A DNA stretch of 64,000 bases, taken from the sequence record MN091626.1; one strand, 5' to 3'. Both the position numbers and the translations under genes were made by a program. Shown here piece by piece: positions 1 to 64,000 of this stretch; position 1 is the first letter of the stretch, and every line of letters starts with the position of its first letter. The notes under the pieces were generated by a model. The model worked only from the letters and a program-made list of their open reading frames with translations, ran no database searches and was not told where the DNA came from.

Positions 1-58
1 AAATTTTACATCTTTATATTTTTATGACTATGAGATTAATAATAGTGATATAGATAAA

Positions 59-454
59 TTGATATATGATAATATTCAAAAACAATTAATTGATGATAGC
101 TATTTTTTATTTGAAATCAATAAAGAAGAAAGATTATTAGTTGATTTTGAAAATAACTTTTTATATGATAAATATAATGAGAAAATAGGAATGGTTTCTT
201 TAAATAGAATTACTTCTTTTGAGAATAAATATAGAGATTTAATATTTATGGAAAAAGAAGATATAAAATATGAAAATTTAATTGATATGGGGTTTAATAT
301 TGTACCTACTTTTGAAATTTCTACTGTATGTAAAAATAAAATAAATAATTTTAGTTACTTTGGTTTTGATATTAAAGATAATAAAAATAAGCTATTAATT
401 GAATGTGATGAAAAAGAATTCAAGATAAATAAAGTTAAGAATAATTTTATATAA
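59..454 (+). CDS. Hypothetical protein, conserved-termini paralog family
   Basis: Ends IECDEKEFKINKVKNNFI, matching the family C-terminal motif; N-terminal YFLFEINKEERLLV. Confidence 0.7.
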   Translation: MIYDNIQKQLIDDSYFLFEINKEERLLVDFENNFLYDKYNEKIGMVSLNRITSFENKYRDLIFMEKEDIKYENLIDMGFNIVPTFEISTVCKNKINNFSYFGFDIKDNKNKLLIECDEKEFKINKVKNNFI

Positions 455-480
455 ATATTAAAATAAATTTAATAAGGATT

Positions 481-1224
481 ATGAATAAGGAGACTTTGAA
501 TTTTATGTATAAAGAAGATGAAATGAATACAGGTCATATAGTTGCTGATTGTGATGAAGTTTTAGTAAATATTTCCCCTAAGATAGTTCAGTTAATGCAT
601 GAAGATTTTGATTATTACAATCAATTCTTCAGACTATCTCCAGAGTATAATTACAGTACTCATTACAATACAGTTCTTAATCGTCCTGAATATTATATTG
701 ACCAATGGTTAGTAAGAAAAGATGTTTATGAAAGATTTTCTGAAGATGAAGTTAATGAAGCTAGAAATAGGTTACAAAATGAAATTATATTTAAAAAAGA
801 TTTATACGATACATTAGAACCAACAAATTTAGCTAAAAGTTTATCATATACAATCAATACACCTTTAATGAATAGATTATCAATTGTAACTAAAACTTCT
901 GATAATAACTTAAAATCTAAAGAGAAATTTTTGAAAACTTTATTTAGAGGAAGTATGGAAAAGGTTGATATTTATTATCTTGAATCAGATGAAAAGAAAT
1001 CAGATGTAATTAATACATTAGGTTATGTTACTAGAATATATGAGGATGAAGTTAGTAATATTAAAGACATTATTATGAATTGTGATAATGTTATGCAAAC
1101 TGGTATCGATATTCCTTCATTAGGATATAACCAAAAATTAGATGAAGCAACTATTATGAAAGCTAAAGAAAAAGAAATAGACTTAAATTATTTTAGTTAT
1201 ATGAGTAATAGTTTAGTTAATTAA
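481..1224 (+). CDS. HAD-superfamily phosphatase, probable 5'(3')-deoxyribonucleotidase
   Basis: HAD motif I near the N-terminus (HIVADCDEVL = hhhDxDxxL), later T/K residues and an acidic motif IV-like segment (RIYEDE). Confidence 0.6.
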   Translation: MNKETLNFMYKEDEMNTGHIVADCDEVLVNISPKIVQLMHEDFDYYNQFFRLSPEYNYSTHYNTVLNRPEYYIDQWLVRKDVYERFSEDEVNEARNRLQNEIIFKKDLYDTLEPTNLAKSLSYTINTPLMNRLSIVTKTSDNNLKSKEKFLKTLFRGSMEKVDIYYLESDEKKSDVINTLGYVTRIYEDEVSNIKDIIMNCDNVMQTGIDIPSLGYNQKLDEATIMKAKEKEIDLNYFSYMSNSLVN

Positions 1225-1232
1225 TAATTATT

Positions 1233-1285
1233 GCCATGTTAAGTTTATAGCTTAACATGGCTTTTATATATTTATTTTTTTTTTA
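1233..1285 (+). terminator. Intrinsic terminator
   Basis: GCCATGTTAAG/CTTAACATGGC inverted repeat followed by T tracts. Confidence 0.8.
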
Positions 1286-1313
1286 TAAAATAAGATTGGA
1301 AGTGAAATGTTAG

Positions 1314-2825
1314 ATGAAAATAGATATGATCAACGTTGATCAAATTATTACAGCCTATGAAGCTAAAGAAGTTACCAATCCTATTTTCTTTGATTCAGGA
1401 ACTTTACCTAAAGAAGACGGTTTATTCTCATATGAAATATTTGGTTTAATAGGTACTGATGAAAGAAAGAACAATGTGGGGTGGATTAATTTAGGTGGTA
1501 AATACTTAAATCCTGTAGCGTATAAAGCTATGAAAGAATTAGATAAGAATATAGATTTATGTATTCAAGGATCTGATTACTTTAAAATTGAAAAAGGACA
1601 ATTAGTTCCAGATGAAAATGGTGAAACTGGATTAAATTTCCTATACGATAATTATGAAAATCTTAAATTTAGAAAAAATGATTCTCGTATCCGAAATGAA
1701 AAAATTGATATGCTTAAAAATACTCCTAAAGATAGAATATTTACAGATAAATGGCTTGTAATACCTGCTTTCTATCGTGACTTTAACCCTAATGAAACTT
1801 CAGGAGAAATTCAAGATACTGAAGAAATAAATGATATGTATGCGAGTATTTTAAGATCTGTAGATTCAATTAGTTTTAACTCATTTGATTTTGTAGCTAA
1901 TACGACTAAATATAATATTCAAAATAAATTATTTGAAATATACGTTAAATTAACTTCAGGTGAACTATCAGGTAAAACTGGTATGATGCAAAGAAATATT
2001 TTAGGTAAGACAGTAGATAATAGTACTCGTTCAGTTATTTCATCACCTAAAATCAATTCAAATAAATGGAATGAAATGCAAATTGAATTCGGTCAATTAG
2101 GTGTTCCATTAACTCAATTAGTAACATTGTTCTTACCTTTCTTTAGTAAATATATTATAGACTTTATTGAAATTCATAAAGATGCTTTCCAAACTGCTAC
2201 TGGAACTGATGAAAAGGAATTAACATTAGAAGAAGTATATGAACAATTTGATGATAAATCTATTAAGAATATGTTAGAATACTTTATTAAAGACCCTAAT
2301 GAAAGATTTAGTCCTATATATGTAAATGATAGACAAGGTAAACGTCATAAAGTTAAATTATTTGAAAATACTTTAGGTAGAACTTTTACTGTAATTGATT
2401 TACTTTATATAGCTGCTACAGAAATATGTGAAGATAAGTATGTGGTTTATTCAAGATATCCGATTGAAAATTTCTTGAATGTGGCTCCTGCTAAAATTAA
2501 AATACTAACTACAGTTGATACAATTCCAGAAATTACTTTAGATGATATTGTACTTAAAGATTATCCTAAAGTTGTTCATGAATATCCTGTTGATGAAGAT
2601 GTATTTATAGATACTGCTATTATACACAACAGTTATGCTGGAGCACTTGGAGCAGACTTTGATGGTGACATGATCTCTATAAGATCTCTATGGACAGTAG
2701 AAGCTAATAAAGAAGCTAATAAACTTCTTAATAAGAAAACTAACTATCTAAACTACACTGGTAATTCAGTACGTAATTTAGGTAATGAATCAGTTCAAGC
2801 TTTATATTCTTTAACTAAAGAATAA
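1314..2825 (+). CDS. rpoC: Phage multisubunit RNA polymerase beta-prime subunit, N-terminal/catalytic part
   Basis: Catalytic GADFDGD motif; DGLFSYEIFG; LGKTVDNSTRSVI; SRYP. Ends just after the QALYSLT segment, the split typical of jumbo-phage RNAPs. Confidence 0.92.
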   Translation: MKIDMINVDQIITAYEAKEVTNPIFFDSGTLPKEDGLFSYEIFGLIGTDERKNNVGWINLGGKYLNPVAYKAMKELDKNIDLCIQGSDYFKIEKGQLVPDENGETGLNFLYDNYENLKFRKNDSRIRNEKIDMLKNTPKDRIFTDKWLVIPAFYRDFNPNETSGEIQDTEEINDMYASILRSVDSISFNSFDFVANTTKYNIQNKLFEIYVKLTSGELSGKTGMMQRNILGKTVDNSTRSVISSPKINSNKWNEMQIEFGQLGVPLTQLVTLFLPFFSKYIIDFIEIHKDAFQTATGTDEKELTLEEVYEQFDDKSIKNMLEYFIKDPNERFSPIYVNDRQGKRHKVKLFENTLGRTFTVIDLLYIAATEICEDKYVVYSRYPIENFLNVAPAKIKILTTVDTIPEITLDDIVLKDYPKVVHEYPVDEDVFIDTAIIHNSYAGALGADFDGDMISIRSLWTVEANKEANKLLNKKTNYLNYTGNSVRNLGNESVQALYSLTKE

Positions 2826-2863
2826 CTATATATTATAATTATAGTATATAGGAGGTTATTTTT

Positions 2864-4573
2864 ATGAATGATAGAACAAAGAAATTTAAAGAAAAATTAG
2901 CAGAAAGACATCCAGATAGATATGAATTACTGTCTGAATATGAGGGTTCTAACTCCCTTATCAAATACAAATGTTTGAGATGTAATAATATTTATACAAG
3001 ACATGCTGGAAATATATACAAAAAGAATGCTAAATGTAAAGGATGTCATGTCAAAAAATATGATACTGAATGGTTTAAAGAAAAATTATTTAAAAAAATG
3101 GATATTAATGAATATTCTTTGTTATCTGAATATAAAGATACAAAGGAAAAAGTAAAAATGAAACACAATAAATGTGGTAAAATATTTGAAGCTACACCTA
3201 ATAGACTATTATCTGGAGACAAATGTCCTCATTGTGCTGGTAATATTAAAAAAACCATAGATGACATATTTGAAAATTTTAAAAGTAAAATGAATAATGG
3301 TGATGATTATGAGTTAATTAAAGATGATCTATATAATGAATATGCTAATATAGATTCATTTGTCCACATAAGACATAAAAAATGTAATAACATTTTTAAA
3401 AAAAGAGCTAGATATATGAGTAGAACAAAACCTTCTAAATGTCCTCATTGTGCCGGTAATATTCAAAAAACAAATGAAGATTTTTCTTCATTTGTTTCAA
3501 ATATTACTAATGGTGAATATGAATTAATTAGCGAATATGTAAATACACATGAAAATGTAAAAATGAAACATAATAAATGTGGAAATGTATATTTGATTAG
3601 ACCTACAAACTTTATATCACATAATCATAGATGTCCTAAATGTTCATCCTCTAGAATGTTTTCAAATAAAGAAAAAGAAGTTTTAGATTTTATAAAATCT
3701 TTTTATAAAGGTGAAATCGTAGAGAATGAAAGAAAATTATTAAAAAATAATAAAGAAATAGACATTTATTTACCAGAATTAAAAATTGCTATAGAATTTA
3801 ATGGTCTTTATTGGCATTCTGAAGCTAGACTTAATAATGCAAAAAAATATCATTATGAAAAAATGAAAGAGTGTGAAGAAAAAAATATAAGATTAATAAC
3901 ATTATTTGAAAATGAATGGGATTTCAAAAAAGATATAGTCAAAAGTAAAATAAAACATATTTTGGGTTATAATAACTCTAAAAAGATATATGCTAGAGAT
4001 TGTTACATTAAAACTTTAGATAATGAAACTAAAAATTCTTTTTTAGAAAATAATCACATACAAGGAAAAGATATAAGTAAAATAAGGTTAGGTCTGTTTG
4101 GAAAAAATGATGAAAAGTTATATTCAGTTATGACTTTTGGAAAAATGAGAAGATCTCTTGGTAATAAAGTTTCAAGAGATGGAGAATATGAATTGATTAG
4201 ATTTGCATCCGATATAGATTATTTAGTAATTGGTGGATTTTCAAAAATTCTAAAATATTTCTTAAATAACTATGAAGTATCTAAAATAAAAACTTATGCA
4301 GATCTTAGATGGTCAAATAAAAATAATAATGTATATGAATCATACTTTCATCTATCACACTTATCAAAACCTAGTTATTTTTATACACATTCAAATAGTA
4401 AGATAGAAAAAAATAAATATGTAAATAGGTATTCAATGCGTAAACATTTGCTAAAAGATAAATTCCCAAACAGCTACAAAGATGATTTAACTGAAAGAGA
4501 AATATTAGCTAAAGAAAACTATTTCAGAGTATGGGATTGTGGAAATTTAGTATTTGAATATTGTAAAGAATAA
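2864..4573 (+). CDS. Free-standing Zn-finger-repeat PD-(D/E)xK endonuclease (Hef-like homing endonuclease)
   Basis: About 4 repeats of YEL(L)SEY...K(H/C)xxC...KCPxC; nuclease motif EIDIYLPELKIAIEFNGLYWHS; C-terminal domain ending RVWDCG. Confidence 0.8.
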   Translation: MNDRTKKFKEKLAERHPDRYELLSEYEGSNSLIKYKCLRCNNIYTRHAGNIYKKNAKCKGCHVKKYDTEWFKEKLFKKMDINEYSLLSEYKDTKEKVKMKHNKCGKIFEATPNRLLSGDKCPHCAGNIKKTIDDIFENFKSKMNNGDDYELIKDDLYNEYANIDSFVHIRHKKCNNIFKKRARYMSRTKPSKCPHCAGNIQKTNEDFSSFVSNITNGEYELISEYVNTHENVKMKHNKCGNVYLIRPTNFISHNHRCPKCSSSRMFSNKEKEVLDFIKSFYKGEIVENERKLLKNNKEIDIYLPELKIAIEFNGLYWHSEARLNNAKKYHYEKMKECEEKNIRLITLFENEWDFKKDIVKSKIKHILGYNNSKKIYARDCYIKTLDNETKNSFLENNHIQGKDISKIRLGLFGKNDEKLYSVMTFGKMRRSLGNKVSRDGEYELIRFASDIDYLVIGGFSKILKYFLNNYEVSKIKTYADLRWSNKNNNVYESYFHLSHLSKPSYFYTHSNSKIEKNKYVNRYSMRKHLLKDKFPNSYKDDLTEREILAKENYFRVWDCGNLVFEYCKE

Positions 4574-4584
4574 TTTAAAAAACT

Positions 4585-4615
4585 GAGGTAACGGACAATT
4601 ATAGTTCGTTACCTC
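4585..4615 (+). terminator. Probable terminator hairpin
   Basis: GAGGTAACG(G)AC/GTTCGTTACCTC inverted repeat just after the 2864..4573 stop; weak T tract. Confidence 0.6.
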
Positions 4616-4649
4616 TATTATATTGCAAAAATGTATCTAATGATATTTT

Positions 4650-4664
4650 AAATATATATTATAA
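4650..4664 (+). promoter_or_regulatory. Putative phage early promoter AAATATATATTATAA
   Basis: Exact 15-mer recurs at 4650, 5079, 7736, 12735, 31866, 55831, 58680, always intergenic and upstream of a + strand gene. Confidence 0.75.
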
Positions 4665-4717
4665 TTATGAAGTTGATAATTATTAATCAACTAATTTAAA
4701 TAAAAGGATGATTTAAT

Positions 4718-5017
4718 ATGAATGAAATTAAAATAATGGATACTGAACTACTACAGGAAGCTGTAGAAGGAAAAGAGAATAACGGCGGAGGTTACGAACA
4801 TACTCGTACCGTTTTCGAATTCCAAGGAAAACAAGGAGTTTTCGAAGACACTTCTTGTGGTGATTTCGGTAGCAGATTCTTCATGGAATGGGATGGAAAA
4901 ATGGCTATGTGGGGAAGTATGATTGATGAAGAACTCGAATACAGTGAATTCGATGAACAAGAACAATCAGAACTTCTAAAGCATTTTAGAGTTCCTGTTT
5001 TTGAAGAAACAATCTAG
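4718..5017 (+). CDS. Small acidic hypothetical protein in a stand-alone transcription unit
   Basis: RBS AAAGGA, own promoter and terminator; C-ending codons unusual for this genome. Confidence 0.8.
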   Translation: MNEIKIMDTELLQEAVEGKENNGGGYEHTRTVFEFQGKQGVFEDTSCGDFGSRFFMEWDGKMAMWGSMIDEELEYSEFDEQEQSELLKHFRVPVFEETI

Positions 5018-5054
5018 GACATTAATGTCCTAGATTTCTTTTATTTTTTTTTTT
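5011..5054 (+). terminator. Intrinsic terminator
   Basis: AATCTAGGAC/GTCCTAGATT hairpin plus long T tract. Confidence 0.85.
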
Positions 5055-5078
5055 CTAAAAATATTCTATTTTATGATT

Positions 5079-5093
5079 AAATATATATTATAA
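5079..5093 (+). promoter_or_regulatory. Putative early promoter
   Basis: Exact AAATATATATTATAA copy. Confidence 0.7.
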
Positions 5094-5177
5094 AAATAGA
5101 TGCAATTAAATATATTGAAAGATGTTGTTTTATATGTAAAGTTTTAGAAGAATCTAATAAGGGAGCTGAAATAGATA

Positions 5178-5660
5178 ATGATATATTACAAAAATAAAGT
5201 AAATGGTGAAATATACGAAGTTAATGATATTCATAGAAAAGATGATGCTTTTTATTATGTGTTTGGTAATGAATTTAAAAAAGAAAGAATAGGATTATAT
5301 GAATCAGTGGGTAAAAAAATTGATTTATTAGATAAAGATAAAGGACATAAAGAATTAAACTTCCAATTAAATTATGACTCATCTAGATTATTTTTAGTTA
5401 CACATATGAAATATGATAATAATAATCCTTTTGCACCTAAAGCAGTAGATTTAAAGAATCAAAATTTTGTCGCATCCGATTCTTCAGAAGATCTTTACTA
5501 TATATTATATAAAAGAATGTGTAATGCAATAGATATACCTTTATTAAATTATAATGTATTATTAAAAGAATTTAATTTTGATAATGAAGATATATTTAAA
5601 ATAATATCAGAAGATTGTAAAGAAGTAAGAGATTTTAAAGTTAGAAATCTTTTTAAATAA
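5178..5660 (+). CDS. Conserved-termini family protein; close paralog of 6388..6879
   Basis: Starts MIYYKNKVNGEIYEV, ends FKIISEDCKEVRDFKVRNLFK; nearly identical first ~35 aa to 6388..6879. Confidence 0.8.
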   Translation: MIYYKNKVNGEIYEVNDIHRKDDAFYYVFGNEFKKERIGLYESVGKKIDLLDKDKGHKELNFQLNYDSSRLFLVTHMKYDNNNPFAPKAVDLKNQNFVASDSSEDLYYILYKRMCNAIDIPLLNYNVLLKEFNFDNEDIFKIISEDCKEVRDFKVRNLFK

Positions 5661-5675
5661 AAGGAGAAATTTTAA

Positions 5676-6377
5676 ATGGAAAATATTAAATTGTATAAAA
5701 ATCTAGAAAATGGTGATAAATTTACTTTATCTAAAGATGAAATTAATAATGGTAGATTTCTTTATAAAGTCATGAAACAAATAAAAAGTAATTTTTATCC
5801 ATATTATAATTATGAAGACCAACCCATTACAACCAATGGAAACTCTTATTTAATTAATAAACAACTGAATTTCCATTTTTATACACATTCTGATATTATT
5901 ATAAATTTTAAAAATTTAATTGGAATAGATGAAGATATAATAATTAAGAGTAATGAAAATAAAGAAAGAAATATTTCATCTTCAATTGTTTGTTTCTCTG
6001 ATTCTAATACAAATAATGATAGAATTTATGAAAATATATTTCAAATTGTTTTGAATACAAAAAAGGCTAAGAAAATAAATCGTATGCTAGATAAATATAA
6101 AAGCGATAAATATGAAATATCTTCTTATACAATGGATAAAAATGAAGTACATTTTAAAGTTAGTTTCAAACAAGATTATTTGTCTGATAAGAATAATGAC
6201 GTTTATGATTCTCTAGATGAATTGATATATTATATATTAAAGGGCCTTAAAATTAAGATTGACAATTCGTATATGTATTTTATGGATTATCTAAGATGGA
6301 ATTTGGAATTTATTGCTGAAGAAATTACTGATGAGGACGAAATTAAAAAATACTTAATTAAAGAAAAATTTAAATAA
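5676..6377 (+). CDS. Conserved-termini family protein
   Basis: RBS AAGGAG; ends EEITDEDEIKKYLIKEKFK. Confidence 0.8.
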   Translation: MENIKLYKNLENGDKFTLSKDEINNGRFLYKVMKQIKSNFYPYYNYEDQPITTNGNSYLINKQLNFHFYTHSDIIINFKNLIGIDEDIIIKSNENKERNISSSIVCFSDSNTNNDRIYENIFQIVLNTKKAKKINRMLDKYKSDKYEISSYTMDKNEVHFKVSFKQDYLSDKNNDVYDSLDELIYYILKGLKIKIDNSYMYFMDYLRWNLEFIAEEITDEDEIKKYLIKEKFK

Positions 6378-6387
6378 GGAAGTGTAA

Positions 6388-6879
6388 ATGGATATGATAT
6401 ATTACAAAAATAAAGTAAATGGTGAAATATATGAAGTTAATAATATTCATAGAAAAGATGATGCATTTTATTATGTATTCAATAATGAATTTAAAAAAGA
6501 GAATTCGTCTTTTTATAAATCTTATGGTAAAAAGATTGATTTATATGATGAAGACGTAGGAAGTATAAAATTGGAGTTTTTCTTAATTTATGATTTTATT
6601 AATCTTCATTTAACTACACACTTTTCTTGGGATTTTAATAATATTCCTTTTATACCTAAAAATATAGAATTAACAAATCAAAATCTTGTCATATCAGACT
6701 CTTCAATTGATCTTTATTATTTATTCTATAAAAGAATATGTGATGTGATAGATATAAATATGGCACATTATAATATTCCATTAGGAAAATTTAATTTTGA
6801 TAATGGAGATATATTTGAAATAATTTCAGAAGATTGTAAAGAAGTAAAAGATCTTAAAGTTAGAAATCATTTTAGATAA
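6388..6879 (+). CDS. Conserved-termini family protein; paralog of 5178..5660
   Basis: Ends FEIISEDCKEVKDLKVRNHFR. Confidence 0.8.
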   Translation: MDMIYYKNKVNGEIYEVNNIHRKDDAFYYVFNNEFKKENSSFYKSYGKKIDLYDEDVGSIKLEFFLIYDFINLHLTTHFSWDFNNIPFIPKNIELTNQNLVISDSSIDLYYLFYKRICDVIDINMAHYNIPLGKFNFDNGDIFEIISEDCKEVKDLKVRNHFR

Positions 6880-6884
6880 GGAGA

Positions 6885-7070
6885 TTGATAAATATGAGAA
6901 AAGAAATTAGAAAAAATGAAAGTAAACAATTGACTTTACAAGAAAAATGGGAAATTGATGCAGAATTATACAGAGAGAAAAATAAAGACAAGAAAAAAAT
7001 AAAAGGACCAATTATAGGAAAGAAAGTTTCTAAAGAAGAAATGGAAAGAATCTTAAAAGGAGAAGAATAA
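6885..7070 (+). CDS. Small basic hypothetical protein
   Basis: RBS AAGGAG upstream; fills the gap between family genes. Confidence 0.6.
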   Translation: MINMRKEIRKNESKQLTLQEKWEIDAELYREKNKDKKKIKGPIIGKKVSKEEMERILKGEE

Positions 7071-7071
7071 A

Positions 7072-7725
7072 ATGTTTAATCACAATATCTTACTATATAA
7101 ACCTATTAGCATTGATTATAATGATTTTATTGAGTTAAACAAAGAAAAATATAAAAATGATAGAGAATATATTAAAATGATAAATGTATTTAACTTAATG
7201 GAACTGTTAAAAATAGACTCTTTTAAAGATAAAACTTTCTTTGAAACTGAATGTAAATTAAAATTAAGAGGTTATGATGAATATAAAAATATAAAAGTGG
7301 TTTACAATCAATCATTAGACAGTGATCCAATATTCTCTAATTTAAAAAACTTTAATGCAGAATTAGATATTATAAGTAAAGAAAGAGATAATACTTATAT
7401 GACTGAAGAATTATTATATGAATACAATATGATGAAAATGAGCACATGTATAAATGATAAAGCTAACACTATTACAATTAAAATAAAAAATTTCATTAAT
7501 TCAAATAAAGAAAATTTTAATAACGATTTTGAATTCCTTATTAAAGAATTTGAAAATAATTTATTAAAGAATTTAACAGACCTCCATAAATATGAAGACT
7601 TACAACTTCTAATTAATAATGAATATCACAGTTTAAAAGATATTAGTGTATATAATGAAAAAATATTTAGACCTGCTACTGATAAAGAATTTAAGAATTA
7701 TTTAGTTAAAGAAGGATTTAGATGA
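7072..7725 (+). CDS. Conserved-termini family protein
   Basis: Ends FRPATDKEFKNYLVKEGFR. Confidence 0.78.
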   Translation: MFNHNILLYKPISIDYNDFIELNKEKYKNDREYIKMINVFNLMELLKIDSFKDKTFFETECKLKLRGYDEYKNIKVVYNQSLDSDPIFSNLKNFNAELDIISKERDNTYMTEELLYEYNMMKMSTCINDKANTITIKIKNFINSNKENFNNDFEFLIKEFENNLLKNLTDLHKYEDLQLLINNEYHSLKDISVYNEKIFRPATDKEFKNYLVKEGFR

Positions 7726-7735
7726 AGTATGTATT

Positions 7736-7750
7736 AAATATATATTATAA
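7736..7750 (+). promoter_or_regulatory. Putative early promoter followed by hairpin
   Basis: Exact motif, then GAGATAATGAAT/ATTCATTATCTC. Confidence 0.72.
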
Positions 7751-7817
7751 AAATGAGATAATGAATTAATATGATTCATTATCTCTATAATAATTTAATT
7801 AGGAGAGTGGAAAAGAT

Positions 7818-8426
7818 ATGATTTTAAAAGAGAATAGATTTTATTATAATAAAGATATTAATGAGCTTTTTATAATTGGTAAAGATAAAAGTGATATTAA
7901 CGATAAGATAAATAAATTCTATTATAAAAAATTATTAGAAAAAAATTTAGATTACTATCATTTAAATAATGACCTTTATTATAATAGAAATCTACGTTTT
8001 GATTTAATTGATAATGAAAATATTTATTTTAGTAATATGTATAATGGAATTAGAAAGAAACTTCCAGTGGAAGCCTTAGAATTTGCATATATAAGAATTA
8101 GAGATAATCAAGTAGTTGTACAATTAGAAACTTTTATTACTAGAGGTGACGATCCAAACTTTTTAGAAGTTGAAAAGAATGCAACGAGTGCTAGCATAAC
8201 AATGGTAAAAGATTTTTATGAAAAAGATCTTATGAGTTATAATGTTTATGAAAATGATTTAGATAAACTATCTAATTTGTTGGACACAATGCTTAAAGAA
8301 GAAAATAATGGAAGTATTAAAATTTTTATAAATGACATTGATATATTTGAACCTCATGCATATTTTAAAGAATTAGAAGATGAAAGAGAAATTAAAAATA
8401 TTTTGGTTAAGAAAAATTTTATATAA
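7818..8426 (+). CDS. Conserved-termini family protein
   Basis: FYYNKDINELFII ... FKELEDEREIKNILVKKNFI. Confidence 0.8.
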   Translation: MILKENRFYYNKDINELFIIGKDKSDINDKINKFYYKKLLEKNLDYYHLNNDLYYNRNLRFDLIDNENIYFSNMYNGIRKKLPVEALEFAYIRIRDNQVVVQLETFITRGDDPNFLEVEKNATSASITMVKDFYEKDLMSYNVYENDLDKLSNLLDTMLKEENNGSIKIFINDIDIFEPHAYFKELEDEREIKNILVKKNFI

Positions 8427-8440
8427 AGGAGATAAATATA

Positions 8441-9061
8441 ATGAATGTAAATGAATATATAACTAATCATGATTTTTACAGAGTTGGTATTAAAGGTCAA
8501 GTATTTGTATTTAATAAAGATATATCAAAAGATGAATTAAATTCTAAAATATTTACTAAATTATTTTCATGCGAAAATATAGGAATTATACTGTCCGAAT
8601 GTGGACATTATATAATAGATGGAAATAATATATTCTTAAGAAATAATGATAAAATATTATTAGTAGAAAATATGACTATTGATATAAGTTTATTTAAAGA
8701 TGATCTAATTGAATTAAATTTTATATTAAATATTGAATCTGATCTTTATTCAAAAATTGGTCCTTTTGAAAAAGATAATCATGATCCTTTTTATTATTAT
8801 AATACTATTATTCAAATAGAAAATAAAGATAACTTTCAACATGAATTAATTTCTCATATAACAAATCATTTTAATAAAATGAGTGATGTTGATTTAATGC
8901 TTTTAACTACTAAAAATGAAATTAGATTTAATAAAGATTATAGTATTAATAAAAAATGTATTAATTTTAAATGTAATTTTAATGAAATTTATAAAATACT
9001 TAATAAATTAGAAGATGAAAAAGAAATTAAGAAATATATAGTAAGAGAAAATTTTAAATAA
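8441..9061 (+). CDS. Conserved-termini family protein
   Basis: Ends LNKLEDEKEIKKYIVRENFK. Confidence 0.8.
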   Translation: MNVNEYITNHDFYRVGIKGQVFVFNKDISKDELNSKIFTKLFSCENIGIILSECGHYIIDGNNIFLRNNDKILLVENMTIDISLFKDDLIELNFILNIESDLYSKIGPFEKDNHDPFYYYNTIIQIENKDNFQHELISHITNHFNKMSDVDLMLLTTKNEIRFNKDYSINKKCINFKCNFNEIYKILNKLEDEKEIKKYIVRENFK

Positions 9062-9074
9062 GGATAGAATAAAT

Positions 9075-9638
9075 ATGAATTTAGATAATATTGTAATATT
9101 AAAAAAGAAAAATGATGGTAAATTTGACAATAACAAATTTATAGAATTTAATCATAATAATATTAATAATGATGAAATATTAAGTCTTTCTTTAATTACT
9201 CTATATACAAGCGTGTATGCATTTTATATAAAAAGCGATGTGAAACCTGACAATTTTGTTAGTTATTTAGCTAATTTTTATTTAGAAATAGATGGGTATT
9301 TAAAAGGACCTTTAAATATAACACATGATGAAAATAATAGAATGCTTATAATTTATAAAGGAAGACTACCACAAGATATTTTCAAAGTTAGAGAATTTAA
9401 CGTAAATACTAAATTATATGCGTATTTAATTAAAGATGATGAATACAATACGGTAGAAGATGATCTAATCGAATCAGTAATCAATGGATCAGAATATATA
9501 ATGAATAGTGAAAGAATTAAACCGAAAATTATTATTAATGGATTATATAAGGATATTACAAATGTATTAAATTATTTTGAAAAACTTACTGATGAAAAAG
9601 AAATTAAAAAATATCTAATTAAAAAAAATTTTAAGTAG
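9075..9638 (+). CDS. Conserved-termini family protein
   Basis: Ends FEKLTDEKEIKKYLIKKNFK. Confidence 0.8.
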   Translation: MNLDNIVILKKKNDGKFDNNKFIEFNHNNINNDEILSLSLITLYTSVYAFYIKSDVKPDNFVSYLANFYLEIDGYLKGPLNITHDENNRMLIIYKGRLPQDIFKVREFNVNTKLYAYLIKDDEYNTVEDDLIESVINGSEYIMNSERIKPKIIINGLYKDITNVLNYFEKLTDEKEIKKYLIKKNFK

Positions 9639-9655
9639 AATAAGGAGGATTAAAT

Positions 9656-10279
9656 TTGGATAAGTCATTATATGTATCGGATATATTCGATGAGAAAGTT
9701 ATAGGAAGAAAGGATCTTAATAAAGATGAACTTTTTGATTTGTCATTTAATACAATTTTAAATAATTCTGCTGACACTAGATTTAATAAAGAAGGAATTA
9801 GGTTAATGTTATCGTTTTCAAAAGGATTAATTTTAAAATTTGATTATGCAGACAAATATTTTTATGTGAAAGATTTTATATTTTTAATAGAAAAAGTTGA
9901 TGGTAACTATGAATTTAATTTTACATTAAGTATTCCAGAATTTGCAGACAGTGAAATTGAAATTGAATTAGGAATTTTTGAATCGGATAAAGGTCATAGA
10001 GAATTTTATTTTAATGATTTTTCTTATTATAAAGAAGGAAAAACTTTATTAGAAAGAGCTAAAGAATATTTAACGGTTGATGTTTTTAATAATTATGGTG
10101 TTATTTTTAGTATTTTTTCATTAAAAGATAAAAATAGAATTTTAACAGACGATAATTTTATCATAGATAATAATGATATAGATGAAATTTATAGTCTAAA
10201 AAATATAGATAACGTATTTAGAGAAGTAACAAACGAAAAAGAAATAAAAGAATACTTAGTTCAGAAAGGATTTAGATAA
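9656..10279 (+). CDS. Conserved-termini family protein
   Basis: TTG start with RBS AAGGAGG; ends FREVTNEKEIKEYLVQKGFR. Confidence 0.8.
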   Translation: MDKSLYVSDIFDEKVIGRKDLNKDELFDLSFNTILNNSADTRFNKEGIRLMLSFSKGLILKFDYADKYFYVKDFIFLIEKVDGNYEFNFTLSIPEFADSEIEIELGIFESDKGHREFYFNDFSYYKEGKTLLERAKEYLTVDVFNNYGVIFSIFSLKDKNRILTDDNFIIDNNDIDEIYSLKNIDNVFREVTNEKEIKEYLVQKGFR

Positions 10280-10280
10280 A

Positions 10281-10892
10281 ATGAAAATAGGCTTAGAATC
10301 TTATGAATACTATTACCATGATGAAGAAAAAATATTAGTTCCAGTATCATTAGATATGAAGAAAGAAAATGCAAATGAGTTAATGACGTTTGAATATTAT
10401 AAGAAAGTTTTTAAAAGTTTTAATCATAATATATTTCATAAAAGAATTCACGATGATAATATACTATTTAGTACTCGATTAAATAAAGTGATTAACAAAA
10501 GTACTGGTATATCAATACCTGCTTATGAGTTATATATACATTTTGAAATAGATAACTCATTAAATATTATTTCCTTAGAATTAAGTTTTTCAATGGATAC
10601 AAATCACTTTGATTTATTTAGAACATTCTATAAAGATAAAATAGAAGTTATAAATTTTTCAAAGACAGATTCTTTAAAATATAATCAAAATGTAGATAAT
10701 TTAGAAGATAAAATGGCATGTCTATTAGCTAAATTATTCTTTGATATGCACAATGATGAAAATGAAGATATTGAAATATATGTAGACGATTTTTACCATG
10801 AATCATTAGACATAGCTAAGCCATATAAATATTTTAGATTGATGGGAGAAAAAGAAATAAAAAATCTAGCAATTAAAAAAACTTTTAAATAA
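10281..10892 (+). CDS. Conserved-termini family protein
   Basis: Ends FRLMGEKEIKNLAIKKTFK. Confidence 0.78.
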   Translation: MKIGLESYEYYYHDEEKILVPVSLDMKKENANELMTFEYYKKVFKSFNHNIFHKRIHDDNILFSTRLNKVINKSTGISIPAYELYIHFEIDNSLNIISLELSFSMDTNHFDLFRTFYKDKIEVINFSKTDSLKYNQNVDNLEDKMACLLAKLFFDMHNDENEDIEIYVDDFYHESLDIAKPYKYFRLMGEKEIKNLAIKKTFK

Positions 10893-10949
10893 TTTAATTA
10901 ACTTTCTTTTATATTAATAAATACAATGAAAGAGAGTTGAATATAATAA

Positions 10950-11729
10950 ATGTCTGAAACTAATGAAATTGATTTAATATCACAAATCAATGATATGATG
11001 GATGAATATAAGATGTTAGTAAAATTTAAAGATAAAATGGAAAATAAAGAAATTCAATTAGAAAATCGTATACAGGATTTAACTAAGAATTTGAAATATC
11101 CTAAACATACATTCGTATCTAATATGGAAGCTAACATTATTAGTGTAGAAAAAGAAATTAAAGACACTATTATGCAAATGAAAAATGTTAAAAAAGATAT
11201 TATTGACTTAACTATGAAAGCTCAGAAAATGGCTGAAGATGATGAATCTGAAGATAATTATAAAACTCTTGCTAAAAATGTACTTAATGAGCTTAATAAT
11301 ATGTCTAATAAAGATATTTTAAACAGTATGATGGAACCTGAAGAAGTAAATGATGAAGATACTGATTTTAGTGAAGAATTAGATGCAAAATTATCGCAAT
11401 TAGATGAAGAAGAGAAATCTATCAATAAAGAAGTAGATCAAAAAGAAGAGTTGAGTCAAGAAATTAATGAATTAGATCAACAAGATTTATCTTCTATATT
11501 GAAAGTCTATAAAGGTACATTACAATTCTTTGTTGTAGGAGATTCTCCTGAAGAATATGAATTAGTAGTTGCTGATATGGATATGAATATTATTGAAGAA
11601 GATGAGATGGAAGATGAATATCCAGAATTATTTACTATGACTAGGGATCTTATCTTTGAAGATATTGAAGGTAATGATGAAATAGTTAAAGATGAATTTG
11701 GAAATATTTATCAAAAAGCAGAATTTTAA
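10950..11729 (+). CDS. Acidic coiled-coil hypothetical protein
   Basis: Heptad-rich N-half, D/E-rich middle; AACT-N6-TA element at 10900-10911. Confidence 0.8.
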   Translation: MSETNEIDLISQINDMMDEYKMLVKFKDKMENKEIQLENRIQDLTKNLKYPKHTFVSNMEANIISVEKEIKDTIMQMKNVKKDIIDLTMKAQKMAEDDESEDNYKTLAKNVLNELNNMSNKDILNSMMEPEEVNDEDTDFSEELDAKLSQLDEEEKSINKEVDQKEELSQEINELDQQDLSSILKVYKGTLQFFVVGDSPEEYELVVADMDMNIIEEDEMEDEYPELFTMTRDLIFEDIEGNDEIVKDEFGNIYQKAEF

Positions 11730-11765
11730 ATTATTTTAACCCATAATATATTAATACAATATATT

Positions 11766-12164
11766 ATGGGTATTTATTATATGTGGAGGTTATGTATTAT
11801 GGGATTTGAGTTAACAATATATGGAATAAATAAAAGTAAGCAAAGAGATTTACAATGGTATATTAATCATCATAGATATACTAAAGAGAAGAACCATTTA
11901 TTTGAATTAGAATTATATAAACCACATGAACTTTTTGATGTATTAAAATATAAAGTAATTGATTATAAAAATGAAGATGGTTTTGATATTCAAGTAATAG
12001 ATGAAAATACTTTAAAAGAGTTAATGGAAAATGAATTAAGAGAAAATAATTTTGAATATGGATTAACTCAATACTATAGACTTATGACTGAAATATCCAG
12101 AAATAAATATTTTATAAATAATGATAAATTTGATTTTTATCTAATCTTAGATGCATCATTTTAA
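11766..12164 (+). CDS. Hypothetical protein (likely start at 11799, behind GGAGG)
   Basis: ORF track; GGAGG precedes the later ATG. Confidence 0.7.
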   Translation: MGIYYMWRLCIMGFELTIYGINKSKQRDLQWYINHHRYTKEKNHLFELELYKPHELFDVLKYKVIDYKNEDGFDIQVIDENTLKELMENELRENNFEYGLTQYYRLMTEISRNKYFINNDKFDFYLILDASF

Positions 12165-12184
12165 TAATAGGAGATGGAATAGAT

Positions 12185-12310
12185 ATGTTAAAAAGATTAT
12201 ATAGTTTATTAACTAAGAAAAAATTTGAAAGAAAATTATATGAATTTAAATTTAATTATCAAGATCATGAGCATTTAAATCAAGTTCATAGAGATTCAAA
12301 TAATATATAA
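12185..12310 (+). CDS. Small hypothetical protein (41 aa, not in the ORF track)
   Basis: AGGAG RBS then MLKRLYSLLTKKKFERKLYEFKF...; fills the gap between neighbours. Confidence 0.5.
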   Translation: MLKRLYSLLTKKKFERKLYEFKFNYQDHEHLNQVHRDSNNI

Positions 12311-12329
12311 TATGAAAGGATGATTATTA

Positions 12330-12731
12330 ATGTTATCAGAATATAGATTAAATTCAAATAAAGAAAATATTAAACAACTATTAAGAGATTATGGTTTTAA
12401 AAAAGATTCTTATACTAAAGCTTTAATATATAGAAAACGTGTAACTGATCCGAATGATATTTTATTCATAGTGGCTGAAGTGGTTATTGAAACTAATTCA
12501 GATCTAGTTAAATTAAATTACTATGATAGTAAACATAATAGATTTAATCCTTCTAATGAGTCGCCAGAAGTTCAAAAAGGTTTAAGTATATTAGAAGATA
12601 TGAAAGAAAAAGAATTATTAATTGAACCAGAATTAACTCAAAATGTAGAAGAAAAAGAAGTTCTTGATAGACTTAAAGAACAACGTGAAGAAATGGAAAA
12701 TGGTCAAGTATCACCCAATTCTGAAAATTAG
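12330..12731 (+). CDS. Hypothetical protein
   Basis: RBS AAAGGA; ORF track. Confidence 0.75.
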   Translation: MLSEYRLNSNKENIKQLLRDYGFKKDSYTKALIYRKRVTDPNDILFIVAEVVIETNSDLVKLNYYDSKHNRFNPSNESPEVQKGLSILEDMKEKELLIEPELTQNVEEKEVLDRLKEQREEMENGQVSPNSEN

Positions 12732-12734
12732 AAT

Positions 12735-12749
12735 AAATATATATTATAA
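12735..12749 (+). promoter_or_regulatory. Putative early promoter followed by hairpin
   Basis: Exact motif, then ATCCCAATACTA/TAGTATTGGGAT. Confidence 0.72.
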
Positions 12750-12811
12750 AAATGTTATCCCAATACTATTAAATTAGTATTGGGATTATTATAATAGAAG
12801 GAGTTAAATAA

Positions 12812-13588
12812 ATGGAGAAAATTAATAAATACTACATTAGTAAATCAAAAGATGAATTTATGGAATTAACTTTCAATGAAAATGAAACACTCTATTTTGA
12901 CTTTAAGTGGAAAGTTTTAAGTGAGCTATTCACTACAATGCAAATAAATTATAATAAGAGATTTCTTATATCTCATGAAGAACATGATGACGATGGTTTA
13001 GTTGGGCTTAGAATAAATTTCAATGCTTTTCCCACAGTTAAATACAAATATAAGGGTAAGAAAAATAAAATGGAACTTCTTATATACGCTATAATACGCT
13101 TTAGTCTAAATGAGGAAGACGATAATTATATTAAGTTTAAAGCTGTTCCTTTATATAATAATAGTGAAATAGGGAAAAGATTATTTAGTAAAAGATCTGG
13201 TATATTTGATGATAATGGTGAACTAGATTTACCGCATGACTTTAATGAAGAAGTTATGATTCGCTTTTTAAAATATTTTAAAAGTCATATACAAAAAGGG
13301 AAAAGACCTTTAGAACTCAAGGACGATTTACACAAGATGTTTACTGCTACAAATAAATTAATTTTTGAATTACTAGATCAGATACAAGATCATTCAGATA
13401 TTGAATTTCTTATTGCACCCGATTGGGATTTTAGTGGTAAAGAAATGGAAAAAGAAAAAGGTTTTAGTTTTGAAAAAGAATATGATAAGTATATCAGTTT
13501 AAATGATTTTGATGTTGATGCATATTTTAGAGAAATAACTGATGAGAAAGAAATTAAAAAATTTAAAGTTAAGAAAGGATTTTCCTAA
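12812..13588 (+). CDS. Conserved-termini family protein
   Basis: YYISKSKDEFMEL ... FREITDEKEIKKFKVKKGFS. Confidence 0.8.
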   Translation: MEKINKYYISKSKDEFMELTFNENETLYFDFKWKVLSELFTTMQINYNKRFLISHEEHDDDGLVGLRINFNAFPTVKYKYKGKKNKMELLIYAIIRFSLNEEDDNYIKFKAVPLYNNSEIGKRLFSKRSGIFDDNGELDLPHDFNEEVMIRFLKYFKSHIQKGKRPLELKDDLHKMFTATNKLIFELLDQIQDHSDIEFLIAPDWDFSGKEMEKEKGFSFEKEYDKYISLNDFDVDAYFREITDEKEIKKFKVKKGFS

Positions 13589-13589
13589 T

Positions 13590-14399
13590 ATGAAAAATAA
13601 TACAAAATATTTTATAGATAAAGAAAGAGATGAATTAATTGAAATTGATAAGAATTATCTTAACCGATATGAATATATTGCATATGTATTAACTACTATG
13701 GATATTAATAATCTTTTAAGCAGTAAAGGATATGCTAAAGCTTTCATAGATAATATTTCTAAAGAAGAAGGTTGTATGAATTTTCATGATATAGATTCTG
13801 ATAGCGATATTTATTTTATGGACAAACATAATAAAAATGATACTCTTAAAAGATTTAATACTAATTTTCATATTAATTTTAATGCTGGTAGAATGGATAA
13901 AATTGAAAGTGGAGAATTTAAATTAGATTTTCATTTTGATAATTCATTATATAAAGAATATTTCAATATAATCACTAATGGTTTAGTAAATGAAAATAAT
14001 TTAGTTAATGAAGGAATAAATGAAAAAATGAGAGCTCTTATAAATATTGAATCATTTGAAAAAAATTTATATGAGATCAAATATAGTAATGAATCATTTA
14101 TGGATTTAAATTTTTCAATATCGGGATATGAGAAAAGTCCTATTATTAAATTTACAGAAAAATTTAAAGATTTATTCTTTATAATATTATATCAGAATAA
14201 TCTTAGTGTATTAATGTCTCTTTATGAGATTAAATATATGTATAAAGACGATATAGAATTTTATATTAGTTTCTCCAGTAAGGGTGGCGGTTTAATTAAT
14301 TTATTACACCTAATAGAAATTGATGAAAATAATTTATTTAAAGAATTAACAGATGAAAAAGATATTAAAAATTTTAAAGTTAAGAAAGGATTTTCATAA
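13590..14399 (+). CDS. Conserved-termini family protein (start moved from 13542 to the ATG after the upstream stop)
   Basis: YFIDKERDELIEI ... FKELTDEKDIKNFKVKKGFS. Confidence 0.8.
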   Translation: MKNNTKYFIDKERDELIEIDKNYLNRYEYIAYVLTTMDINNLLSSKGYAKAFIDNISKEEGCMNFHDIDSDSDIYFMDKHNKNDTLKRFNTNFHINFNAGRMDKIESGEFKLDFHFDNSLYKEYFNIITNGLVNENNLVNEGINEKMRALINIESFEKNLYEIKYSNESFMDLNFSISGYEKSPIIKFTEKFKDLFFIILYQNNLSVLMSLYEIKYMYKDDIEFYISFSSKGGGLINLLHLIEIDENNLFKELTDEKDIKNFKVKKGFS

Positions 14400-15139
14400 T
14401 GGAATATAATAATTACTATAGATATAAATTAGATGGAGAAATACTTCACTTTGATATGGATAGAACTGACTTAAGAAGGGATATATTGGCTGAAATATTT
14501 ACTAAAATGTATATGAAATATATTAATAAAGATGAAGAAATGATTAAAACGTCAGAAAATTTTATTTATCGATCTGATCTTTCTTTAGAATATTCTCATT
14601 TTAAAGATAAAGTATGTGAAATCAGACAAATTTCTAAAATAATGGGTAAAAACCATGTAAAAGATTTATTAATTTACGATACAGATATTAGTTTAGGATT
14701 TAATTCTATTTTAGATGGAGCTATATTTAAAAAAGATTTTCCAGAAGGATCTTTTCATGACAAAATAGAAAGTAACATGAATAGAAGATATTTAATTTTA
14801 AGTGATAATATAAGTCATACTAGTGAAAGTTTTGCTGATTTATATGACAAAGATTATATTTTAAATTTTGAAGAAGTAGAATTTTTAGTCAAAGAATTTA
14901 ATAGAACGTTTTTAAATTATCTTATGGATTTAATGAGTTATGGAAATCTAGAATTAAATGTTAGAAAATCGGAGTTAGCATATTTTATGACAGGGATATA
15001 TACAAAAATGAAAAAACATGAAGACAGATTATTCCCTATATTCGATTATAAATTTTTACTTAATGAATCTGGATTATTTGAAGAGATTACGGATGAAAAA
15101 GTTATTAAAGAATACTTAGTGAAAAATAATTTTAAATAA
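14399..15139 (+). CDS. Conserved-termini family protein
   Basis: YYRYKLDGEILHF ... FEEITDEKVIKEYLVKNNFK; TAATG coupling with the upstream gene. Confidence 0.8.
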   Translation: MEYNNYYRYKLDGEILHFDMDRTDLRRDILAEIFTKMYMKYINKDEEMIKTSENFIYRSDLSLEYSHFKDKVCEIRQISKIMGKNHVKDLLIYDTDISLGFNSILDGAIFKKDFPEGSFHDKIESNMNRRYLILSDNISHTSESFADLYDKDYILNFEEVEFLVKEFNRTFLNYLMDLMSYGNLELNVRKSELAYFMTGIYTKMKKHEDRLFPIFDYKFLLNESGLFEEITDEKVIKEYLVKNNFK

Positions 15140-15153
15140 AGGAGATCAATATA

Positions 15154-15951
15154 ATGAGTGCAATGAAAAGTAATAAAAAATACTTCCTATGTAAAATAAA
15201 TGATGAATTATTTGAAGTTGATAAAAACAATAGAGGTTCATTTTTATATGACTATTTGCCTTTAATAATAGCTGAAAAAATAATTAATCAGACTGAAAAA
15301 GATTCATATGAAACTAGTGCAATGGATGTTTATTATAAAAAAGAAGATAATATAATTAAAGGTAATTTAAAATTTTTATCAAGATGTTTACTTCCTGTCC
15401 TGTATAATTTCAATAATAAAAATTCATTTAAAACCGTTATGACTCTCGCAGATTTTAAATTTAAAAGGGATGCTAACAAATCTACTTTTAGTATAGATAA
15501 AAATAGTGTTAATGATAAAATACTATTTCAAATGAGACCTTTAGGAAATGAAATTGATGATATTTTATTTAATAGTATTATAAGTGACCTTTTAAATGAA
15601 GATGACGAAATAGAAATGAAACAAATGTTATTAGTTGGTAATTTTGAAAAATTATTAAACGAAATTGATAATCAAAATATAAAACATCATGATGATTTTA
15701 AAATTTTAATCAAAGATATATTTAATATTTATATTAATTTATTAAACTCTTTAAGTCATCATCTTAATATTGAATTTTTCTTTTCTGAATCTTCTTTTTT
15801 AGACATGTTAAATGTTTATGATTATGATATCATTAATAATAAAGATAGTTATAAAATAAATATTTTTGAAGATGATTTAGATGGAATATTTGAAGAAATT
15901 ACCGATGAAAAATTTGTTAGAGAATATTTAGTGAAAAATAATTTCAAATAA
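15154..15951 (+). CDS. Conserved-termini family protein
   Basis: YFLCKINDELFEV ... FEEITDEKFVREYLVKNNFK. Confidence 0.8.
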   Translation: MSAMKSNKKYFLCKINDELFEVDKNNRGSFLYDYLPLIIAEKIINQTEKDSYETSAMDVYYKKEDNIIKGNLKFLSRCLLPVLYNFNNKNSFKTVMTLADFKFKRDANKSTFSIDKNSVNDKILFQMRPLGNEIDDILFNSIISDLLNEDDEIEMKQMLLVGNFEKLLNEIDNQNIKHHDDFKILIKDIFNIYINLLNSLSHHLNIEFFFSESSFLDMLNVYDYDIINNKDSYKINIFEDDLDGIFEEITDEKFVREYLVKNNFK

Positions 15952-16007
15952 AATTAAAAATTTATAGTAACGGAAATATATTTATCAATAGGAGTTGAAA
16001 CTGGATA

Positions 16008-18743
16008 ATGAAGATTAAAAGATTAAAGTTAAAGAATTTTATCGGTATTTATGCTGGTATGGGATTAAAAGAAGTTGAAATTGATTTTAGTAAAAGTAAA
16101 AATAATATGATTATGCTTCTTGGAGATAACGCTTCAGGTAAGACGACAGTTATGTCTAATCTTAATCCATATAGAGAAACTAATGATCAACGTAAAACTA
16201 TAGTATTAGAAGATGAAAAAGGTATAAAAGAGATTGATTATATTAAGGGTAATGATGTTTATGAAATTAAACATCATTATGGTAAAAACAGTTCTCAAAA
16301 TAAATCATTCATTAAGAAAAATGGTGAAGAACTTAATGAAAATGGTGGTATTAAATTATTCAATGAAATAGTAGATAAAGAATTAGGTGTATCTAAAGAA
16401 TACTTTACTGTAGGTCGTTTAGGCGATAACGTATCAAACTTCATTGACTATACTACAGGTGATCGTAAATCATATATCAATAAATTTGTACCTAATATTG
16501 ATAGATACTTAGAAGCTTATAAAGTAGCTAATGAGAAATTAAAAATTATTACTAAAGATTTAAAATCACTTAGATTTGATTTAGACAAATATAAAGAATT
16601 TGATGAAATCAAAAAAGAAAAAGAGAATTTAGAAACTTTAATTGATCAATTACAAAATGAACTTGATGAAGCTAATAAAGATAAAACAACTCATGAAACT
16701 AAAATGAATTCTATCATGGAAGATAAGTACAAAGAGATTCATCCAACTGAATATAAAAATCAATTAATTAATGAAATTAATGAACTTAATCAAGAATTAG
16801 AAAAAGAAAGAAAGTTAAAAGAAGATAATGAGAATTTAAATAAATATACTATTGAATCCGCTAATGAGAAAAAAGATAAAATAGATACTATATTAAATAA
16901 TACTAATAATGAGTTGACTTCTGTTGAAAAAGATAAAGAGAATAATCAAGATAAATTAGATGATTTAATCAGTAGAAAATCTAAAATAGAATCTCGTATG
17001 AATGCTATCAAATTTAATGAAGATTATGATGCTTCTGATGAAATTGATTCAATTCTTGAAGGATATAAAGAAGATTTAGAAGGTATTAAAGATGATGTAG
17101 ATATTTCTAGAGGGTCTTTTGTAAGTGAATTCGGTTTACAAATTAAAGATAATATTAAAGAGGATTCATTAAGATTATATGTAAATGATTTAATTTCTAA
17201 GGTAGATAATTTTAAAGAATTTATTAATGATAATGAATTTAAATATGGTTCTATTCGTGGAGATTTTGAAAGTGAAATTAAAGATAATAATGAAAAAATT
17301 TCTATGAACCAGAATGAATTTAATGAAATTAATACTAAGCTTAATCAAATTAAAGGCAAATCAGACTTATTAAAAATATTAGATCAAAAAGATCATGATC
17401 ACTATAATGAATGTGTATTTGTTCCTTTAGTAGCTGACTTTAAAGACAATGAATTTGATTCAATCTCTGAATTAGAAAATAAAGGTAATCAACTTTATAA
17501 AGATAATCAAGAATTAGAAAAAGATAATAAATTATTATCTAATCATATTGACTTATTACGTAAATTTAATGACATACTTACTAGTAGAAATAGTTTAATT
17601 GAATATATTGGTTTTGAAATGATTGATATTGATAGTATTGAAGAAATATTTACAAATGGTAATACATTCTCTAGTGAACTAAATAGACTTAATTCATTAA
17701 TTGAAAAGACAAATGAAATTCGTACTAATGAAACTAATAGAGATAAATTGACTATTGAATTAGAGAGAAAAGAAAATGCTCTTAAAGAAGATTATTCTAA
17801 TAAGAAAATATTAGATCAATATAAAGAAGATAAAGAAGATTTAGTTAAACAAATTGAAGAAATTAAAAATAAAAATAATGAAATTTCTGAGAATCTTAAT
17901 TATCTTAATGGTCGTAAAGAAAAAGCAATTACTAACTTAAATATTATTAATGAATTTATTAATCTAACAGAGAGATCTGAAGAAATTAAATTAAAAATGA
18001 AAGATAAAAATGATATAGTTGATGACATTGATAAGGATCTTTCAAAATTAAGTAATTTATATGAACTTAATCAAAAAGCAGACAATAAAATTCAATCTAT
18101 TAAAGATAATTTAACTATGAAGAAAAATGATTTAGAATCTACTAAAGAAAAATACTTTGCAGTTAATTCTATTATTACTAAGATTGATGAAATTGAATCA
18201 GTGTTATGGAAATATAATATGGTGGTAGATTCATTAAATCCTAAGAAAGACTCTATACCATTAATATTCATTACTAATTATCTTAAAGATATTGCAGTAA
18301 GTACTAATGAATTACTTTCAGTTGCTTATAATAATTCATTTAAAATTGACTTTGACTTAACAGATAAAGATTTCTTTATTAATGTGTATAAAGGTAATGG
18401 AACTGAGCTGAAAGATATTAAAGAAGCTTCTCAAGGAGAAACAGCTTTAACTAATATTAGTTTATCTTTATCATTATTAAACAAAGTATCTCAAGATTAT
18501 AATATTCTATATTTAGATGAAATGGACTCAACATTAGATTCTAATAATAGAAGAAGATTTGTTGATGTAATTGACAGACAAATTGAATTAATGGGTCTAG
18601 AACAAGTATTCTTGATTAGTCATAATGATGAATTCTATAGTGCTAATATTGACTTAATTTTACTTAAAGGATACGAAAGTAAAATTGACATTAATAATGA
18701 AGAAATGATGCAAGGTAAAAATGTATTATTTAAAGTAAACTAA
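16008..18743 (+). CDS. sbcC: SbcC/Rad50-like SMC ATPase (recombination nuclease subunit)
   Basis: Walker A GDNASGKTT, long coiled coil with central HxxxxC..C-like hook region (HDHYNEC), signature ASQGE, Walker B LYLDEMD, H-loop LISH. Confidence 0.9.
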   Translation: MKIKRLKLKNFIGIYAGMGLKEVEIDFSKSKNNMIMLLGDNASGKTTVMSNLNPYRETNDQRKTIVLEDEKGIKEIDYIKGNDVYEIKHHYGKNSSQNKSFIKKNGEELNENGGIKLFNEIVDKELGVSKEYFTVGRLGDNVSNFIDYTTGDRKSYINKFVPNIDRYLEAYKVANEKLKIITKDLKSLRFDLDKYKEFDEIKKEKENLETLIDQLQNELDEANKDKTTHETKMNSIMEDKYKEIHPTEYKNQLINEINELNQELEKERKLKEDNENLNKYTIESANEKKDKIDTILNNTNNELTSVEKDKENNQDKLDDLISRKSKIESRMNAIKFNEDYDASDEIDSILEGYKEDLEGIKDDVDISRGSFVSEFGLQIKDNIKEDSLRLYVNDLISKVDNFKEFINDNEFKYGSIRGDFESEIKDNNEKISMNQNEFNEINTKLNQIKGKSDLLKILDQKDHDHYNECVFVPLVADFKDNEFDSISELENKGNQLYKDNQELEKDNKLLSNHIDLLRKFNDILTSRNSLIEYIGFEMIDIDSIEEIFTNGNTFSSELNRLNSLIEKTNEIRTNETNRDKLTIELERKENALKEDYSNKKILDQYKEDKEDLVKQIEEIKNKNNEISENLNYLNGRKEKAITNLNIINEFINLTERSEEIKLKMKDKNDIVDDIDKDLSKLSNLYELNQKADNKIQSIKDNLTMKKNDLESTKEKYFAVNSIITKIDEIESVLWKYNMVVDSLNPKKDSIPLIFITNYLKDIAVSTNELLSVAYNNSFKIDFDLTDKDFFINVYKGNGTELKDIKEASQGETALTNISLSLSLLNKVSQDYNILYLDEMDSTLDSNNRRRFVDVIDRQIELMGLEQVFLISHNDEFYSANIDLILLKGYESKIDINNEEMMQGKNVLFKVN

Positions 18744-18779
18744 AATTTGTTATTAAAAATTTGAGAGGAGTAACTCTAT

Positions 18780-19067
18780 TTGAATATTAATGTTAATAAA
18801 CCTTTAGATGCTAAATTCGAAAAAGAAATGCATGATAATATTATAAATGCATTCATTGATAGCACGTTAGGACCAATCCTTTATGAAAAATTAGAAGAGC
18901 TATGTAAAATTCATGATAAAAATATAAAACTTTATTATGACTATGATATGTTAGATTCTAAAAAATTAAAACATAGTTTGATTAAATTTTATGAAGAAAA
19001 TAATTTAGATGAAGACGAATTCATTATAAAGATTAAAAAAGAAGTTGTTAAAAATGCGTTTAAATAG
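18780..19067 (+). CDS. Hypothetical protein, possible minimal member of the conserved-termini family
   Basis: Ends KKEVVKNAFK, matching the terminal (V/I)KxxF(K/R) motif. Confidence 0.65.
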   Translation: MNINVNKPLDAKFEKEMHDNIINAFIDSTLGPILYEKLEELCKIHDKNIKLYYDYDMLDSKKLKHSLIKFYEENNLDEDEFIIKIKKEVVKNAFK

Positions 19068-19083
19068 AAAAGGATGATTTTAT

Positions 19084-19236
19084 ATGAATAAAAAGAAATT
19101 ATGGATAATGACAGGTATAACTTTTTTAACATCTTTCACGATAAATTTTATTATTCTATATTATAAAGATAAATATAGACAGGATGATATTGATACATCT
19201 GAAGATCCATTTATGAAAGGTCCATTATTTATATAG
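19084..19236 (+). CDS. Small single-pass membrane protein (50 aa, not in the ORF track)
   Basis: RBS AAAGGA; MNKKKLWIMTGITFLTSFTINFIILYY: basic N-terminus plus hydrophobic helix. Confidence 0.6.
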   Translation: MNKKKLWIMTGITFLTSFTINFIILYYKDKYRQDDIDTSEDPFMKGPLFI

Positions 19237-19245
19237 TTTAAATAT

Positions 19246-19290
19246 TGCCAAACATTCTTTAAATAGAGTGTTTGGCATTTATATTTTAAT
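19246..19290 (+). terminator. Intrinsic terminator
   Basis: TGCCAAACATTCT/AGAGTGTTTGGCA hairpin plus T-rich tail. Confidence 0.75.
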
Positions 19291-19358
19291 TTTTTATGAA
19301 ATCTAAGTAACGATTAAATTATCAAAGTAGCAATTGAATTGAGGAGTGTTCAAAGATA

Positions 19359-19842
19359 ATGGGTAGATTTATTAAATCAACATATTTAAATAAAAAAGAG
19401 ACACATTCAGGAAAAGAAAAAGTGGTAATGGTAGTTAAAGAAGAAGACGGTAATAAAAAACACATGGAAATAACTGATCCGATGATGCATTACTATGTAA
19501 CTAAAGATGAACATTGGTTACCGCCTAATAAAATTGTAGGTTCTATTGAAAAAGATAAAGTAAGAACTGTTACTTGTAAGCATAAAGATATTATCAAATC
19601 AGTAGTTAAAGAAGCTGGTAATGCTCAAGATAAAGCAGAATATGATAGAATTATGAAATCAGGTAATTGGCAAGAATATAGAAAATTAAAAGATTTTCAT
19701 TTATTAAATAATGCTCATGGATCTGATATTAATATAGAAGATTATAATATTAATGAGTATATTAAAAAGAATTTAGATAGTAAAGTCGGCATAGATATAT
19801 GTCTATTCGATATTGAGGTTGATGGTTCTCAAGTAACTGGGT
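19359..19842 (+). CDS. Family B DNA polymerase, exon 1
   Basis: Ends in ExoI motif CLFDIEVDGSQVTG; joins exon 2 to give DIEVDGSQVTGFPDPEKAEAEVNIIT. Confidence 0.85.
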
Positions 19843-20867
19843 TAAAGGTAGCTCAGGATAAAGCTTTTTAATTGCTGGGAAGTCCTTAGAGCTTAATGAA
19901 CTACAACGTAATGAGTAATCATAAGCGTGAATGTTTAAAAATCATTAAGATTGGAAAATCAGCAGCTAATAATAAAATTTAATTGAAAATAAAATTTAAG
20001 GTATGATAAAGTTGGAAATATGGAAAGATATAGAAAATTATGAAGGTTATTATCAAGTATCAGATAAAGGAAATGTAAAATCTTTAGAAAGAAAAGTTAT
20101 TGAAAAAAAATACTGGCAAAGTCAATATTTATAAATCTAGAAACCTTAAAAAATCATATAATAAAAAAGGCTATGAGCAAGTTAGTTTGAATAAAGATAA
20201 TAAAAAGAAAACTATCTTTGTTCACAGATTAGTTGCGTCTGCTTTTTTAGAAAATCCTAATAATTTACCACAGGTTAATCATAAAGACGGTATAAAAGAT
20301 AATAATAATTTGGATAATTTAGAATGGGTAACTAATGCAGAAAATATGGAACATGCTCATAGTACAGGTCTTATGAAACATATCAAAATGCCTTCTGGAA
20401 AAGATCATCACATGTTTGGGAAAACAGCTTATAATAAAGGTAAAAAAATGAGTGAAAAGCAAAGACAGGGTATGATGAAACCTATCTTGCAAATTGATAT
20501 GAAAACTGGAGAAGTAGTTAATGAATTTTCAGGAGCTAAAGAAGCAGCAGATATTTTAGGTTTTTCTAGAAGATCAATAACAGATACATCAAATGGAAAA
20601 CAAAAAAGTCATAAAGGTTTTTTGTGGAAGAAAAAATAATTCAATTAAATTTTATTAAAGTTCAACGACTATCAAAAGCATGTCAAATGTGAGTAGAGTA
20701 CAGCCAAGCGGTTAGTTTTTAAGTGATATTAGCTTAATGTAATACTATTAAATGGAAAAGGAAGCATCTTAAATTTTAAGGTAAGATATAGTCTCAACGT
20801 TTAGGGAAACCCTAAAGAAGTTCATAAGAGAACTGGTATATATTAGCGATATATATTGAAGATTTTG
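19843..20867 (+). mobile_element. Group I self-splicing intron in the DNA polymerase gene
   Basis: 5' exon ends in U with P1 CUGGGU/GCUCAG; core elements AATTGCTGGGAA (P), AATCAGCAG (Q), GTTCAACGACTA (R), AAGATATAGTCT (S); terminal G at 20867; splicing restores frame and a conserved motif. Confidence 0.9.
20003..20639 (+). pseudogene. Intron-encoded NUMOD4-HNH-NUMOD1 homing endonuclease, frameshifted at an A8 run
   Basis: NUMOD4 start MIKLEIWKDIENYEGYYQVSDKGNVKS at 20003 is one base out of frame with the HNH part (VHRLVA..VNHKDG..DNLEWVT..EN) at 20100..20639. Confidence 0.75.
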
Positions 20868-22105
20868 TCCCCGACCCTGAAAAAGCTGAGGCAGAGGTAA
20901 ATATTATAACTGTAGTGGACTGGAGTAAGAAGAAAGTATTAACATTTGCTCTTAAATATGATACTGATACTTATAGAGAAACTATGAAAGATCAAGATAA
21001 ATTAATTAAAGACTTAAATGAAATTTATAATAATGAAAATAGTGAAATTGGTAAAGATTTAGGTTTAGAATTTGAAATATATGAGTTAGATACAGAAATG
21101 CAAGTTATTAAATCTTTCTTGTATTATATTAATGAAATTAGTAAGCCCGATATATGTACCGCATGGAATCTAGATTATGACTTTCCTGCATTATTTGAAC
21201 GTATTAGAGCTAACGGAGAAGATCCTGCAGATTATTTCTGTTCTAAAGAATTTGAAGATAAAAAAGCATATTATAAATTAGATAAAAATGCTACTGATAT
21301 GGCTAATAGATCTTCTACATTTGAGACTAATTCATATACTAACTGGATTGACCAATTAGCTTTATATGCAAATATTAATAAACCTAATGGTGCTTTGGAA
21401 TCAGTTAAGTTGAATGATATTGGAGAGAAAGAAGCAGGAGTTACTAAAGATGTTTATGAAGGTTCTATTTCTGATTTACATTTTAGAGACTATTATACAT
21501 TCATTCTTTATAATATTAAAGATACTGTATTAGCTGCATTAATTGAACATAACACTAATATGTTTGATTTATTATTCTCTATTGTAGACATGACTAGAAC
21601 AAGACCTAGTAAAGCACTTAAGAAAACTATTTGTTTAAGAAATCGTAGTTCAGTATTCTTTGAAAATCAAGGATATGTATTAAGTAATAATCACTCAAAA
21701 TTATTATCAGATCCGAATGCAGATAAAATTCGTGGTGGATTTGTAGCTGATATGATGTTAATTGAACGTAATGGTGATGTATTAGTTAAAGGTAAAGATA
21801 TTAGATCTAATAGATTATTTAGTAATGTTTGTGACTTTGACTTAAGTTCTCTATATCCATCTATTATTAGAGCTTATAATATAACGCCTGAAGGACATGT
21901 AGGTAAAATGAATATTCTTGATAAAAATAGAATAACAGTACCTAAATATGAGGAAGATAAAGATAACTATGATTTCAATACTGAATTCGTAAGTAAGTTT
22001 AATAGTCAAGATAGTGTTGCTTTTGCTCAAGAATTTCATGGTTTACCTTCTCTTATTAAAGCATCTGATGACATTATTAAAGAATTAGAGGAGGAAATTG
22101 GTTAA
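20868..22105 (+). CDS. Family B DNA polymerase, exon 2 (exonuclease plus polymerase motif A)
   Basis: ExoII AWNLDYDF, ExoIII YNIKD, motif A DFDLSSLYPSII; no motif B or C before the stop. Confidence 0.88.
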
Positions 22106-22887
22106 TGTCTATTATTATTGAAGAATCAAAAATAGTAAATAAATTAGTAATGACTTTTGAAGAAATATCTAAATTATTCAATAATATTGTTGATGGAAGT
22201 AAGTATATTAGTTTAAATAAAAATATTATAACAAATCATTCTAAGTCAGATGACAATCCTAATTCAGTTGAAGTGGAAATTATAGAAGATAATCCAATTT
22301 ACGATTATCTTCTACCTATTGAAAATTGTGTTTTTAGTGTAGAAGACTTTATTGAAGTAAGAAAGAATAAGGGAGATAAAATTGTTAAAGTTGAATTTTT
22401 CAATGAAATCGATAATAGTGGTATTAAAATAACTAGAGAATCTGATTTAGAAACTATTATTAACGGTGATGAATTTGATGAAGACTTATTAGATGAAGAA
22501 TTAAATTATTCACTAGATGCTATTGATTATTTTAGTTCTTTTGAACCAAGTCTAAATTTCAAATTAGATGATGATAGTTTATTGGAAATCAAGGAAAGAA
22601 AACCTTCTGAGTTCTTTAAGTTTATATTTACTGAAGATGATGTTATTGTTAAAGATCCTTATTATATTTATAATGAAGAAGACTACCTTATTGATTTTAG
22701 AACTTCTAAAAAGTATTTATTAGGATTAAAATATAAAAAGACTAAAGGAGAAACAGTTTGTCCATTAGTTAAAATAGATGTATACGCCCCAGAAACAACT
22801 GTATATAGTGAATTGATTATGATAAAATTTTCAATTTACCAAGACAAATTTGTTGCAAAATTGAAGAATTTAGTTTATAATATATAA
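22105..22887 (+). CDS. Acidic hypothetical protein translationally coupled to polB
   Basis: TAATG stop/start overlap at 22103-22107. Confidence 0.75.
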   Translation: MSIIIEESKIVNKLVMTFEEISKLFNNIVDGSKYISLNKNIITNHSKSDDNPNSVEVEIIEDNPIYDYLLPIENCVFSVEDFIEVRKNKGDKIVKVEFFNEIDNSGIKITRESDLETIINGDEFDEDLLDEELNYSLDAIDYFSSFEPSLNFKLDDDSLLEIKERKPSEFFKFIFTEDDVIVKDPYYIYNEEDYLIDFRTSKKYLLGLKYKKTKGETVCPLVKIDVYAPETTVYSELIMIKFSIYQDKFVAKLKNLVYNI

Positions 22888-22930
22888 TGTGAAAAAATAC
22901 TTATAAATTAAGAGAAAATTCTAAAAAGTA

Positions 22931-25399
22931 TTGAAAAGGAGTGTTTTGAATTTGGCTGATGAGAATAAAACTCAGAGAAGTATAAATAATCTCAACAGAG
23001 ATATGGTCAGAGGATTAGGAGATGAAGAAAATCCTAAGAACTTATCTGATAATATAAATGATTTTGATGATAGGCTAAAAAAGATAAGACGTAAAAGTAA
23101 TCATGGTAATAGTAATGGTGATATTCTATCTTTAGCATCTAAAGTAAATGGTAAAGATAGAAATGCTAGAAGAACTAATAATACAAGTGATGATAAAAAA
23201 GATTTCATTAAAGACTTTATAGAAGAGAATATTGAAAATCAAGATTTTTCATCTGAAATTGCTAGAGTATCTAGATATGATGACTATAGAATTATAGATA
23301 AGTTTATACCTGAAATATCAACAAGTATTGATGTATTCGCTACTTCTATTATCGCACCTGACGATACTTCTAAATTATCATTGATGTATCGTTATGGTGA
23401 TACAAATAATAAAGATGAATCAGAAAATAAAGAAGTTTTAAATGAATTAGATAGAATTGTAAAGAAATATAATTTAGACAATTTAACATACACTTCTATT
23501 CGTGATGGTTTATTATTAGGTGATGTATTCTACATTATTAAAGATACTAAATCTGATTTTGAAGAAATACTTAATGAAAATGATGATGTATTAGGAAGAG
23601 AAACACGAGAAGATCAAAAAGTGATTAATGAATCATTTATAGATCAGAATCTTAAAGAATCTGATTTAGACATTGTAATTAATGAATTTAATAGTCAATT
23701 TGAAAAACCTATTAAAGATGAAAATCAATTAAATGAACAAAGAGCTAATTTTAAAAATGAAATATTAAAGAGCATTAATGAGAATGTAGCTTTCTTTGAA
23801 AATTCTTCTGAATTACTATCTGATATAGGTAAATACAAAGGCTCTAATGACTTACAATCATTTTTAAATAAAGCAGATAACAAAAATAAATCTAGTAAAT
23901 TAAAATCTGGTTCAGTTTATTTTAGATCTGTAGAGCCTGAAGACATGATTAAATTAGAAATTGATGGAATGTGTATTGGTTATCTTTATATTGAGCCTGA
24001 TTCTGGAACTGATTTAAGAGGAGGAGCTAATCCTTTATTATCTGCCATGAATAATTTAATGGGTGACGGTTATCAGAAACAAGGTCAGACAGGGTCATTC
24101 GCAAACGGTATGGGAGTTACTAACTTAGATCCTGTTACTGGTAATGTTGCAGGAAATAATATGTCTAGCAATTCTAAAAATCCTAATTCAGGAATGAATG
24201 CTACATCCGGTTCATATTATGAAAATGGAAATACTGCTATGGCGTATCAAGGACTAGTTGATGTTATAGTTAAAGGTATTTCTCAAAAAATTAATATGGA
24301 CTTCATTAATAAAAATGATTCATTTAAAGATATTATATATAGATTAATTCGTAAGAATTATATTATTGAAAATGGTATTAAAATGACATTCTTAGAAGCT
24401 GATGAAGTATTTCATCACAAATTAGACAGTCAAAAAACTTATGGAGTTTCTAAACTTAATAAATCATTATTCTTTGCTAAATTATATTTAAGTACATTAA
24501 TAACTACAATGATGGTTAAATTAAATCAATCAAGAGATAGACGTGTATTTAGAGTTAATGCAGGTTTAGATGATGATTATGAAGGAACTGTAGAAGAAAT
24601 AATTCGTAATGTAAGACAAAATGAAATGTCTACAGGTTTATTTGGTGATGGAACTTCAGTTCAAACATTATTTAATCAAGTAGGTAACTTAGAAAACATG
24701 TATATTCCTCAAAATAAAGAGGGTACTTCACCTTTAGAAATAGATACAATTTCTGGTATTCAAGTTGATATTAATGATGAATTCTTAGAATGGCTTAAGA
24801 AATCAGTTATATCAGGTACAGGAGTTCCTTTAAATTATATTGATGCTGAGACTGAAACTGATTACGCTCGTTCATTATCAATGCAGAATAATAACTTTGT
24901 AAGACGTGTAGTTAACTATCAAAAATCATTCGGTGAATTCTACACTCAAGTATTAAGAAAGCTTTATTATTTAGAAAATGTAAATATTAAAGATAAAAAA
25001 TATAATGAAGAATTAAATAATAAATTACAAGAAATTGAAGCTTACTTCCCAGCACCTGTATTCTTAAACTTAGGAAATCTTAATGAAGAAGTTGGAGCTG
25101 TAACACAAATGATAGATTTCTTAGTTCCTTTATACACTTCAGAAGCTACTGGTGACGAAGAAGAAGATGATAATGAAAAATTAAAACGTCTATTCCGTAA
25201 AGAACTAGTTCAACAAGAATTCATGTCTAATTTAGATTACGATAGATATGAAAATATCATTAACAATATTAAAGATGAAATAAATAAAGACAAAAAGAAA
25301 AATGACATGACAAACAATAATAATGCTGATGGAGACGATTTAGCTTCTCCAAATGATTCTGAAAATGATTCAGATGATAATTTTGAGGACGATTTCTAA
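22931..25399 (+). CDS. Portal protein, T4 gp20-like
   Basis: YRIIDKFIPEISTSID, RDRRVFRVNAG, EIDTISG and GTGVP segments parallel gp20-family motifs (PEV..AI, PERRVFYIDVG, EITTLPG, ALxVP). Confidence 0.7.
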   Translation: MKRSVLNLADENKTQRSINNLNRDMVRGLGDEENPKNLSDNINDFDDRLKKIRRKSNHGNSNGDILSLASKVNGKDRNARRTNNTSDDKKDFIKDFIEENIENQDFSSEIARVSRYDDYRIIDKFIPEISTSIDVFATSIIAPDDTSKLSLMYRYGDTNNKDESENKEVLNELDRIVKKYNLDNLTYTSIRDGLLLGDVFYIIKDTKSDFEEILNENDDVLGRETREDQKVINESFIDQNLKESDLDIVINEFNSQFEKPIKDENQLNEQRANFKNEILKSINENVAFFENSSELLSDIGKYKGSNDLQSFLNKADNKNKSSKLKSGSVYFRSVEPEDMIKLEIDGMCIGYLYIEPDSGTDLRGGANPLLSAMNNLMGDGYQKQGQTGSFANGMGVTNLDPVTGNVAGNNMSSNSKNPNSGMNATSGSYYENGNTAMAYQGLVDVIVKGISQKINMDFINKNDSFKDIIYRLIRKNYIIENGIKMTFLEADEVFHHKLDSQKTYGVSKLNKSLFFAKLYLSTLITTMMVKLNQSRDRRVFRVNAGLDDDYEGTVEEIIRNVRQNEMSTGLFGDGTSVQTLFNQVGNLENMYIPQNKEGTSPLEIDTISGIQVDINDEFLEWLKKSVISGTGVPLNYIDAETETDYARSLSMQNNNFVRRVVNYQKSFGEFYTQVLRKLYYLENVNIKDKKYNEELNNKLQEIEAYFPAPVFLNLGNLNEEVGAVTQMIDFLVPLYTSEATGDEEEDDNEKLKRLFRKELVQQEFMSNLDYDRYENIINNIKDEINKDKKKNDMTNNNNADGDDLASPNDSENDSDDNFEDDF

Positions 25400-25499
25400 T
25401 ATTGACATTTGAATAACGGACTAAATACAATTCGTTATTCAAATTTATATTATATAAGTGTAGTACATAATATTTATTTATAAGGAGAATGAATTAGAT

Positions 25500-27413
25500 A
25501 TGGCAAATGAAGAAATTGTTTTAGATTTAAAATTAGGTAAGTACAATGATTATTTACACTCAGATAATTATTTTGAAATTTTAGATGATTTAAAGAAAGA
25601 TATCATTGGTAATCCTCAAAAAAGAATGGAAGACTATTTTGAAGACAATATACCCAAAAGTAATTATTTCACTTTATTAGTATTAGGTAAACCTTTTAGA
25701 GATATGAATAAAGAATTTACTGAAGAGTATTTAGTTAATCCAACCGATATTGATGATTATTATGACTATTTTGACAAAGTTGTTGTTAATTTTATTCATG
25801 AAGGTCATGATCCAATAAAAGTTAGTCAATCAATTGCATTTGTTATTGACGAATTGACTATATTTTCAAATGAATATATTTTACCTTTAGATGGTCCATC
25901 TATTTCATTATATGATATTATGAGATTAGCTAATGAAGATAAAGAAATAGAAAAATTAATTAACTTTGATAAAGAAGACATTGATCATAACTTAACATAT
26001 CAACAAATCATTAATGAAGTTCAAAAACCGAATATGCATAAATTGATTGATCGTATTAAATCTGATAAAGAAAACGATTATAAAACTTTCTTACATTCAG
26101 GAACAGGTATTAATAAGATACAATTGAATGAGGTTTTAAGTTTTGTAGGATATAAACCAGACATTCGTGGTGATGTTGTAACTGATATTATTGATACTTC
26201 ATTTATGCGTGGTTTAAAAGATACAACACAATTTGCTATTGATGCAGAATCTTCATTAAACGCATTAATGAACTCTAAGAATAAAGTACGTGAATCAGGT
26301 TACTTAAACCGTAAAATTACTTTATTAACTTCAGACTTAAAACTATCAGAAACTGAAGATTGTGAAAGTAAACATTTCGTTTACGTTAATATGGATAGTC
26401 AAGATAAATTAGATAGATTTAATGATAGATTCTATTATGATGATACAGATCAAGAATTAAAATTAATTAATTCTAAAGAAGACAGTCATTTAATAGGACA
26501 AATTGTTCCATTACGTTCACCTATTACATGTGCTGAATCTAAAGGAAAAATTTGTCAAACTTGTTATGGTAAACGTTTATATAACATTAATAGAAACTTA
26601 TCTGTAGGTATATTAGCTACATTAAGATTAACAGAACCTATGACTCAAAAATTACTATCAACAAAACACTTACAGGCAGTACAATTATCTGAATTCTCTT
26701 GGCCAGATATCTTTAAAGAACACTTTGAATTCTCTGGAGATAATATTGTTCCACGTAATGAAAAGACTAAAGTTATTATTGATGAAATGATTATTAATGA
26801 AGATTATGAATATGGAAGATATAAAGCTAATAGTTTTAAATTTAAAGTAGGTACTAAAACTCATACTGTTAAATCACCTGTAACTCTTAAAATACCAGAC
26901 CAAAATATTGAGACTATGGATAAATTTTATGATGAAGAAGAAAATGCATTTATATTCAGTATGAAAGACTTAAAAGAGAATTTCTTATTTAATATTAAAA
27001 TTAAAAATGAAGGCGTTGCTGACCCACTTCTTAAAATACGTTCTATATTAGAAAGTACTAAATATATTAGAAATGACTATGAAGAAAATAATTATCAAGC
27101 TATGTTTAATGATGTAACAGATTTATTACTTAAATCAGGTACAGACGTTATGAGTGTTCATTTAGAAACTATTATTAGAAATATGGTATTCTTAAATGAA
27201 GATTATAAAGAAAGAACTAAATATAGAGACCCTGAATTTGAACCTGATATTGAATTGAAAAATGTAGGTAGTGCTATTTTAAGTTCACCTTCACCAGTTC
27301 AATCATTAATCTTTGAAAAGATTAAAGCTCAGTTAAGCACTGATGAAACTAATAACTTCTTCAGTAAAGATGGAGATTCAATGTTCGATCCATTATTTGA
27401 TTTTGATATTTAA
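25500..27413 (+). CDS. rpoC: Phage RNA polymerase beta-prime subunit, C-terminal part (copy 1)
   Basis: Bridge helix ESGYLNRK, EDC, RSPITC...ICQTCYG Zn site, trigger-loop EPMTQKLLSTKH. Confidence 0.85.
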   Translation: MANEEIVLDLKLGKYNDYLHSDNYFEILDDLKKDIIGNPQKRMEDYFEDNIPKSNYFTLLVLGKPFRDMNKEFTEEYLVNPTDIDDYYDYFDKVVVNFIHEGHDPIKVSQSIAFVIDELTIFSNEYILPLDGPSISLYDIMRLANEDKEIEKLINFDKEDIDHNLTYQQIINEVQKPNMHKLIDRIKSDKENDYKTFLHSGTGINKIQLNEVLSFVGYKPDIRGDVVTDIIDTSFMRGLKDTTQFAIDAESSLNALMNSKNKVRESGYLNRKITLLTSDLKLSETEDCESKHFVYVNMDSQDKLDRFNDRFYYDDTDQELKLINSKEDSHLIGQIVPLRSPITCAESKGKICQTCYGKRLYNINRNLSVGILATLRLTEPMTQKLLSTKHLQAVQLSEFSWPDIFKEHFEFSGDNIVPRNEKTKVIIDEMIINEDYEYGRYKANSFKFKVGTKTHTVKSPVTLKIPDQNIETMDKFYDEEENAFIFSMKDLKENFLFNIKIKNEGVADPLLKIRSILESTKYIRNDYEENNYQAMFNDVTDLLLKSGTDVMSVHLETIIRNMVFLNEDYKERTKYRDPEFEPDIELKNVGSAILSSPSPVQSLIFEKIKAQLSTDETNNFFSKDGDSMFDPLFDFDI

Positions 27414-27426
27414 AACAATATAATTC

Positions 27427-27458
27427 AACCAAACTTCTATTAACTTAGGAGTTTGGTT
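27427..27458 (+). terminator. Terminator-like hairpin
   Basis: AACCAAACTTCTA/TAGGAGTTTGGTT. Confidence 0.65.
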
Positions 27459-27487
27459 ATATATAATAACTCTAGGAGGAATTTAAT

Positions 27488-27781
27488 ATGAAAGCAGAAG
27501 ATTTATTAAGAGACAATTTATATGAGCAATACGATTATAATAAGGATGATAAGTTAGAAAAGGCTATAATGAAGAATTGTTATATCATTTTTGACAATGT
27601 AAATGAAGATGGAGAGAGAAATATCTATAGAATATCAGATTTGGAAGTAAATGAAAATCAAATTTTATCATTTATTTTAGTTAAAGATGATATACCTGTT
27701 TCAACTCATAGTTTTTCAATTGAAAATGTTTATGAATTTAATGAACTTGACAAGCTTATATTAGAAAGTATTAATTCTTAA
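27488..27781 (+). CDS. Hypothetical protein
   Basis: Strong RBS AGGAGG. Confidence 0.75.
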   Translation: MKAEDLLRDNLYEQYDYNKDDKLEKAIMKNCYIIFDNVNEDGERNIYRISDLEVNENQILSFILVKDDIPVSTHSFSIENVYEFNELDKLILESINS

Positions 27782-27848
27782 AAAATTAATTTTTTATAAT
27801 AACTGATAGATATAAAATTTTAAAGCAAAAAGGAGAATTTAATTTAAC

Positions 27849-28295
27849 ATGGAAATTTTCAAATTAAAAGAATTAGAAGGTAAACAAGAACAAACAATCG
27901 AATTAACTGGTGATGATAAAAACCTTAAAGAAATTAGAGAAGCATTTTTTAACAGTCAATCAGGTACTTATATGGTAAATAAAACTATCAATGATAATAT
28001 TGAAGAATTCTTCAAACATGCTGAAGATGGTGTAACTGTAGATGATGTTTATAAACTTAATGTAATTGTTGAAGATGATAAACAAATTACTTTAGTTAAA
28101 GCTGAAAAAGATGATCAATTTAAGAAAGGTTGCTTCTATATGGTATTTGACTTAATGGGTTCTGTACCTGTATATACTGATTTAGAAAATCCTGAAGCTA
28201 CATTTGATTTGTCTGGTATGTTTAAAGAGGATGGTTTCGATTTCTTTAAAACTATTGCAGAAGTATTCCCTACTACTATTGAGCTTAAACAATAA
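27849..28295 (+). CDS. Hypothetical protein
   Basis: RBS AAGGAG; codon usage like a highly expressed gene. Confidence 0.78.
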   Translation: MEIFKLKELEGKQEQTIELTGDDKNLKEIREAFFNSQSGTYMVNKTINDNIEEFFKHAEDGVTVDDVYKLNVIVEDDKQITLVKAEKDDQFKKGCFYMVFDLMGSVPVYTDLENPEATFDLSGMFKEDGFDFFKTIAEVFPTTIELKQ

Positions 28296-28312
28296 AGAAA
28301 GAAGCTGATACT

Positions 28313-29860
28313 ATGGTAGTATTAAACGAAACAAGAAAAATAAAAGTATCTGTATATCCTACTCGTATATTAGTTGAAAATTACGAGTTAGGATTTTGTT
28401 CTGCAGTAGAAAATTATTTATCAGTATGGGATAAAATATATCATAAACATACTTATAAAGCTTTTAAGTATGATGAAGAAAATAAAACTATATCTTTTCC
28501 AGCAGGTATTAATACTAAATTATTATTACAGTCATTAAAAAATCATGGAGAAATTGATTATCAAGATTTCAGAGCAGTTGAAAATTTATTCTTTAAACCT
28601 AAACCAAATTACGATGTTGAAATGAATTTTAAACCTAGAGATCTTCTACAAAGAAAAGCTATAGAATTCTTAAATTCATTTAGTATATATGATCCATCAA
28701 CACAAAAATTCCTTTCATTACAAACTGGTGAAGGTAAAACTTTCTGTGCTTTAAAGTCAGTTATTGACAGAGAATTAGTACCTATGATTTTTGTTAATAA
28801 CAATAAACTTAAAGAGCAATGGGAAGAAAAAATAAAAGAGTACACTAATGTTGATGATGAAAAGATATATGTGATTCAAGGGAGATCAAGTATTAATAAA
28901 CTATTTAAAATGAAATCTAAAGAAAGAAATAAAATAGATTTCTATATAGTAATGTATAAAACGTTAAATTCTTTTATTCAAGAAGACGAAGAAAGATTAC
29001 AAGAATTACTATTAAAAACTAAAGTAGGTATTAAGATATTTGATGAAGCACATTTAGATTTTCGAAGTTTAACTAATATTGATATACAAACAGATTTACC
29101 ATCAATATACCTATCAGCTACACCTAGAAGATCTGATAAATCAGAGAATATGGTATTTAGCAATATATTCTTAAAAACACCTATATTTAGTTCTGATAAT
29201 TACGACAGACAGATAGCTAATAATAGAAAAATACCATCTAAATATCATGATGTATTTATTATCAGATGGAATAGTAATCCTAAAGAAGTTGAATTAGCTG
29301 ATTTCATGAAAGCTTCTAAACGTAATGGTCTTAATGTAAATCATTATAGTAAATACTTAATTGAAGAAGATAAAAGAAGAAAAGAATACTTTGATATTGT
29401 ATTTAATATTATTAATAATGTCATTATGAAAGAAGAAGTTAAAAAGACTGTAGTTATGTTTAAATTAAAGAATATGATAGATGATTTTTATTCATATTTA
29501 GAAGATAAACTTGGACCTGAAGGATTAGAATTTTTAAATTGTATTAGATACTATGATGGTATTGATAAAGAAGAAAAAGATAAAGTATTAGAATCTAACT
29601 TAATTATTACCACTGATTTATCTTTAGGAACTGGAATAGATATACCTGATTTAAAAGCTGTAATTAATACAGTTCCTTTATCAAGTGAAAGTAAAGTAAC
29701 TCAAATTATGGGTAGATTAAGATATATTGAAAATGAAAAATTGATGTTCTTTGATTTAATTGATCATGGGTTTAAGAAATTGGTTTCTCAAGGAAGTAAT
29801 AGATTAAGAAATGTATATAAGAAAAAAGCTTTAAATATAACTGATTTTAAAATTAAATAA
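28313..29860 (+). CDS. Superfamily 2 helicase (UvsW/XPB-like)
   Basis: Walker A QTGEGKT, DEAH, motif III SATP, motif V GTGIDIP, motif VI QIMGRLR. Confidence 0.88.
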   Translation: MVVLNETRKIKVSVYPTRILVENYELGFCSAVENYLSVWDKIYHKHTYKAFKYDEENKTISFPAGINTKLLLQSLKNHGEIDYQDFRAVENLFFKPKPNYDVEMNFKPRDLLQRKAIEFLNSFSIYDPSTQKFLSLQTGEGKTFCALKSVIDRELVPMIFVNNNKLKEQWEEKIKEYTNVDDEKIYVIQGRSSINKLFKMKSKERNKIDFYIVMYKTLNSFIQEDEERLQELLLKTKVGIKIFDEAHLDFRSLTNIDIQTDLPSIYLSATPRRSDKSENMVFSNIFLKTPIFSSDNYDRQIANNRKIPSKYHDVFIIRWNSNPKEVELADFMKASKRNGLNVNHYSKYLIEEDKRRKEYFDIVFNIINNVIMKEEVKKTVVMFKLKNMIDDFYSYLEDKLGPEGLEFLNCIRYYDGIDKEEKDKVLESNLIITTDLSLGTGIDIPDLKAVINTVPLSSESKVTQIMGRLRYIENEKLMFFDLIDHGFKKLVSQGSNRLRNVYKKKALNITDFKIK

Positions 29861-29880
29861 TGAAAGGTTGTTGAGGTATT

Positions 29881-30591
29881 GTGTCCATTATATCTCGTGG
29901 AGAGGCTATTGATAATTATCAATACCTCAATGAATTATTTATAAGTTTTAGAAAAGAAATTAATGAATTTTTATCTAGTGAGATATTTAAAATTAATCAT
30001 ACTGATTTTAAAAACTCTATTATAGGTAGTGTTAATTCAGAATTTAAAGTTAAGGAGGAAAAAGATTCAATATGCTTATTGTTAGAAGATAAATTTATTG
30101 AATTCGACCTTTATGAAGGATTTATTATCCTTTACAACTTTAAAGAGAATATTAGTTTAATGAAAGAAAAAATTGATATTCAAAAATCTATAATAGAAAA
30201 TAAATTAGATACTAGATATAATTCTAATAATAAACTTAAAAATAAGAATAAAAAGTTTAACAATGAAATAACTGAAAAGAATAATGAACTTAATGAAAGA
30301 ATTAAATTAGGTGTTTTAACTAATGCATTACTAAATATGTTAAGAATGCCCAATTCATTTAAATTAAAAGAAGAAATAGATGAACTTAATAAAAGTATTG
30401 AGAAAAATAATCTAATTATAGAGAATAATGATAGTAATATAAAATTATTAGAAGAAGATAAGAAAGATATTAGTAAATATGATTTTAGGTTTGCCAATGA
30501 TAAATATCTATTCAATAAGATTAGTGAGTTTGTACAGTACTTTAAAAACGAATATGGTTTTGAATTTTATATTAAAAATGATACTATATAA
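29881..30591 (+). CDS. Coiled-coil hypothetical protein
   Basis: ORF track; heptad-rich C-half. Confidence 0.7.
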   Translation: MSIISRGEAIDNYQYLNELFISFRKEINEFLSSEIFKINHTDFKNSIIGSVNSEFKVKEEKDSICLLLEDKFIEFDLYEGFIILYNFKENISLMKEKIDIQKSIIENKLDTRYNSNNKLKNKNKKFNNEITEKNNELNERIKLGVLTNALLNMLRMPNSFKLKEEIDELNKSIEKNNLIIENNDSNIKLLEEDKKDISKYDFRFANDKYLFNKISEFVQYFKNEYGFEFYIKNDTI

Positions 30592-30602
30592 GGAGTAAAT
30601 AT

Positions 30603-31259
30603 ATGAATAGAGAATTAAGCAAATTAAGTTTAGAAGAGTTGAGTGATTTAAAAGAAGAAATCAATAGATTTTTCAATAATGATTTATTTAAATTTCCAAG
30701 AAAAGGACTTGTAGAACATTTAACTTTACCTGTAGAACATTATAATCTTTTAATAAGAAATATAATAGAAGATAGTGAATTGAAATTTACTTTTGTTGGT
30801 GCTGATATGATTATTTTTGATTTAAATGATTTGAAGGTGAAGATGTCTAATAAATATAAACATAACCTTCAATTAGCCAAAAAATCTCTATACTATAATT
30901 ATGACGGTTTTTCAGGTAAAGAAAGACTTTCAGATGTAATAAAAAACGAAAAAGAGTTAATAGAAGAAAGGTTTTTATTTGAAAATAATATAAAAGCTAT
31001 TAATAATGAAATATCAAATATAGAGAATAAATTTGGTATTAAATTTGTTTTTAGTGAAAATTTTGAAGGATACGAAATAGAAATAAATGAAAAATCTGAT
31101 GAAGCAGAAATTTATATTTCAAAAAATAAAGAAGAAACTGAAAAAGAAAATATAATTGAAGATGATAAGATTACTAAAGAAAGTAATGAACATGAAATTA
31201 CACATAGTAAAAAAGATTCTTTAATTAAAAGAATAATTAAGAGAGTGGTGAAATTTTAA
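30603..31259 (+). CDS. Hypothetical protein
   Basis: RBS AAGGAG. Confidence 0.72.
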   Translation: MNRELSKLSLEELSDLKEEINRFFNNDLFKFPRKGLVEHLTLPVEHYNLLIRNIIEDSELKFTFVGADMIIFDLNDLKVKMSNKYKHNLQLAKKSLYYNYDGFSGKERLSDVIKNEKELIEERFLFENNIKAINNEISNIENKFGIKFVFSENFEGYEIEINEKSDEAEIYISKNKEETEKENIIEDDKITKESNEHEITHSKKDSLIKRIIKRVVKF

Positions 31260-31859
31260 ATGACTGAAGAAAAATTACCTGCATTAAATATTATTGCTTC
31301 TGCAGTAACTACTACACCTAAGACTAATACAGAGTTTATTAATATGACATTTATGGTGGATAATCCTAAATTTAAAGATATGTATTTAGAATTTTCTGAT
31401 ATTGATTTATCAGAAGTATTTAAAAACGAAATGCTTAAAGAAGCTTATGAAAACGGTCAATTAGCAGAGTATACTAAAATTGATCAGACTTTAGATAATT
31501 ACAATATTAGAATGATTAAAGATGATACAGTTATACAAATACAACGTATTAGAGATTACTTTGAAGAATTATCTGAATATGCTGATAAATTAATATTCTG
31601 GGTTGATGAGATTACTTTATGGTCTCAGTTAATAGAATTAGTTTATGGAGGTTCATCAGATAACACATATCAATTACCTTCATATATTGACTTCCAACCT
31701 ATTGACATAAAATCAGTAGTTAGAATGTCAGCTATAAGAGATAATGATTATTCATATGCAGAAGAATTAATGGGAACAAGTGAATCACTAACAGATTCAT
31801 CTTTATCAATTTCATCATTCTTATTAACATTCATTAAAAATGCTGGAATATTAAAATAA
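31260..31859 (+). CDS. Hypothetical protein
   Basis: Abuts the upstream stop; ORF track. Confidence 0.75.
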   Translation: MTEEKLPALNIIASAVTTTPKTNTEFINMTFMVDNPKFKDMYLEFSDIDLSEVFKNEMLKEAYENGQLAEYTKIDQTLDNYNIRMIKDDTVIQIQRIRDYFEELSEYADKLIFWVDEITLWSQLIELVYGGSSDNTYQLPSYIDFQPIDIKSVVRMSAIRDNDYSYAEELMGTSESLTDSSLSISSFLLTFIKNAGILK

Positions 31860-31865
31860 ATTTTT

Positions 31866-31880
31866 AAATATATATTATAA
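31866..31880 (+). promoter_or_regulatory. Putative early promoter followed by hairpin
   Basis: Exact motif, then TATTAGTAAT/ATTATTAATA. Confidence 0.72.
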
Positions 31881-31929
31881 AGATGTATTAGTAATGGAAT
31901 ATTATTAATATAAATAATTTAAATGGAGA

Positions 31930-33186
31930 GTGTCAGATATTATGTTAACAAATTTTAAAGATCATTTACACAGAGGCGGAAACCTTTCAGTTTCAATTTA
32001 TACTTTATTTACTAGAAAGAATAAAAATACTGGTAATGCTATTAATGGTGAGTATATTAACACGTATCAATCAAGTCAATATAACGGTGTTCCTTTCTTA
32101 AGTGAAATTGAAAATAATGGTAATCATTATATTTCTTTCTCTTATAACAAATTTCAACAAGGTCAAGCACCTATTCGTGAAGATGTATTAATTAGTTATC
32201 CACATTTACAAGAATTTAATAATTTCTTAAAAGCGACTTATACAAGTATTAGTGAGAATTTTAATAATATTTTCTCTAATAATCAAGTTAATCCAGATTA
32301 CCAACAACATATTTGGCAATCACCAAAATTAGTGTCTGGTAAAGAAATTGCTATTGCTCCTGCAGTAATTCAAAATAATAGAACTAATAATTTTGAAATT
32401 GGTTTTAATATTATGGTAAATGATACTAATAAATATGATTTTGTATCAGCTAATACATTTATCAGTTTAGTTAATTTATTAGTTAGAATTACTAATGATC
32501 CATTAACATTCAGAAATCAATGTGTACAAGCTGAAATGCAAGCTAAAGAAATTGAAAATAATCAGTTATTAAAAGGGTTATTAAGAGCTCAAGGTTTACC
32601 TACAGATATGAGTAATCATCATATGGATGAAAAATCAGCTCAAGGTAATGCTCCACGTAATAATAACTTTAATAATAACAGTGGTGGAGGTTTCAATAAC
32701 AATAATCAATTCGGTAATTTCGGTGGTAATAACGGAAATTTTAACCAAGCTCCACAACAAAATAAATTTAATCAACAACAATCTAATAACCAATCTCAAG
32801 GAAATTCTTTTGGAAATTTTAATCAACCTCAACAACAACAGAATCAACAACCGGTACAACAAAATGACAATCCTTTCAATGTGAGTCCGCAACAATCAGC
32901 ACCGCAACAAAGTAATAGTAGTAATCCATTTGATGTTGGTCAAACGGATCAAATTAGTGATGATGATTTACCATTTGAAACTAAAGAAACTCCACAACAA
33001 GATGATAGACAAATTGATAAATCTAACATGTTTAAAGATGCTGAAGTTAACAAAGAATCAGGTTCTTTAGAAGACTTATCAAATACAGTAAATAATGAAA
33101 GTGAAGGTAAAGCTAGTTCTTTACTAGACGACTTCATTAAAAAAGGTAAAGAATCAGAACAAGAAGATGACGATTTAGGAATTTAA
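31930..33186 (+). CDS. Probable single-stranded DNA-binding protein with Q/N-rich linker and acidic tail
   Basis: Folded N-domain, long N/Q/G/F low-complexity linker, NPFD..ISDDDLPF (Firmicute SSB tip motif) and acidic C-terminus EDDDLGI. Confidence 0.5.
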   Translation: MSDIMLTNFKDHLHRGGNLSVSIYTLFTRKNKNTGNAINGEYINTYQSSQYNGVPFLSEIENNGNHYISFSYNKFQQGQAPIREDVLISYPHLQEFNNFLKATYTSISENFNNIFSNNQVNPDYQQHIWQSPKLVSGKEIAIAPAVIQNNRTNNFEIGFNIMVNDTNKYDFVSANTFISLVNLLVRITNDPLTFRNQCVQAEMQAKEIENNQLLKGLLRAQGLPTDMSNHHMDEKSAQGNAPRNNNFNNNSGGGFNNNNQFGNFGGNNGNFNQAPQQNKFNQQQSNNQSQGNSFGNFNQPQQQQNQQPVQQNDNPFNVSPQQSAPQQSNSSNPFDVGQTDQISDDDLPFETKETPQQDDRQIDKSNMFKDAEVNKESGSLEDLSNTVNNESEGKASSLLDDFIKKGKESEQEDDDLGI

Positions 33187-33270
33187 GAATTAAATAATAT
33201 ATGATCTAATATGGATAAACATCTGTATTAGATCATATATACCTTTTATTTTTTATAAAAAATAAATAAA

Positions 33271-34122
33271 GTGAGTGAATATTATATGGCAAATAAAAAG
33301 GATCTAAGTGAGTTAGAAAGAATTATAAGTAGTATGGACACTATTGATGTTAGAGAAGTTTTTAAAGACGTAAGAAGTTCAGATAATGTTAATGAAGAAG
33401 ATGATTTAAACTCATCTAAATATAAAGGTGACATTAAAGGTTTAGTAACTAAAGAAGAATATGAAAGTCTTCCATATTTAGGTAAACGTGTTATTCAGTT
33501 TATGGAAAATATTGCAGCTGATAAAGAAAATTTAGATTTTGAATCTTATTTTGAAAGATATGCAAAAGCATACGGTAAAGATGAAATTGATTCATTTAAA
33601 AACACTATGTATAGACTTAAAAGTAGTAAGGTTTTTACAATACAGTCATTAATGACAATTACTGAAGCTATTGATTATAAAGTTCATATAATAACTGAAG
33701 AATTCAAAGGTATGGATGAATTAAGATTATATGAACCTAAACGTAAAGTTAAATCTTCTAGATTTATGGGTAAATTAAATTTTGATTTAATGCCAGATGT
33801 TATATATGAAGACTTTATATTAGAGTTTGTAGAGTTTTTAGAAGAATTAGGAAAAGAAGGATATACTTTTGAGATGTTATTTGGAGAACTTGAAATTAAT
33901 TCTGATGAGAAAAATCCTATAAGTAAAATTAAATCATCTATGGATAAAATGATTAAGCAAGGTAAACTAACTTGGAAGACTATGGAAACTATAACAGAGT
34001 CTTTAGGTATGAATATTAAAGTTGATTTTATAAAAGACGTTATTGATACTGATGAAGTTAATAAAATTGATGCATCTAATCAAATACAACTAGAAGATGA
34101 TAATATAATTCATAAGAAATAA
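33271..34122 (+). CDS. Hypothetical protein with two possible HTH-like repeats
   Basis: FTIQSLMTITEAIDYKVHI and LTWKTMETITESLGMNIKV resemble each other. Confidence 0.6.
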   Translation: MSEYYMANKKDLSELERIISSMDTIDVREVFKDVRSSDNVNEEDDLNSSKYKGDIKGLVTKEEYESLPYLGKRVIQFMENIAADKENLDFESYFERYAKAYGKDEIDSFKNTMYRLKSSKVFTIQSLMTITEAIDYKVHIITEEFKGMDELRLYEPKRKVKSSRFMGKLNFDLMPDVIYEDFILEFVEFLEELGKEGYTFEMLFGELEINSDEKNPISKIKSSMDKMIKQGKLTWKTMETITESLGMNIKVDFIKDVIDTDEVNKIDASNQIQLEDDNIIHKK

Positions 34123-34128
34123 AATATA

Positions 34129-34160
34129 TCCCCTAACCTTAAATTAATAAGGTTAGGGGA
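34129..34160. repeat. CCCTAACCTT-loop-AAGGTTAGGG palindrome, bidirectional terminator
   Basis: Near-identical copies at 55782, 57854, 62781; lies between convergent genes. Confidence 0.85.
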
Positions 34161-34177
34161 ATTTATATCATTTTTTT

Positions 34178-35848
34178 TTATTCTGTTGTAGTTTCTTCTG
34201 GAGTTTCTTCTACTTGTGAAGTAGAAATAGTAACACTAACATCTTTACTTACACTATCAGAAGTGACTTTAACTTTAGCAGTTCCTACAGCTTTAGCAGT
34301 TACAAGACCACTGTTGTTAACTGAAACAAATTCAGATCCTTCTGTAATAGAATAGTTTACAGGGTTTCCTTCAGGATCTGTAGTTACTGTTAATTGTTGA
34401 GTTTCATTATCTTTCATATCAACACTATCAGGAGTAACTGTTAGACTTTTAGTCTTTACTCTAGTTACATTAACATTAACCGTCTTACTAATAGAATCAG
34501 AACTTACTTTAACTTTAGCAGTTCCTACAGCTTTAGCAGTTACAAGTCCACTACTATTAACTGAAGCATACTCAGATCCTTCAGTAATAGAGTAACTTAC
34601 AGAGTTTGTAGATGGTTGAATTTTAACGTCTAACTGTTGAGTTGATTCTGCATCTATGTTAACTTCTTCTGGAGTAACAGTTAGACTCTTAGTCTTTAAA
34701 CGGCTTACATTAACCTCTACATTTTTAGAAACATCATCTGATTTAACTGTAACGTTTGCAGTTCCTTCAGAAATACCAGTAATATTTCCGTTATTATCAA
34801 CTGAAGTAAATTCAGAACCGTCTTTTAATTCAAAGCTTACTTTTCTTCCTTCTGGTTCAGTAGTAACCTCTAATTTCTGAGTTTGTTCTGCTTCAATATT
34901 AACTGTCTCTGGAGTAACAGTTATACTTTTAGTTTGATTAATGCTTTCAAATTTTCCATCTTTAGGATCATAAACAGAATATTCAATTTTCTTATCAATT
35001 TCGTTTTGTATAGTTTCCTCATCTAAAATGCGGATATTGAAATTAACAATATTGTCTTGAATACTTCTCTCAATTACTTTAACTAAAATTTCACCAGTCT
35101 TACTAAAGAATAATAAACGATTTTTATCTGCTTGATATCTAGCATAACTTTCATCACTAACATTTACAGATAATAATTGTAATAGATTTTCTTTAGCTAC
35201 AGGAGTGACTTCTTTAGTATCGAAATCTTTATAACCTAAGATTTTATCTAAAGGTAAAGCAGATTCTTTAAGAACGTTAATATCTTGTTGCAATTGAACA
35301 AGACGACCTGTAAATTTACCGTATTCTTTAACTTTAATAAAGACTGAATCTTTAACACGTTCAAAGATGTTTTTATGTCCTTCAGAAATAGCAATGTCGT
35401 AATTTTCTGAAGCGTCTTTAGGGAAGTATAATTTAAGTTCATATTCTTCATTAACTTCTAAATCAGAAGTAGGTAAACTTAAAATTTCAGATTTAACATC
35501 TTTAGCAGTATAAGTTTTAACTACAGACTTATCTGAAAGTTTGATTAAGTCAAATTTTAATAATCCTAATACATCACGAGCATCTACAGGATTAATATAG
35601 AAAGGTACATTAATAAACTTACCAGTTTCTCCTTCAGATTTGAAGTAAACTGTTCTTCTATCATATTTAATTTTACCAGTTTCAGGAAGAGGTTGAACAT
35701 CAGTAACAGTCCAACCAGCTTGTTTTAAGCTAGCTAGATCATTACTAGAAAGAATAACGTTTTCACGAGGTCCACGTTCACCTAATCCTAAAAATGGAAT
35801 TAATTTTTCATCTAATAATTTTACTTTAAAGTAGTTAGTAGTAGCCAT
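34178..35848 (-). CDS. Virion structural protein with three C-terminal Ig-like (Big_2) repeats
   Basis: Repeats of (S)(L/I)TVTPE....QQLxV...V.YSITEGSEF.SVN.SGLVTAKAVGTAKVKV; ~237-bp DNA period. Confidence 0.82.
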   Translation of the reverse strand: MATTNYFKVKLLDEKLIPFLGLGERGPRENVILSSNDLASLKQAGWTVTDVQPLPETGKIKYDRRTVYFKSEGETGKFINVPFYINPVDARDVLGLLKFDLIKLSDKSVVKTYTAKDVKSEILSLPTSDLEVNEEYELKLYFPKDASENYDIAISEGHKNIFERVKDSVFIKVKEYGKFTGRLVQLQQDINVLKESALPLDKILGYKDFDTKEVTPVAKENLLQLLSVNVSDESYARYQADKNRLLFFSKTGEILVKVIERSIQDNIVNFNIRILDEETIQNEIDKKIEYSVYDPKDGKFESINQTKSITVTPETVNIEAEQTQKLEVTTEPEGRKVSFELKDGSEFTSVDNNGNITGISEGTANVTVKSDDVSKNVEVNVSRLKTKSLTVTPEEVNIDAESTQQLDVKIQPSTNSVSYSITEGSEYASVNSSGLVTAKAVGTAKVKVSSDSISKTVNVNVTRVKTKSLTVTPDSVDMKDNETQQLTVTTDPEGNPVNYSITEGSEFVSVNNSGLVTAKAVGTAKVKVTSDSVSKDVSVTISTSQVEETPEETTTE

Positions 35849-35871
35849 TCTTAGAATTCACTTTCCTTTCT

Positions 35872-36420
35872 TTATTTTTCTAATAGTAAATCAATTAAAT
35901 CTTGTTTACGAGCATTTTTATTATACTCAATTTCTTTAGAATCTAATTCTTCTTTAAGCTCAGCTACAGTGAATTCATTTAAATCTTCTTCTGTAACTTC
36001 GACTTCTTCAGAACCTTGTTCTTCTACTTTTTCTTCGTTAGTAGGAGCTTCTTCAGAACTTTGTTCTTCTTTAGTTTCTTCTTTTACTTCGTCTGATACT
36101 TCGCTATCTGTTCCTTCATCCACTTGCTTCTCTTCGCTGCTGCTTTCATCATTGCTCTGTTCCTCTTGTGATTGCGTATCATTTGATTCAGAAACTGCTT
36201 CATTTTTATCTTCACTCTTATTTTCTTTTTTATTTGATTTATCGCTTGGATATACATAGTCTTCATCAACAATTGTTACTTGTAAACCTAAACGTCTAAA
36301 TAAACGAATTTGTGAACCTGAAGCACGGAAAGGTTTAACAAAAGGACCTTTACCTTTACCAGGCACAAATGCTTTTTCATTAATAATAATGAAATTATTA
36401 TCTTCATTGAAATTTAACAT
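35872..36420 (-). CDS. Protein with acidic linker and C-terminal SAP/Rho-N-like helical domain
   Basis: C-terminus DLNEFTVAELKEELDSKEIEYNKNARKQDLIDLL; N-terminus shares the PGxGxGP motif with neighbours. Confidence 0.7.
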   Translation of the reverse strand: MLNFNEDNNFIIINEKAFVPGKGKGPFVKPFRASGSQIRLFRRLGLQVTIVDEDYVYPSDKSNKKENKSEDKNEAVSESNDTQSQEEQSNDESSSEEKQVDEGTDSEVSDEVKEETKEEQSSEEAPTNEEKVEEQGSEEVEVTEEDLNEFTVAELKEELDSKEIEYNKNARKQDLIDLLLEK

Positions 36421-36492
36421 AAATTAGTAATCTCCTTTACCATATTTTATTTTATAAATAAAAGTTAAGGAAGGATCTTATAAAAATCCTTC

Positions 36493-37290
36493 TTAACTAA
36501 ATGTTCCCCATGCGTTACCAATACGTTGTCCTTTACCATTTGATTTACCAATTGGCACGTATACATATTGTCCTTTAAATTTACCTGAAACCCAGATAAG
36601 ACCATCAAAGTCTTGGATTTCTTCGTATTTAATAGAGTCGCCTTTTTTCATGAATGGACCTGTAGGCCATCCAGTCCATGGACCATTTTTACGAGTAATA
36701 ATTCCTGAAGCAACATTACATTTGAAAGTAGCTTTTTCAGTTTTCCATAGAATACCTGCTGAATTACGTTTCCATTTAGCAGATGTAACAGCTTTCTTAG
36801 GAGCTGCTTTCTTAACTACTTTTTTCTTAGGAGCTGCTTTCTTAGTAGTTGCTTTTTTAGTAGCTGTACTACTAAAGGCTGGACGAATTACTCCCCAAAA
36901 TCCTGTATAATCATGGAATACTTTAGCTGCAGGTGAACCATTGCTACCTGCGTTAAACCAGTTCTGGTCAATTGAATAGAAATTGTTTAAGTTAGCTGAA
37001 GTGATAATACCTGTATGACCATAAACATCATATGGAGGATTAGCCCAAATAGCTATATCTCCTGGTTGAGGTAAGAATGATGGAGTATTTTTAATAAGTT
37101 TCCATCCTGAAGGCATTGTATTACTTTTAAGATCTTTAGCGTTACCCCAAGGCCAGAATTTTCCATCAGTTAAATAATTACAATAACCGATAGTCAAATC
37201 CATACATTGAGCTCCATAAGCTCCATCCATGTCAAGTCTACGACCAATACGATTATTAACCCAATTCAAAGCTTGAGTTTTAGTTTTCAT
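36493..37290 (-). CDS. Endolysin, CHAP peptidase plus SH3b cell-wall-binding domain
   Basis: DMDGAYGAQCMDL (catalytic Cys), YGHTGI (His), DQNW; K/A-rich linker; staphylococcal-type SH3b. Confidence 0.92.
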   Translation of the reverse strand: MKTKTQALNWVNNRIGRRLDMDGAYGAQCMDLTIGYCNYLTDGKFWPWGNAKDLKSNTMPSGWKLIKNTPSFLPQPGDIAIWANPPYDVYGHTGIITSANLNNFYSIDQNWFNAGSNGSPAAKVFHDYTGFWGVIRPAFSSTATKKATTKKAAPKKKVVKKAAPKKAVTSAKWKRNSAGILWKTEKATFKCNVASGIITRKNGPWTGWPTGPFMKKGDSIKYEEIQDFDGLIWVSGKFKGQYVYVPIGKSNGKGQRIGNAWGTFS

Positions 37291-37455
37291 ATTTTATTCA
37301 AACCCTTTCGATAAATTTTCTTTATTTCTTTATATTTAGTTGTTCTTTTATAAAAATAATATGTTTCATAATAGTATAAAAATAAATACCCTAACGAATC
37401 TTTAATATGATCGTTAGGGTATATAAAATTATAATTTAAATTATAGAATCATTTA

Positions 37456-38406
37456 TTAGCTAAATGTTCCCCATGCTGGACCAATACGTTTACCGTTACC
37501 ATTTGATTTACCTACTGGTACGTATACATATTGTCCCTTAAATTTACCTGAAACCCAAATATATCCGTTAAAATCTTGGATTTCATCATATTTAATAGTA
37601 TCACCTTTAGACATACGAGGACCTTGAGGCCATCCAGTCCATGGACCATTTTTACGAGTAATAATTCCTACAGATACACCACATTTGAAAGTAGCTTTTT
37701 CAGTTTTCCATAGAATACCTGCTGAATTACGTTTCCAAGTAGTTGAAGTTTCAGTACTTGTTTTCTTAGGTTTAGCAGGTGCTTTAGTTGTAGTAGTAGA
37801 TTTAGTTGCTGTTGAAGTTTTAGCTGTAGAAGTAGCACCATTTTTCATATAAGTTAGAACCTTTTTATCTACATTAGAAACACTACGAGACATACCGCAT
37901 GCAGCTAATAAATTGCCTGGATCTTGTTTGTCTGCTTGGATATCTTGATGTCCTGGCATATTTGTACTTGCATTAATTTTATATTCTTTACATAAGAAAG
38001 CAAGAACACGACAATAGTTATCAAATGATTTTAATGAACGACTTCTATTAGAGAAGTAACATCCTTCAACACCAATAGCGCCATCATTAGCATCAATACC
38101 ATACCAAGAATTATCAGTAGGTGTATTGTACATAACATGCCATGCTTTTTCATCTAAAGGAACACAGATAATACATTCTTTATCATCAACAAAGATATGA
38201 GCTGATGCTGTATAGTTCCAATCAATATTATATGAATTACGATAGTAATCAACATTATTTTGGGCAGTAGTGTTAGGGTTTCCTGTGTCATGAGCAACAA
38301 TAAATTTAGGTCCGTTAAGCTTATCTCCAGCTCTACGAGTACCTATTGGTAAAAAATCAGTATAAACAGGAACACCGTTCCATGTACCGATATGTTTTTT
38401 AGCCAT
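37456..38406 (-). CDS. Endolysin, N-acetylmuramoyl-L-alanine amidase (Amidase_2) plus SH3b
   Basis: IVAHDTGN, SAHIFVD, AWH, GVEGC, PGHQD...DPG; SH3b nearly identical to that of the CHAP lysin. Confidence 0.92.
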   Translation of the reverse strand: MAKKHIGTWNGVPVYTDFLPIGTRRAGDKLNGPKFIVAHDTGNPNTTAQNNVDYYRNSYNIDWNYTASAHIFVDDKECIICVPLDEKAWHVMYNTPTDNSWYGIDANDGAIGVEGCYFSNRSRSLKSFDNYCRVLAFLCKEYKINASTNMPGHQDIQADKQDPGNLLAACGMSRSVSNVDKKVLTYMKNGATSTAKTSTATKSTTTTKAPAKPKKTSTETSTTWKRNSAGILWKTEKATFKCGVSVGIITRKNGPWTGWPQGPRMSKGDTIKYDEIQDFNGYIWVSGKFKGQYVYVPVGKSNGNGKRIGPAWGTFS

Positions 38407-38453
38407 AATTAAATTTTCCTCCTTGAATTTATTACTAATTAAAGTAATTTCTA

Positions 38454-38465
38454 TATTTAACTGTT
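38454..38465 (-). promoter_or_regulatory. Putative late promoter AACA-N6-TA
   Basis: AACAGTTAAATA upstream of the amidase; same pattern at 37333, 40974, 44247, 45488, 58627 (-) and 51522 (+). Confidence 0.65.
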
Positions 38466-38473
38466 CTATATTT

Positions 38474-40813
38474 TTAATACTTGATTTCTGTAGATACGAT
38501 TAATTTATTTTGATATCTTCCACCTCTAGTGTAAACTTTACTATCAGTGTCACCTATATTAATACTATTTTCAGATCCATAAGCTATACATTCATCTAAG
38601 AATAAATTACCTCCTGATGAAGCTTGGAAGTCTTTTCCTTGATAACTTTCAAATGCGATACATCCTAAATTCCACGATTGTGTACCTTCATTTACATCAG
38701 CTACATTACCTCCATCATTTCTTCCATATATACCATTTATTCTAATGATTTTTAAACCTTCATGAGTAGTTGATCCGTTATTTGATTTAACACCATTCAA
38801 TCCTTTATCGGTTCCATTATCCATTCCTATACAATTAATCTCTATTATATTAGGTTTAGAACCATCAGCACCAATATGGTAATTTAAACCGTCAAAACTA
38901 TTATAATTACCTTTACAGCTATCAAGAATAATATCTTTACCGCCAACAATAGCAAGACCATTGTAACTTGAAGCAGAATGATAAAAATTACATTTCTTAA
39001 AGAATGTACTGTTATTTGAAGTTAAATTTAATTCAATGCAGTTTCTCCCGCCATATATATTTAAATTTTCAAAATATATATTTGAAGCTAAACTTGTTAA
39101 CTGTATATTCGAAGAAGATATTAAAGGTATTACATTACTATTTGAAGGTTTATTATCATTAATATTGGAATAAACTTTAGTACCGTCAGTAAACCATGAA
39201 TTAGGTGTACTTTCAACTTCATCAATACTACTTACTTTCTTTATATCAATACTATTATCTAGCGTTACAACTTTATCGGTAGCAGATCTACTAAATTCAT
39301 AAGTTCTATTTTTACCAGAAGTTAGTGTCCATGAAGGTTCATCAGCCATAATAATATTCACATTATTACCTGTGCCTATTATATTAATGCTCTTATTAAA
39401 TGCTTTTGTAATTAATGTGCCGCCAATTCTAAAATAGTTACCATCAGCAACCATAATTGTATCATTATCATTAACTTTAGGTATTACTACTTTAAAAGAT
39501 TTAAATGGGTTTTCTTTAGATAAACCATCATTAGAATCATTACCATTAACAGCATCTAAGTAGTAAGTAGTTCCGCCTGATAATCTATTAGTAGTTATAT
39601 CATATTTCACTCCAAAAGTACCTTTTCCATCAGTAACAATTCTATTTTTTAATATTTCATTACCATAATTGAAATCATTAGGTTTTCTAACTGTTATTGG
39701 AAGGGTAGGTGCATAATTACCATCAAGACCGGGTAAACCTTGTAGACCTTGAGTTCCAATCTTACCTGTATCACCTTTTAATCCATTTAACTGTTCTTCA
39801 GTAAAATCAGAATACTCGAAAGGATCTCCCTTTTCACCTTTTAATAGATCTAATTGTTCTTGAGTAAAATCGGAATATTCAAAAGGGCCACCTTTTTCAC
39901 CTTTTAACTCGGATAATTGTTCTTGAGTAAAATCAGAATACTCGAAAGGATCTCCTTTTAATCCATTTAACTGTTCTTCAGTAAAATCAGAGTATTTGAA
40001 GGGGTCGCCTTTAGGACCTTGTATACCTGGATCACCTTTATACATCTCAGCATTTTCTACCATGTAATTCTTAAGATTTTCTTTGTAATCTAATAATTTA
40101 TTTTCAAAATCATCTATTTTACTGTTAAATGAATCTTGTGCTAATTTTAATTCTTCAGATTTATCTTTTATAAGATTTAATTTTTCTTCAACTTTAACTA
40201 CATCATTTTCCATATTCTTAACATAGTTTGTAGTCTCACTAAGTTTTTCCATTTCATCATTAAGACTCATTGTATTGTTATAATTACTATTGAATTGTTC
40301 TCTTACAGTTTCAAAATCAGTTAAAGTATCTTTCATGCTACTTAATTTATTATTCATATCTTCTATTGTTGAAATTACATCTTCTTTTTCAGATTGTAAA
40401 TCTAATTTTTTATCTTCAATACTATATTTAAAACTATCTAGCTCACTCAAATATGAATTAAGATTATCATCATCAATTAAATTTTCTTTGATTAAGTTAA
40501 GTTTTTCTCCTGCTTTTTCATTAATATTATTTATATCAGTAGATATTATTTTTATTTGTTTAAAAGCCTCATTCACTTGAAGATATTTCTGTTTTATAAA
40601 ATCTTCAATAGAGAAATAATCAGCTACGTCATATTCTCCATCTGAATTTAAATCAACATATTCATTTTTATTTACCTTTACATATTGAATATTCATTAAA
40701 TCATAATAATCTAATGTATTTCTATCAACATAATAAGGTTTATTTATAGGTCCCATACCTTTACCTGGAATATAAGTTTTTTGAGGAACTATAATTAGTA
40801 TACTATCTTCCAT
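38474..40813 (-). CDS. Fibre/spike protein: coiled coil, collagen-like repeats, right-handed beta-helix
   Basis: G-X-Y triplets with four to five (G)PF(K/E)YSDFT(E/Q)EQL units; YYLDAVNGNDSNDG beta-helix cap followed by parallel beta-helix-like repeats. Confidence 0.75.
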   Translation of the reverse strand: MEDSILIIVPQKTYIPGKGMGPINKPYYVDRNTLDYYDLMNIQYVKVNKNEYVDLNSDGEYDVADYFSIEDFIKQKYLQVNEAFKQIKIISTDINNINEKAGEKLNLIKENLIDDDNLNSYLSELDSFKYSIEDKKLDLQSEKEDVISTIEDMNNKLSSMKDTLTDFETVREQFNSNYNNTMSLNDEMEKLSETTNYVKNMENDVVKVEEKLNLIKDKSEELKLAQDSFNSKIDDFENKLLDYKENLKNYMVENAEMYKGDPGIQGPKGDPFKYSDFTEEQLNGLKGDPFEYSDFTQEQLSELKGEKGGPFEYSDFTQEQLDLLKGEKGDPFEYSDFTEEQLNGLKGDTGKIGTQGLQGLPGLDGNYAPTLPITVRKPNDFNYGNEILKNRIVTDGKGTFGVKYDITTNRLSGGTTYYLDAVNGNDSNDGLSKENPFKSFKVVIPKVNDNDTIMVADGNYFRIGGTLITKAFNKSINIIGTGNNVNIIMADEPSWTLTSGKNRTYEFSRSATDKVVTLDNSIDIKKVSSIDEVESTPNSWFTDGTKVYSNINDNKPSNSNVIPLISSSNIQLTSLASNIYFENLNIYGGRNCIELNLTSNNSTFFKKCNFYHSASSYNGLAIVGGKDIILDSCKGNYNSFDGLNYHIGADGSKPNIIEINCIGMDNGTDKGLNGVKSNNGSTTHEGLKIIRINGIYGRNDGGNVADVNEGTQSWNLGCIAFESYQGKDFQASSGGNLFLDECIAYGSENSINIGDTDSKVYTRGGRYQNKLIVSTEIKY

Positions 40814-40992
40814 ACTATATTTCCACTCCTTTAAATTTGATCTGTAAAATCCCCCTAATATATTTTTAAATCGATGATTATTCTATTCTTATAATTATTG
40901 GCTCATCGTTTAAAGTTATATATTAGGGGAACTAATTTTAGTCGAAAAAACTAACGAAAATTAATTTTTATTATATAATAATGTTATAAATT

Positions 40993-42918
40993 TTAACCAT
41001 TAATAATTTTAAAAATATTTTCGTTTAATAAATCTCTTTCTAATCTACTTTCTTCAGAAAGTTTTTCCATTAATTCTTCTTCTGTATATTTATCAAAAGA
41101 TACAGAATTATATCCATTAATAGAAATAGAAGATTCATTAACTTGAATTGATTTATTTACATTTAGATCATTAATGCTTTCTTCTAAGAATTTTTTAAGA
41201 CGTGTTTCATCTCTATTAGGTACATTTTCATAGGCTTCAAACACTATATCTTCATAGTATTCTTCTAATGATTCTTCAAAACCTTCATAAAGTGAATCAT
41301 CTTTATTTTTTAATTGGAAATTAATATCTTCTTCTAGCAATTCTAAATTAACTTCTTCAGATAATCTTTCTTTAACATCTTCGTTAACTTCATCTAAAGG
41401 ATTAAGATAGTTTTCTAATAAACCTGATTCTGATTCATTATTAACACGTTGAATTGTATTTATATTGAATTCTTTTTCTAAGTTTTCTAAAGTTATTTCA
41501 TTATCTGTATAAAATTCTTTAAGAACTTTATTTACTTTAGGTTCAACTACAATAACTTTCTTAAATCCTAAACCGAAATCAACTTTATCAACTAATAATG
41601 AAGAAGGATTATATACTTTAGGAACTTCATCCATATAAGATTCTTTACTAATAACGATATCAACACGTTTACCTAAAGATTCAGATAAAGCATTTGTATA
41701 TCTAATTAAGTCTTTAATTGTGTAAGTTTCATTAACTTCTTCTTCATTAATAACTTTAGTTTTAAATTCAATATCAGTAGATCCACAATTTTCACATACT
41801 AATTCATCTTCATTAACGTTAGGATCAACTGTTTCTTGAACTCCACATTCGTTACAAATTACTTCTCCAACTTCTTTAGAAGTTTTTAAAGCTTCTTCAA
41901 GTTCTCCATTACAATTTTCACATACTAATTCATTTGATTCATTCATTGTTAGATTACTTCCACAATTTTCACAAACAGCTTTTCCATTTTCAATTTTACC
42001 AGTTTCACTTAAAATACGTCTAACAGTTTCAATTGATTCATTAGTAACGAAAATTTGTTTTTCATTTTCGTTTTCTAATTTAAATGTATTTAATAGAGTT
42101 TCATGAATTTTTTCTGCATGATTTTTAAATGATTTAACTACAGCGAAATCAGAATCCTCTCTCATATATACGTATGGGAAAGCTTGATTATTTTTATCAT
42201 CAACATAATTTTCATTAGCAATTATATTTTGTTTTTCAGTATTAACTTCTTTAGATTCTGGAGTACCTATAGCATATCCTACTTCAGCAGGTGTGTCTAA
42301 TATTCCATTTTTTAAATCTACAAAAGTAAATTCAGGAACTGGATCTTTATCGTATAAATAAGTTTCAGTAACTGCTCCTCCAACACTTGGAGAACCATTT
42401 GCAGCAGACAAACCTCCATCACTAACAGAACTTGCATTGGTATTTGCATTAGAAGTACTTACTGAATAAGTCGCATGTGGACCAAAAGTAGTAGGAACCA
42501 TCATTTGAGAATCTAAGAATTTAGCTCTTAATTCAGAATATCTTGGTTGTTTCTTATCTTCATCATCGTCTTCTTTTTCATCTTCGAATAAATAATCTTC
42601 TTCAACAGAAATTTCAGGATCTGAATTAGCTACATCAGTAATGATAACTTCATCTTTATCAGCCACGATTGGTTGATCGTAATCAGGGTGATCCGAATCA
42701 ATTACTTGAACATCATCTTCATCTTCAGCATCTTCAATTTCATCAAGATCATCAGATTCCTCATCATCAATTTCTTCTTCATCTTCATTAATTATTTCGT
42801 TAAACATTTCTTCTAATTCTTCATCATCTTCAGGAATATCACGTTTTAATTCTTCATTTTCATCATCATTTAAATCATCTTCAAATAATAACATATCATT
42901 TTTATTTTCTTCAGACAT
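40993..42918 (-). CDS. Very acidic late protein with CxxC zinc ribbons, putative inner-head/scaffold protein
   Basis: D/E-rich N-terminus, four CxxC (CENCG-type), many (I/L/V)NE motifs; in the late block. Confidence 0.55.
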   Translation of the reverse strand: MSEENKNDMLLFEDDLNDDENEELKRDIPEDDEELEEMFNEIINEDEEEIDDEESDDLDEIEDAEDEDDVQVIDSDHPDYDQPIVADKDEVIITDVANSDPEISVEEDYLFEDEKEDDDEDKKQPRYSELRAKFLDSQMMVPTTFGPHATYSVSTSNANTNASSVSDGGLSAANGSPSVGGAVTETYLYDKDPVPEFTFVDLKNGILDTPAEVGYAIGTPESKEVNTEKQNIIANENYVDDKNNQAFPYVYMREDSDFAVVKSFKNHAEKIHETLLNTFKLENENEKQIFVTNESIETVRRILSETGKIENGKAVCENCGSNLTMNESNELVCENCNGELEEALKTSKEVGEVICNECGVQETVDPNVNEDELVCENCGSTDIEFKTKVINEEEVNETYTIKDLIRYTNALSESLGKRVDIVISKESYMDEVPKVYNPSSLLVDKVDFGLGFKKVIVVEPKVNKVLKEFYTDNEITLENLEKEFNINTIQRVNNESESGLLENYLNPLDEVNEDVKERLSEEVNLELLEEDINFQLKNKDDSLYEGFEESLEEYYEDIVFEAYENVPNRDETRLKKFLEESINDLNVNKSIQVNESSISINGYNSVSFDKYTEEELMEKLSEESRLERDLLNENIFKIING

Positions 42919-42938
42919 TTTTAAATATCCTCCTTAAA

Positions 42939-44207
42939 TTATTTTCTAAAAGTTCCTTCAATACTATCTTTAATAATAAATAATATACACGGAAGTAATA
43001 CATAATCTTCCATATTCATATCATATTTATCATCATAGTAATTAAACACTTTACTTAATATTTTTTCTTCTATCTTTTCATCATTCATATACATTGAGAT
43101 TAATTTATATCTATCATCAAAGTAAGTTAAACTTTTAGTGCCTTGATAGTCTTCATTAACTTCATTAATCTTAGTTAAATTACTCAATTCTATAAAATCG
43201 TTTAATCCATCTAATACTTCAGTGTCTTCTATACTTTTATGAACGAAGCTTATTTCTTTATACTTCTCTCTAAACATTTTTAAGAAATTATCCTTAGTGT
43301 CATTAAGAGTAATAACATTAGGTAAAGTCTTTTTATCCTTTAATTTTTCATATAGAGAGAATTTATAGTTCTTTTGATTTATTCTTTCATTCTTAGGATT
43401 TTTATCTTTATAAGGTAGTATATTAGAAAGATAAGTACTAGATTTTACTAATAGATTATTGTCATAAATAAATCTGGATAAATTCAAATCAATATATTTA
43501 GTTGATGCAACTGCACTAAATTCATCTTCATAGTAAATAAAAGTATTTAATGAAGAATTATAGAAATGATCAATAAATATTTGTGAAAATTCATCAGCAT
43601 ATTTAATACTATGATTGACTTGATAGAAATCTTCTTCTAGTATCAATGATTTATTATCTGTTCCAATATTGGAAAATACTGTTCTATATACGTTTGATAC
43701 CTGATTTTCAATATCTTCTGTATTAACATTAAAATTCTGATATTGTATTTTATAGTAAGCTGAGTTCTCTAGTGAACTCATTTCTACATTAGTTACACGA
43801 TATATTCTACTAGTTGCATTTTCTTTAGACTGATATTGAAATACAATAAAATCATCTGGTAAAGGTTCAATAGTGCCTGGTAGTATAACTGCTTCAGATT
43901 CTAAATCTTTTTCAGTTCCCCATTCTTCATCCCATTCAATTGTAGGATTCATTTCAGCTACATTATACAAAGGGAAGTCTTTTAATTTATTATATTTCAA
44001 AGGAGAATTATCTCCAATAATTTCTTCAACATTATCTAGTGAACGATCAGAAGTAGATTTCTCATGATCTTTACTATAGTATGTAACAAAACTAGGAGCA
44101 CCTGCTTGAAACTTACTATATTTTTCTGTACCGGATAAATATGAGGATACGTAACTATTTACAATATCTTTTGGTTGTAATTCATCATTTGATATAAATG
44201 TACCCAT
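42939..44207 (-). CDS. Probable virion structural protein (neck/baseplate-like)
   Basis: Late block, own AACA-N6-TA element; no decisive motif recognised. Confidence 0.5.
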   Translation of the reverse strand: MGTFISNDELQPKDIVNSYVSSYLSGTEKYSKFQAGAPSFVTYYSKDHEKSTSDRSLDNVEEIIGDNSPLKYNKLKDFPLYNVAEMNPTIEWDEEWGTEKDLESEAVILPGTIEPLPDDFIVFQYQSKENATSRIYRVTNVEMSSLENSAYYKIQYQNFNVNTEDIENQVSNVYRTVFSNIGTDNKSLILEEDFYQVNHSIKYADEFSQIFIDHFYNSSLNTFIYYEDEFSAVASTKYIDLNLSRFIYDNNLLVKSSTYLSNILPYKDKNPKNERINQKNYKFSLYEKLKDKKTLPNVITLNDTKDNFLKMFREKYKEISFVHKSIEDTEVLDGLNDFIELSNLTKINEVNEDYQGTKSLTYFDDRYKLISMYMNDEKIEEKILSKVFNYYDDKYDMNMEDYVLLPCILFIIKDSIEGTFRK

Positions 44208-44342
44208 ATATTCTCATTATCCTCACTTTCTTTATTAAATTTCGTATATGGTATTGTTATCTTTGAATTTTGTTTTAATATAATAATCCCAATACCTTAA
44301 TATTATATTAATAGGTATTGGGATAAAATATTTTATAAAAAA

Positions 44343-44852
44343 TTAAAGACCAAATTCTTTATCTAAAGATTCTTCTAAAGAACTAATATCTTCATTAGTT
44401 TGTTCTTCTTCTTTAACAGCTTCAAATAAGCTAAATAAAGCTTCTTCAACAGGACTTACAACTGAATCAATTTTATTTTCCATAGCTTCATTTAATTTAG
44501 TAGGTAATTTTTTGAATAGAGCGATGTATTTCTTTTCATTATTTCTAGCCCAAGCTTCTGCTTTTTTAGGACTTTGGAAAGCACATACTCGAATAAAACG
44601 ATTTAAAATAGATGTTTTACCTTTAGCATCAATTACTCTGTAAGTAAATATAACTGTTCCATCTTCATGAGCATCTAAAGCAAATTCATTTTCATCAAAT
44701 TTTTTACCTTTAGCGATAACTTTAGCTTTCTTTTTAGTAGCACGTGCTATGAATTTTTCCTCTGTATCTTTATCAGAAGGGTTTACCATTTTTCTTAATG
44801 TATCCTTCACATTAGCTTCATTTAATAATGTTTCTTGTAAAAAATCTTCCAT
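44343..44852 (-). CDS. Putative inner-head protein, paralog of 44894..45454
   Basis: Shared W-containing helix (KAEAWARNNEKKYIALFKK) and SLEESLDKEFGL. Confidence 0.6.
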   Translation of the reverse strand: MEDFLQETLLNEANVKDTLRKMVNPSDKDTEEKFIARATKKKAKVIAKGKKFDENEFALDAHEDGTVIFTYRVIDAKGKTSILNRFIRVCAFQSPKKAEAWARNNEKKYIALFKKLPTKLNEAMENKIDSVVSPVEEALFSLFEAVKEEEQTNEDISSLEESLDKEFGL

Positions 44853-44893
44853 AATTATAATTCCTACTTTCGTAATTTATTTTTCTATATAAT

Positions 44894-45454
44894 TTAGTTT
44901 AATTTAAATTCCTCATCTAATATTTTTTCTAAATTTTCAATAACTTTATCATCTTCATCAATTTCAGGTTTCTTATCAGGGGCTTTCTTGAAGATAGATA
45001 CAAATTTATTTCCATTACTTTGAACCCATTTTTGTGCTTCTTTGAAACGATCTGCAACTATTCCAATAGGTATTCTTCGAATTTTATCTTTACCTTTATA
45101 TTTAACAGGTACTTCTAAAGCAGCGTTTTTACCACCAGTACGTTTGGCCACTACTACAATATTGCTTGAATCAATTCTAATACCATTACTTTTAGCTTTT
45201 ATTTTAAAATTCATACAAGCTTTAGCAAAATCCGCTTCAAGCGTATCAGGTTCAACAATTCCTTCTTGAACTGCAACATCCGAAGTATTACCGCAATCTT
45301 CACATACTAATTGACCTGATTCATTTGGAGACATTTTAGAACCACATTCTTCACAAATAGGCTCTTCTTTATCAGTATCAATATCACGATTTAATTCTTC
45401 ATTAACTAAACCAAATTCTTTATCTAAAGATTCTTCTAAAGATTTAAAATCCAT
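44894..45454 (-). CDS. Putative inner-head protein with double zinc ribbon
   Basis: MDFKSLEESLDKEFGL start, CEECG..CEDCG, EAQKWVQSNGNKFVSIFKK. Confidence 0.6.
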   Translation of the reverse strand: MDFKSLEESLDKEFGLVNEELNRDIDTDKEEPICEECGSKMSPNESGQLVCEDCGNTSDVAVQEGIVEPDTLEADFAKACMNFKIKAKSNGIRIDSSNIVVVAKRTGGKNAALEVPVKYKGKDKIRRIPIGIVADRFKEAQKWVQSNGNKFVSIFKKAPDKKPEIDEDDKVIENLEKILDEEFKLN

Positions 45455-45550
45455 TATATTTTCCTCATTTCTATTTATATTTATTAATATTAATGTGTTA
45501 TCTTAAATAAATTGCCCTAATGACAATTTTTATCATTAGGACAATTAAAA

Positions 45551-46718
45551 TTATAGCATATCTTTTACTTTACGTTTTAATTCTATTAAAGCTTTATTAG
45601 TGAAAAGCATTAAATAAATATCAGTAGTCATACGAGATACGATACTTAATGGAGAGAATATAGCTTCAATTTCCTCGTCAGGTCTATATTCTGCATAAGG
45701 AGATTCATTAGGAGGAGTAACATCAGCAATAACTGTTTTACATGCTCCATAGAAACTGATCTTATCACCAATACTCATATCATCTTCATACTCTGTGAAG
45801 ATTTCAATAAGTACTCCATCTACTTTCTCACCTTTAATTTTCTCACTATTAATTTTCTCTACAGCTGGAATATCTACATCTAATCCAGGTAATGTAGATT
45901 TATTATCTTTAACTGCATTTTTGTATTCTCTATATTTACTTTTAGATTTATTAATATAACTATTAACTAATTTAGCTAATGTAGGAGACATATTTTCAAT
46001 ATCATCATTATAATAGATATTTACTTTTTTAATTTCTCCAGTATATTTAGATCTAACAGCTCTATTAGAAATATCTTGTATTTCTTGTTCAAATTCAGAA
46101 CCGATTTTATCTAATAAAGAACCAATACCTTCATCATCAAATGAATTCTCAAATATCATTAATGGATCTCCTGTACGTACATTTTGACCTTCTTTAACAA
46201 TATATTGAATATTTGTATTAGAAGCTAAATTAACTGTTTTCTTCATAGTAACTTTAGTTGACATTGCTTCAGACATACTGTTAGAAATAATAGAACTATC
46301 TTCGTACGTGCCATAGCTTGAAGCAACTGCAACTTTAGATAATTTACCAGCAGCAAATTGAATATCATTATTACTGCCAGATCCTGCAAAGTAACTATCA
46401 TTTTTAGCTAATACTTGTCCTTTATTAAATTTCTTACCTACTTCAAATTGTGGAGTAAGTTTATTATTTTGATAGAAACCACCATTGGAGTTCTTAGCAA
46501 GTTTTTCAGATATATCAATTACATCTTTATCCCCATTAATGTATTCAACAAGCATTAATCCTGTTTTCTCATTGATAGAAGTTACTTTACCATCTTCTTT
46601 AGCTTTAAAAGCAAAAGTATCTGAAATTTGATAGGCTAAAGCTTTATCTACACCAGATCCAACTAAAGGACGGTCATTTGTTTTAGTTGCTATCAGGTGT
46701 TTTGCCTGAGTACCGGTC
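45551..46718 (-). CDS. rpoB: Phage RNA polymerase beta subunit, exon 2
   Basis: Frame open upstream of the track ORF (TGTQAKHLIA...); YEDSSIIS, IGDKISFYGACKTVI, IFSPLSIVSRM are RpoB C-terminal motifs. Confidence 0.88.
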
Positions 46719-48018
46719 CGATATCTTCAACAGAGATCGTAAATCTCTGCCAGTTCTCTTATGAACTTCTTTAAGATTTCCTTAAAGTCTAGACTATATC
46801 TTCACCCTATATTTTTATAGGGGATCACTATTTCGATTTAAGGGATTTTCACCCACTCCATTAACTTGAGCCCTACTCCTGTTGGTATATTTCAATACCC
46901 TAAGGGATAGTCGTTGAGCTTTTTCCTAGACAATTTTCGATTTTTTCTTTTATTTTTCCTTCTTTTTGATCTTTATAATTTATTCTTATCAGATCTAATT
47001 TTTCATGATTTTTGAAATAATCATCTTTTATTTTATCATTCTGTTTTAAGGTTTCGAATTTTTCTTTACCATTTTTATATCTAAAAGGTATAAAGTGCTG
47101 CTCACCGTCAAATTCTATACAAAGATTATATTCTTCTAAAAAGAAATCAACTCTTAAATGATTTCCTTTTATACTGAAAAGATCATCAAATTTCTTTTCT
47201 TTTTCATAAGGTATTTTCATATTATCCAAATATTCAGATATTTCTTTAGTACCTTTTGAATTACTAATATCACTACAATGAGGACAGCGATGTCCTGATG
47301 AATAAAAACTTTCCCAATTCATCTTAAATTCTCTTCCGCATTCTTCATGTAAGATATCCATTTTAGTTCTACTATTAGAATATGAATTTGAGACTAATTC
47401 ATAATCAAATTTTTCTATATAATCTTTTACTTCTTTAAGGTTTTTCCTTTTATTAGGTGCACAATGAGGACAACCATAACCCTGCTGAAGATTACTGTAT
47501 GTTGATTTGAACTCATTCCCACATAAAGAATGAAATATTAATAATTTCTTTTTACTGTTTTCATATTCACTCTTTAAAATATAAACATCCTTACCATGTA
47601 AGTCATTTAATTTTTCTTGTACAACTTCATTATCAACTACTCTTCCTGCACACTTAGGACATTTATAACCTTTAATAAAATTTGATGGTGCTACATCATA
47701 TACATAATTACATTTTTTATGTTTTAGTTTTAATTTATTTTTGTATAATTCGAAATCCTTTATGAAAATATATTCATCATAATGTTTTAATCTCTCTTTA
47801 CATTTCTTATGGTATTCTTCTTGTTTATTCAATTATTTCCAACCTTTCTTACGAAAAGCTTGTCTAGGAACTTAGTTGCTGATCATCCAATCTTAATGAT
47901 TTTTAAGCATATCACGCTTACTGTTACCAGTTACGTTGTAGCTCATTAAGCTCTAAGGACTTCCCAGCAATTAAATGATTTTATTACATATACATTACTG
48001 TATAAGGGGACAAAATTT
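46719..48018 (-). mobile_element. Group I intron in the RNAP beta gene
   Basis: 5' exon ends GGGAU with P1 partner GUCCC; P/Q/R/S elements present; terminal G at 46719; spliced product reads HADSPRIGMTGTQAKH, aligning with RpoB/RPB2 H..SPR....M.KQ. Confidence 0.9.
46900..47832 (-). CDS. Intron-encoded Zn-finger-repeat PD-(D/E)xK homing endonuclease
   Basis: Three H..C...CP.C repeats; LRVDFFLEEYNLCIEFDGEQHF. Confidence 0.82.
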   Translation of the reverse strand: MNKQEEYHKKCKERLKHYDEYIFIKDFELYKNKLKLKHKKCNYVYDVAPSNFIKGYKCPKCAGRVVDNEVVQEKLNDLHGKDVYILKSEYENSKKKLLIFHSLCGNEFKSTYSNLQQGYGCPHCAPNKRKNLKEVKDYIEKFDYELVSNSYSNSRTKMDILHEECGREFKMNWESFYSSGHRCPHCSDISNSKGTKEISEYLDNMKIPYEKEKKFDDLFSIKGNHLRVDFFLEEYNLCIEFDGEQHFIPFRYKNGKEKFETLKQNDKIKDDYFKNHEKLDLIRINYKDQKEGKIKEKIENCLGKSSTTIP

Positions 48019-51000
48019 ATCCCTATTCTTGGACTGTCTGCATGTCTACTAGTATATGGGTTTAATAATTCTAATGGAGTGTATAAAGCTGTATCACTTA
48101 CATCTTTTTTATTACCATCAGTATAACCACGAGTAGATTTAATCTGTGTATCATATGAAAGTTGTCTAACTATTCCCACCTTATTAGAATCGGGAGTAGA
48201 TATTCCTAATATACCTTGCATACTTTCGTCATAAGAACGAATATCAGGTTCATATGATTGTTCAGAGTTACGTCCAGCAGGACCTTTAAATGTAACAGAA
48301 GTCATCTTATCTATTTCTAAGTTAGGGTTTAAATCAGAAACTTCATCTACTGTAGGTTGTTCCATAATAGTTTTAATTAATTGGTCTTGTTTAACTGAAA
48401 TATTCTTAGGATTTTTATTATTATAAGAATCTGAATATTCTTTATAAGCATTTGCCATCATTTTATACAATAATGCGTTAATTTGCTCTGGTCCACGTAC
48501 ACGATAAATTCCCATATCATTATGATCTCTAGCTGAAACGTCTTCTAACATTGTATTAGCTAATAGTAATAATTCAACCATATTATCAGGAAGTTTTAAA
48601 TCTCTTAATACTTCTTTAGTAATAGGATCCATTGCTAAATCCATAGTATTTTTAATACCTTTACCAACATTACGACTGTAGAATTTATCATTGAAATATT
48701 CTAAGTAAGGTGTTTCAGTTTCAAAATCACTGAAATTGTATTGTGAAGTAGGTAATACAGTTAATCCAGACATTAATAAATCAAATCTTAATTTATCAGT
48801 AGAGTATATTAAATAACCGTCTTGGAATTTAATCTTATTCTTTTTATCATGAATGCTAATTCTTTCATTCTCAGTAGTAAATTTATAATCAACTTCATAA
48901 AGATCAAGAATATTAGTTAAACCTTTATAGAAACCTAATAATAGAATTGTAGGTACTAATTTATTAGTAATTTTAACACGTGAAAATGCCATCGTCTTAT
49001 TAGATTGAATATTCTTACTGAATTTCTTATCAATAACTCCAAAGTCAACTTCATTATCTAGTTTATCAATAATGTAATCAAATATATTTACTTCCATAGA
49101 TTTAATATTAGATTTACTACATTCATACATAACAGATTCTGTTTTGTCTGCTAATATTAATTTAGATTTATTAATATTATACCCGATAGGGAAATATTTA
49201 TCTTGATCATAATCAATCTTAGATAAACTAGCACTATCAGAAATCATTCCTAATAAACTTCTTTGGTTGAATTCAAGTACATTAGTGCCATCTTGGAAAT
49301 TTAATATATTTCTAGATAAACTATTATAAATAACTGAAGTTACGTATTTATTATTAATTAAAGAAGCATTACCTTTTTTAACAGATAGGTTAGATTTATT
49401 TTCAATATAATCTATAACTTGGTCATCTTCAATAACTTTCTTAATCCATTCAGTTTCAGCATTTTCTTTATAACCGAATTTTTCTATAATGAATTTATTA
49501 TAGTTAGTTGTAATCCAAACAGTATCAGGTTTATATTTAACGATTGGCCACATCATTAACTGTTTAGTTAATACTTTTTTACCGCCATTAAGTTTCATAT
49601 ATTTACCGTCAATAACTTTAGGTACATCAAATTTAACATTATGAGTTAAACCATCTGGACTTCTAAATTGGACTTTAACTGTATTTTTTAATGACTGACT
49701 ATCTGAATTATCTTCAATATTCATTTTATTAATAAATACTGGAATATCTTCATTGTCATTAAAGCTTTTCATTATATCAATAAAGTCTTTATTAAATGTT
49801 TTTTGCATATAAGAAATATCAAAATCATTAGAAGCAATATTGTTAATAGTCTCTTCATTGATATTATTAATATTTTCATTAATTTCTCTATCGATTAATT
49901 TATCTTCAGAAAAACTAAAATCTTCTAAATCATTAAGGTATTCATCTTGTTTCTTAGATAAAGCTAATATCTTTTTAGTATTTTTAAGAGCTTCATCACC
50001 AATACTAGATTTATTTTTAATATTTCTCTTAATTGATTTAAATGAATCATTCTTGTCTAATACGTCTGAATATAAAGTTTCAGTATCAATATCAATTAAA
50101 TCTTTATTATCATTTAATTCTTTTTCAATTATCATAGCTATATTATATTCATCATCAACATCCATTTCAGTATTGTCTAATGATCTAATATAACTTATTG
50201 TAGAATCTATTTTATTAGATATTTTTTCTAGCTGTTCATCATTTTCATATTCAACTTCATCATTCTGAGCTTCAATAGGGTCAATTGTACCTACATTATC
50301 AAATGCTTTCTTTTTAATTACTCCATCTACAGCTTCAGTATTATCATCATCTTCAACTTTACTAATTTCATCAGTATCCAATGCCTGTGTATTAGTGTCA
50401 ATCATTCTTCTTAATCTTTGTCTAAGTCTCATATTAAGTTTATTATAATCTTTGTAATCAAATTTAAACATTATTCCATTATCTAATGAGACAAATAATA
50501 AATTAACATTTTGATTTTCACCATGAGGTAATTCTTCTTGATTCTTAATCATCATGAATAAGCTTGACATGAAATCTTTTGTATTAGGTCTAATAGCTTG
50601 TTGAGAAGGTTTATTATACCCATCAACATTAATCACATAAAGTAAATTATTGTAATCTTCTGTATTATTTAAAGAGTTAAAAGTTGATTTAACTGAATCT
50701 AATACTGTATTAAAGTTTTTAGTCATTAATGATTTATCTTCTAAATCAATAAATTTAGTTGAATCAACAATATAGTTTCTACCTTTAAATAATTTCTCAT
50801 TTCGTTCAACTCTATACTGTTTATAAGATTTAGATTTAATTTCTTTTTGATAATCTGTTATATTCGTTAATAATCTAGTTCTTCTATTTTGAGTTCTATA
50901 CAATCTTGGTGTATAGATATTCTTGAAATTCTGATGATATAATAATCCACTATTTAAGAAATCAGTAAATGAATTTTCTTTAAAACCTTTATAAATAACT

Positions 51001-51104
51001 AACTGGTCTTTTTTCTTATCTTTGATTTCTTCATCAATAGCTTTAATTTTATATCCAGATATTGAATAGAATTTAAGATTTTTTAATCTATTAAGATATT
51101 TCAA
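48019..51104 (-). CDS. rpoB: Phage RNA polymerase beta subunit, exon 1
   Basis: YMKLNGGKKV, ISTPDSNKVGIVRQL, PLELLNPY..HADSPR; the track ORF runs on into the intron until 47946. Confidence 0.88.
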
Positions 51105-51564
51105 TTATGCCATTCCTTTCCGTATTTAATTTTATTGATTAATATATTTATATTACTTTTATTTTATAATATTATTCAATAAATTTCCTATATACAATAG
51201 TTTTGATTACTATCATTATGTATTTTAATTGGATTTATAAAAATAAAATAACGAACTATGTGAGTTATTTTTAAATACATTTTTATGAAATAAAAATGTG
51301 TACTATCCCCTCATAATATTTTAATTTATATAAATATACTATAAGAATAGTATATTTATTATTATAATATTTTATTATAATATAATTATAATATTCCGGA
51401 CACTTTCAAATTTTTTATCACATAATGGTACAAATTTATAATTTTTTAAATAATTAATATAAAAATATTTATTAACTTCATACATATTGTTTAATTATAT
51501 AAAAATTATAAAATACTCAGTAACATCTAAATATCAATAAAATAATGAAAGAAGTGAAAATAAA

Positions 51565-52791
51565 TTGGCTAATATGAATTATGAAAATAAAACACTTAAT
51601 GAAAAAGAAGTATCGACATTATTAAGTGTTGGTAAAGATGACATTACATTAGACAAGTTAAAAGAATTATTTGCTTTTAGACAAAATACAGAACCAATGT
51701 ATAATCCAACGGATAAATTTACATTAAAGAAAGATCTAGTCTATAATAAAAAAGATGAAAAAACTACTGTAGGTAGATATATATTTAATAAATTTATTTT
51801 AGATAATAAAATTGGACCGATTATAGGCTATATGAATCGTGATATGGGCGGTTCTGGAGTAGGTAAACTTCAATCTGATTTATCAAATTTATTACTTAAT
51901 GATATTATTACTACACAAGAAATGTCAAATTATATCGATAAATTACAATGGTTAGGTTTCTCTATAGCCAGTTTTATTAATTCTAGTCTAACTACTACAA
52001 TGATGACTGCTACTGAAAAAGTTAAACAGAAAAAAGAAGAGTTATTAGTTAAATATGAAAAAGCATTGAATACTCCTGGAGAGGAATTAAATGCAATATC
52101 AGTTATTGAAAAAGAATTAATCAATTTAAGTAAAGAAGAATTAAAAGGTTTAGCTGATTTAGATATTTATGATAGTGGTTCACGTGGTTCATTCGGCAAT
52201 AATTATAAATTAACTGCATTAATTCGTGGAGCAAATAAAAACTTTGCTGATCCAAGTAAAATTAGAATTGCTAAAAGCTCACTAGCTGAAGGAATTGATC
52301 CTAATGAACTTTATATGTTTGGAGATATTATGACTGCAGGTTCAGCTGGACGTGCACTAGGTACTCAAGAAGGAGGGTATCAGGCTAAGCAACTAATGTC
52401 GGCCTTCCAAACAACTGTTTTAGATAAAAAAGGTTCTGACTGTAGAACAAATCATTTCCTTAAATTAATATTAGATAAATCAAACGCATCATTAATGATG
52501 TATAGATATTTTAAAGATAATAACGCAAGATCAGGTCAATTAGTTTTATTAACTCCTGAAAATGTAGATGATTACATGGGTAGAGTTTTAGAATTTAGAA
52601 GTCCTATGTATTGTGCAAGTGAAGATATTTGTAGTAAATGTGCAGGAGAATTACCATATAAATTAGGAATTGAAAATATTGGTCTATTAGTTAACCAAGT
52701 TGCTCAAGCAATCGTAACAAGTTCAATGAAATCTTTCCATGATATGACGATTAAACAAAATGAAATAGATATAGAAAGTTATATAGAATAA
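51565..52791 (+). CDS. rpoC: Phage RNA polymerase beta-prime subunit, C-terminal part (copy 2)
   Basis: TTVGRYIFN, SGSRGS, TQEGGYQAKQL, SDC, RSPMYC...ICSKCAG, SMKSFH. Confidence 0.88.
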   Translation: MANMNYENKTLNEKEVSTLLSVGKDDITLDKLKELFAFRQNTEPMYNPTDKFTLKKDLVYNKKDEKTTVGRYIFNKFILDNKIGPIIGYMNRDMGGSGVGKLQSDLSNLLLNDIITTQEMSNYIDKLQWLGFSIASFINSSLTTTMMTATEKVKQKKEELLVKYEKALNTPGEELNAISVIEKELINLSKEELKGLADLDIYDSGSRGSFGNNYKLTALIRGANKNFADPSKIRIAKSSLAEGIDPNELYMFGDIMTAGSAGRALGTQEGGYQAKQLMSAFQTTVLDKKGSDCRTNHFLKLILDKSNASLMMYRYFKDNNARSGQLVLLTPENVDDYMGRVLEFRSPMYCASEDICSKCAGELPYKLGIENIGLLVNQVAQAIVTSSMKSFHDMTIKQNEIDIESYIE

Positions 52792-52798
52792 CATAGAT

Positions 52799-52840
52799 AG
52801 GATAACAATCATTAAATTGATTGTTATCCTTATTTTATTG
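52799..52840 (+). terminator. Intrinsic terminator
   Basis: AGGATAACAATCA/TGATTGTTATCCT plus T-rich tail. Confidence 0.8.
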
Positions 52841-52929
52841 GATTAAATCGTTCTTTAAATTTATATTATAATTATGAGGTGAATGATATGTATTAATGTG
52901 ATATACTTATAATTATAAAAATAAATTTA

Positions 52930-55023
52930 ATGGAGATGAAATGGATAATGTTAGGTAAAGAAATAATGAGAAGATCTGAAATAATTTACGATGATACAGA
53001 TATAAAAACTGTTTTAAATTTAGATCCGGATAAAGATTACATAAATGAAGAAGAGGATATCGAATATATCTGTCCTAAACATGGTAAACAAAAAAGAAAA
53101 ATAAAACAACATTTAGAAAAGAAAGGTTGTTTCGAGTGTCAATACGATAATAAGTCTAAAAAGACTAAAGGTAAAGATTTATTAGAAGAGTTTTACAAAA
53201 GATTTAGAGAAGATGTTTTTGATTATCCAGATATAGAAGAAGATCGTGTATATTCATCTAGAGAAGAAATAAAGATAGTTTGTTTTAAACATGGAGAGTT
53301 CACTAGACAAATTAGAGAACATAATACAAAAGCTAAAATATGTGATAAATGTAAATTAGAGGATGGAGGAAAAGATTTTAAAAAGAAACAATTTGAAGAA
53401 AGATTGAGAAATGAAAATTATGAAATGTATAAGATTACCGATTTTTCTGAGACTGTATTTGAAGGGTTAACTAATTTTATGTATGTTAGATGTAAAAAAC
53501 ATGATACGATTAACAAAATACAACCTAGATCATTACTAAGTAAGAATAGTAATGGGTGTTCAAAATGTAGAAGTGAAAAACTATTAAAAAGTAGAAGATC
53601 TAATAACAAGGTATATAACGTGGAAGATATTTTTAACATATATAAACAAAAAGGAAATCTTTTAAATACTGCGACTAAATATCTTGAAAATTTAAATCTC
53701 GAACAAAGAAAAGAGTTATTCTTAATGATATCCAAACATAATTTTGGAAATAAGTATGACTATTCTTTAATAGAAAAAGAAAAAAATAATTTTAAATCTA
53801 GAGATAAAGTAACACTAATATGTAAAGAACATAATGTCGAATTTAAACAAAATATATCACACCACTATAAAGGTAGGTTAGGTTGTGATAAGTGTAAAAA
53901 GGATAATGTGTCTAAAAGTATATCTGACTCATACAGATTTTCTAAAAGAACAGATATAAAACCTGAAGAATTAATAAAAGAAGTGGATAATGAAAATTTC
54001 AAAGATAATGAGATAAGAAAAATAGTGAGATTAATGAATTTTGAAGATAAAGGAAAATATTACAGATTATTAGGGAAAAAGATTAAGGGAGATAAATATA
54101 ACTATGATAAATTAGTGTATAACGGTGATAGTGTTCAGGTAACTATAACATGTAAAAAACATGGAGATTTTAAACAGGTAATATACGATCACTTTTTCCA
54201 AGATCATAATTGTAATAAATGTTCAAAGATCGTATCCAAACAAGAACTTAAATTAAGTAATGATTTGGAAAAATATTTTACAGTTAAAAATTCTTTAAGA
54301 AGAATATTTGAGGATAAAAGAAAAGAAATTGATATATTTATCAAAGATATTAATTTAGGTATAGAGATAAATGGTCTAAGATGGCATTCAAATGATATAA
54401 AAAAGGAGGATGAAAATAATTTTGCAAGATACCATCAATTTAGTAAAATGAATGAATCTGAATGTTTAGGTATAAAATTATTAAACTTCTATGACGATGA
54501 AATAAATATAAAGAAAAATGAAATTTCTTATTCTAAAATAATGAAAGAAATTTTATTATTTAATAATTCCTTTAATATTAAAAATATAGATTTAAAAGAT
54601 TTAGAGATGAAAAAGATATCTTATAATTTCATAAAGAAATTTTATAAGAAACATTCACTAGAATTCTTTAATGAAGAAGATAAAAATTATAGAGGAATAT
54701 TCTATAAAGGTTATATAGTTTCCGTATTCTCATTTAATAATAAGAACGAATGTCATAACTATAGCACGAATTACAATTTAAATGAAGATATTGATTTAAT
54801 ATTAGATGCTTACCCTAATACCATTTTTAATCTTAGATCAGATTCTTATAATAGATATAAATTTCAAGATTATGGGTTCATTACAATAAATAAAACTCTA
54901 CCGCAATATAGAAATTTCAATAAAAAAGGTTTAACTAAAAATAGATATAAAAGATTAGAAAAGAGGGATACTAATAATCCTAATAGAATTTATGATTGTG
55001 GTAGAACTATCATGATTTACTAA
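52930..55023 (+). CDS. Free-standing Zn-finger-repeat (CxxHG...CxxC) PD-(D/E)xK endonuclease
   Basis: Five C-x-(K/E)-H...C-x-x-C units; EIDIFIKDINLGIEINGLRWHS; RIYDCG terminus. Confidence 0.75.
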   Translation: MEMKWIMLGKEIMRRSEIIYDDTDIKTVLNLDPDKDYINEEEDIEYICPKHGKQKRKIKQHLEKKGCFECQYDNKSKKTKGKDLLEEFYKRFREDVFDYPDIEEDRVYSSREEIKIVCFKHGEFTRQIREHNTKAKICDKCKLEDGGKDFKKKQFEERLRNENYEMYKITDFSETVFEGLTNFMYVRCKKHDTINKIQPRSLLSKNSNGCSKCRSEKLLKSRRSNNKVYNVEDIFNIYKQKGNLLNTATKYLENLNLEQRKELFLMISKHNFGNKYDYSLIEKEKNNFKSRDKVTLICKEHNVEFKQNISHHYKGRLGCDKCKKDNVSKSISDSYRFSKRTDIKPEELIKEVDNENFKDNEIRKIVRLMNFEDKGKYYRLLGKKIKGDKYNYDKLVYNGDSVQVTITCKKHGDFKQVIYDHFFQDHNCNKCSKIVSKQELKLSNDLEKYFTVKNSLRRIFEDKRKEIDIFIKDINLGIEINGLRWHSNDIKKEDENNFARYHQFSKMNESECLGIKLLNFYDDEINIKKNEISYSKIMKEILLFNNSFNIKNIDLKDLEMKKISYNFIKKFYKKHSLEFFNEEDKNYRGIFYKGYIVSVFSFNNKNECHNYSTNYNLNEDIDLILDAYPNTIFNLRSDSYNRYKFQDYGFITINKTLPQYRNFNKKGLTKNRYKRLEKRDTNNPNRIYDCGRTIMIY

Positions 55024-55030
55024 TATAATA

Positions 55031-55078
55031 CAGTGACATTAATTTGTCACTGTATTATAATTATTTTTTTTTTTTATT
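55031..55078 (+). terminator. Intrinsic terminator
   Basis: CAGTGACA/TGTCACTG plus long T tract. Confidence 0.78.
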
Positions 55079-55163
55079 TAGGATTTATAAATAACTATTT
55101 TAATATAGTAATAGATATATTTCTATTTACTATATTCGTAAATTCTTTTTCTTACTCAATCTC

Positions 55164-55254
55164 GTAATTTGTTTTGCGTCAAGCAAGTTACATGGGCCTC
55201 CTACCCGTATAATATTGTACTACACCTAAGTGGATCATAGAAAATGGTCCACTT
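55164..55254 (+). ncRNA. Putative three-hairpin RNA upstream of tRNA-Asn
   Basis: Hairpins at 55164-55191 (11 bp), 55192-55208 (loop CCTCCTA) and 55228-55254 (11 bp); GC-richer than the flanks, no ORF. Confidence 0.45.
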
Positions 55255-55264
55255 TGTTTATCAT

Positions 55265-55336
55265 TGTCCCATAGCTCAACGGTAGAGCGATCGGCTGTTA
55301 ACCGGTTTGTTGAAAGTTCGAATCTTTCTGGGACAG
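55265..55336 (+). tRNA. trnN: tRNA-Asn(GTT), CCA not encoded
   Basis: Acceptor TGTCCCA/TGGGACA, D-arm GCTC/GAGC, loop CTGTTAA, T-arm GAAAG-TTCGAAT-CTTTC, discriminator G. Confidence 0.93.
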
Positions 55337-55341
55337 CTTAT

Positions 55342-55417
55342 GTTCTTGTTGCTACTGGTTAAAGCATATCGAGTAAATCGGTATTTTGTGAGTTCGACTC
55401 TCACCAAGAACACGCCA
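55342..55417 (+). tRNA. tRNA-like element with non-canonical anticodon loop (pseudo-tRNA)
   Basis: Acceptor GTTCTTG/CAAGAAC, T-arm GTGAG-TTCGACT-CTCAC, D-arm GCT/AGC with GG; loop AGTAAAT lacks U33; CCA lies 2 nt beyond the expected position. Confidence 0.6.
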
Positions 55418-55780
55418 ATAGGATTAATCATCCTTACACTAAGGCTGCAGACTTAGTGTGAATAAAATACAGTATGAGTTATATGCCACTCTTATACTGT
55501 TAGATTCAACTAATGCTAAGGCATATCATTAGTTGTAAAAATTTAAAACTTATATCTAATTTACGTTTAGTTATTAGATTGTATTTTTGTTAAAGAGGAC
55601 TTATTTTACTTAATTGTAATAAGTATCTGACTTTAACTTAATTGGTTTTCTAGTTTTGACCCTAACAATAAAAAACTAGACTATTAAATATTTTATTTCT
55701 TTTTAGCTCACAACTTAAAAGAAAAACTAGGTGGATCATTTTATGCTTTTTTGATCGGCTAAAAACTAATAAAGCACCCT
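55418..55780 (+). ncRNA. Putative structured non-coding RNA downstream of the tRNAs
   Basis: Series of adjacent hairpins, no ORF, closed by a palindromic terminator at 55782. Confidence 0.45.
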
Positions 55781-55781
55781 T

Positions 55782-55812
55782 ACCCTAACCTCATTAATTT
55801 GAAGGTTAGGGT
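55782..55812. repeat. CCCTAACC palindrome family copy / terminator
   Basis: ACCCTAACCTCATTAATTTGAAGGTTAGGGT. Confidence 0.8.
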
Positions 55813-55830
55813 TATTTTATACATAGTTTT

Positions 55831-55845
55831 AAATATATATTATAA
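55831..55845 (+). promoter_or_regulatory. Putative early promoter
   Basis: Exact AAATATATATTATAA, then TGAGA/TCTCA hairpin. Confidence 0.72.
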
Positions 55846-55897
55846 AAATGAGATATAATTCTCTCAAATACTTTTATAATATGGAGATGAAAAAGAT

Positions 55898-57847
55898 ATG
55901 ATAGGTTCAAAGATTAGAAAATCATTAAATGAAAAATTTGGTTATCATTATAAGTTTTTATTAGAAGATTTTAAGAAAGATTATGATTTAAATAATGATA
56001 CAATTATGGTAACTAAAGAAGCTAGTGACATCACAAAAGAATATAAAATAAAATCATTAAAGTATACTAAAGACATTGAAAAATTAGACAAAGACTTTAA
56101 GAAAGAGGAAGAAGAATTAAATATTAGAAAATCTAGAATTTTTAATTTAGATGAATTAGGTTTAGATGAAGACCTTAGAAACATCTGTAAGTATATAGAC
56201 AGCACTACTAAATTAAAAGTAAAAGTTAGAGAGTATAAAAAAGAAAGTAAAGAAAATATTGAATTCTTTTACAAAAATTTTGCTAATTATACTTATAATA
56301 GTGTAATATATGATATGAGTCAGTTTAAGCCATCAACAATTAGATCTAACCAGAAAGTTATATGTAGAAAACATGGACCTTTCTTTACCACTCCAGTAGA
56401 TTTCTTTATAAAGAAAAAAGGATGTCCGGTGTGTGAAAAAGAAACGGAAGAAGAAAAGAAAGATACTAGTTGGAAGGATGAATTCATAGAAAATAAAAAT
56501 GAAAAAATATATCAAGAAGTAAAGGAAGAGAAAGAAAAGGAAAATAAAAAATCTAAAAAAGAAAAGGTAGATGTGAAAAAAGAAAATAAAAAACTTTTAG
56601 ATGAAGTATTAAATCCACCTGAATTAGGATATTATAGAGAACCGGATAAGATACCTAATACTGAAAAAGAAAATGAGAGATTCTTGAAGAGTATTAAAGA
56701 AATAGATAGTAAATTTGAAGAACCTAAAGAAGTTGAAGAACCAAAGGAAATTGTTAAACCTAAATTAAATAAAAAGACAGTTGATCAAATAATAGGAGAC
56801 GATAATACTAATCTAAGCAGAAAAATTAGATATATAAATAAAAATATTTATACAGAAAATGAAAGACAAGATTTCTATAAAAAATTAACTGACCGCAAAC
56901 ATGGTAAAAATAAATATAAGATTGATAAATTTAGACCTAAGACGATTAAAGAAAAACAAGAAGTAATTTGTCTTAAGCATGGTCCTTTTAAAGTAACAGC
57001 TGAAGAATTATTAATTAAAGGTAGACAGTGTCCTAAATGTTCTTCTACTAGTACTTCCATAACAGAAACTTTTGTAAGAGAATATATTCAGAGTTTAGAT
57101 TTTGAAGTTAATAATTATGAGATAGAAGATTTAATCAAACCTTATGGTGTTGATATAGTTATCGAAAATTTAAAATTAGCTATTGAAGTTCAAGGTATTA
57201 AATATCATTCATCTGAAACACGATCAGAGGCTTCAAATAAATATCATCAATTAAGAAAATTAAAAATGCTAGAAAATAAAGGTTATCGTTTATTGAATAT
57301 ATACGATGATGAAATTCCTAATAAGAATAAAGGAATTGGTTGGGATAAATTTGGTAGATTCTTATCTGAATTAATGATGTTTGATAAAAGATTTGATATT
57401 GAAGAAATGGATACTAATTCAATAAAAATAGATACAATTAGTTATTACAAATTCAGAGAATTCTTTGAAAACTCTAGACAAGAATTTGTTACTGGTGATA
57501 CAGAATATAAAGGAGTGGTTTATAAGAATAAATTAATTTCAGTATTCTCTTATAATAAAGAAACACGAGAATGTCATAACTATCATACTATGACAAATAA
57601 TAAATTTGATTTAGAATTAATTAATAGAAAATACAAAGATTTAAAATTTATAGTTAAAAGAGATTCTTATGTAGCGTATAAAATGAAAAGCCATGATATG
57701 TTACCAATAGCAGAAACGGAACCTGATTTCTGTAACTTTTCAAAGACTAATGGAAATAGAAAAAATAACTATATAAGACAAAAAAGAAAGGATGAAAATG
57801 ATAAAAACAAAGTATATAACTGTGGAAATATAATTTTTGTATTTTAA
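55898..57847 (+). CDS. Free-standing Zn-finger PD-(D/E)xK endonuclease, paralog of 52930..55023
   Basis: CRKHGPF..GCPVC, CLKHGPF..QCPKC; GVDIVIENLKLAIEVQGIKYHS; KVYNCG terminus; central K/E-rich spacer. Confidence 0.75.
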   Translation: MIGSKIRKSLNEKFGYHYKFLLEDFKKDYDLNNDTIMVTKEASDITKEYKIKSLKYTKDIEKLDKDFKKEEEELNIRKSRIFNLDELGLDEDLRNICKYIDSTTKLKVKVREYKKESKENIEFFYKNFANYTYNSVIYDMSQFKPSTIRSNQKVICRKHGPFFTTPVDFFIKKKGCPVCEKETEEEKKDTSWKDEFIENKNEKIYQEVKEEKEKENKKSKKEKVDVKKENKKLLDEVLNPPELGYYREPDKIPNTEKENERFLKSIKEIDSKFEEPKEVEEPKEIVKPKLNKKTVDQIIGDDNTNLSRKIRYINKNIYTENERQDFYKKLTDRKHGKNKYKIDKFRPKTIKEKQEVICLKHGPFKVTAEELLIKGRQCPKCSSTSTSITETFVREYIQSLDFEVNNYEIEDLIKPYGVDIVIENLKLAIEVQGIKYHSSETRSEASNKYHQLRKLKMLENKGYRLLNIYDDEIPNKNKGIGWDKFGRFLSELMMFDKRFDIEEMDTNSIKIDTISYYKFREFFENSRQEFVTGDTEYKGVVYKNKLISVFSYNKETRECHNYHTMTNNKFDLELINRKYKDLKFIVKRDSYVAYKMKSHDMLPIAETEPDFCNFSKTNGNRKNNYIRQKRKDENDKNKVYNCGNIIFVF

Positions 57848-57853
57848 ATAATA

Positions 57854-57883
57854 ACCCTAACCTTATTAATTTAAGGTTAGGGT
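57854..57883. repeat. CCCTAACC palindrome family copy / bidirectional terminator
   Basis: ACCCTAACCTTATTAATTTAAGGTTAGGGT between convergent genes. Confidence 0.85.
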
Positions 57884-57898
57884 ATTTTATATTTTTTT

Positions 57899-58582
57899 TT
57901 ATTGAATTATCTTATTTGGTTTAACTTCACTTTTCATTTTGATTTCAGTTTTAACTTTGTCAAGAACTTCTGATTCATATAAAGAAGGATCTTCTTCATA
58001 TTTTTTAGTCATCTTCTTAACAGCTTCTAATTTATTTTCTAATGGTGCTTCTAATTCTACTTGATTAAATAACCCTTCAAAATTACCGAAAACAAATTCT
58101 TCATTTAATGGAATAAACAGATCTCCATTGTGTGCTAACTCATGAGCAGTATAAGACAAAGGTACAATTCCTATATTACCCTCAAAATGCATTTTAATAA
58201 CGTCTTCAGCTATTTTAAAACTTTCATATGATTTTTTATACTCATAATTAGTTTTAAGTTTTTCTCTGTAGCTAGACACTATATCATATAAAGACAATGG
58301 GTAGTGGTGCATTTCCATAGTTAATCGCTTATCATCATTTATATCAACTTCTGGTATAAATTTACATTTAGTGAGGTCCATTTCAGTTTTCAAAGCTTTA
58401 ATAAATGATTTGTATTCATATGAGCTTCTAACTATTTTTTCAATATATTTATTAAATGTCTCTTCAGACTTTATATCATCTTCATTATTATACATTTCGA
58501 ATTTCTTTGTTTCATCTACATTTAATTCTATTGTTTCGATTAATTTTGGAAGGTCTTTTTTATCTACTTTTGGCATTTGCAT
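57899..58582 (-). CDS. Hypothetical protein with HNH-like His cluster
   Basis: C...EMHHYP...VPLSYTAHELAH; AACA-N6-TA upstream. Confidence 0.55.
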   Translation of the reverse strand: MQMPKVDKKDLPKLIETIELNVDETKKFEMYNNEDDIKSEETFNKYIEKIVRSSYEYKSFIKALKTEMDLTKCKFIPEVDINDDKRLTMEMHHYPLSLYDIVSSYREKLKTNYEYKKSYESFKIAEDVIKMHFEGNIGIVPLSYTAHELAHNGDLFIPLNEEFVFGNFEGLFNQVELEAPLENKLEAVKKMTKKYEEDPSLYESEVLDKVKTEIKMKSEVKPNKIIQ

Positions 58583-58679
58583 AGATTTAATACCTTCTTT
58601 CCAATTTTCTTTTATCTATATTAATATAATTAAATGTTATGAATATTTTTTAGCCTTTATGCGTTTCATGCAAATTTTT

Positions 58680-58694
58680 AAATATATATTATAA
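58680..58694 (+). promoter_or_regulatory. Putative early promoter followed by hairpin
   Basis: Exact motif, then TGAAGTACTA/TAGTATTTCA. Confidence 0.72.
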
Positions 58695-58756
58695 AAGTGA
58701 AGTACTAATTAGCTAATAGTATTTCATAAAAATTACACTAGGAGAGTGAATCGGAT

Positions 58757-60829
58757 ATGAGTAGAATAATACTAAAGAAAAACAACTTGTCAGAAGAAAA
58801 TATCAGTTTAAAGGAGGTTAAACGTTGGTTTAAGAAAGAAATAGATTTTAATCAACCATCTAAAATGATAAATGATAAAAATTATGTAAATAATGTAAAT
58901 AATCTTTTTGATGGTGTTATTAATATTATGAAAGAAAATAAAATAACAGATACAATGTTTAGATTTATTTCCAATGATAATAATGAAGATATTAGAAATA
59001 TTTTTATTATTTATTCAATTGATAGTATTCCTTTTGTTACTAGAGTATATGGACCAAAAATGAATCTTAAAGATAAAAATAGTGATGTAAATGTAGATGC
59101 ATTACTAAAATTTATTAAATCAAGTATCATTGACAATTTAATGATTTACAAATTTTATAAAACTACAGATTTTAGTTTCCATAAAAAACTAAGCAGTTTC
59201 GGTAATTATGAAAGAAATACATTATACGATTTAATTGCTGAAATTAATAAAGATTCTATTATTGCAGCATATAAAGAATTAAGTGTAGATAATTTAGGTA
59301 GTTATTTAATTTCATTAGACAATGAGGAGCTACTAAATAAATCTTATGACGCAATTAATTATTTTGATTTACTAATGGATGCTAATATAAATGTTAGAAG
59401 TAAAGAAGGTAAATTGATTCAAAAGATTGACAGAAATGATATATTTTCAAATAGAACATATTCTGAAGTGTTCACATTTAGTCAACGTTCAGATTATTAT
59501 TTCGCTAGTAATCCATTATTCAATATTCCAAAAGTAAGTGATGTAAGGGATGATACTAGAGTAGATTTATTTATATGTACAAATGGAAAAGAACAAAAAA
59601 TAAGAGATACAAGTGTCTTAACTAGAGAAAATTTATATTTCAATCCATTTAGACAACGATTCTTGTCAGTTAGCTATGAACATCCTATTAGAGAGACATT
59701 AATATATGATTTATTCTTAAGTTTCTTCGGTATAGAAAATATTGAAAATACTTTAAAAAGATTTACATTTGAACTTCTTCAAGGTGTTTATTCAGGAATA
59801 TATTCTAAAGGGAATGTTAATGAAGTTACTTCAAAATCATATTTATTAAATTCAGAAAATAAACGTGGATATACTAAGAAGAAGAAAAATGAGTATCCAT
59901 TAAAAATGAACATATCAGAAACGTTAAGCACTAGTACTCATATAGTAGGATATACTTTATTCAATAACTTCTTATTTGAATATATACAATCAAGTAATAA
60001 AACTATAAAACTTGATGATTTCAATGTTATAAAATTAATGAAATTCATTACTTTTGAAAATAATAACACTGATTTTAATGAAGATATTAAAAATGTCTTT
60101 ACGTCAAGAAAAGATATATTTAATGGTAATAAACGTATTAATACATCTTCGCATAGATATACAAATCTAAAACTAGGTTTAGAATCTTCATTAAATACAA
60201 TATTTAATGAGGATAAAAATTATATTGATGCATTTACTAATCAATATCAAAATATAATTGAAGGAAAATATGCATTTTCTAAACCTGAAAAAGAAAGTAT
60301 TATTGAAATCAATAATGAAGATGAATTAAAAGAAATGCAGGAAGAAATTAAATCAAAAGATTCTAATATAGAATATGTAGAAGAAACTAAAAATGATAAA
60401 AAAGAGGAGAAATTAAATATGTCATATCAAATTATTAAAGAAAATAAATTTACTAAGGATGTATCATTTAAATATGCAGGTTCTACGCATAGAATTGATA
60501 AAATTCGTAAAGGTGATATTGAATTAGAAATTGCTAAACGTAAATTATTCATTAATAAATTAATTAATGATAATACTAAATTTGCTTTCGTAGATAGCGT
60601 AGAGTTCTCGGATAGTCATACTATTAAAGTTACTAATATTGATGGTGAAGTTCAATTTGTTAGTGATTATGTTGATGTTCTTGAAGGTACAGATACTTTA
60701 GAAGAAATTAGAATTAAAGTTACTAATAAAGATTTAGATAGTGATGAAAATTTAGTTAAATTAATTACTGGTGAAGAAACTGATGTTAATTCTTTAGATG
60801 AAGAAATCTTAGATTCATTCATGGTTTAA
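58757..60829 (+). CDS. Large hypothetical early protein
   Basis: RBS AGGAG; no recognised motif. Confidence 0.8.
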   Translation: MSRIILKKNNLSEENISLKEVKRWFKKEIDFNQPSKMINDKNYVNNVNNLFDGVINIMKENKITDTMFRFISNDNNEDIRNIFIIYSIDSIPFVTRVYGPKMNLKDKNSDVNVDALLKFIKSSIIDNLMIYKFYKTTDFSFHKKLSSFGNYERNTLYDLIAEINKDSIIAAYKELSVDNLGSYLISLDNEELLNKSYDAINYFDLLMDANINVRSKEGKLIQKIDRNDIFSNRTYSEVFTFSQRSDYYFASNPLFNIPKVSDVRDDTRVDLFICTNGKEQKIRDTSVLTRENLYFNPFRQRFLSVSYEHPIRETLIYDLFLSFFGIENIENTLKRFTFELLQGVYSGIYSKGNVNEVTSKSYLLNSENKRGYTKKKKNEYPLKMNISETLSTSTHIVGYTLFNNFLFEYIQSSNKTIKLDDFNVIKLMKFITFENNNTDFNEDIKNVFTSRKDIFNGNKRINTSSHRYTNLKLGLESSLNTIFNEDKNYIDAFTNQYQNIIEGKYAFSKPEKESIIEINNEDELKEMQEEIKSKDSNIEYVEETKNDKKEEKLNMSYQIIKENKFTKDVSFKYAGSTHRIDKIRKGDIELEIAKRKLFINKLINDNTKFAFVDSVEFSDSHTIKVTNIDGEVQFVSDYVDVLEGTDTLEEIRIKVTNKDLDSDENLVKLITGEETDVNSLDEEILDSFMV

Positions 60830-60873
60830 TAAAATTAATAAATGCTAAAAACTTTTTAGTTATCTATTAAAAT

Positions 60874-60910
60874 GAAGAGAGTTCAAATACTCTCTTCTTT
60901 ATTTTTTTTT
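60874..60910 (+). terminator. Intrinsic terminator
   Basis: GAAGAGAGT/ACTCTCTTC plus T tract. Confidence 0.8.
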
Positions 60911-60935
60911 ATAACTTTTAGGGATGTGAATAAGA

Positions 60936-61550
60936 TTGATAGACTTTAAAAAAATGCTTAAAGAGAATTCTAGGAACATAGAAATTTATTGTGATGGAGC
61001 AATTAAAGGTGTTAGATCAAAAGGAACTAAATATGGTGGTATTGGAATTATTCCAGTTCAAGAAGATTTATTTGATTATCTATCTATACCTTACATAGGA
61101 GAAGATCTAACTAATAATAAATTAGAAATTTTGGCTGTACTATTCACTATATTATTCTCATTAGAAGTTTCTCAAGATTATAAAGGTAAAACAAATATTA
61201 ATATAAAGTCTGATAGTGAATATACTGTTGATGGATATAATACAAATTTAGATAAATGGATAAATAAAGGATGGAAAAACTATTCAGGTGCTGAAGTTAA
61301 GAATAAAGAATTATGGCAGTTAATGGAAAGAATTAAATATTATTTAAATAGAAACAGAAATAAGTATTATGTAAATTTACAATGGACTAAAGGACATGAT
61401 AATGAAAAATATAATGAATTAGCAGACGAATATGCGGTTAAAGCTAAAATGGAAGCATATGAAGACAATGATAGTGCTTTTTCTATAGATTATGCTATTG
61501 ATAAAGCTGATAAATTTATAACTAAATTAGAAAAGAAAGAGGTATTGTAA
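60936..61550 (+). CDS. rnhA: Ribonuclease HI
   Basis: YCDGA, TNNKLE, SDSEY, GW...VKNKELW, WTKGH, NELADEYA. Confidence 0.92.
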   Translation: MIDFKKMLKENSRNIEIYCDGAIKGVRSKGTKYGGIGIIPVQEDLFDYLSIPYIGEDLTNNKLEILAVLFTILFSLEVSQDYKGKTNINIKSDSEYTVDGYNTNLDKWINKGWKNYSGAEVKNKELWQLMERIKYYLNRNRNKYYVNLQWTKGHDNEKYNELADEYAVKAKMEAYEDNDSAFSIDYAIDKADKFITKLEKKEVL

Positions 61551-62105
61551 ATGGCAACTAAAATAGATTTTAATAATGAAGACGATTATAATGATGTATT
61601 AAATATAAATGATTGGAACAGGCTATGTATGGACTTCTGTATTAGATCTGCTAGTATTAGTAAATGTGCTGCCAAACAAGTTAGTTCAATTGTAGCTGAT
61701 AAAGATTCTATATTCTCTCTTGGAGTAAATGGTTCTTTTCCGGGTAAACTAAATTGTAATGAAATATTTAAAAAAGAAGATGGAATTTGGTACGTAAAAG
61801 ATCTTAATGAAGAAACTAATTTAATTGAATGGGTTAAATGTGAAGATCAAGAACAACATCATAAATGGTCTTTATTAAATGAAGTTCATGCTGAAATAAA
61901 TGCTTTATCTAAAATGAATAAAAAAGGTATTTCTACTGAAGGGTTAGACTTATATTGTACTCACTCACCATGTTATAATTGTGCTAAAAGTATAATTGCT
62001 GCTGGAATTAAAAATGTCTATTTTAATGAATTATATGATGGTTATGAAGATGTTATGGAATTATTAGTTTCAAATAATGTTAACTTCATTAAAGTGGAGG
62101 TCTAG
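61551..62105 (+). CDS. dCMP deaminase
   Basis: S.C...QV..I, GVNG, HAEINAL, THSPCYNCAKSIIAAGI. Confidence 0.9.
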   Translation: MATKIDFNNEDDYNDVLNINDWNRLCMDFCIRSASISKCAAKQVSSIVADKDSIFSLGVNGSFPGKLNCNEIFKKEDGIWYVKDLNEETNLIEWVKCEDQEQHHKWSLLNEVHAEINALSKMNKKGISTEGLDLYCTHSPCYNCAKSIIAAGIKNVYFNELYDGYEDVMELLVSNNVNFIKVEV

Positions 62106-62109
62106 AATT

Positions 62110-62289
62110 ATGTCTTGGTTACCTCTATCAATATTTATATTTATAGGAATATTACTTATTTTATCAACAAATGAAACAAAAAGAATGGTAAGAACTGAAA
62201 AATTGAAAGAAGAAAAAGATTATTTAAAAAGACAAAGATTTAATAATTTAAGGACTAGTCAAAGAAAGCGAGGAAAAAGTAGATGTTAG
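62110..62289 (+). CDS. Small membrane-anchored protein
   Basis: ATG at 62110 behind GGAGG; MSWLPLSIFIFIGILLIL hydrophobic helix then a basic tail. Confidence 0.6.
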   Translation: MSWLPLSIFIFIGILLILSTNETKRMVRTEKLKEEKDYLKRQRFNNLRTSQRKRGKSRC

Positions 62290-62774
62290 ATAATGTAATT
62301 ATACTTAGTGCTTTATCCATAGCATTCTTTTTAACTACTTTAACATTTATATTTCTAACAATTCATTTTAGAAAAGAATTAGTTAAAAATGTTAAAATGA
62401 ATAAAAATTATAGAGATAAAATAGCTATTTTAGAAAAGCAAACAACTGGAAAAGATGTACTAGATTCATTAAATTCTATGATCGATGAGTTTTTAAAACC
62501 TACTTATGATTTAACTATAGAAGAAACATACATGGATTTAAAATTAGACAATCCTCTAGTTTCAACTAGAAATATAACTATATCTGAACAAAGAAAAAAT
62601 GTTATACTTGAAGATGTATTTGAGAAATTCATGAATTATTTATCCGATGATTTTAAAAATAAATTGTCTTTAATATATAAGGAAGATGAAATAGAAAATA
62701 TTGTACTAGATATAATGTACTATAAATTAACTGTATATATTAAAGAACGTAACGAGCTACAAAAAAATTCTTAA
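62283..62774 (+). CDS. Membrane protein with N-terminal transmembrane helix
   Basis: VIILSALSIAFFLTTLTFIFLTIHF. Confidence 0.7.
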   Translation: MLDNVIILSALSIAFFLTTLTFIFLTIHFRKELVKNVKMNKNYRDKIAILEKQTTGKDVLDSLNSMIDEFLKPTYDLTIEETYMDLKLDNPLVSTRNITISEQRKNVILEDVFEKFMNYLSDDFKNKLSLIYKEDEIENIVLDIMYYKLTVYIKERNELQKNS

Positions 62775-62780
62775 AAATAT

Positions 62781-62810
62781 CCCCTAACCTTATTAATTTA
62801 AGGTTAGGGG
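62781..62810. repeat. CCCTAACC palindrome family copy / bidirectional terminator
   Basis: CCCCTAACCTTATTAATTTAAGGTTAGGGG between convergent genes. Confidence 0.85.
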
Positions 62811-62825
62811 TTTATATTATTTTTT

Positions 62826-63593
62826 TTATAATAAAACATTTATTAAATCTGTTAAAAATCTCAATTGATTTTTATAAGATAAATCTTCAATTCTTACTTC
62901 TTCATCAATATCATCTTCAATATACATTTCCAATGTATCCATTTCAATGATATATTTATTTTCAATTATATCTTTATAATAACCAGAAGTTAAATTATAA
63001 TTAATCATATTATCTTTAAATAATAAAAGTTTCTTATACAAATCCATTTTATCTTTCTTTTTATCTTCCCAAAGACACTCTATTAAAAATTTAAACATGT
63101 AATCCATATGATGTTCCTTAACACCATTTTGATAACCTTTTACATCTATTTTATTTTGATATAAGTTTATATAGTGTTCTTTACCTAATACATTTATATA
63201 ATTATCATACTCTTCACTTTCAGCAAATCTAACATGTTTTGATATCTTTAAATTATTACATTTCTTACCAATAACAAATATAGCATCTTTTTTAATACTT
63301 AAAATATCACTATCTTTAAGATTATTATTCTCTATAAAGATTTTTCTAGCTATCTTAAAACCATTCATTAAAACTTCATTCATTTTTTTATTACTTCTCA
63401 ACATTTTACCAATAATAACATTTCTTTCATATTTCTGAGTATTTCTTAATTTATTATATTGTTCTTCATTAAGATAACCTGAATCATATAATATATTCAT
63501 ACCAGCTGATTTAATATCATATTCAGTAATTACAGTATCTTTAATATATCTTACGTCTGATGTGTAATTAGTTTTCATGTATAAATTAGACAC
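62826..63593 (-). CDS. Divergent DNA-polymerase-B-like palm fragment
   Basis: EYDIKSAGMNIL (motif A-like) and ILSIKKDAIFV (motif C-like position). Confidence 0.5.
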   Translation of the reverse strand: MSNLYMKTNYTSDVRYIKDTVITEYDIKSAGMNILYDSGYLNEEQYNKLRNTQKYERNVIIGKMLRSNKKMNEVLMNGFKIARKIFIENNNLKDSDILSIKKDAIFVIGKKCNNLKISKHVRFAESEEYDNYINVLGKEHYINLYQNKIDVKGYQNGVKEHHMDYMFKFLIECLWEDKKKDKMDLYKKLLLFKDNMINYNLTSGYYKDIIENKYIIEMDTLEMYIEDDIDEEVRIEDLSYKNQLRFLTDLINVLL

Positions 63594-63664
63594 TGCAATT
63601 ACCTCCTCTATAATATTTTAATAAACCAATTACTATTTAAAAATACATTAGCTAAGCAATTCAT

Positions 63665-63799
63665 TTATAATCCTCCTATATAATCATCGCCAGCCTCTTT
63701 ACTAATTTCATATTCTCTCTCAATATCTTCTTCTGATTTACCTTGTAATCCTTCTGCAACTTCACCATATTCATCAAGTAAAAAATCTAAAAATCCCAT
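63665..63799 (-). CDS. Small acidic hypothetical protein (44 aa, not in the ORF track)
   Basis: GAGGAGG RBS; MGFLDFLLDEYGEVAEG... Confidence 0.55.
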   Translation of the reverse strand: MGFLDFLLDEYGEVAEGLQGKSEEDIEREYEISKEAGDDYIGGL

Positions 63800-64000
63800 T
63801 ATAAAACCTCCTCAAAATTGTAATCTAATTATCTTCGTAAATTTTAATTCTTAACAAAGTTATGTTTCATCAATGTCTTAATAAATTCTTTATTAGTTAA
63901 CCAATCTCCAGTATTATTAACTACTTCAAGATCAGTTACTTCATCTAAATCTTTCTTTTCTTTCTCTAAATCTTCTTTATTTCTTCCTTCACGTTTAACT

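Follow-up and report, generated by a model that had tools for sequence, protein, structure and literature searches.

Background

The internal-protein (IP) loci of the T-even phages are polymorphic, and their products share a capsid-targeting sequence that is N-terminal and cleaved; the genes are late and the proteins are packaged in the virion. The ankyrin/PRANC genes of poxviruses and the MGF genes of ASFV are fast-evolving tandem paralogs that undergo unequal recombination and are presumed to act in host interactions. In SspB-type adaptors, a C-terminal tethering peptide binds an unfoldase domain. For the uracil-DNA jumbo phages, the consensus of the early promoter, an element used by the virion RNA polymerase, has been defined in AR9 (PMC5312081). 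No known Ung inhibitor has been reported for the Staphylococcus uracil-DNA phages (PMC10303552).

Here we analyse a stretch of 64,000 nucleotides (the window), bases 186001-250000 of Staphylococcus phage PALS_2 (MN091626.1). It carries 14 members of a family of about 30 PALS_2 genes, distributed over six or seven clusters in the genome, whose products have a nearly fixed C-terminal end of 16 residues and a short N-terminal hairpin while the remainder has diverged almost beyond recognition. Among the literature searched, the genome papers on these phages do not mention the family. We think it probable that this is one fast-evolving, lineage-specific family of early paralogs, reshuffled by crossovers within the conserved tail.

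Array genes and early promoters

The 13 array genes, that is every member in the window except the one at 59..454, form three operons, each headed by an exact copy of the AR9-type early-promoter element of 13 bases. The features are the following (position in the window, strand, description):

1..454, +, g196 (PALS2_196), family member truncated by the window start; the whole gene is 185903..186454 of the record (183 aa)
5079..5098, +, early-promoter 13-mer and spacer, heads operon 1 (g201-g205)
5178..5660, +, g201 (PALS2_201), family member, 160 aa, 65% identity with g203
5676..6377, +, g202 (PALS2_202), family member, 233 aa
6388..6879, +, g203 (PALS2_203), family member, start annotated at 6394
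7072..7725, +, g205 (PALS2_205), family member, 217 aa, closes operon 1
7736..7755, +, early promoter, exact match, heads operon 2; inverted repeat directly after
7818..8426, +, g206 (PALS2_206), family member, 202 aa
8441..9061, +, g207 (PALS2_207), family member, 206 aa
9075..9638, +, g208 (PALS2_208), family member, 187 aa
9656..10279, +, g209 (PALS2_209), family member, 207 aa, paralog of g207 over the full length (28% identity)
10281..10892, +, g210 (PALS2_210), 203 aa, final family member of operon 2
11013..11729, +, acidic backbone gene outside the family that separates the arrays, homolog of AR9 g142
12735..12754, +, early promoter, exact match, heads operon 3; inverted repeat directly after
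12812..13588, +, g215 (PALS2_215), family member, 258 aa, full-length paralog of g218
13590..14399, +, g216 (PALS2_216), family member, 269 aa, joined the g215/g218 profile without tails
14399..15139, +, g217 (PALS2_217), family member, 246 aa
15154..15951, +, g218 (PALS2_218), family member, 265 aa, the modelled protein
18780..19067, +, PALS2_220, 95 aa, doubtful 15th member

The start of PALS2_196 lies 98 nt upstream of the window, and the ORF at 59..454 is its 3' part. PALS2_220 had been proposed as a weak member. Its membership is doubtful: it stands directly after the SbcC-like ATPase gene, as g138 does in AR9, and the last residues are common to both. It is probably the counterpart of g138, and thus a different gene that is conserved in AR9.

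In the first 20 kb there are only four exact 13-mers, at 4650, 5079, 7736 and 12735. The statement that most of the genes follow an early promoter is correct in so far as the last three of these head the operons, but with four 13-mers in all it was loosely worded. All three operon promoters are intergenic and none lies within a tail; that of operon 1 has an A instead of a G at the expected start point. The spacers between array genes measure 0-17 nt, with the ribosome-binding site directly past the stop codon. We infer from these sequence elements that the family genes in PALS_2 are expressed early, which the SA1 transcriptome supports through neighbouring genes only. The physico-chemical profile of the family is unremarkable (median pI of 5.6 versus 5.3 in other ORFs).

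The C-terminal tail

All 14 ORFs that had been listed as ending in the motif carry it. A strict version of the pattern matched 18 ORF ends among the 713 ORFs of PALS_2 and did not match inside any ORF, while 200 residue shuffles gave no match at an ORF end and a mean of 0.14 matches anywhere. With a tail HMM, the C-ends of 30 PALS_2 ORFs were matched (iE <= 2.5e-3), and one further match below 1e-2 ended two residues short of the stop. The 14 listed ORFs are thus confirmed by their ends, but the family does not stop at the array as originally drawn, the motif being genome-wide by the tail HMM.

We counted the residues in each column of 114 tails from 8 phages. Position -2 is F in 114/114, a count that is partly circular because the tail set was chosen with the motif itself. 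Position -6 holds V (86), I (22) or T (6), position -8 most often Y (61) or F (23), and the charged positions are K at -10 (101) and -13 (93), E at -14 (83) and D at -15 (72). In these 114 tails the motif is strictly terminal, ending one residue past the Phe at -2, and no extension is tolerated. The comparison of synonymous and non-synonymous change that had been proposed for the 3' end points to conservation at the protein level: between paralog tails we observed 191 synonymous differences where 220 are expected from codon usage (87%), and since synonymous sites are this close to saturation, it is the protein that is conserved. The N-terminal motif is present as well, but looser than described; [KNE][YF][YF] within the first 25 residues is found in 14/32 members versus 12/173 other ORFs, and in the model of g218 (pLDDT 74, pTM 0.75) it is a beta-hairpin.

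Selection on the protein and a strict terminal position with an invariant Phe, together with the presence of the tail even on operon-final genes, are what one would expect if the C-terminus served as a peptide for degradation or docking, on bodies that are still paralogs, and if a single machine of host or phage (for instance a hub protein, a protease or an unfoldase) recognised it. All early members would then have a common fate or tether. On the other hand, in the g218 model the tail forms a strand and a helix (pLDDT about 75) that continue the domain directly, without a disordered linker, and a search of the tail profile against the PDB returned no solved adaptor or tag, only chance matches to CCA-adding enzymes (E about 6). 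We regard such a peptide as unlikely, though it deserves to be kept in mind.

Distribution of the family

When 50,697 phage records were searched by tblastn with the tail, the family was restricted to ten Staphylococcus uracil-DNA jumbo phages, and the syntenic regions of AR9 and of Listeria phage LPJP1 contain no tail-family genes. The g215/g218 profile found 5 proteins among 1.84 billion representatives, of which the one traced was from Machias, and word-indexed searches of large protein collections returned close orthologs only. Scans against Pfam, PHROGs and PADLOC gave nothing above threshold for the family, and a sequence-profile search of the PDB found no relative. Eight residues of the tail, written as a degenerate DNA pattern, had 14 matches in IMG/VR, all of them internal and unrelated.

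Diverged bodies and a probable shared fold

The middles of the proteins had been described as lacking evident similarity. This is true for BLAST, but there are exceptions: g215 and g218 are homologous along their whole length (about 21% identity), g216 joins them, and g207 and g209 are likewise paralogs (see the list above). Further body links connect g201 with g203, g205 with n16, and g076-g079 with each other. There are roughly 12 body clusters, represented by g196, g201, g202, g205, g206, g207, g208, g209, g210, g216, g217, g218 and n12, plus a cluster of 150-aa proteins at 75-78 kb of the record. With the tails removed, iterative HMM and profile-profile searches find no link for ten or more of the clusters; the weak best profile matches of the other clusters are co-linear and fall on the hairpin and on a late long helix.

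Structure comparison, as had been suggested, gives moderate matches between the g218 model and database models of other body clusters. In Foldseek, the g218 model matched the database model of g207 (A0A8B6MGT0) with E 2e-4, probability 1.0 and TM 0.51. The identity of that entry was checked by a fold search with a new g207 prediction, which is of low confidence (pLDDT 41) and served only for this confirmation. The g218 model also matched entries of 202 aa and 215 aa, which fit the g206- and g202-types by length only, and weakly an entry of 178 aa that fits the g208-type, again by length only. In operon 1, the g202-type (by length) is the only one linked to the g218 fold. Overall, the matches have probabilities of 0.54-1.0 (0.98-1.0 excluding the weak 178-aa entry), target-normalised TM values of 0.29-0.51 and an rmsd of about 9-11 A. 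A search of the PDB with the g218 model gave nothing significant.

Because of the full-length homology chains, and because the confident g218 model matches the models of g207 and of entries that by length fit the g206- and g202-types, we consider it more likely that the middles are diverged copies of one fold than that they are unrelated domains. Note that the Foldseek scores of the g218 matches may be raised by the conserved ends.

Recombination and turnover of the arrays

Body dN/dS ranges from 0.2 to 0.8, versus 0.04-0.23 in neighbouring core genes. Where phages have gained or lost genes relative to each other, the crossovers lie within the tail-coding DNA. In LY01, for example, the g207 body continues, from a point inside the tail, with the distal tail of g210 and the 3' flank of that gene; the tail of PALS_2 g207 begins like that of MarsHill g207 and switches, inside the tail, to the tail and flank of MarsHill n12. 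The idea of recombination at the conserved ends is borne out by these two cases. Furthermore, several members have a tail that is closer to that of a non-orthologous gene than to those of some of their own orthologs. Array order is largely kept across the 8 phages, although genes have been gained and lost and two have changed position. That orthologs mostly keep their place speaks against interchangeable payloads; the differences in cassette content and order between phages agree with remodelling by recombination.

The original prediction went further and proposed a fixed N- and C-terminal scaffold, or a docking tag, that carries truly unrelated payloads exchanged by recombination at the ends. 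Most bodies do lack detectable sequence similarity, crossovers do fall within the tail-coding DNA, and the variants of the tail do not follow the orthology of the bodies, all as such a modular arrangement would have it. However, the chains of full-length homology and the fold apparently common to several clusters are difficult to reconcile with unrelated payloads, and no payload matches a known domain. Moreover, the crossovers shift, add or delete whole genes, without a payload swap between fixed ends, and no body was found between the ends of another family. Interchangeable payload domains were thus not borne out, and we hold this arrangement to be rather improbable.

Discussion

Our preferred explanation, a single paralog family, would run as follows. 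Repeated tandem duplication of one alpha/beta protein would have produced the approximately 30 copies in PALS_2. Strong purifying selection would act on just two parts, the N-terminal beta-hairpin and the C-terminal strand and helix, the helix ending exactly one residue past the invariant Phe. The rest of the protein would evolve several-fold faster than neighbouring core genes, so that the sequences are mostly below detectability while the fold is probably kept. Neighbouring genes remain alike in their tail-coding DNA, and unequal homologous crossovers in it could for that reason delete, insert and re-order whole genes, and array content would therefore differ between related phages. The proteins would be made early, from promoters of the virion-RNA-polymerase type. 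A likely role is that of diversified binders against host factors, in takeover or counter-defence, and the invariant tail may be either a structural keystone of the fold or the contact to one shared partner.

A bolder version, which we put forward as speculation of low probability, is that the invariant C-terminal helix is a common plug tying the roughly 30 rapidly diversifying early binders to one hub of host or phage. The family would then amount to an adaptor library directed at host factors, and the missing uracil-DNA glycosylase inhibitor of the Staphylococcus uracil-DNA phages could be among its members, as one protein or several.

Could the tail instead direct proteins into the virion, to be injected together with the DNA? 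Phage systems with a signal and variable cargo exist (the T4 internal proteins are an example), and in relatives the SbcC-like gene next to the array carries a virion-associated annotation. The operons, however, stand behind early promoters, and the DC4 virion proteome, a shallow one of 15 proteins, includes none whose locus tag falls within the range of the array and lacks the g208 ortholog UFVDC4_00032. Packaging seems very improbable to us. Conservation at the DNA or RNA level, with the protein motif as a by-product of an embedded promoter, of translational coupling or of a recombination site, would suit the short spacers with their adjoining ribosome-binding sites and the use of tail DNA as crossover substrate, but it is largely refuted by the synonymous count, and with three promoters for 13 array genes, all intergenic, and no Rfam match in bases 1-20000 it is hardly credible. 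A tail that is simply a copy of the promoter was ruled out by the exclusively intergenic position of the three promoters together with the saturated synonymous sites.

In this clade of therapeutic-candidate phages, about one in nine genes belongs to one undescribed family, and once it is recognised, the roughly 30 "hypothetical proteins" that each genome contributes become one problem. The arrays offer a clean natural case of tail-mediated unequal crossing-over as a driver of phage gene turnover. As early, fast-evolving genes, they are also an obvious place to search for host-takeover and counter-defence functions, including the missing Ung inhibitor (PMC10303552).

Comparison with known systems

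The best PDB fold matches of the g218 model are the actin-capping protein CapZ, Whirly and PUR-like folds, which likewise have an antiparallel sheet, a long backing helix and a C-terminal helix. With a best E of 0.1 and TM below 0.2 these matches are not significant, and we treat them as noise. The uracil-DNA glycosylase inhibitors Ugi, SAUGI and p56 gave no PDB profile match and no significant PDB fold match.

The T-even IP loci resemble the arrays in that very divergent small tandem proteins have a short terminal peptide in common and in that the content of the cassette is variable between related phages. They differ in that the PALS_2 motif is C-terminal, the genes lie behind early promoters and no members occur in the DC4 proteome (15 proteins). 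We also rejected an encapsulin-like cargo-loading peptide, in which a short C-terminal peptide behind a flexible linker would bring unrelated cargo proteins to a shell: the tail is continuous with the domain, the bodies appear to be related and the promoters are early.

With the AR9/PBS1-like uracil-DNA jumbo phages, PALS_2 shares an early-promoter element that matches the AR9 consensus and a backbone that includes the vRNAP beta' subunit, the acidic g142-like protein, the SbcC-like ATPase and the DNA polymerase. Unlike PALS_2, AR9 and LPJP1 have the syntenic site without the tail family, the arrays being confined to the Staphylococcus clade.

The poxvirus and ASFV families have no sequence or fold relation to the phage proteins, which measure 150-270 aa and are without repeats. 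The likeness is one of analogy, in that a conserved C-terminal module stands beside a variable region and the genes turn over in tandem.

The C-terminal motif and its family

The original prediction described an array of 14-15 genes that end in a fixed C-terminal motif. All of the listed ORFs (14/14) indeed carry this tail. Across the phage genome, its strict pattern matches 18 ORF ends and lies inside no ORF, and in 200 shuffles it was found at an ORF end 0 times. An HMM of the tail (iE <= 2.5e-3) places the motif at the extreme C-end of 30 PALS_2 ORFs (record 70, 75-78, 96-103, 181-186, 191-197 and 199-202 kb), so that ~11% of the phage's 280 annotated features carry it. The array is thus confirmed, but it is part of a larger family, and its outermost members need correction. 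ORF 59..454 is cut by the window, being the 3' part of PALS2_196 with the true start 98 nt upstream. ORF 18780..19067 (+, 95 aa), a weak match to the tail, is probably a different, conserved gene. It lies directly 3' of the SbcC-like gene, as does g138 in AR9, and its terminal residues nearly repeat the C-terminus of AR9 g138 (pairwise E 0.003). The family tail may share ancestry with this older conserved C-terminus or merely resemble it.

Among 114 tails from eight phages, Phe at -2 is invariant (114/114), followed by Lys at -10 (101), Lys at -13 (93), Val at -6 (86; Ile in 22, Thr in 6), Glu at -14 (83), Asp at -15 (72) and Tyr at -8 (61; Phe in 23); since this set was picked with the motif itself, these shares are upper bounds. 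The N-terminal aromatic hairpin motif is real as well, but looser than had been described.

Tail-family clusters outside the window (record positions)
70086-70643
75082-77924
96406-96864
98735-102697
181461-183467

Also outside the window, PALS2_076-081 are a set of tail-family proteins of about 150 aa, with Tyr at -11 of the tail where window members have Ile; most of them begin with a Lys-Tyr-Tyr-Lys hairpin. Tail variants cluster by genomic neighbourhood.

Genomic setting and distribution

Bases 5000-16000 of the window match Staphylococcus phage PALS_2 (MN091626.1, 191000-202000) at 100% identity, which places the whole window at record 186001-250000. PALS_2 is a member of the AR9/PBS1-like jumbo phages, the uracil-DNA group. 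The region has a G+C content of 20-25%, and every gene in the finding is annotated as "hypothetical protein". A conserved backbone surrounds it, in the order DNA polymerase catalytic subunit, 5'(3')-deoxyribonucleotidase-like gene, virion RNA polymerase beta' gene, arrays, SbcC-like ATPase gene, DNA polymerase.

Genes next to and between the arrays (window positions)
1314-2825, virion RNA polymerase beta' gene (Pfam RNA_pol_Rpb1_2)
2864-4573 (+), 569-aa ORF in which zinc-ribbon / treble-clef motifs recur (Pfam DUF4379, Zn_ribbon_8), between the beta' gene and ORF 4718
11013-11729 (+), acidic protein located between the arrays and homologous to AR9 g142 (pairwise E 3e-6)
16008-18743, SbcC-like ATPase gene

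ORF 2864-4573 looks like a mobile, homing-endonuclease-like insertion, because phage S6 has no counterpart at the equivalent site.

When 50,697 phage records were searched by tblastn with a tail of 35 residues, all matches came from the ten Staphylococcus jumbo phages. Word-indexed searches over 5.8 billion proteins found nothing beyond close orthologs, and in IMG/VR a degenerate DNA pattern of the tail gave only internal, unrelated matches. With a profile of g215/g218 (g stands for PALS2_ gene numbers) we obtained five proteins from 1.84 billion representatives; one was traced to Machias and the others match family proteins in the loci compared. The family is missing from the syntenic site in both AR9 and Listeria phage LPJP1, yet the acidic g142-like gene is kept there; in LPJP1 the similarity of the gene was judged by eye only. 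From these searches and this absence we conclude that the arrays are insertions confined to the Staphylococcus clade, placed on either side of a conserved backbone gene, 11013-11729.

Early promoters and operons

In AR9, the injected virion RNA polymerase uses an early promoter made up of an AT-rich element of 13 bases, six further bases and then the start point (PMC5312081), and the same core lies upstream of 29 MarsHill genes (bioRxiv 10.1101/2020.12.14.422802).

Exact early-promoter 13-mers in the first 20 kb
4650
5079, heading g201-g205
7736, heading g206-g210 (continuing to 12731)
12735, heading g215-g218

By promoter type the array genes are therefore early, as had been proposed, but 13 of them are served by only three promoters. 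Spacers within operons are 0-17 nt, with the ribosome-binding site directly 3' of the stop codon, or stop and start overlap. Overlapping or abutting pairs are seen at 10279-10283 (g209/g210), 13586-13592 (g215/g216) and 14397-14401 (g216/g217), and such overlap suggests translational coupling. In the SA1 transcriptome, "ATPase (ORF169)" and DNA ligase were classed as early (PMC9414953); judging from its number and annotation, ORF169 seems to correspond to the SbcC-like gene after the third array, and the ligase directly precedes another family cluster.

A 13-mer copy with one mismatch, a variant reported inactive in the AR9 paper, is located at 2824, 5' of ORF 2864-4573. At many genome sites, a perfect inverted repeat of 9-13 bp follows the early-promoter element from about the predicted +1.

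Promoter with inverted repeat
Window: 4670-4695, 7756-7786, 12757-12784
Record: 37970, 51060, 51852, 68103, 79173, 85219, 93393, 179443, 256653, 266046(-), 267695(-)

Annotators of Machias and MarsHill label such hairpins terminators; in PALS_2 the promoter is upstream of the hairpin. It could form a 5' stem-loop of early mRNA, belong to the promoter itself, or be a terminator that the next promoter overlaps.

Are the middles related?

The middles had been regarded as unrelated, interchangeable payloads. Once the tails (the last 20-22 residues) are cut off, BLAST, profile-profile and iterative HMM comparisons do leave at least ten body clusters unconnected. On the other hand, g215 can be aligned with g218 along the entire protein (about 21% identity, via intermediates in relatives), g216 joins them without tails (iterative search E 9e-5 to 2e-4; hhalign E 5e-4, 190 columns), and g207 has 28% identity to g209 over its whole length (hhalign E 9e-5). 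For the remaining clusters, the best weak hits to the g215/216/218 profile are co-linear: they fall on the N-terminal hairpin and first helix, and on the late long helix and a strand.

In the AlphaFold2 model of g218 (nine sequences; pLDDT 74, pTM 0.75), an N-terminal hairpin of two strands (8-13, 18-23) leads into a helix and a meander of five strands. Helices follow, the long one at 180-204 among them, then a strand and finally the tail, modelled as a short strand (246-249) and helix (252-263). A fold search of the PDB gave no significant match (best E 0.1, TM below 0.2). Among predicted viral structures the model finds its own entry (TM 0.89), known paralogs, and g207 (E 2e-4, probability 1.0, target TM 0.51, 13% identity), the latter verified by a 100% match. 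Further matches are a 202-aa entry of g206 type by length fit (E 1e-4, TM 0.49), a 215-aa entry from the SA1 accession series that fits a g202-type body (E 3e-4, probability 0.98, TM 0.29) and, with less support, one of 178 aa (probability 0.54). The links are of moderate strength, and the ends common to all members may contribute to the score. The g207 model has low confidence (pLDDT 41), with an element order similar to g218.

Most middles thus share no sequence similarity, but some are homologous, and the full-length homologies together with moderate fold matches across clusters speak against interchangeable unrelated payloads. The balance favours one diverged fold, though this is not proven for every cluster.

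Conservation and recombination of the tails

Synonymous change in the 3' motif, part of a comparison proposed with the original prediction, points to the protein. In paralog tails, 191 of 753 same-residue codon pairs differ synonymously, against 220 predicted by random draws from local codon usage; tail conservation is therefore due to selection at the protein level. The same count rules out that the similarity is simply recent gene conversion, or that the tail is an embedded promoter or RNA element. An Rfam search gave no match.

The order of orthologs is largely equal across eight phages, with gains, losses and some moves: in MarsHill, body cluster n12 separates g207 from g208, in Machias, AH12 and PB50 it comes after g209, and SA1 has the order of g215/g216 inverted. 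Breakpoints relative to PALS_2 fall in tail-intergenic-head segments. At base level, LY01 g207 matches its PALS_2 ortholog to mid-tail and then continues with the g210 tail and 3' flank, with g208-g210 absent; the PALS_2 g207 tail matches MarsHill g207 and then the tail and flank of MarsHill n12. Judged from the sequence, both junctions are unequal homologous crossovers within the tail-coding repeat, which supports the proposed recombination at conserved ends. The incongruence of tail variants with body orthology accords with such crossovers. Family bodies have a dN/dS of 0.2-0.8; in the deoxyribonucleotidase-like, beta' and SbcC-like genes it is 0.04-0.23. In the distant pairs dS approaches saturation, and paralogs make up some of the pairs at 30% identity.

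Possible functions

Array proteins match no known family in Pfam, PHROGs, PADLOC or PDB sequence profiles, and they are mildly acidic, as is the rest of the proteome. None is among the 15 proteins (0/15) of the shallow DC4 virion proteome (PMC10638138). The combination of early promoters with restriction to one clade, rapid evolution and turnover in copy number would fit accessory host-interaction genes. That the tail always stands at the very end of the protein suggests either a structural keystone or a signal, for contact or degradation, common to all members. Staphylococcus uracil-DNA phages are without any known Ung inhibitor (PMC10303552), and the family would be a reasonable place to seek a candidate.

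In summary, the invariant C-terminal element and the recombination at the ends are supported, whereas the unrelated interchangeable payloads are not. The tail-bearing genes form a previously undescribed multigene family, restricted to this clade, whose kind of evolution is a familiar one.
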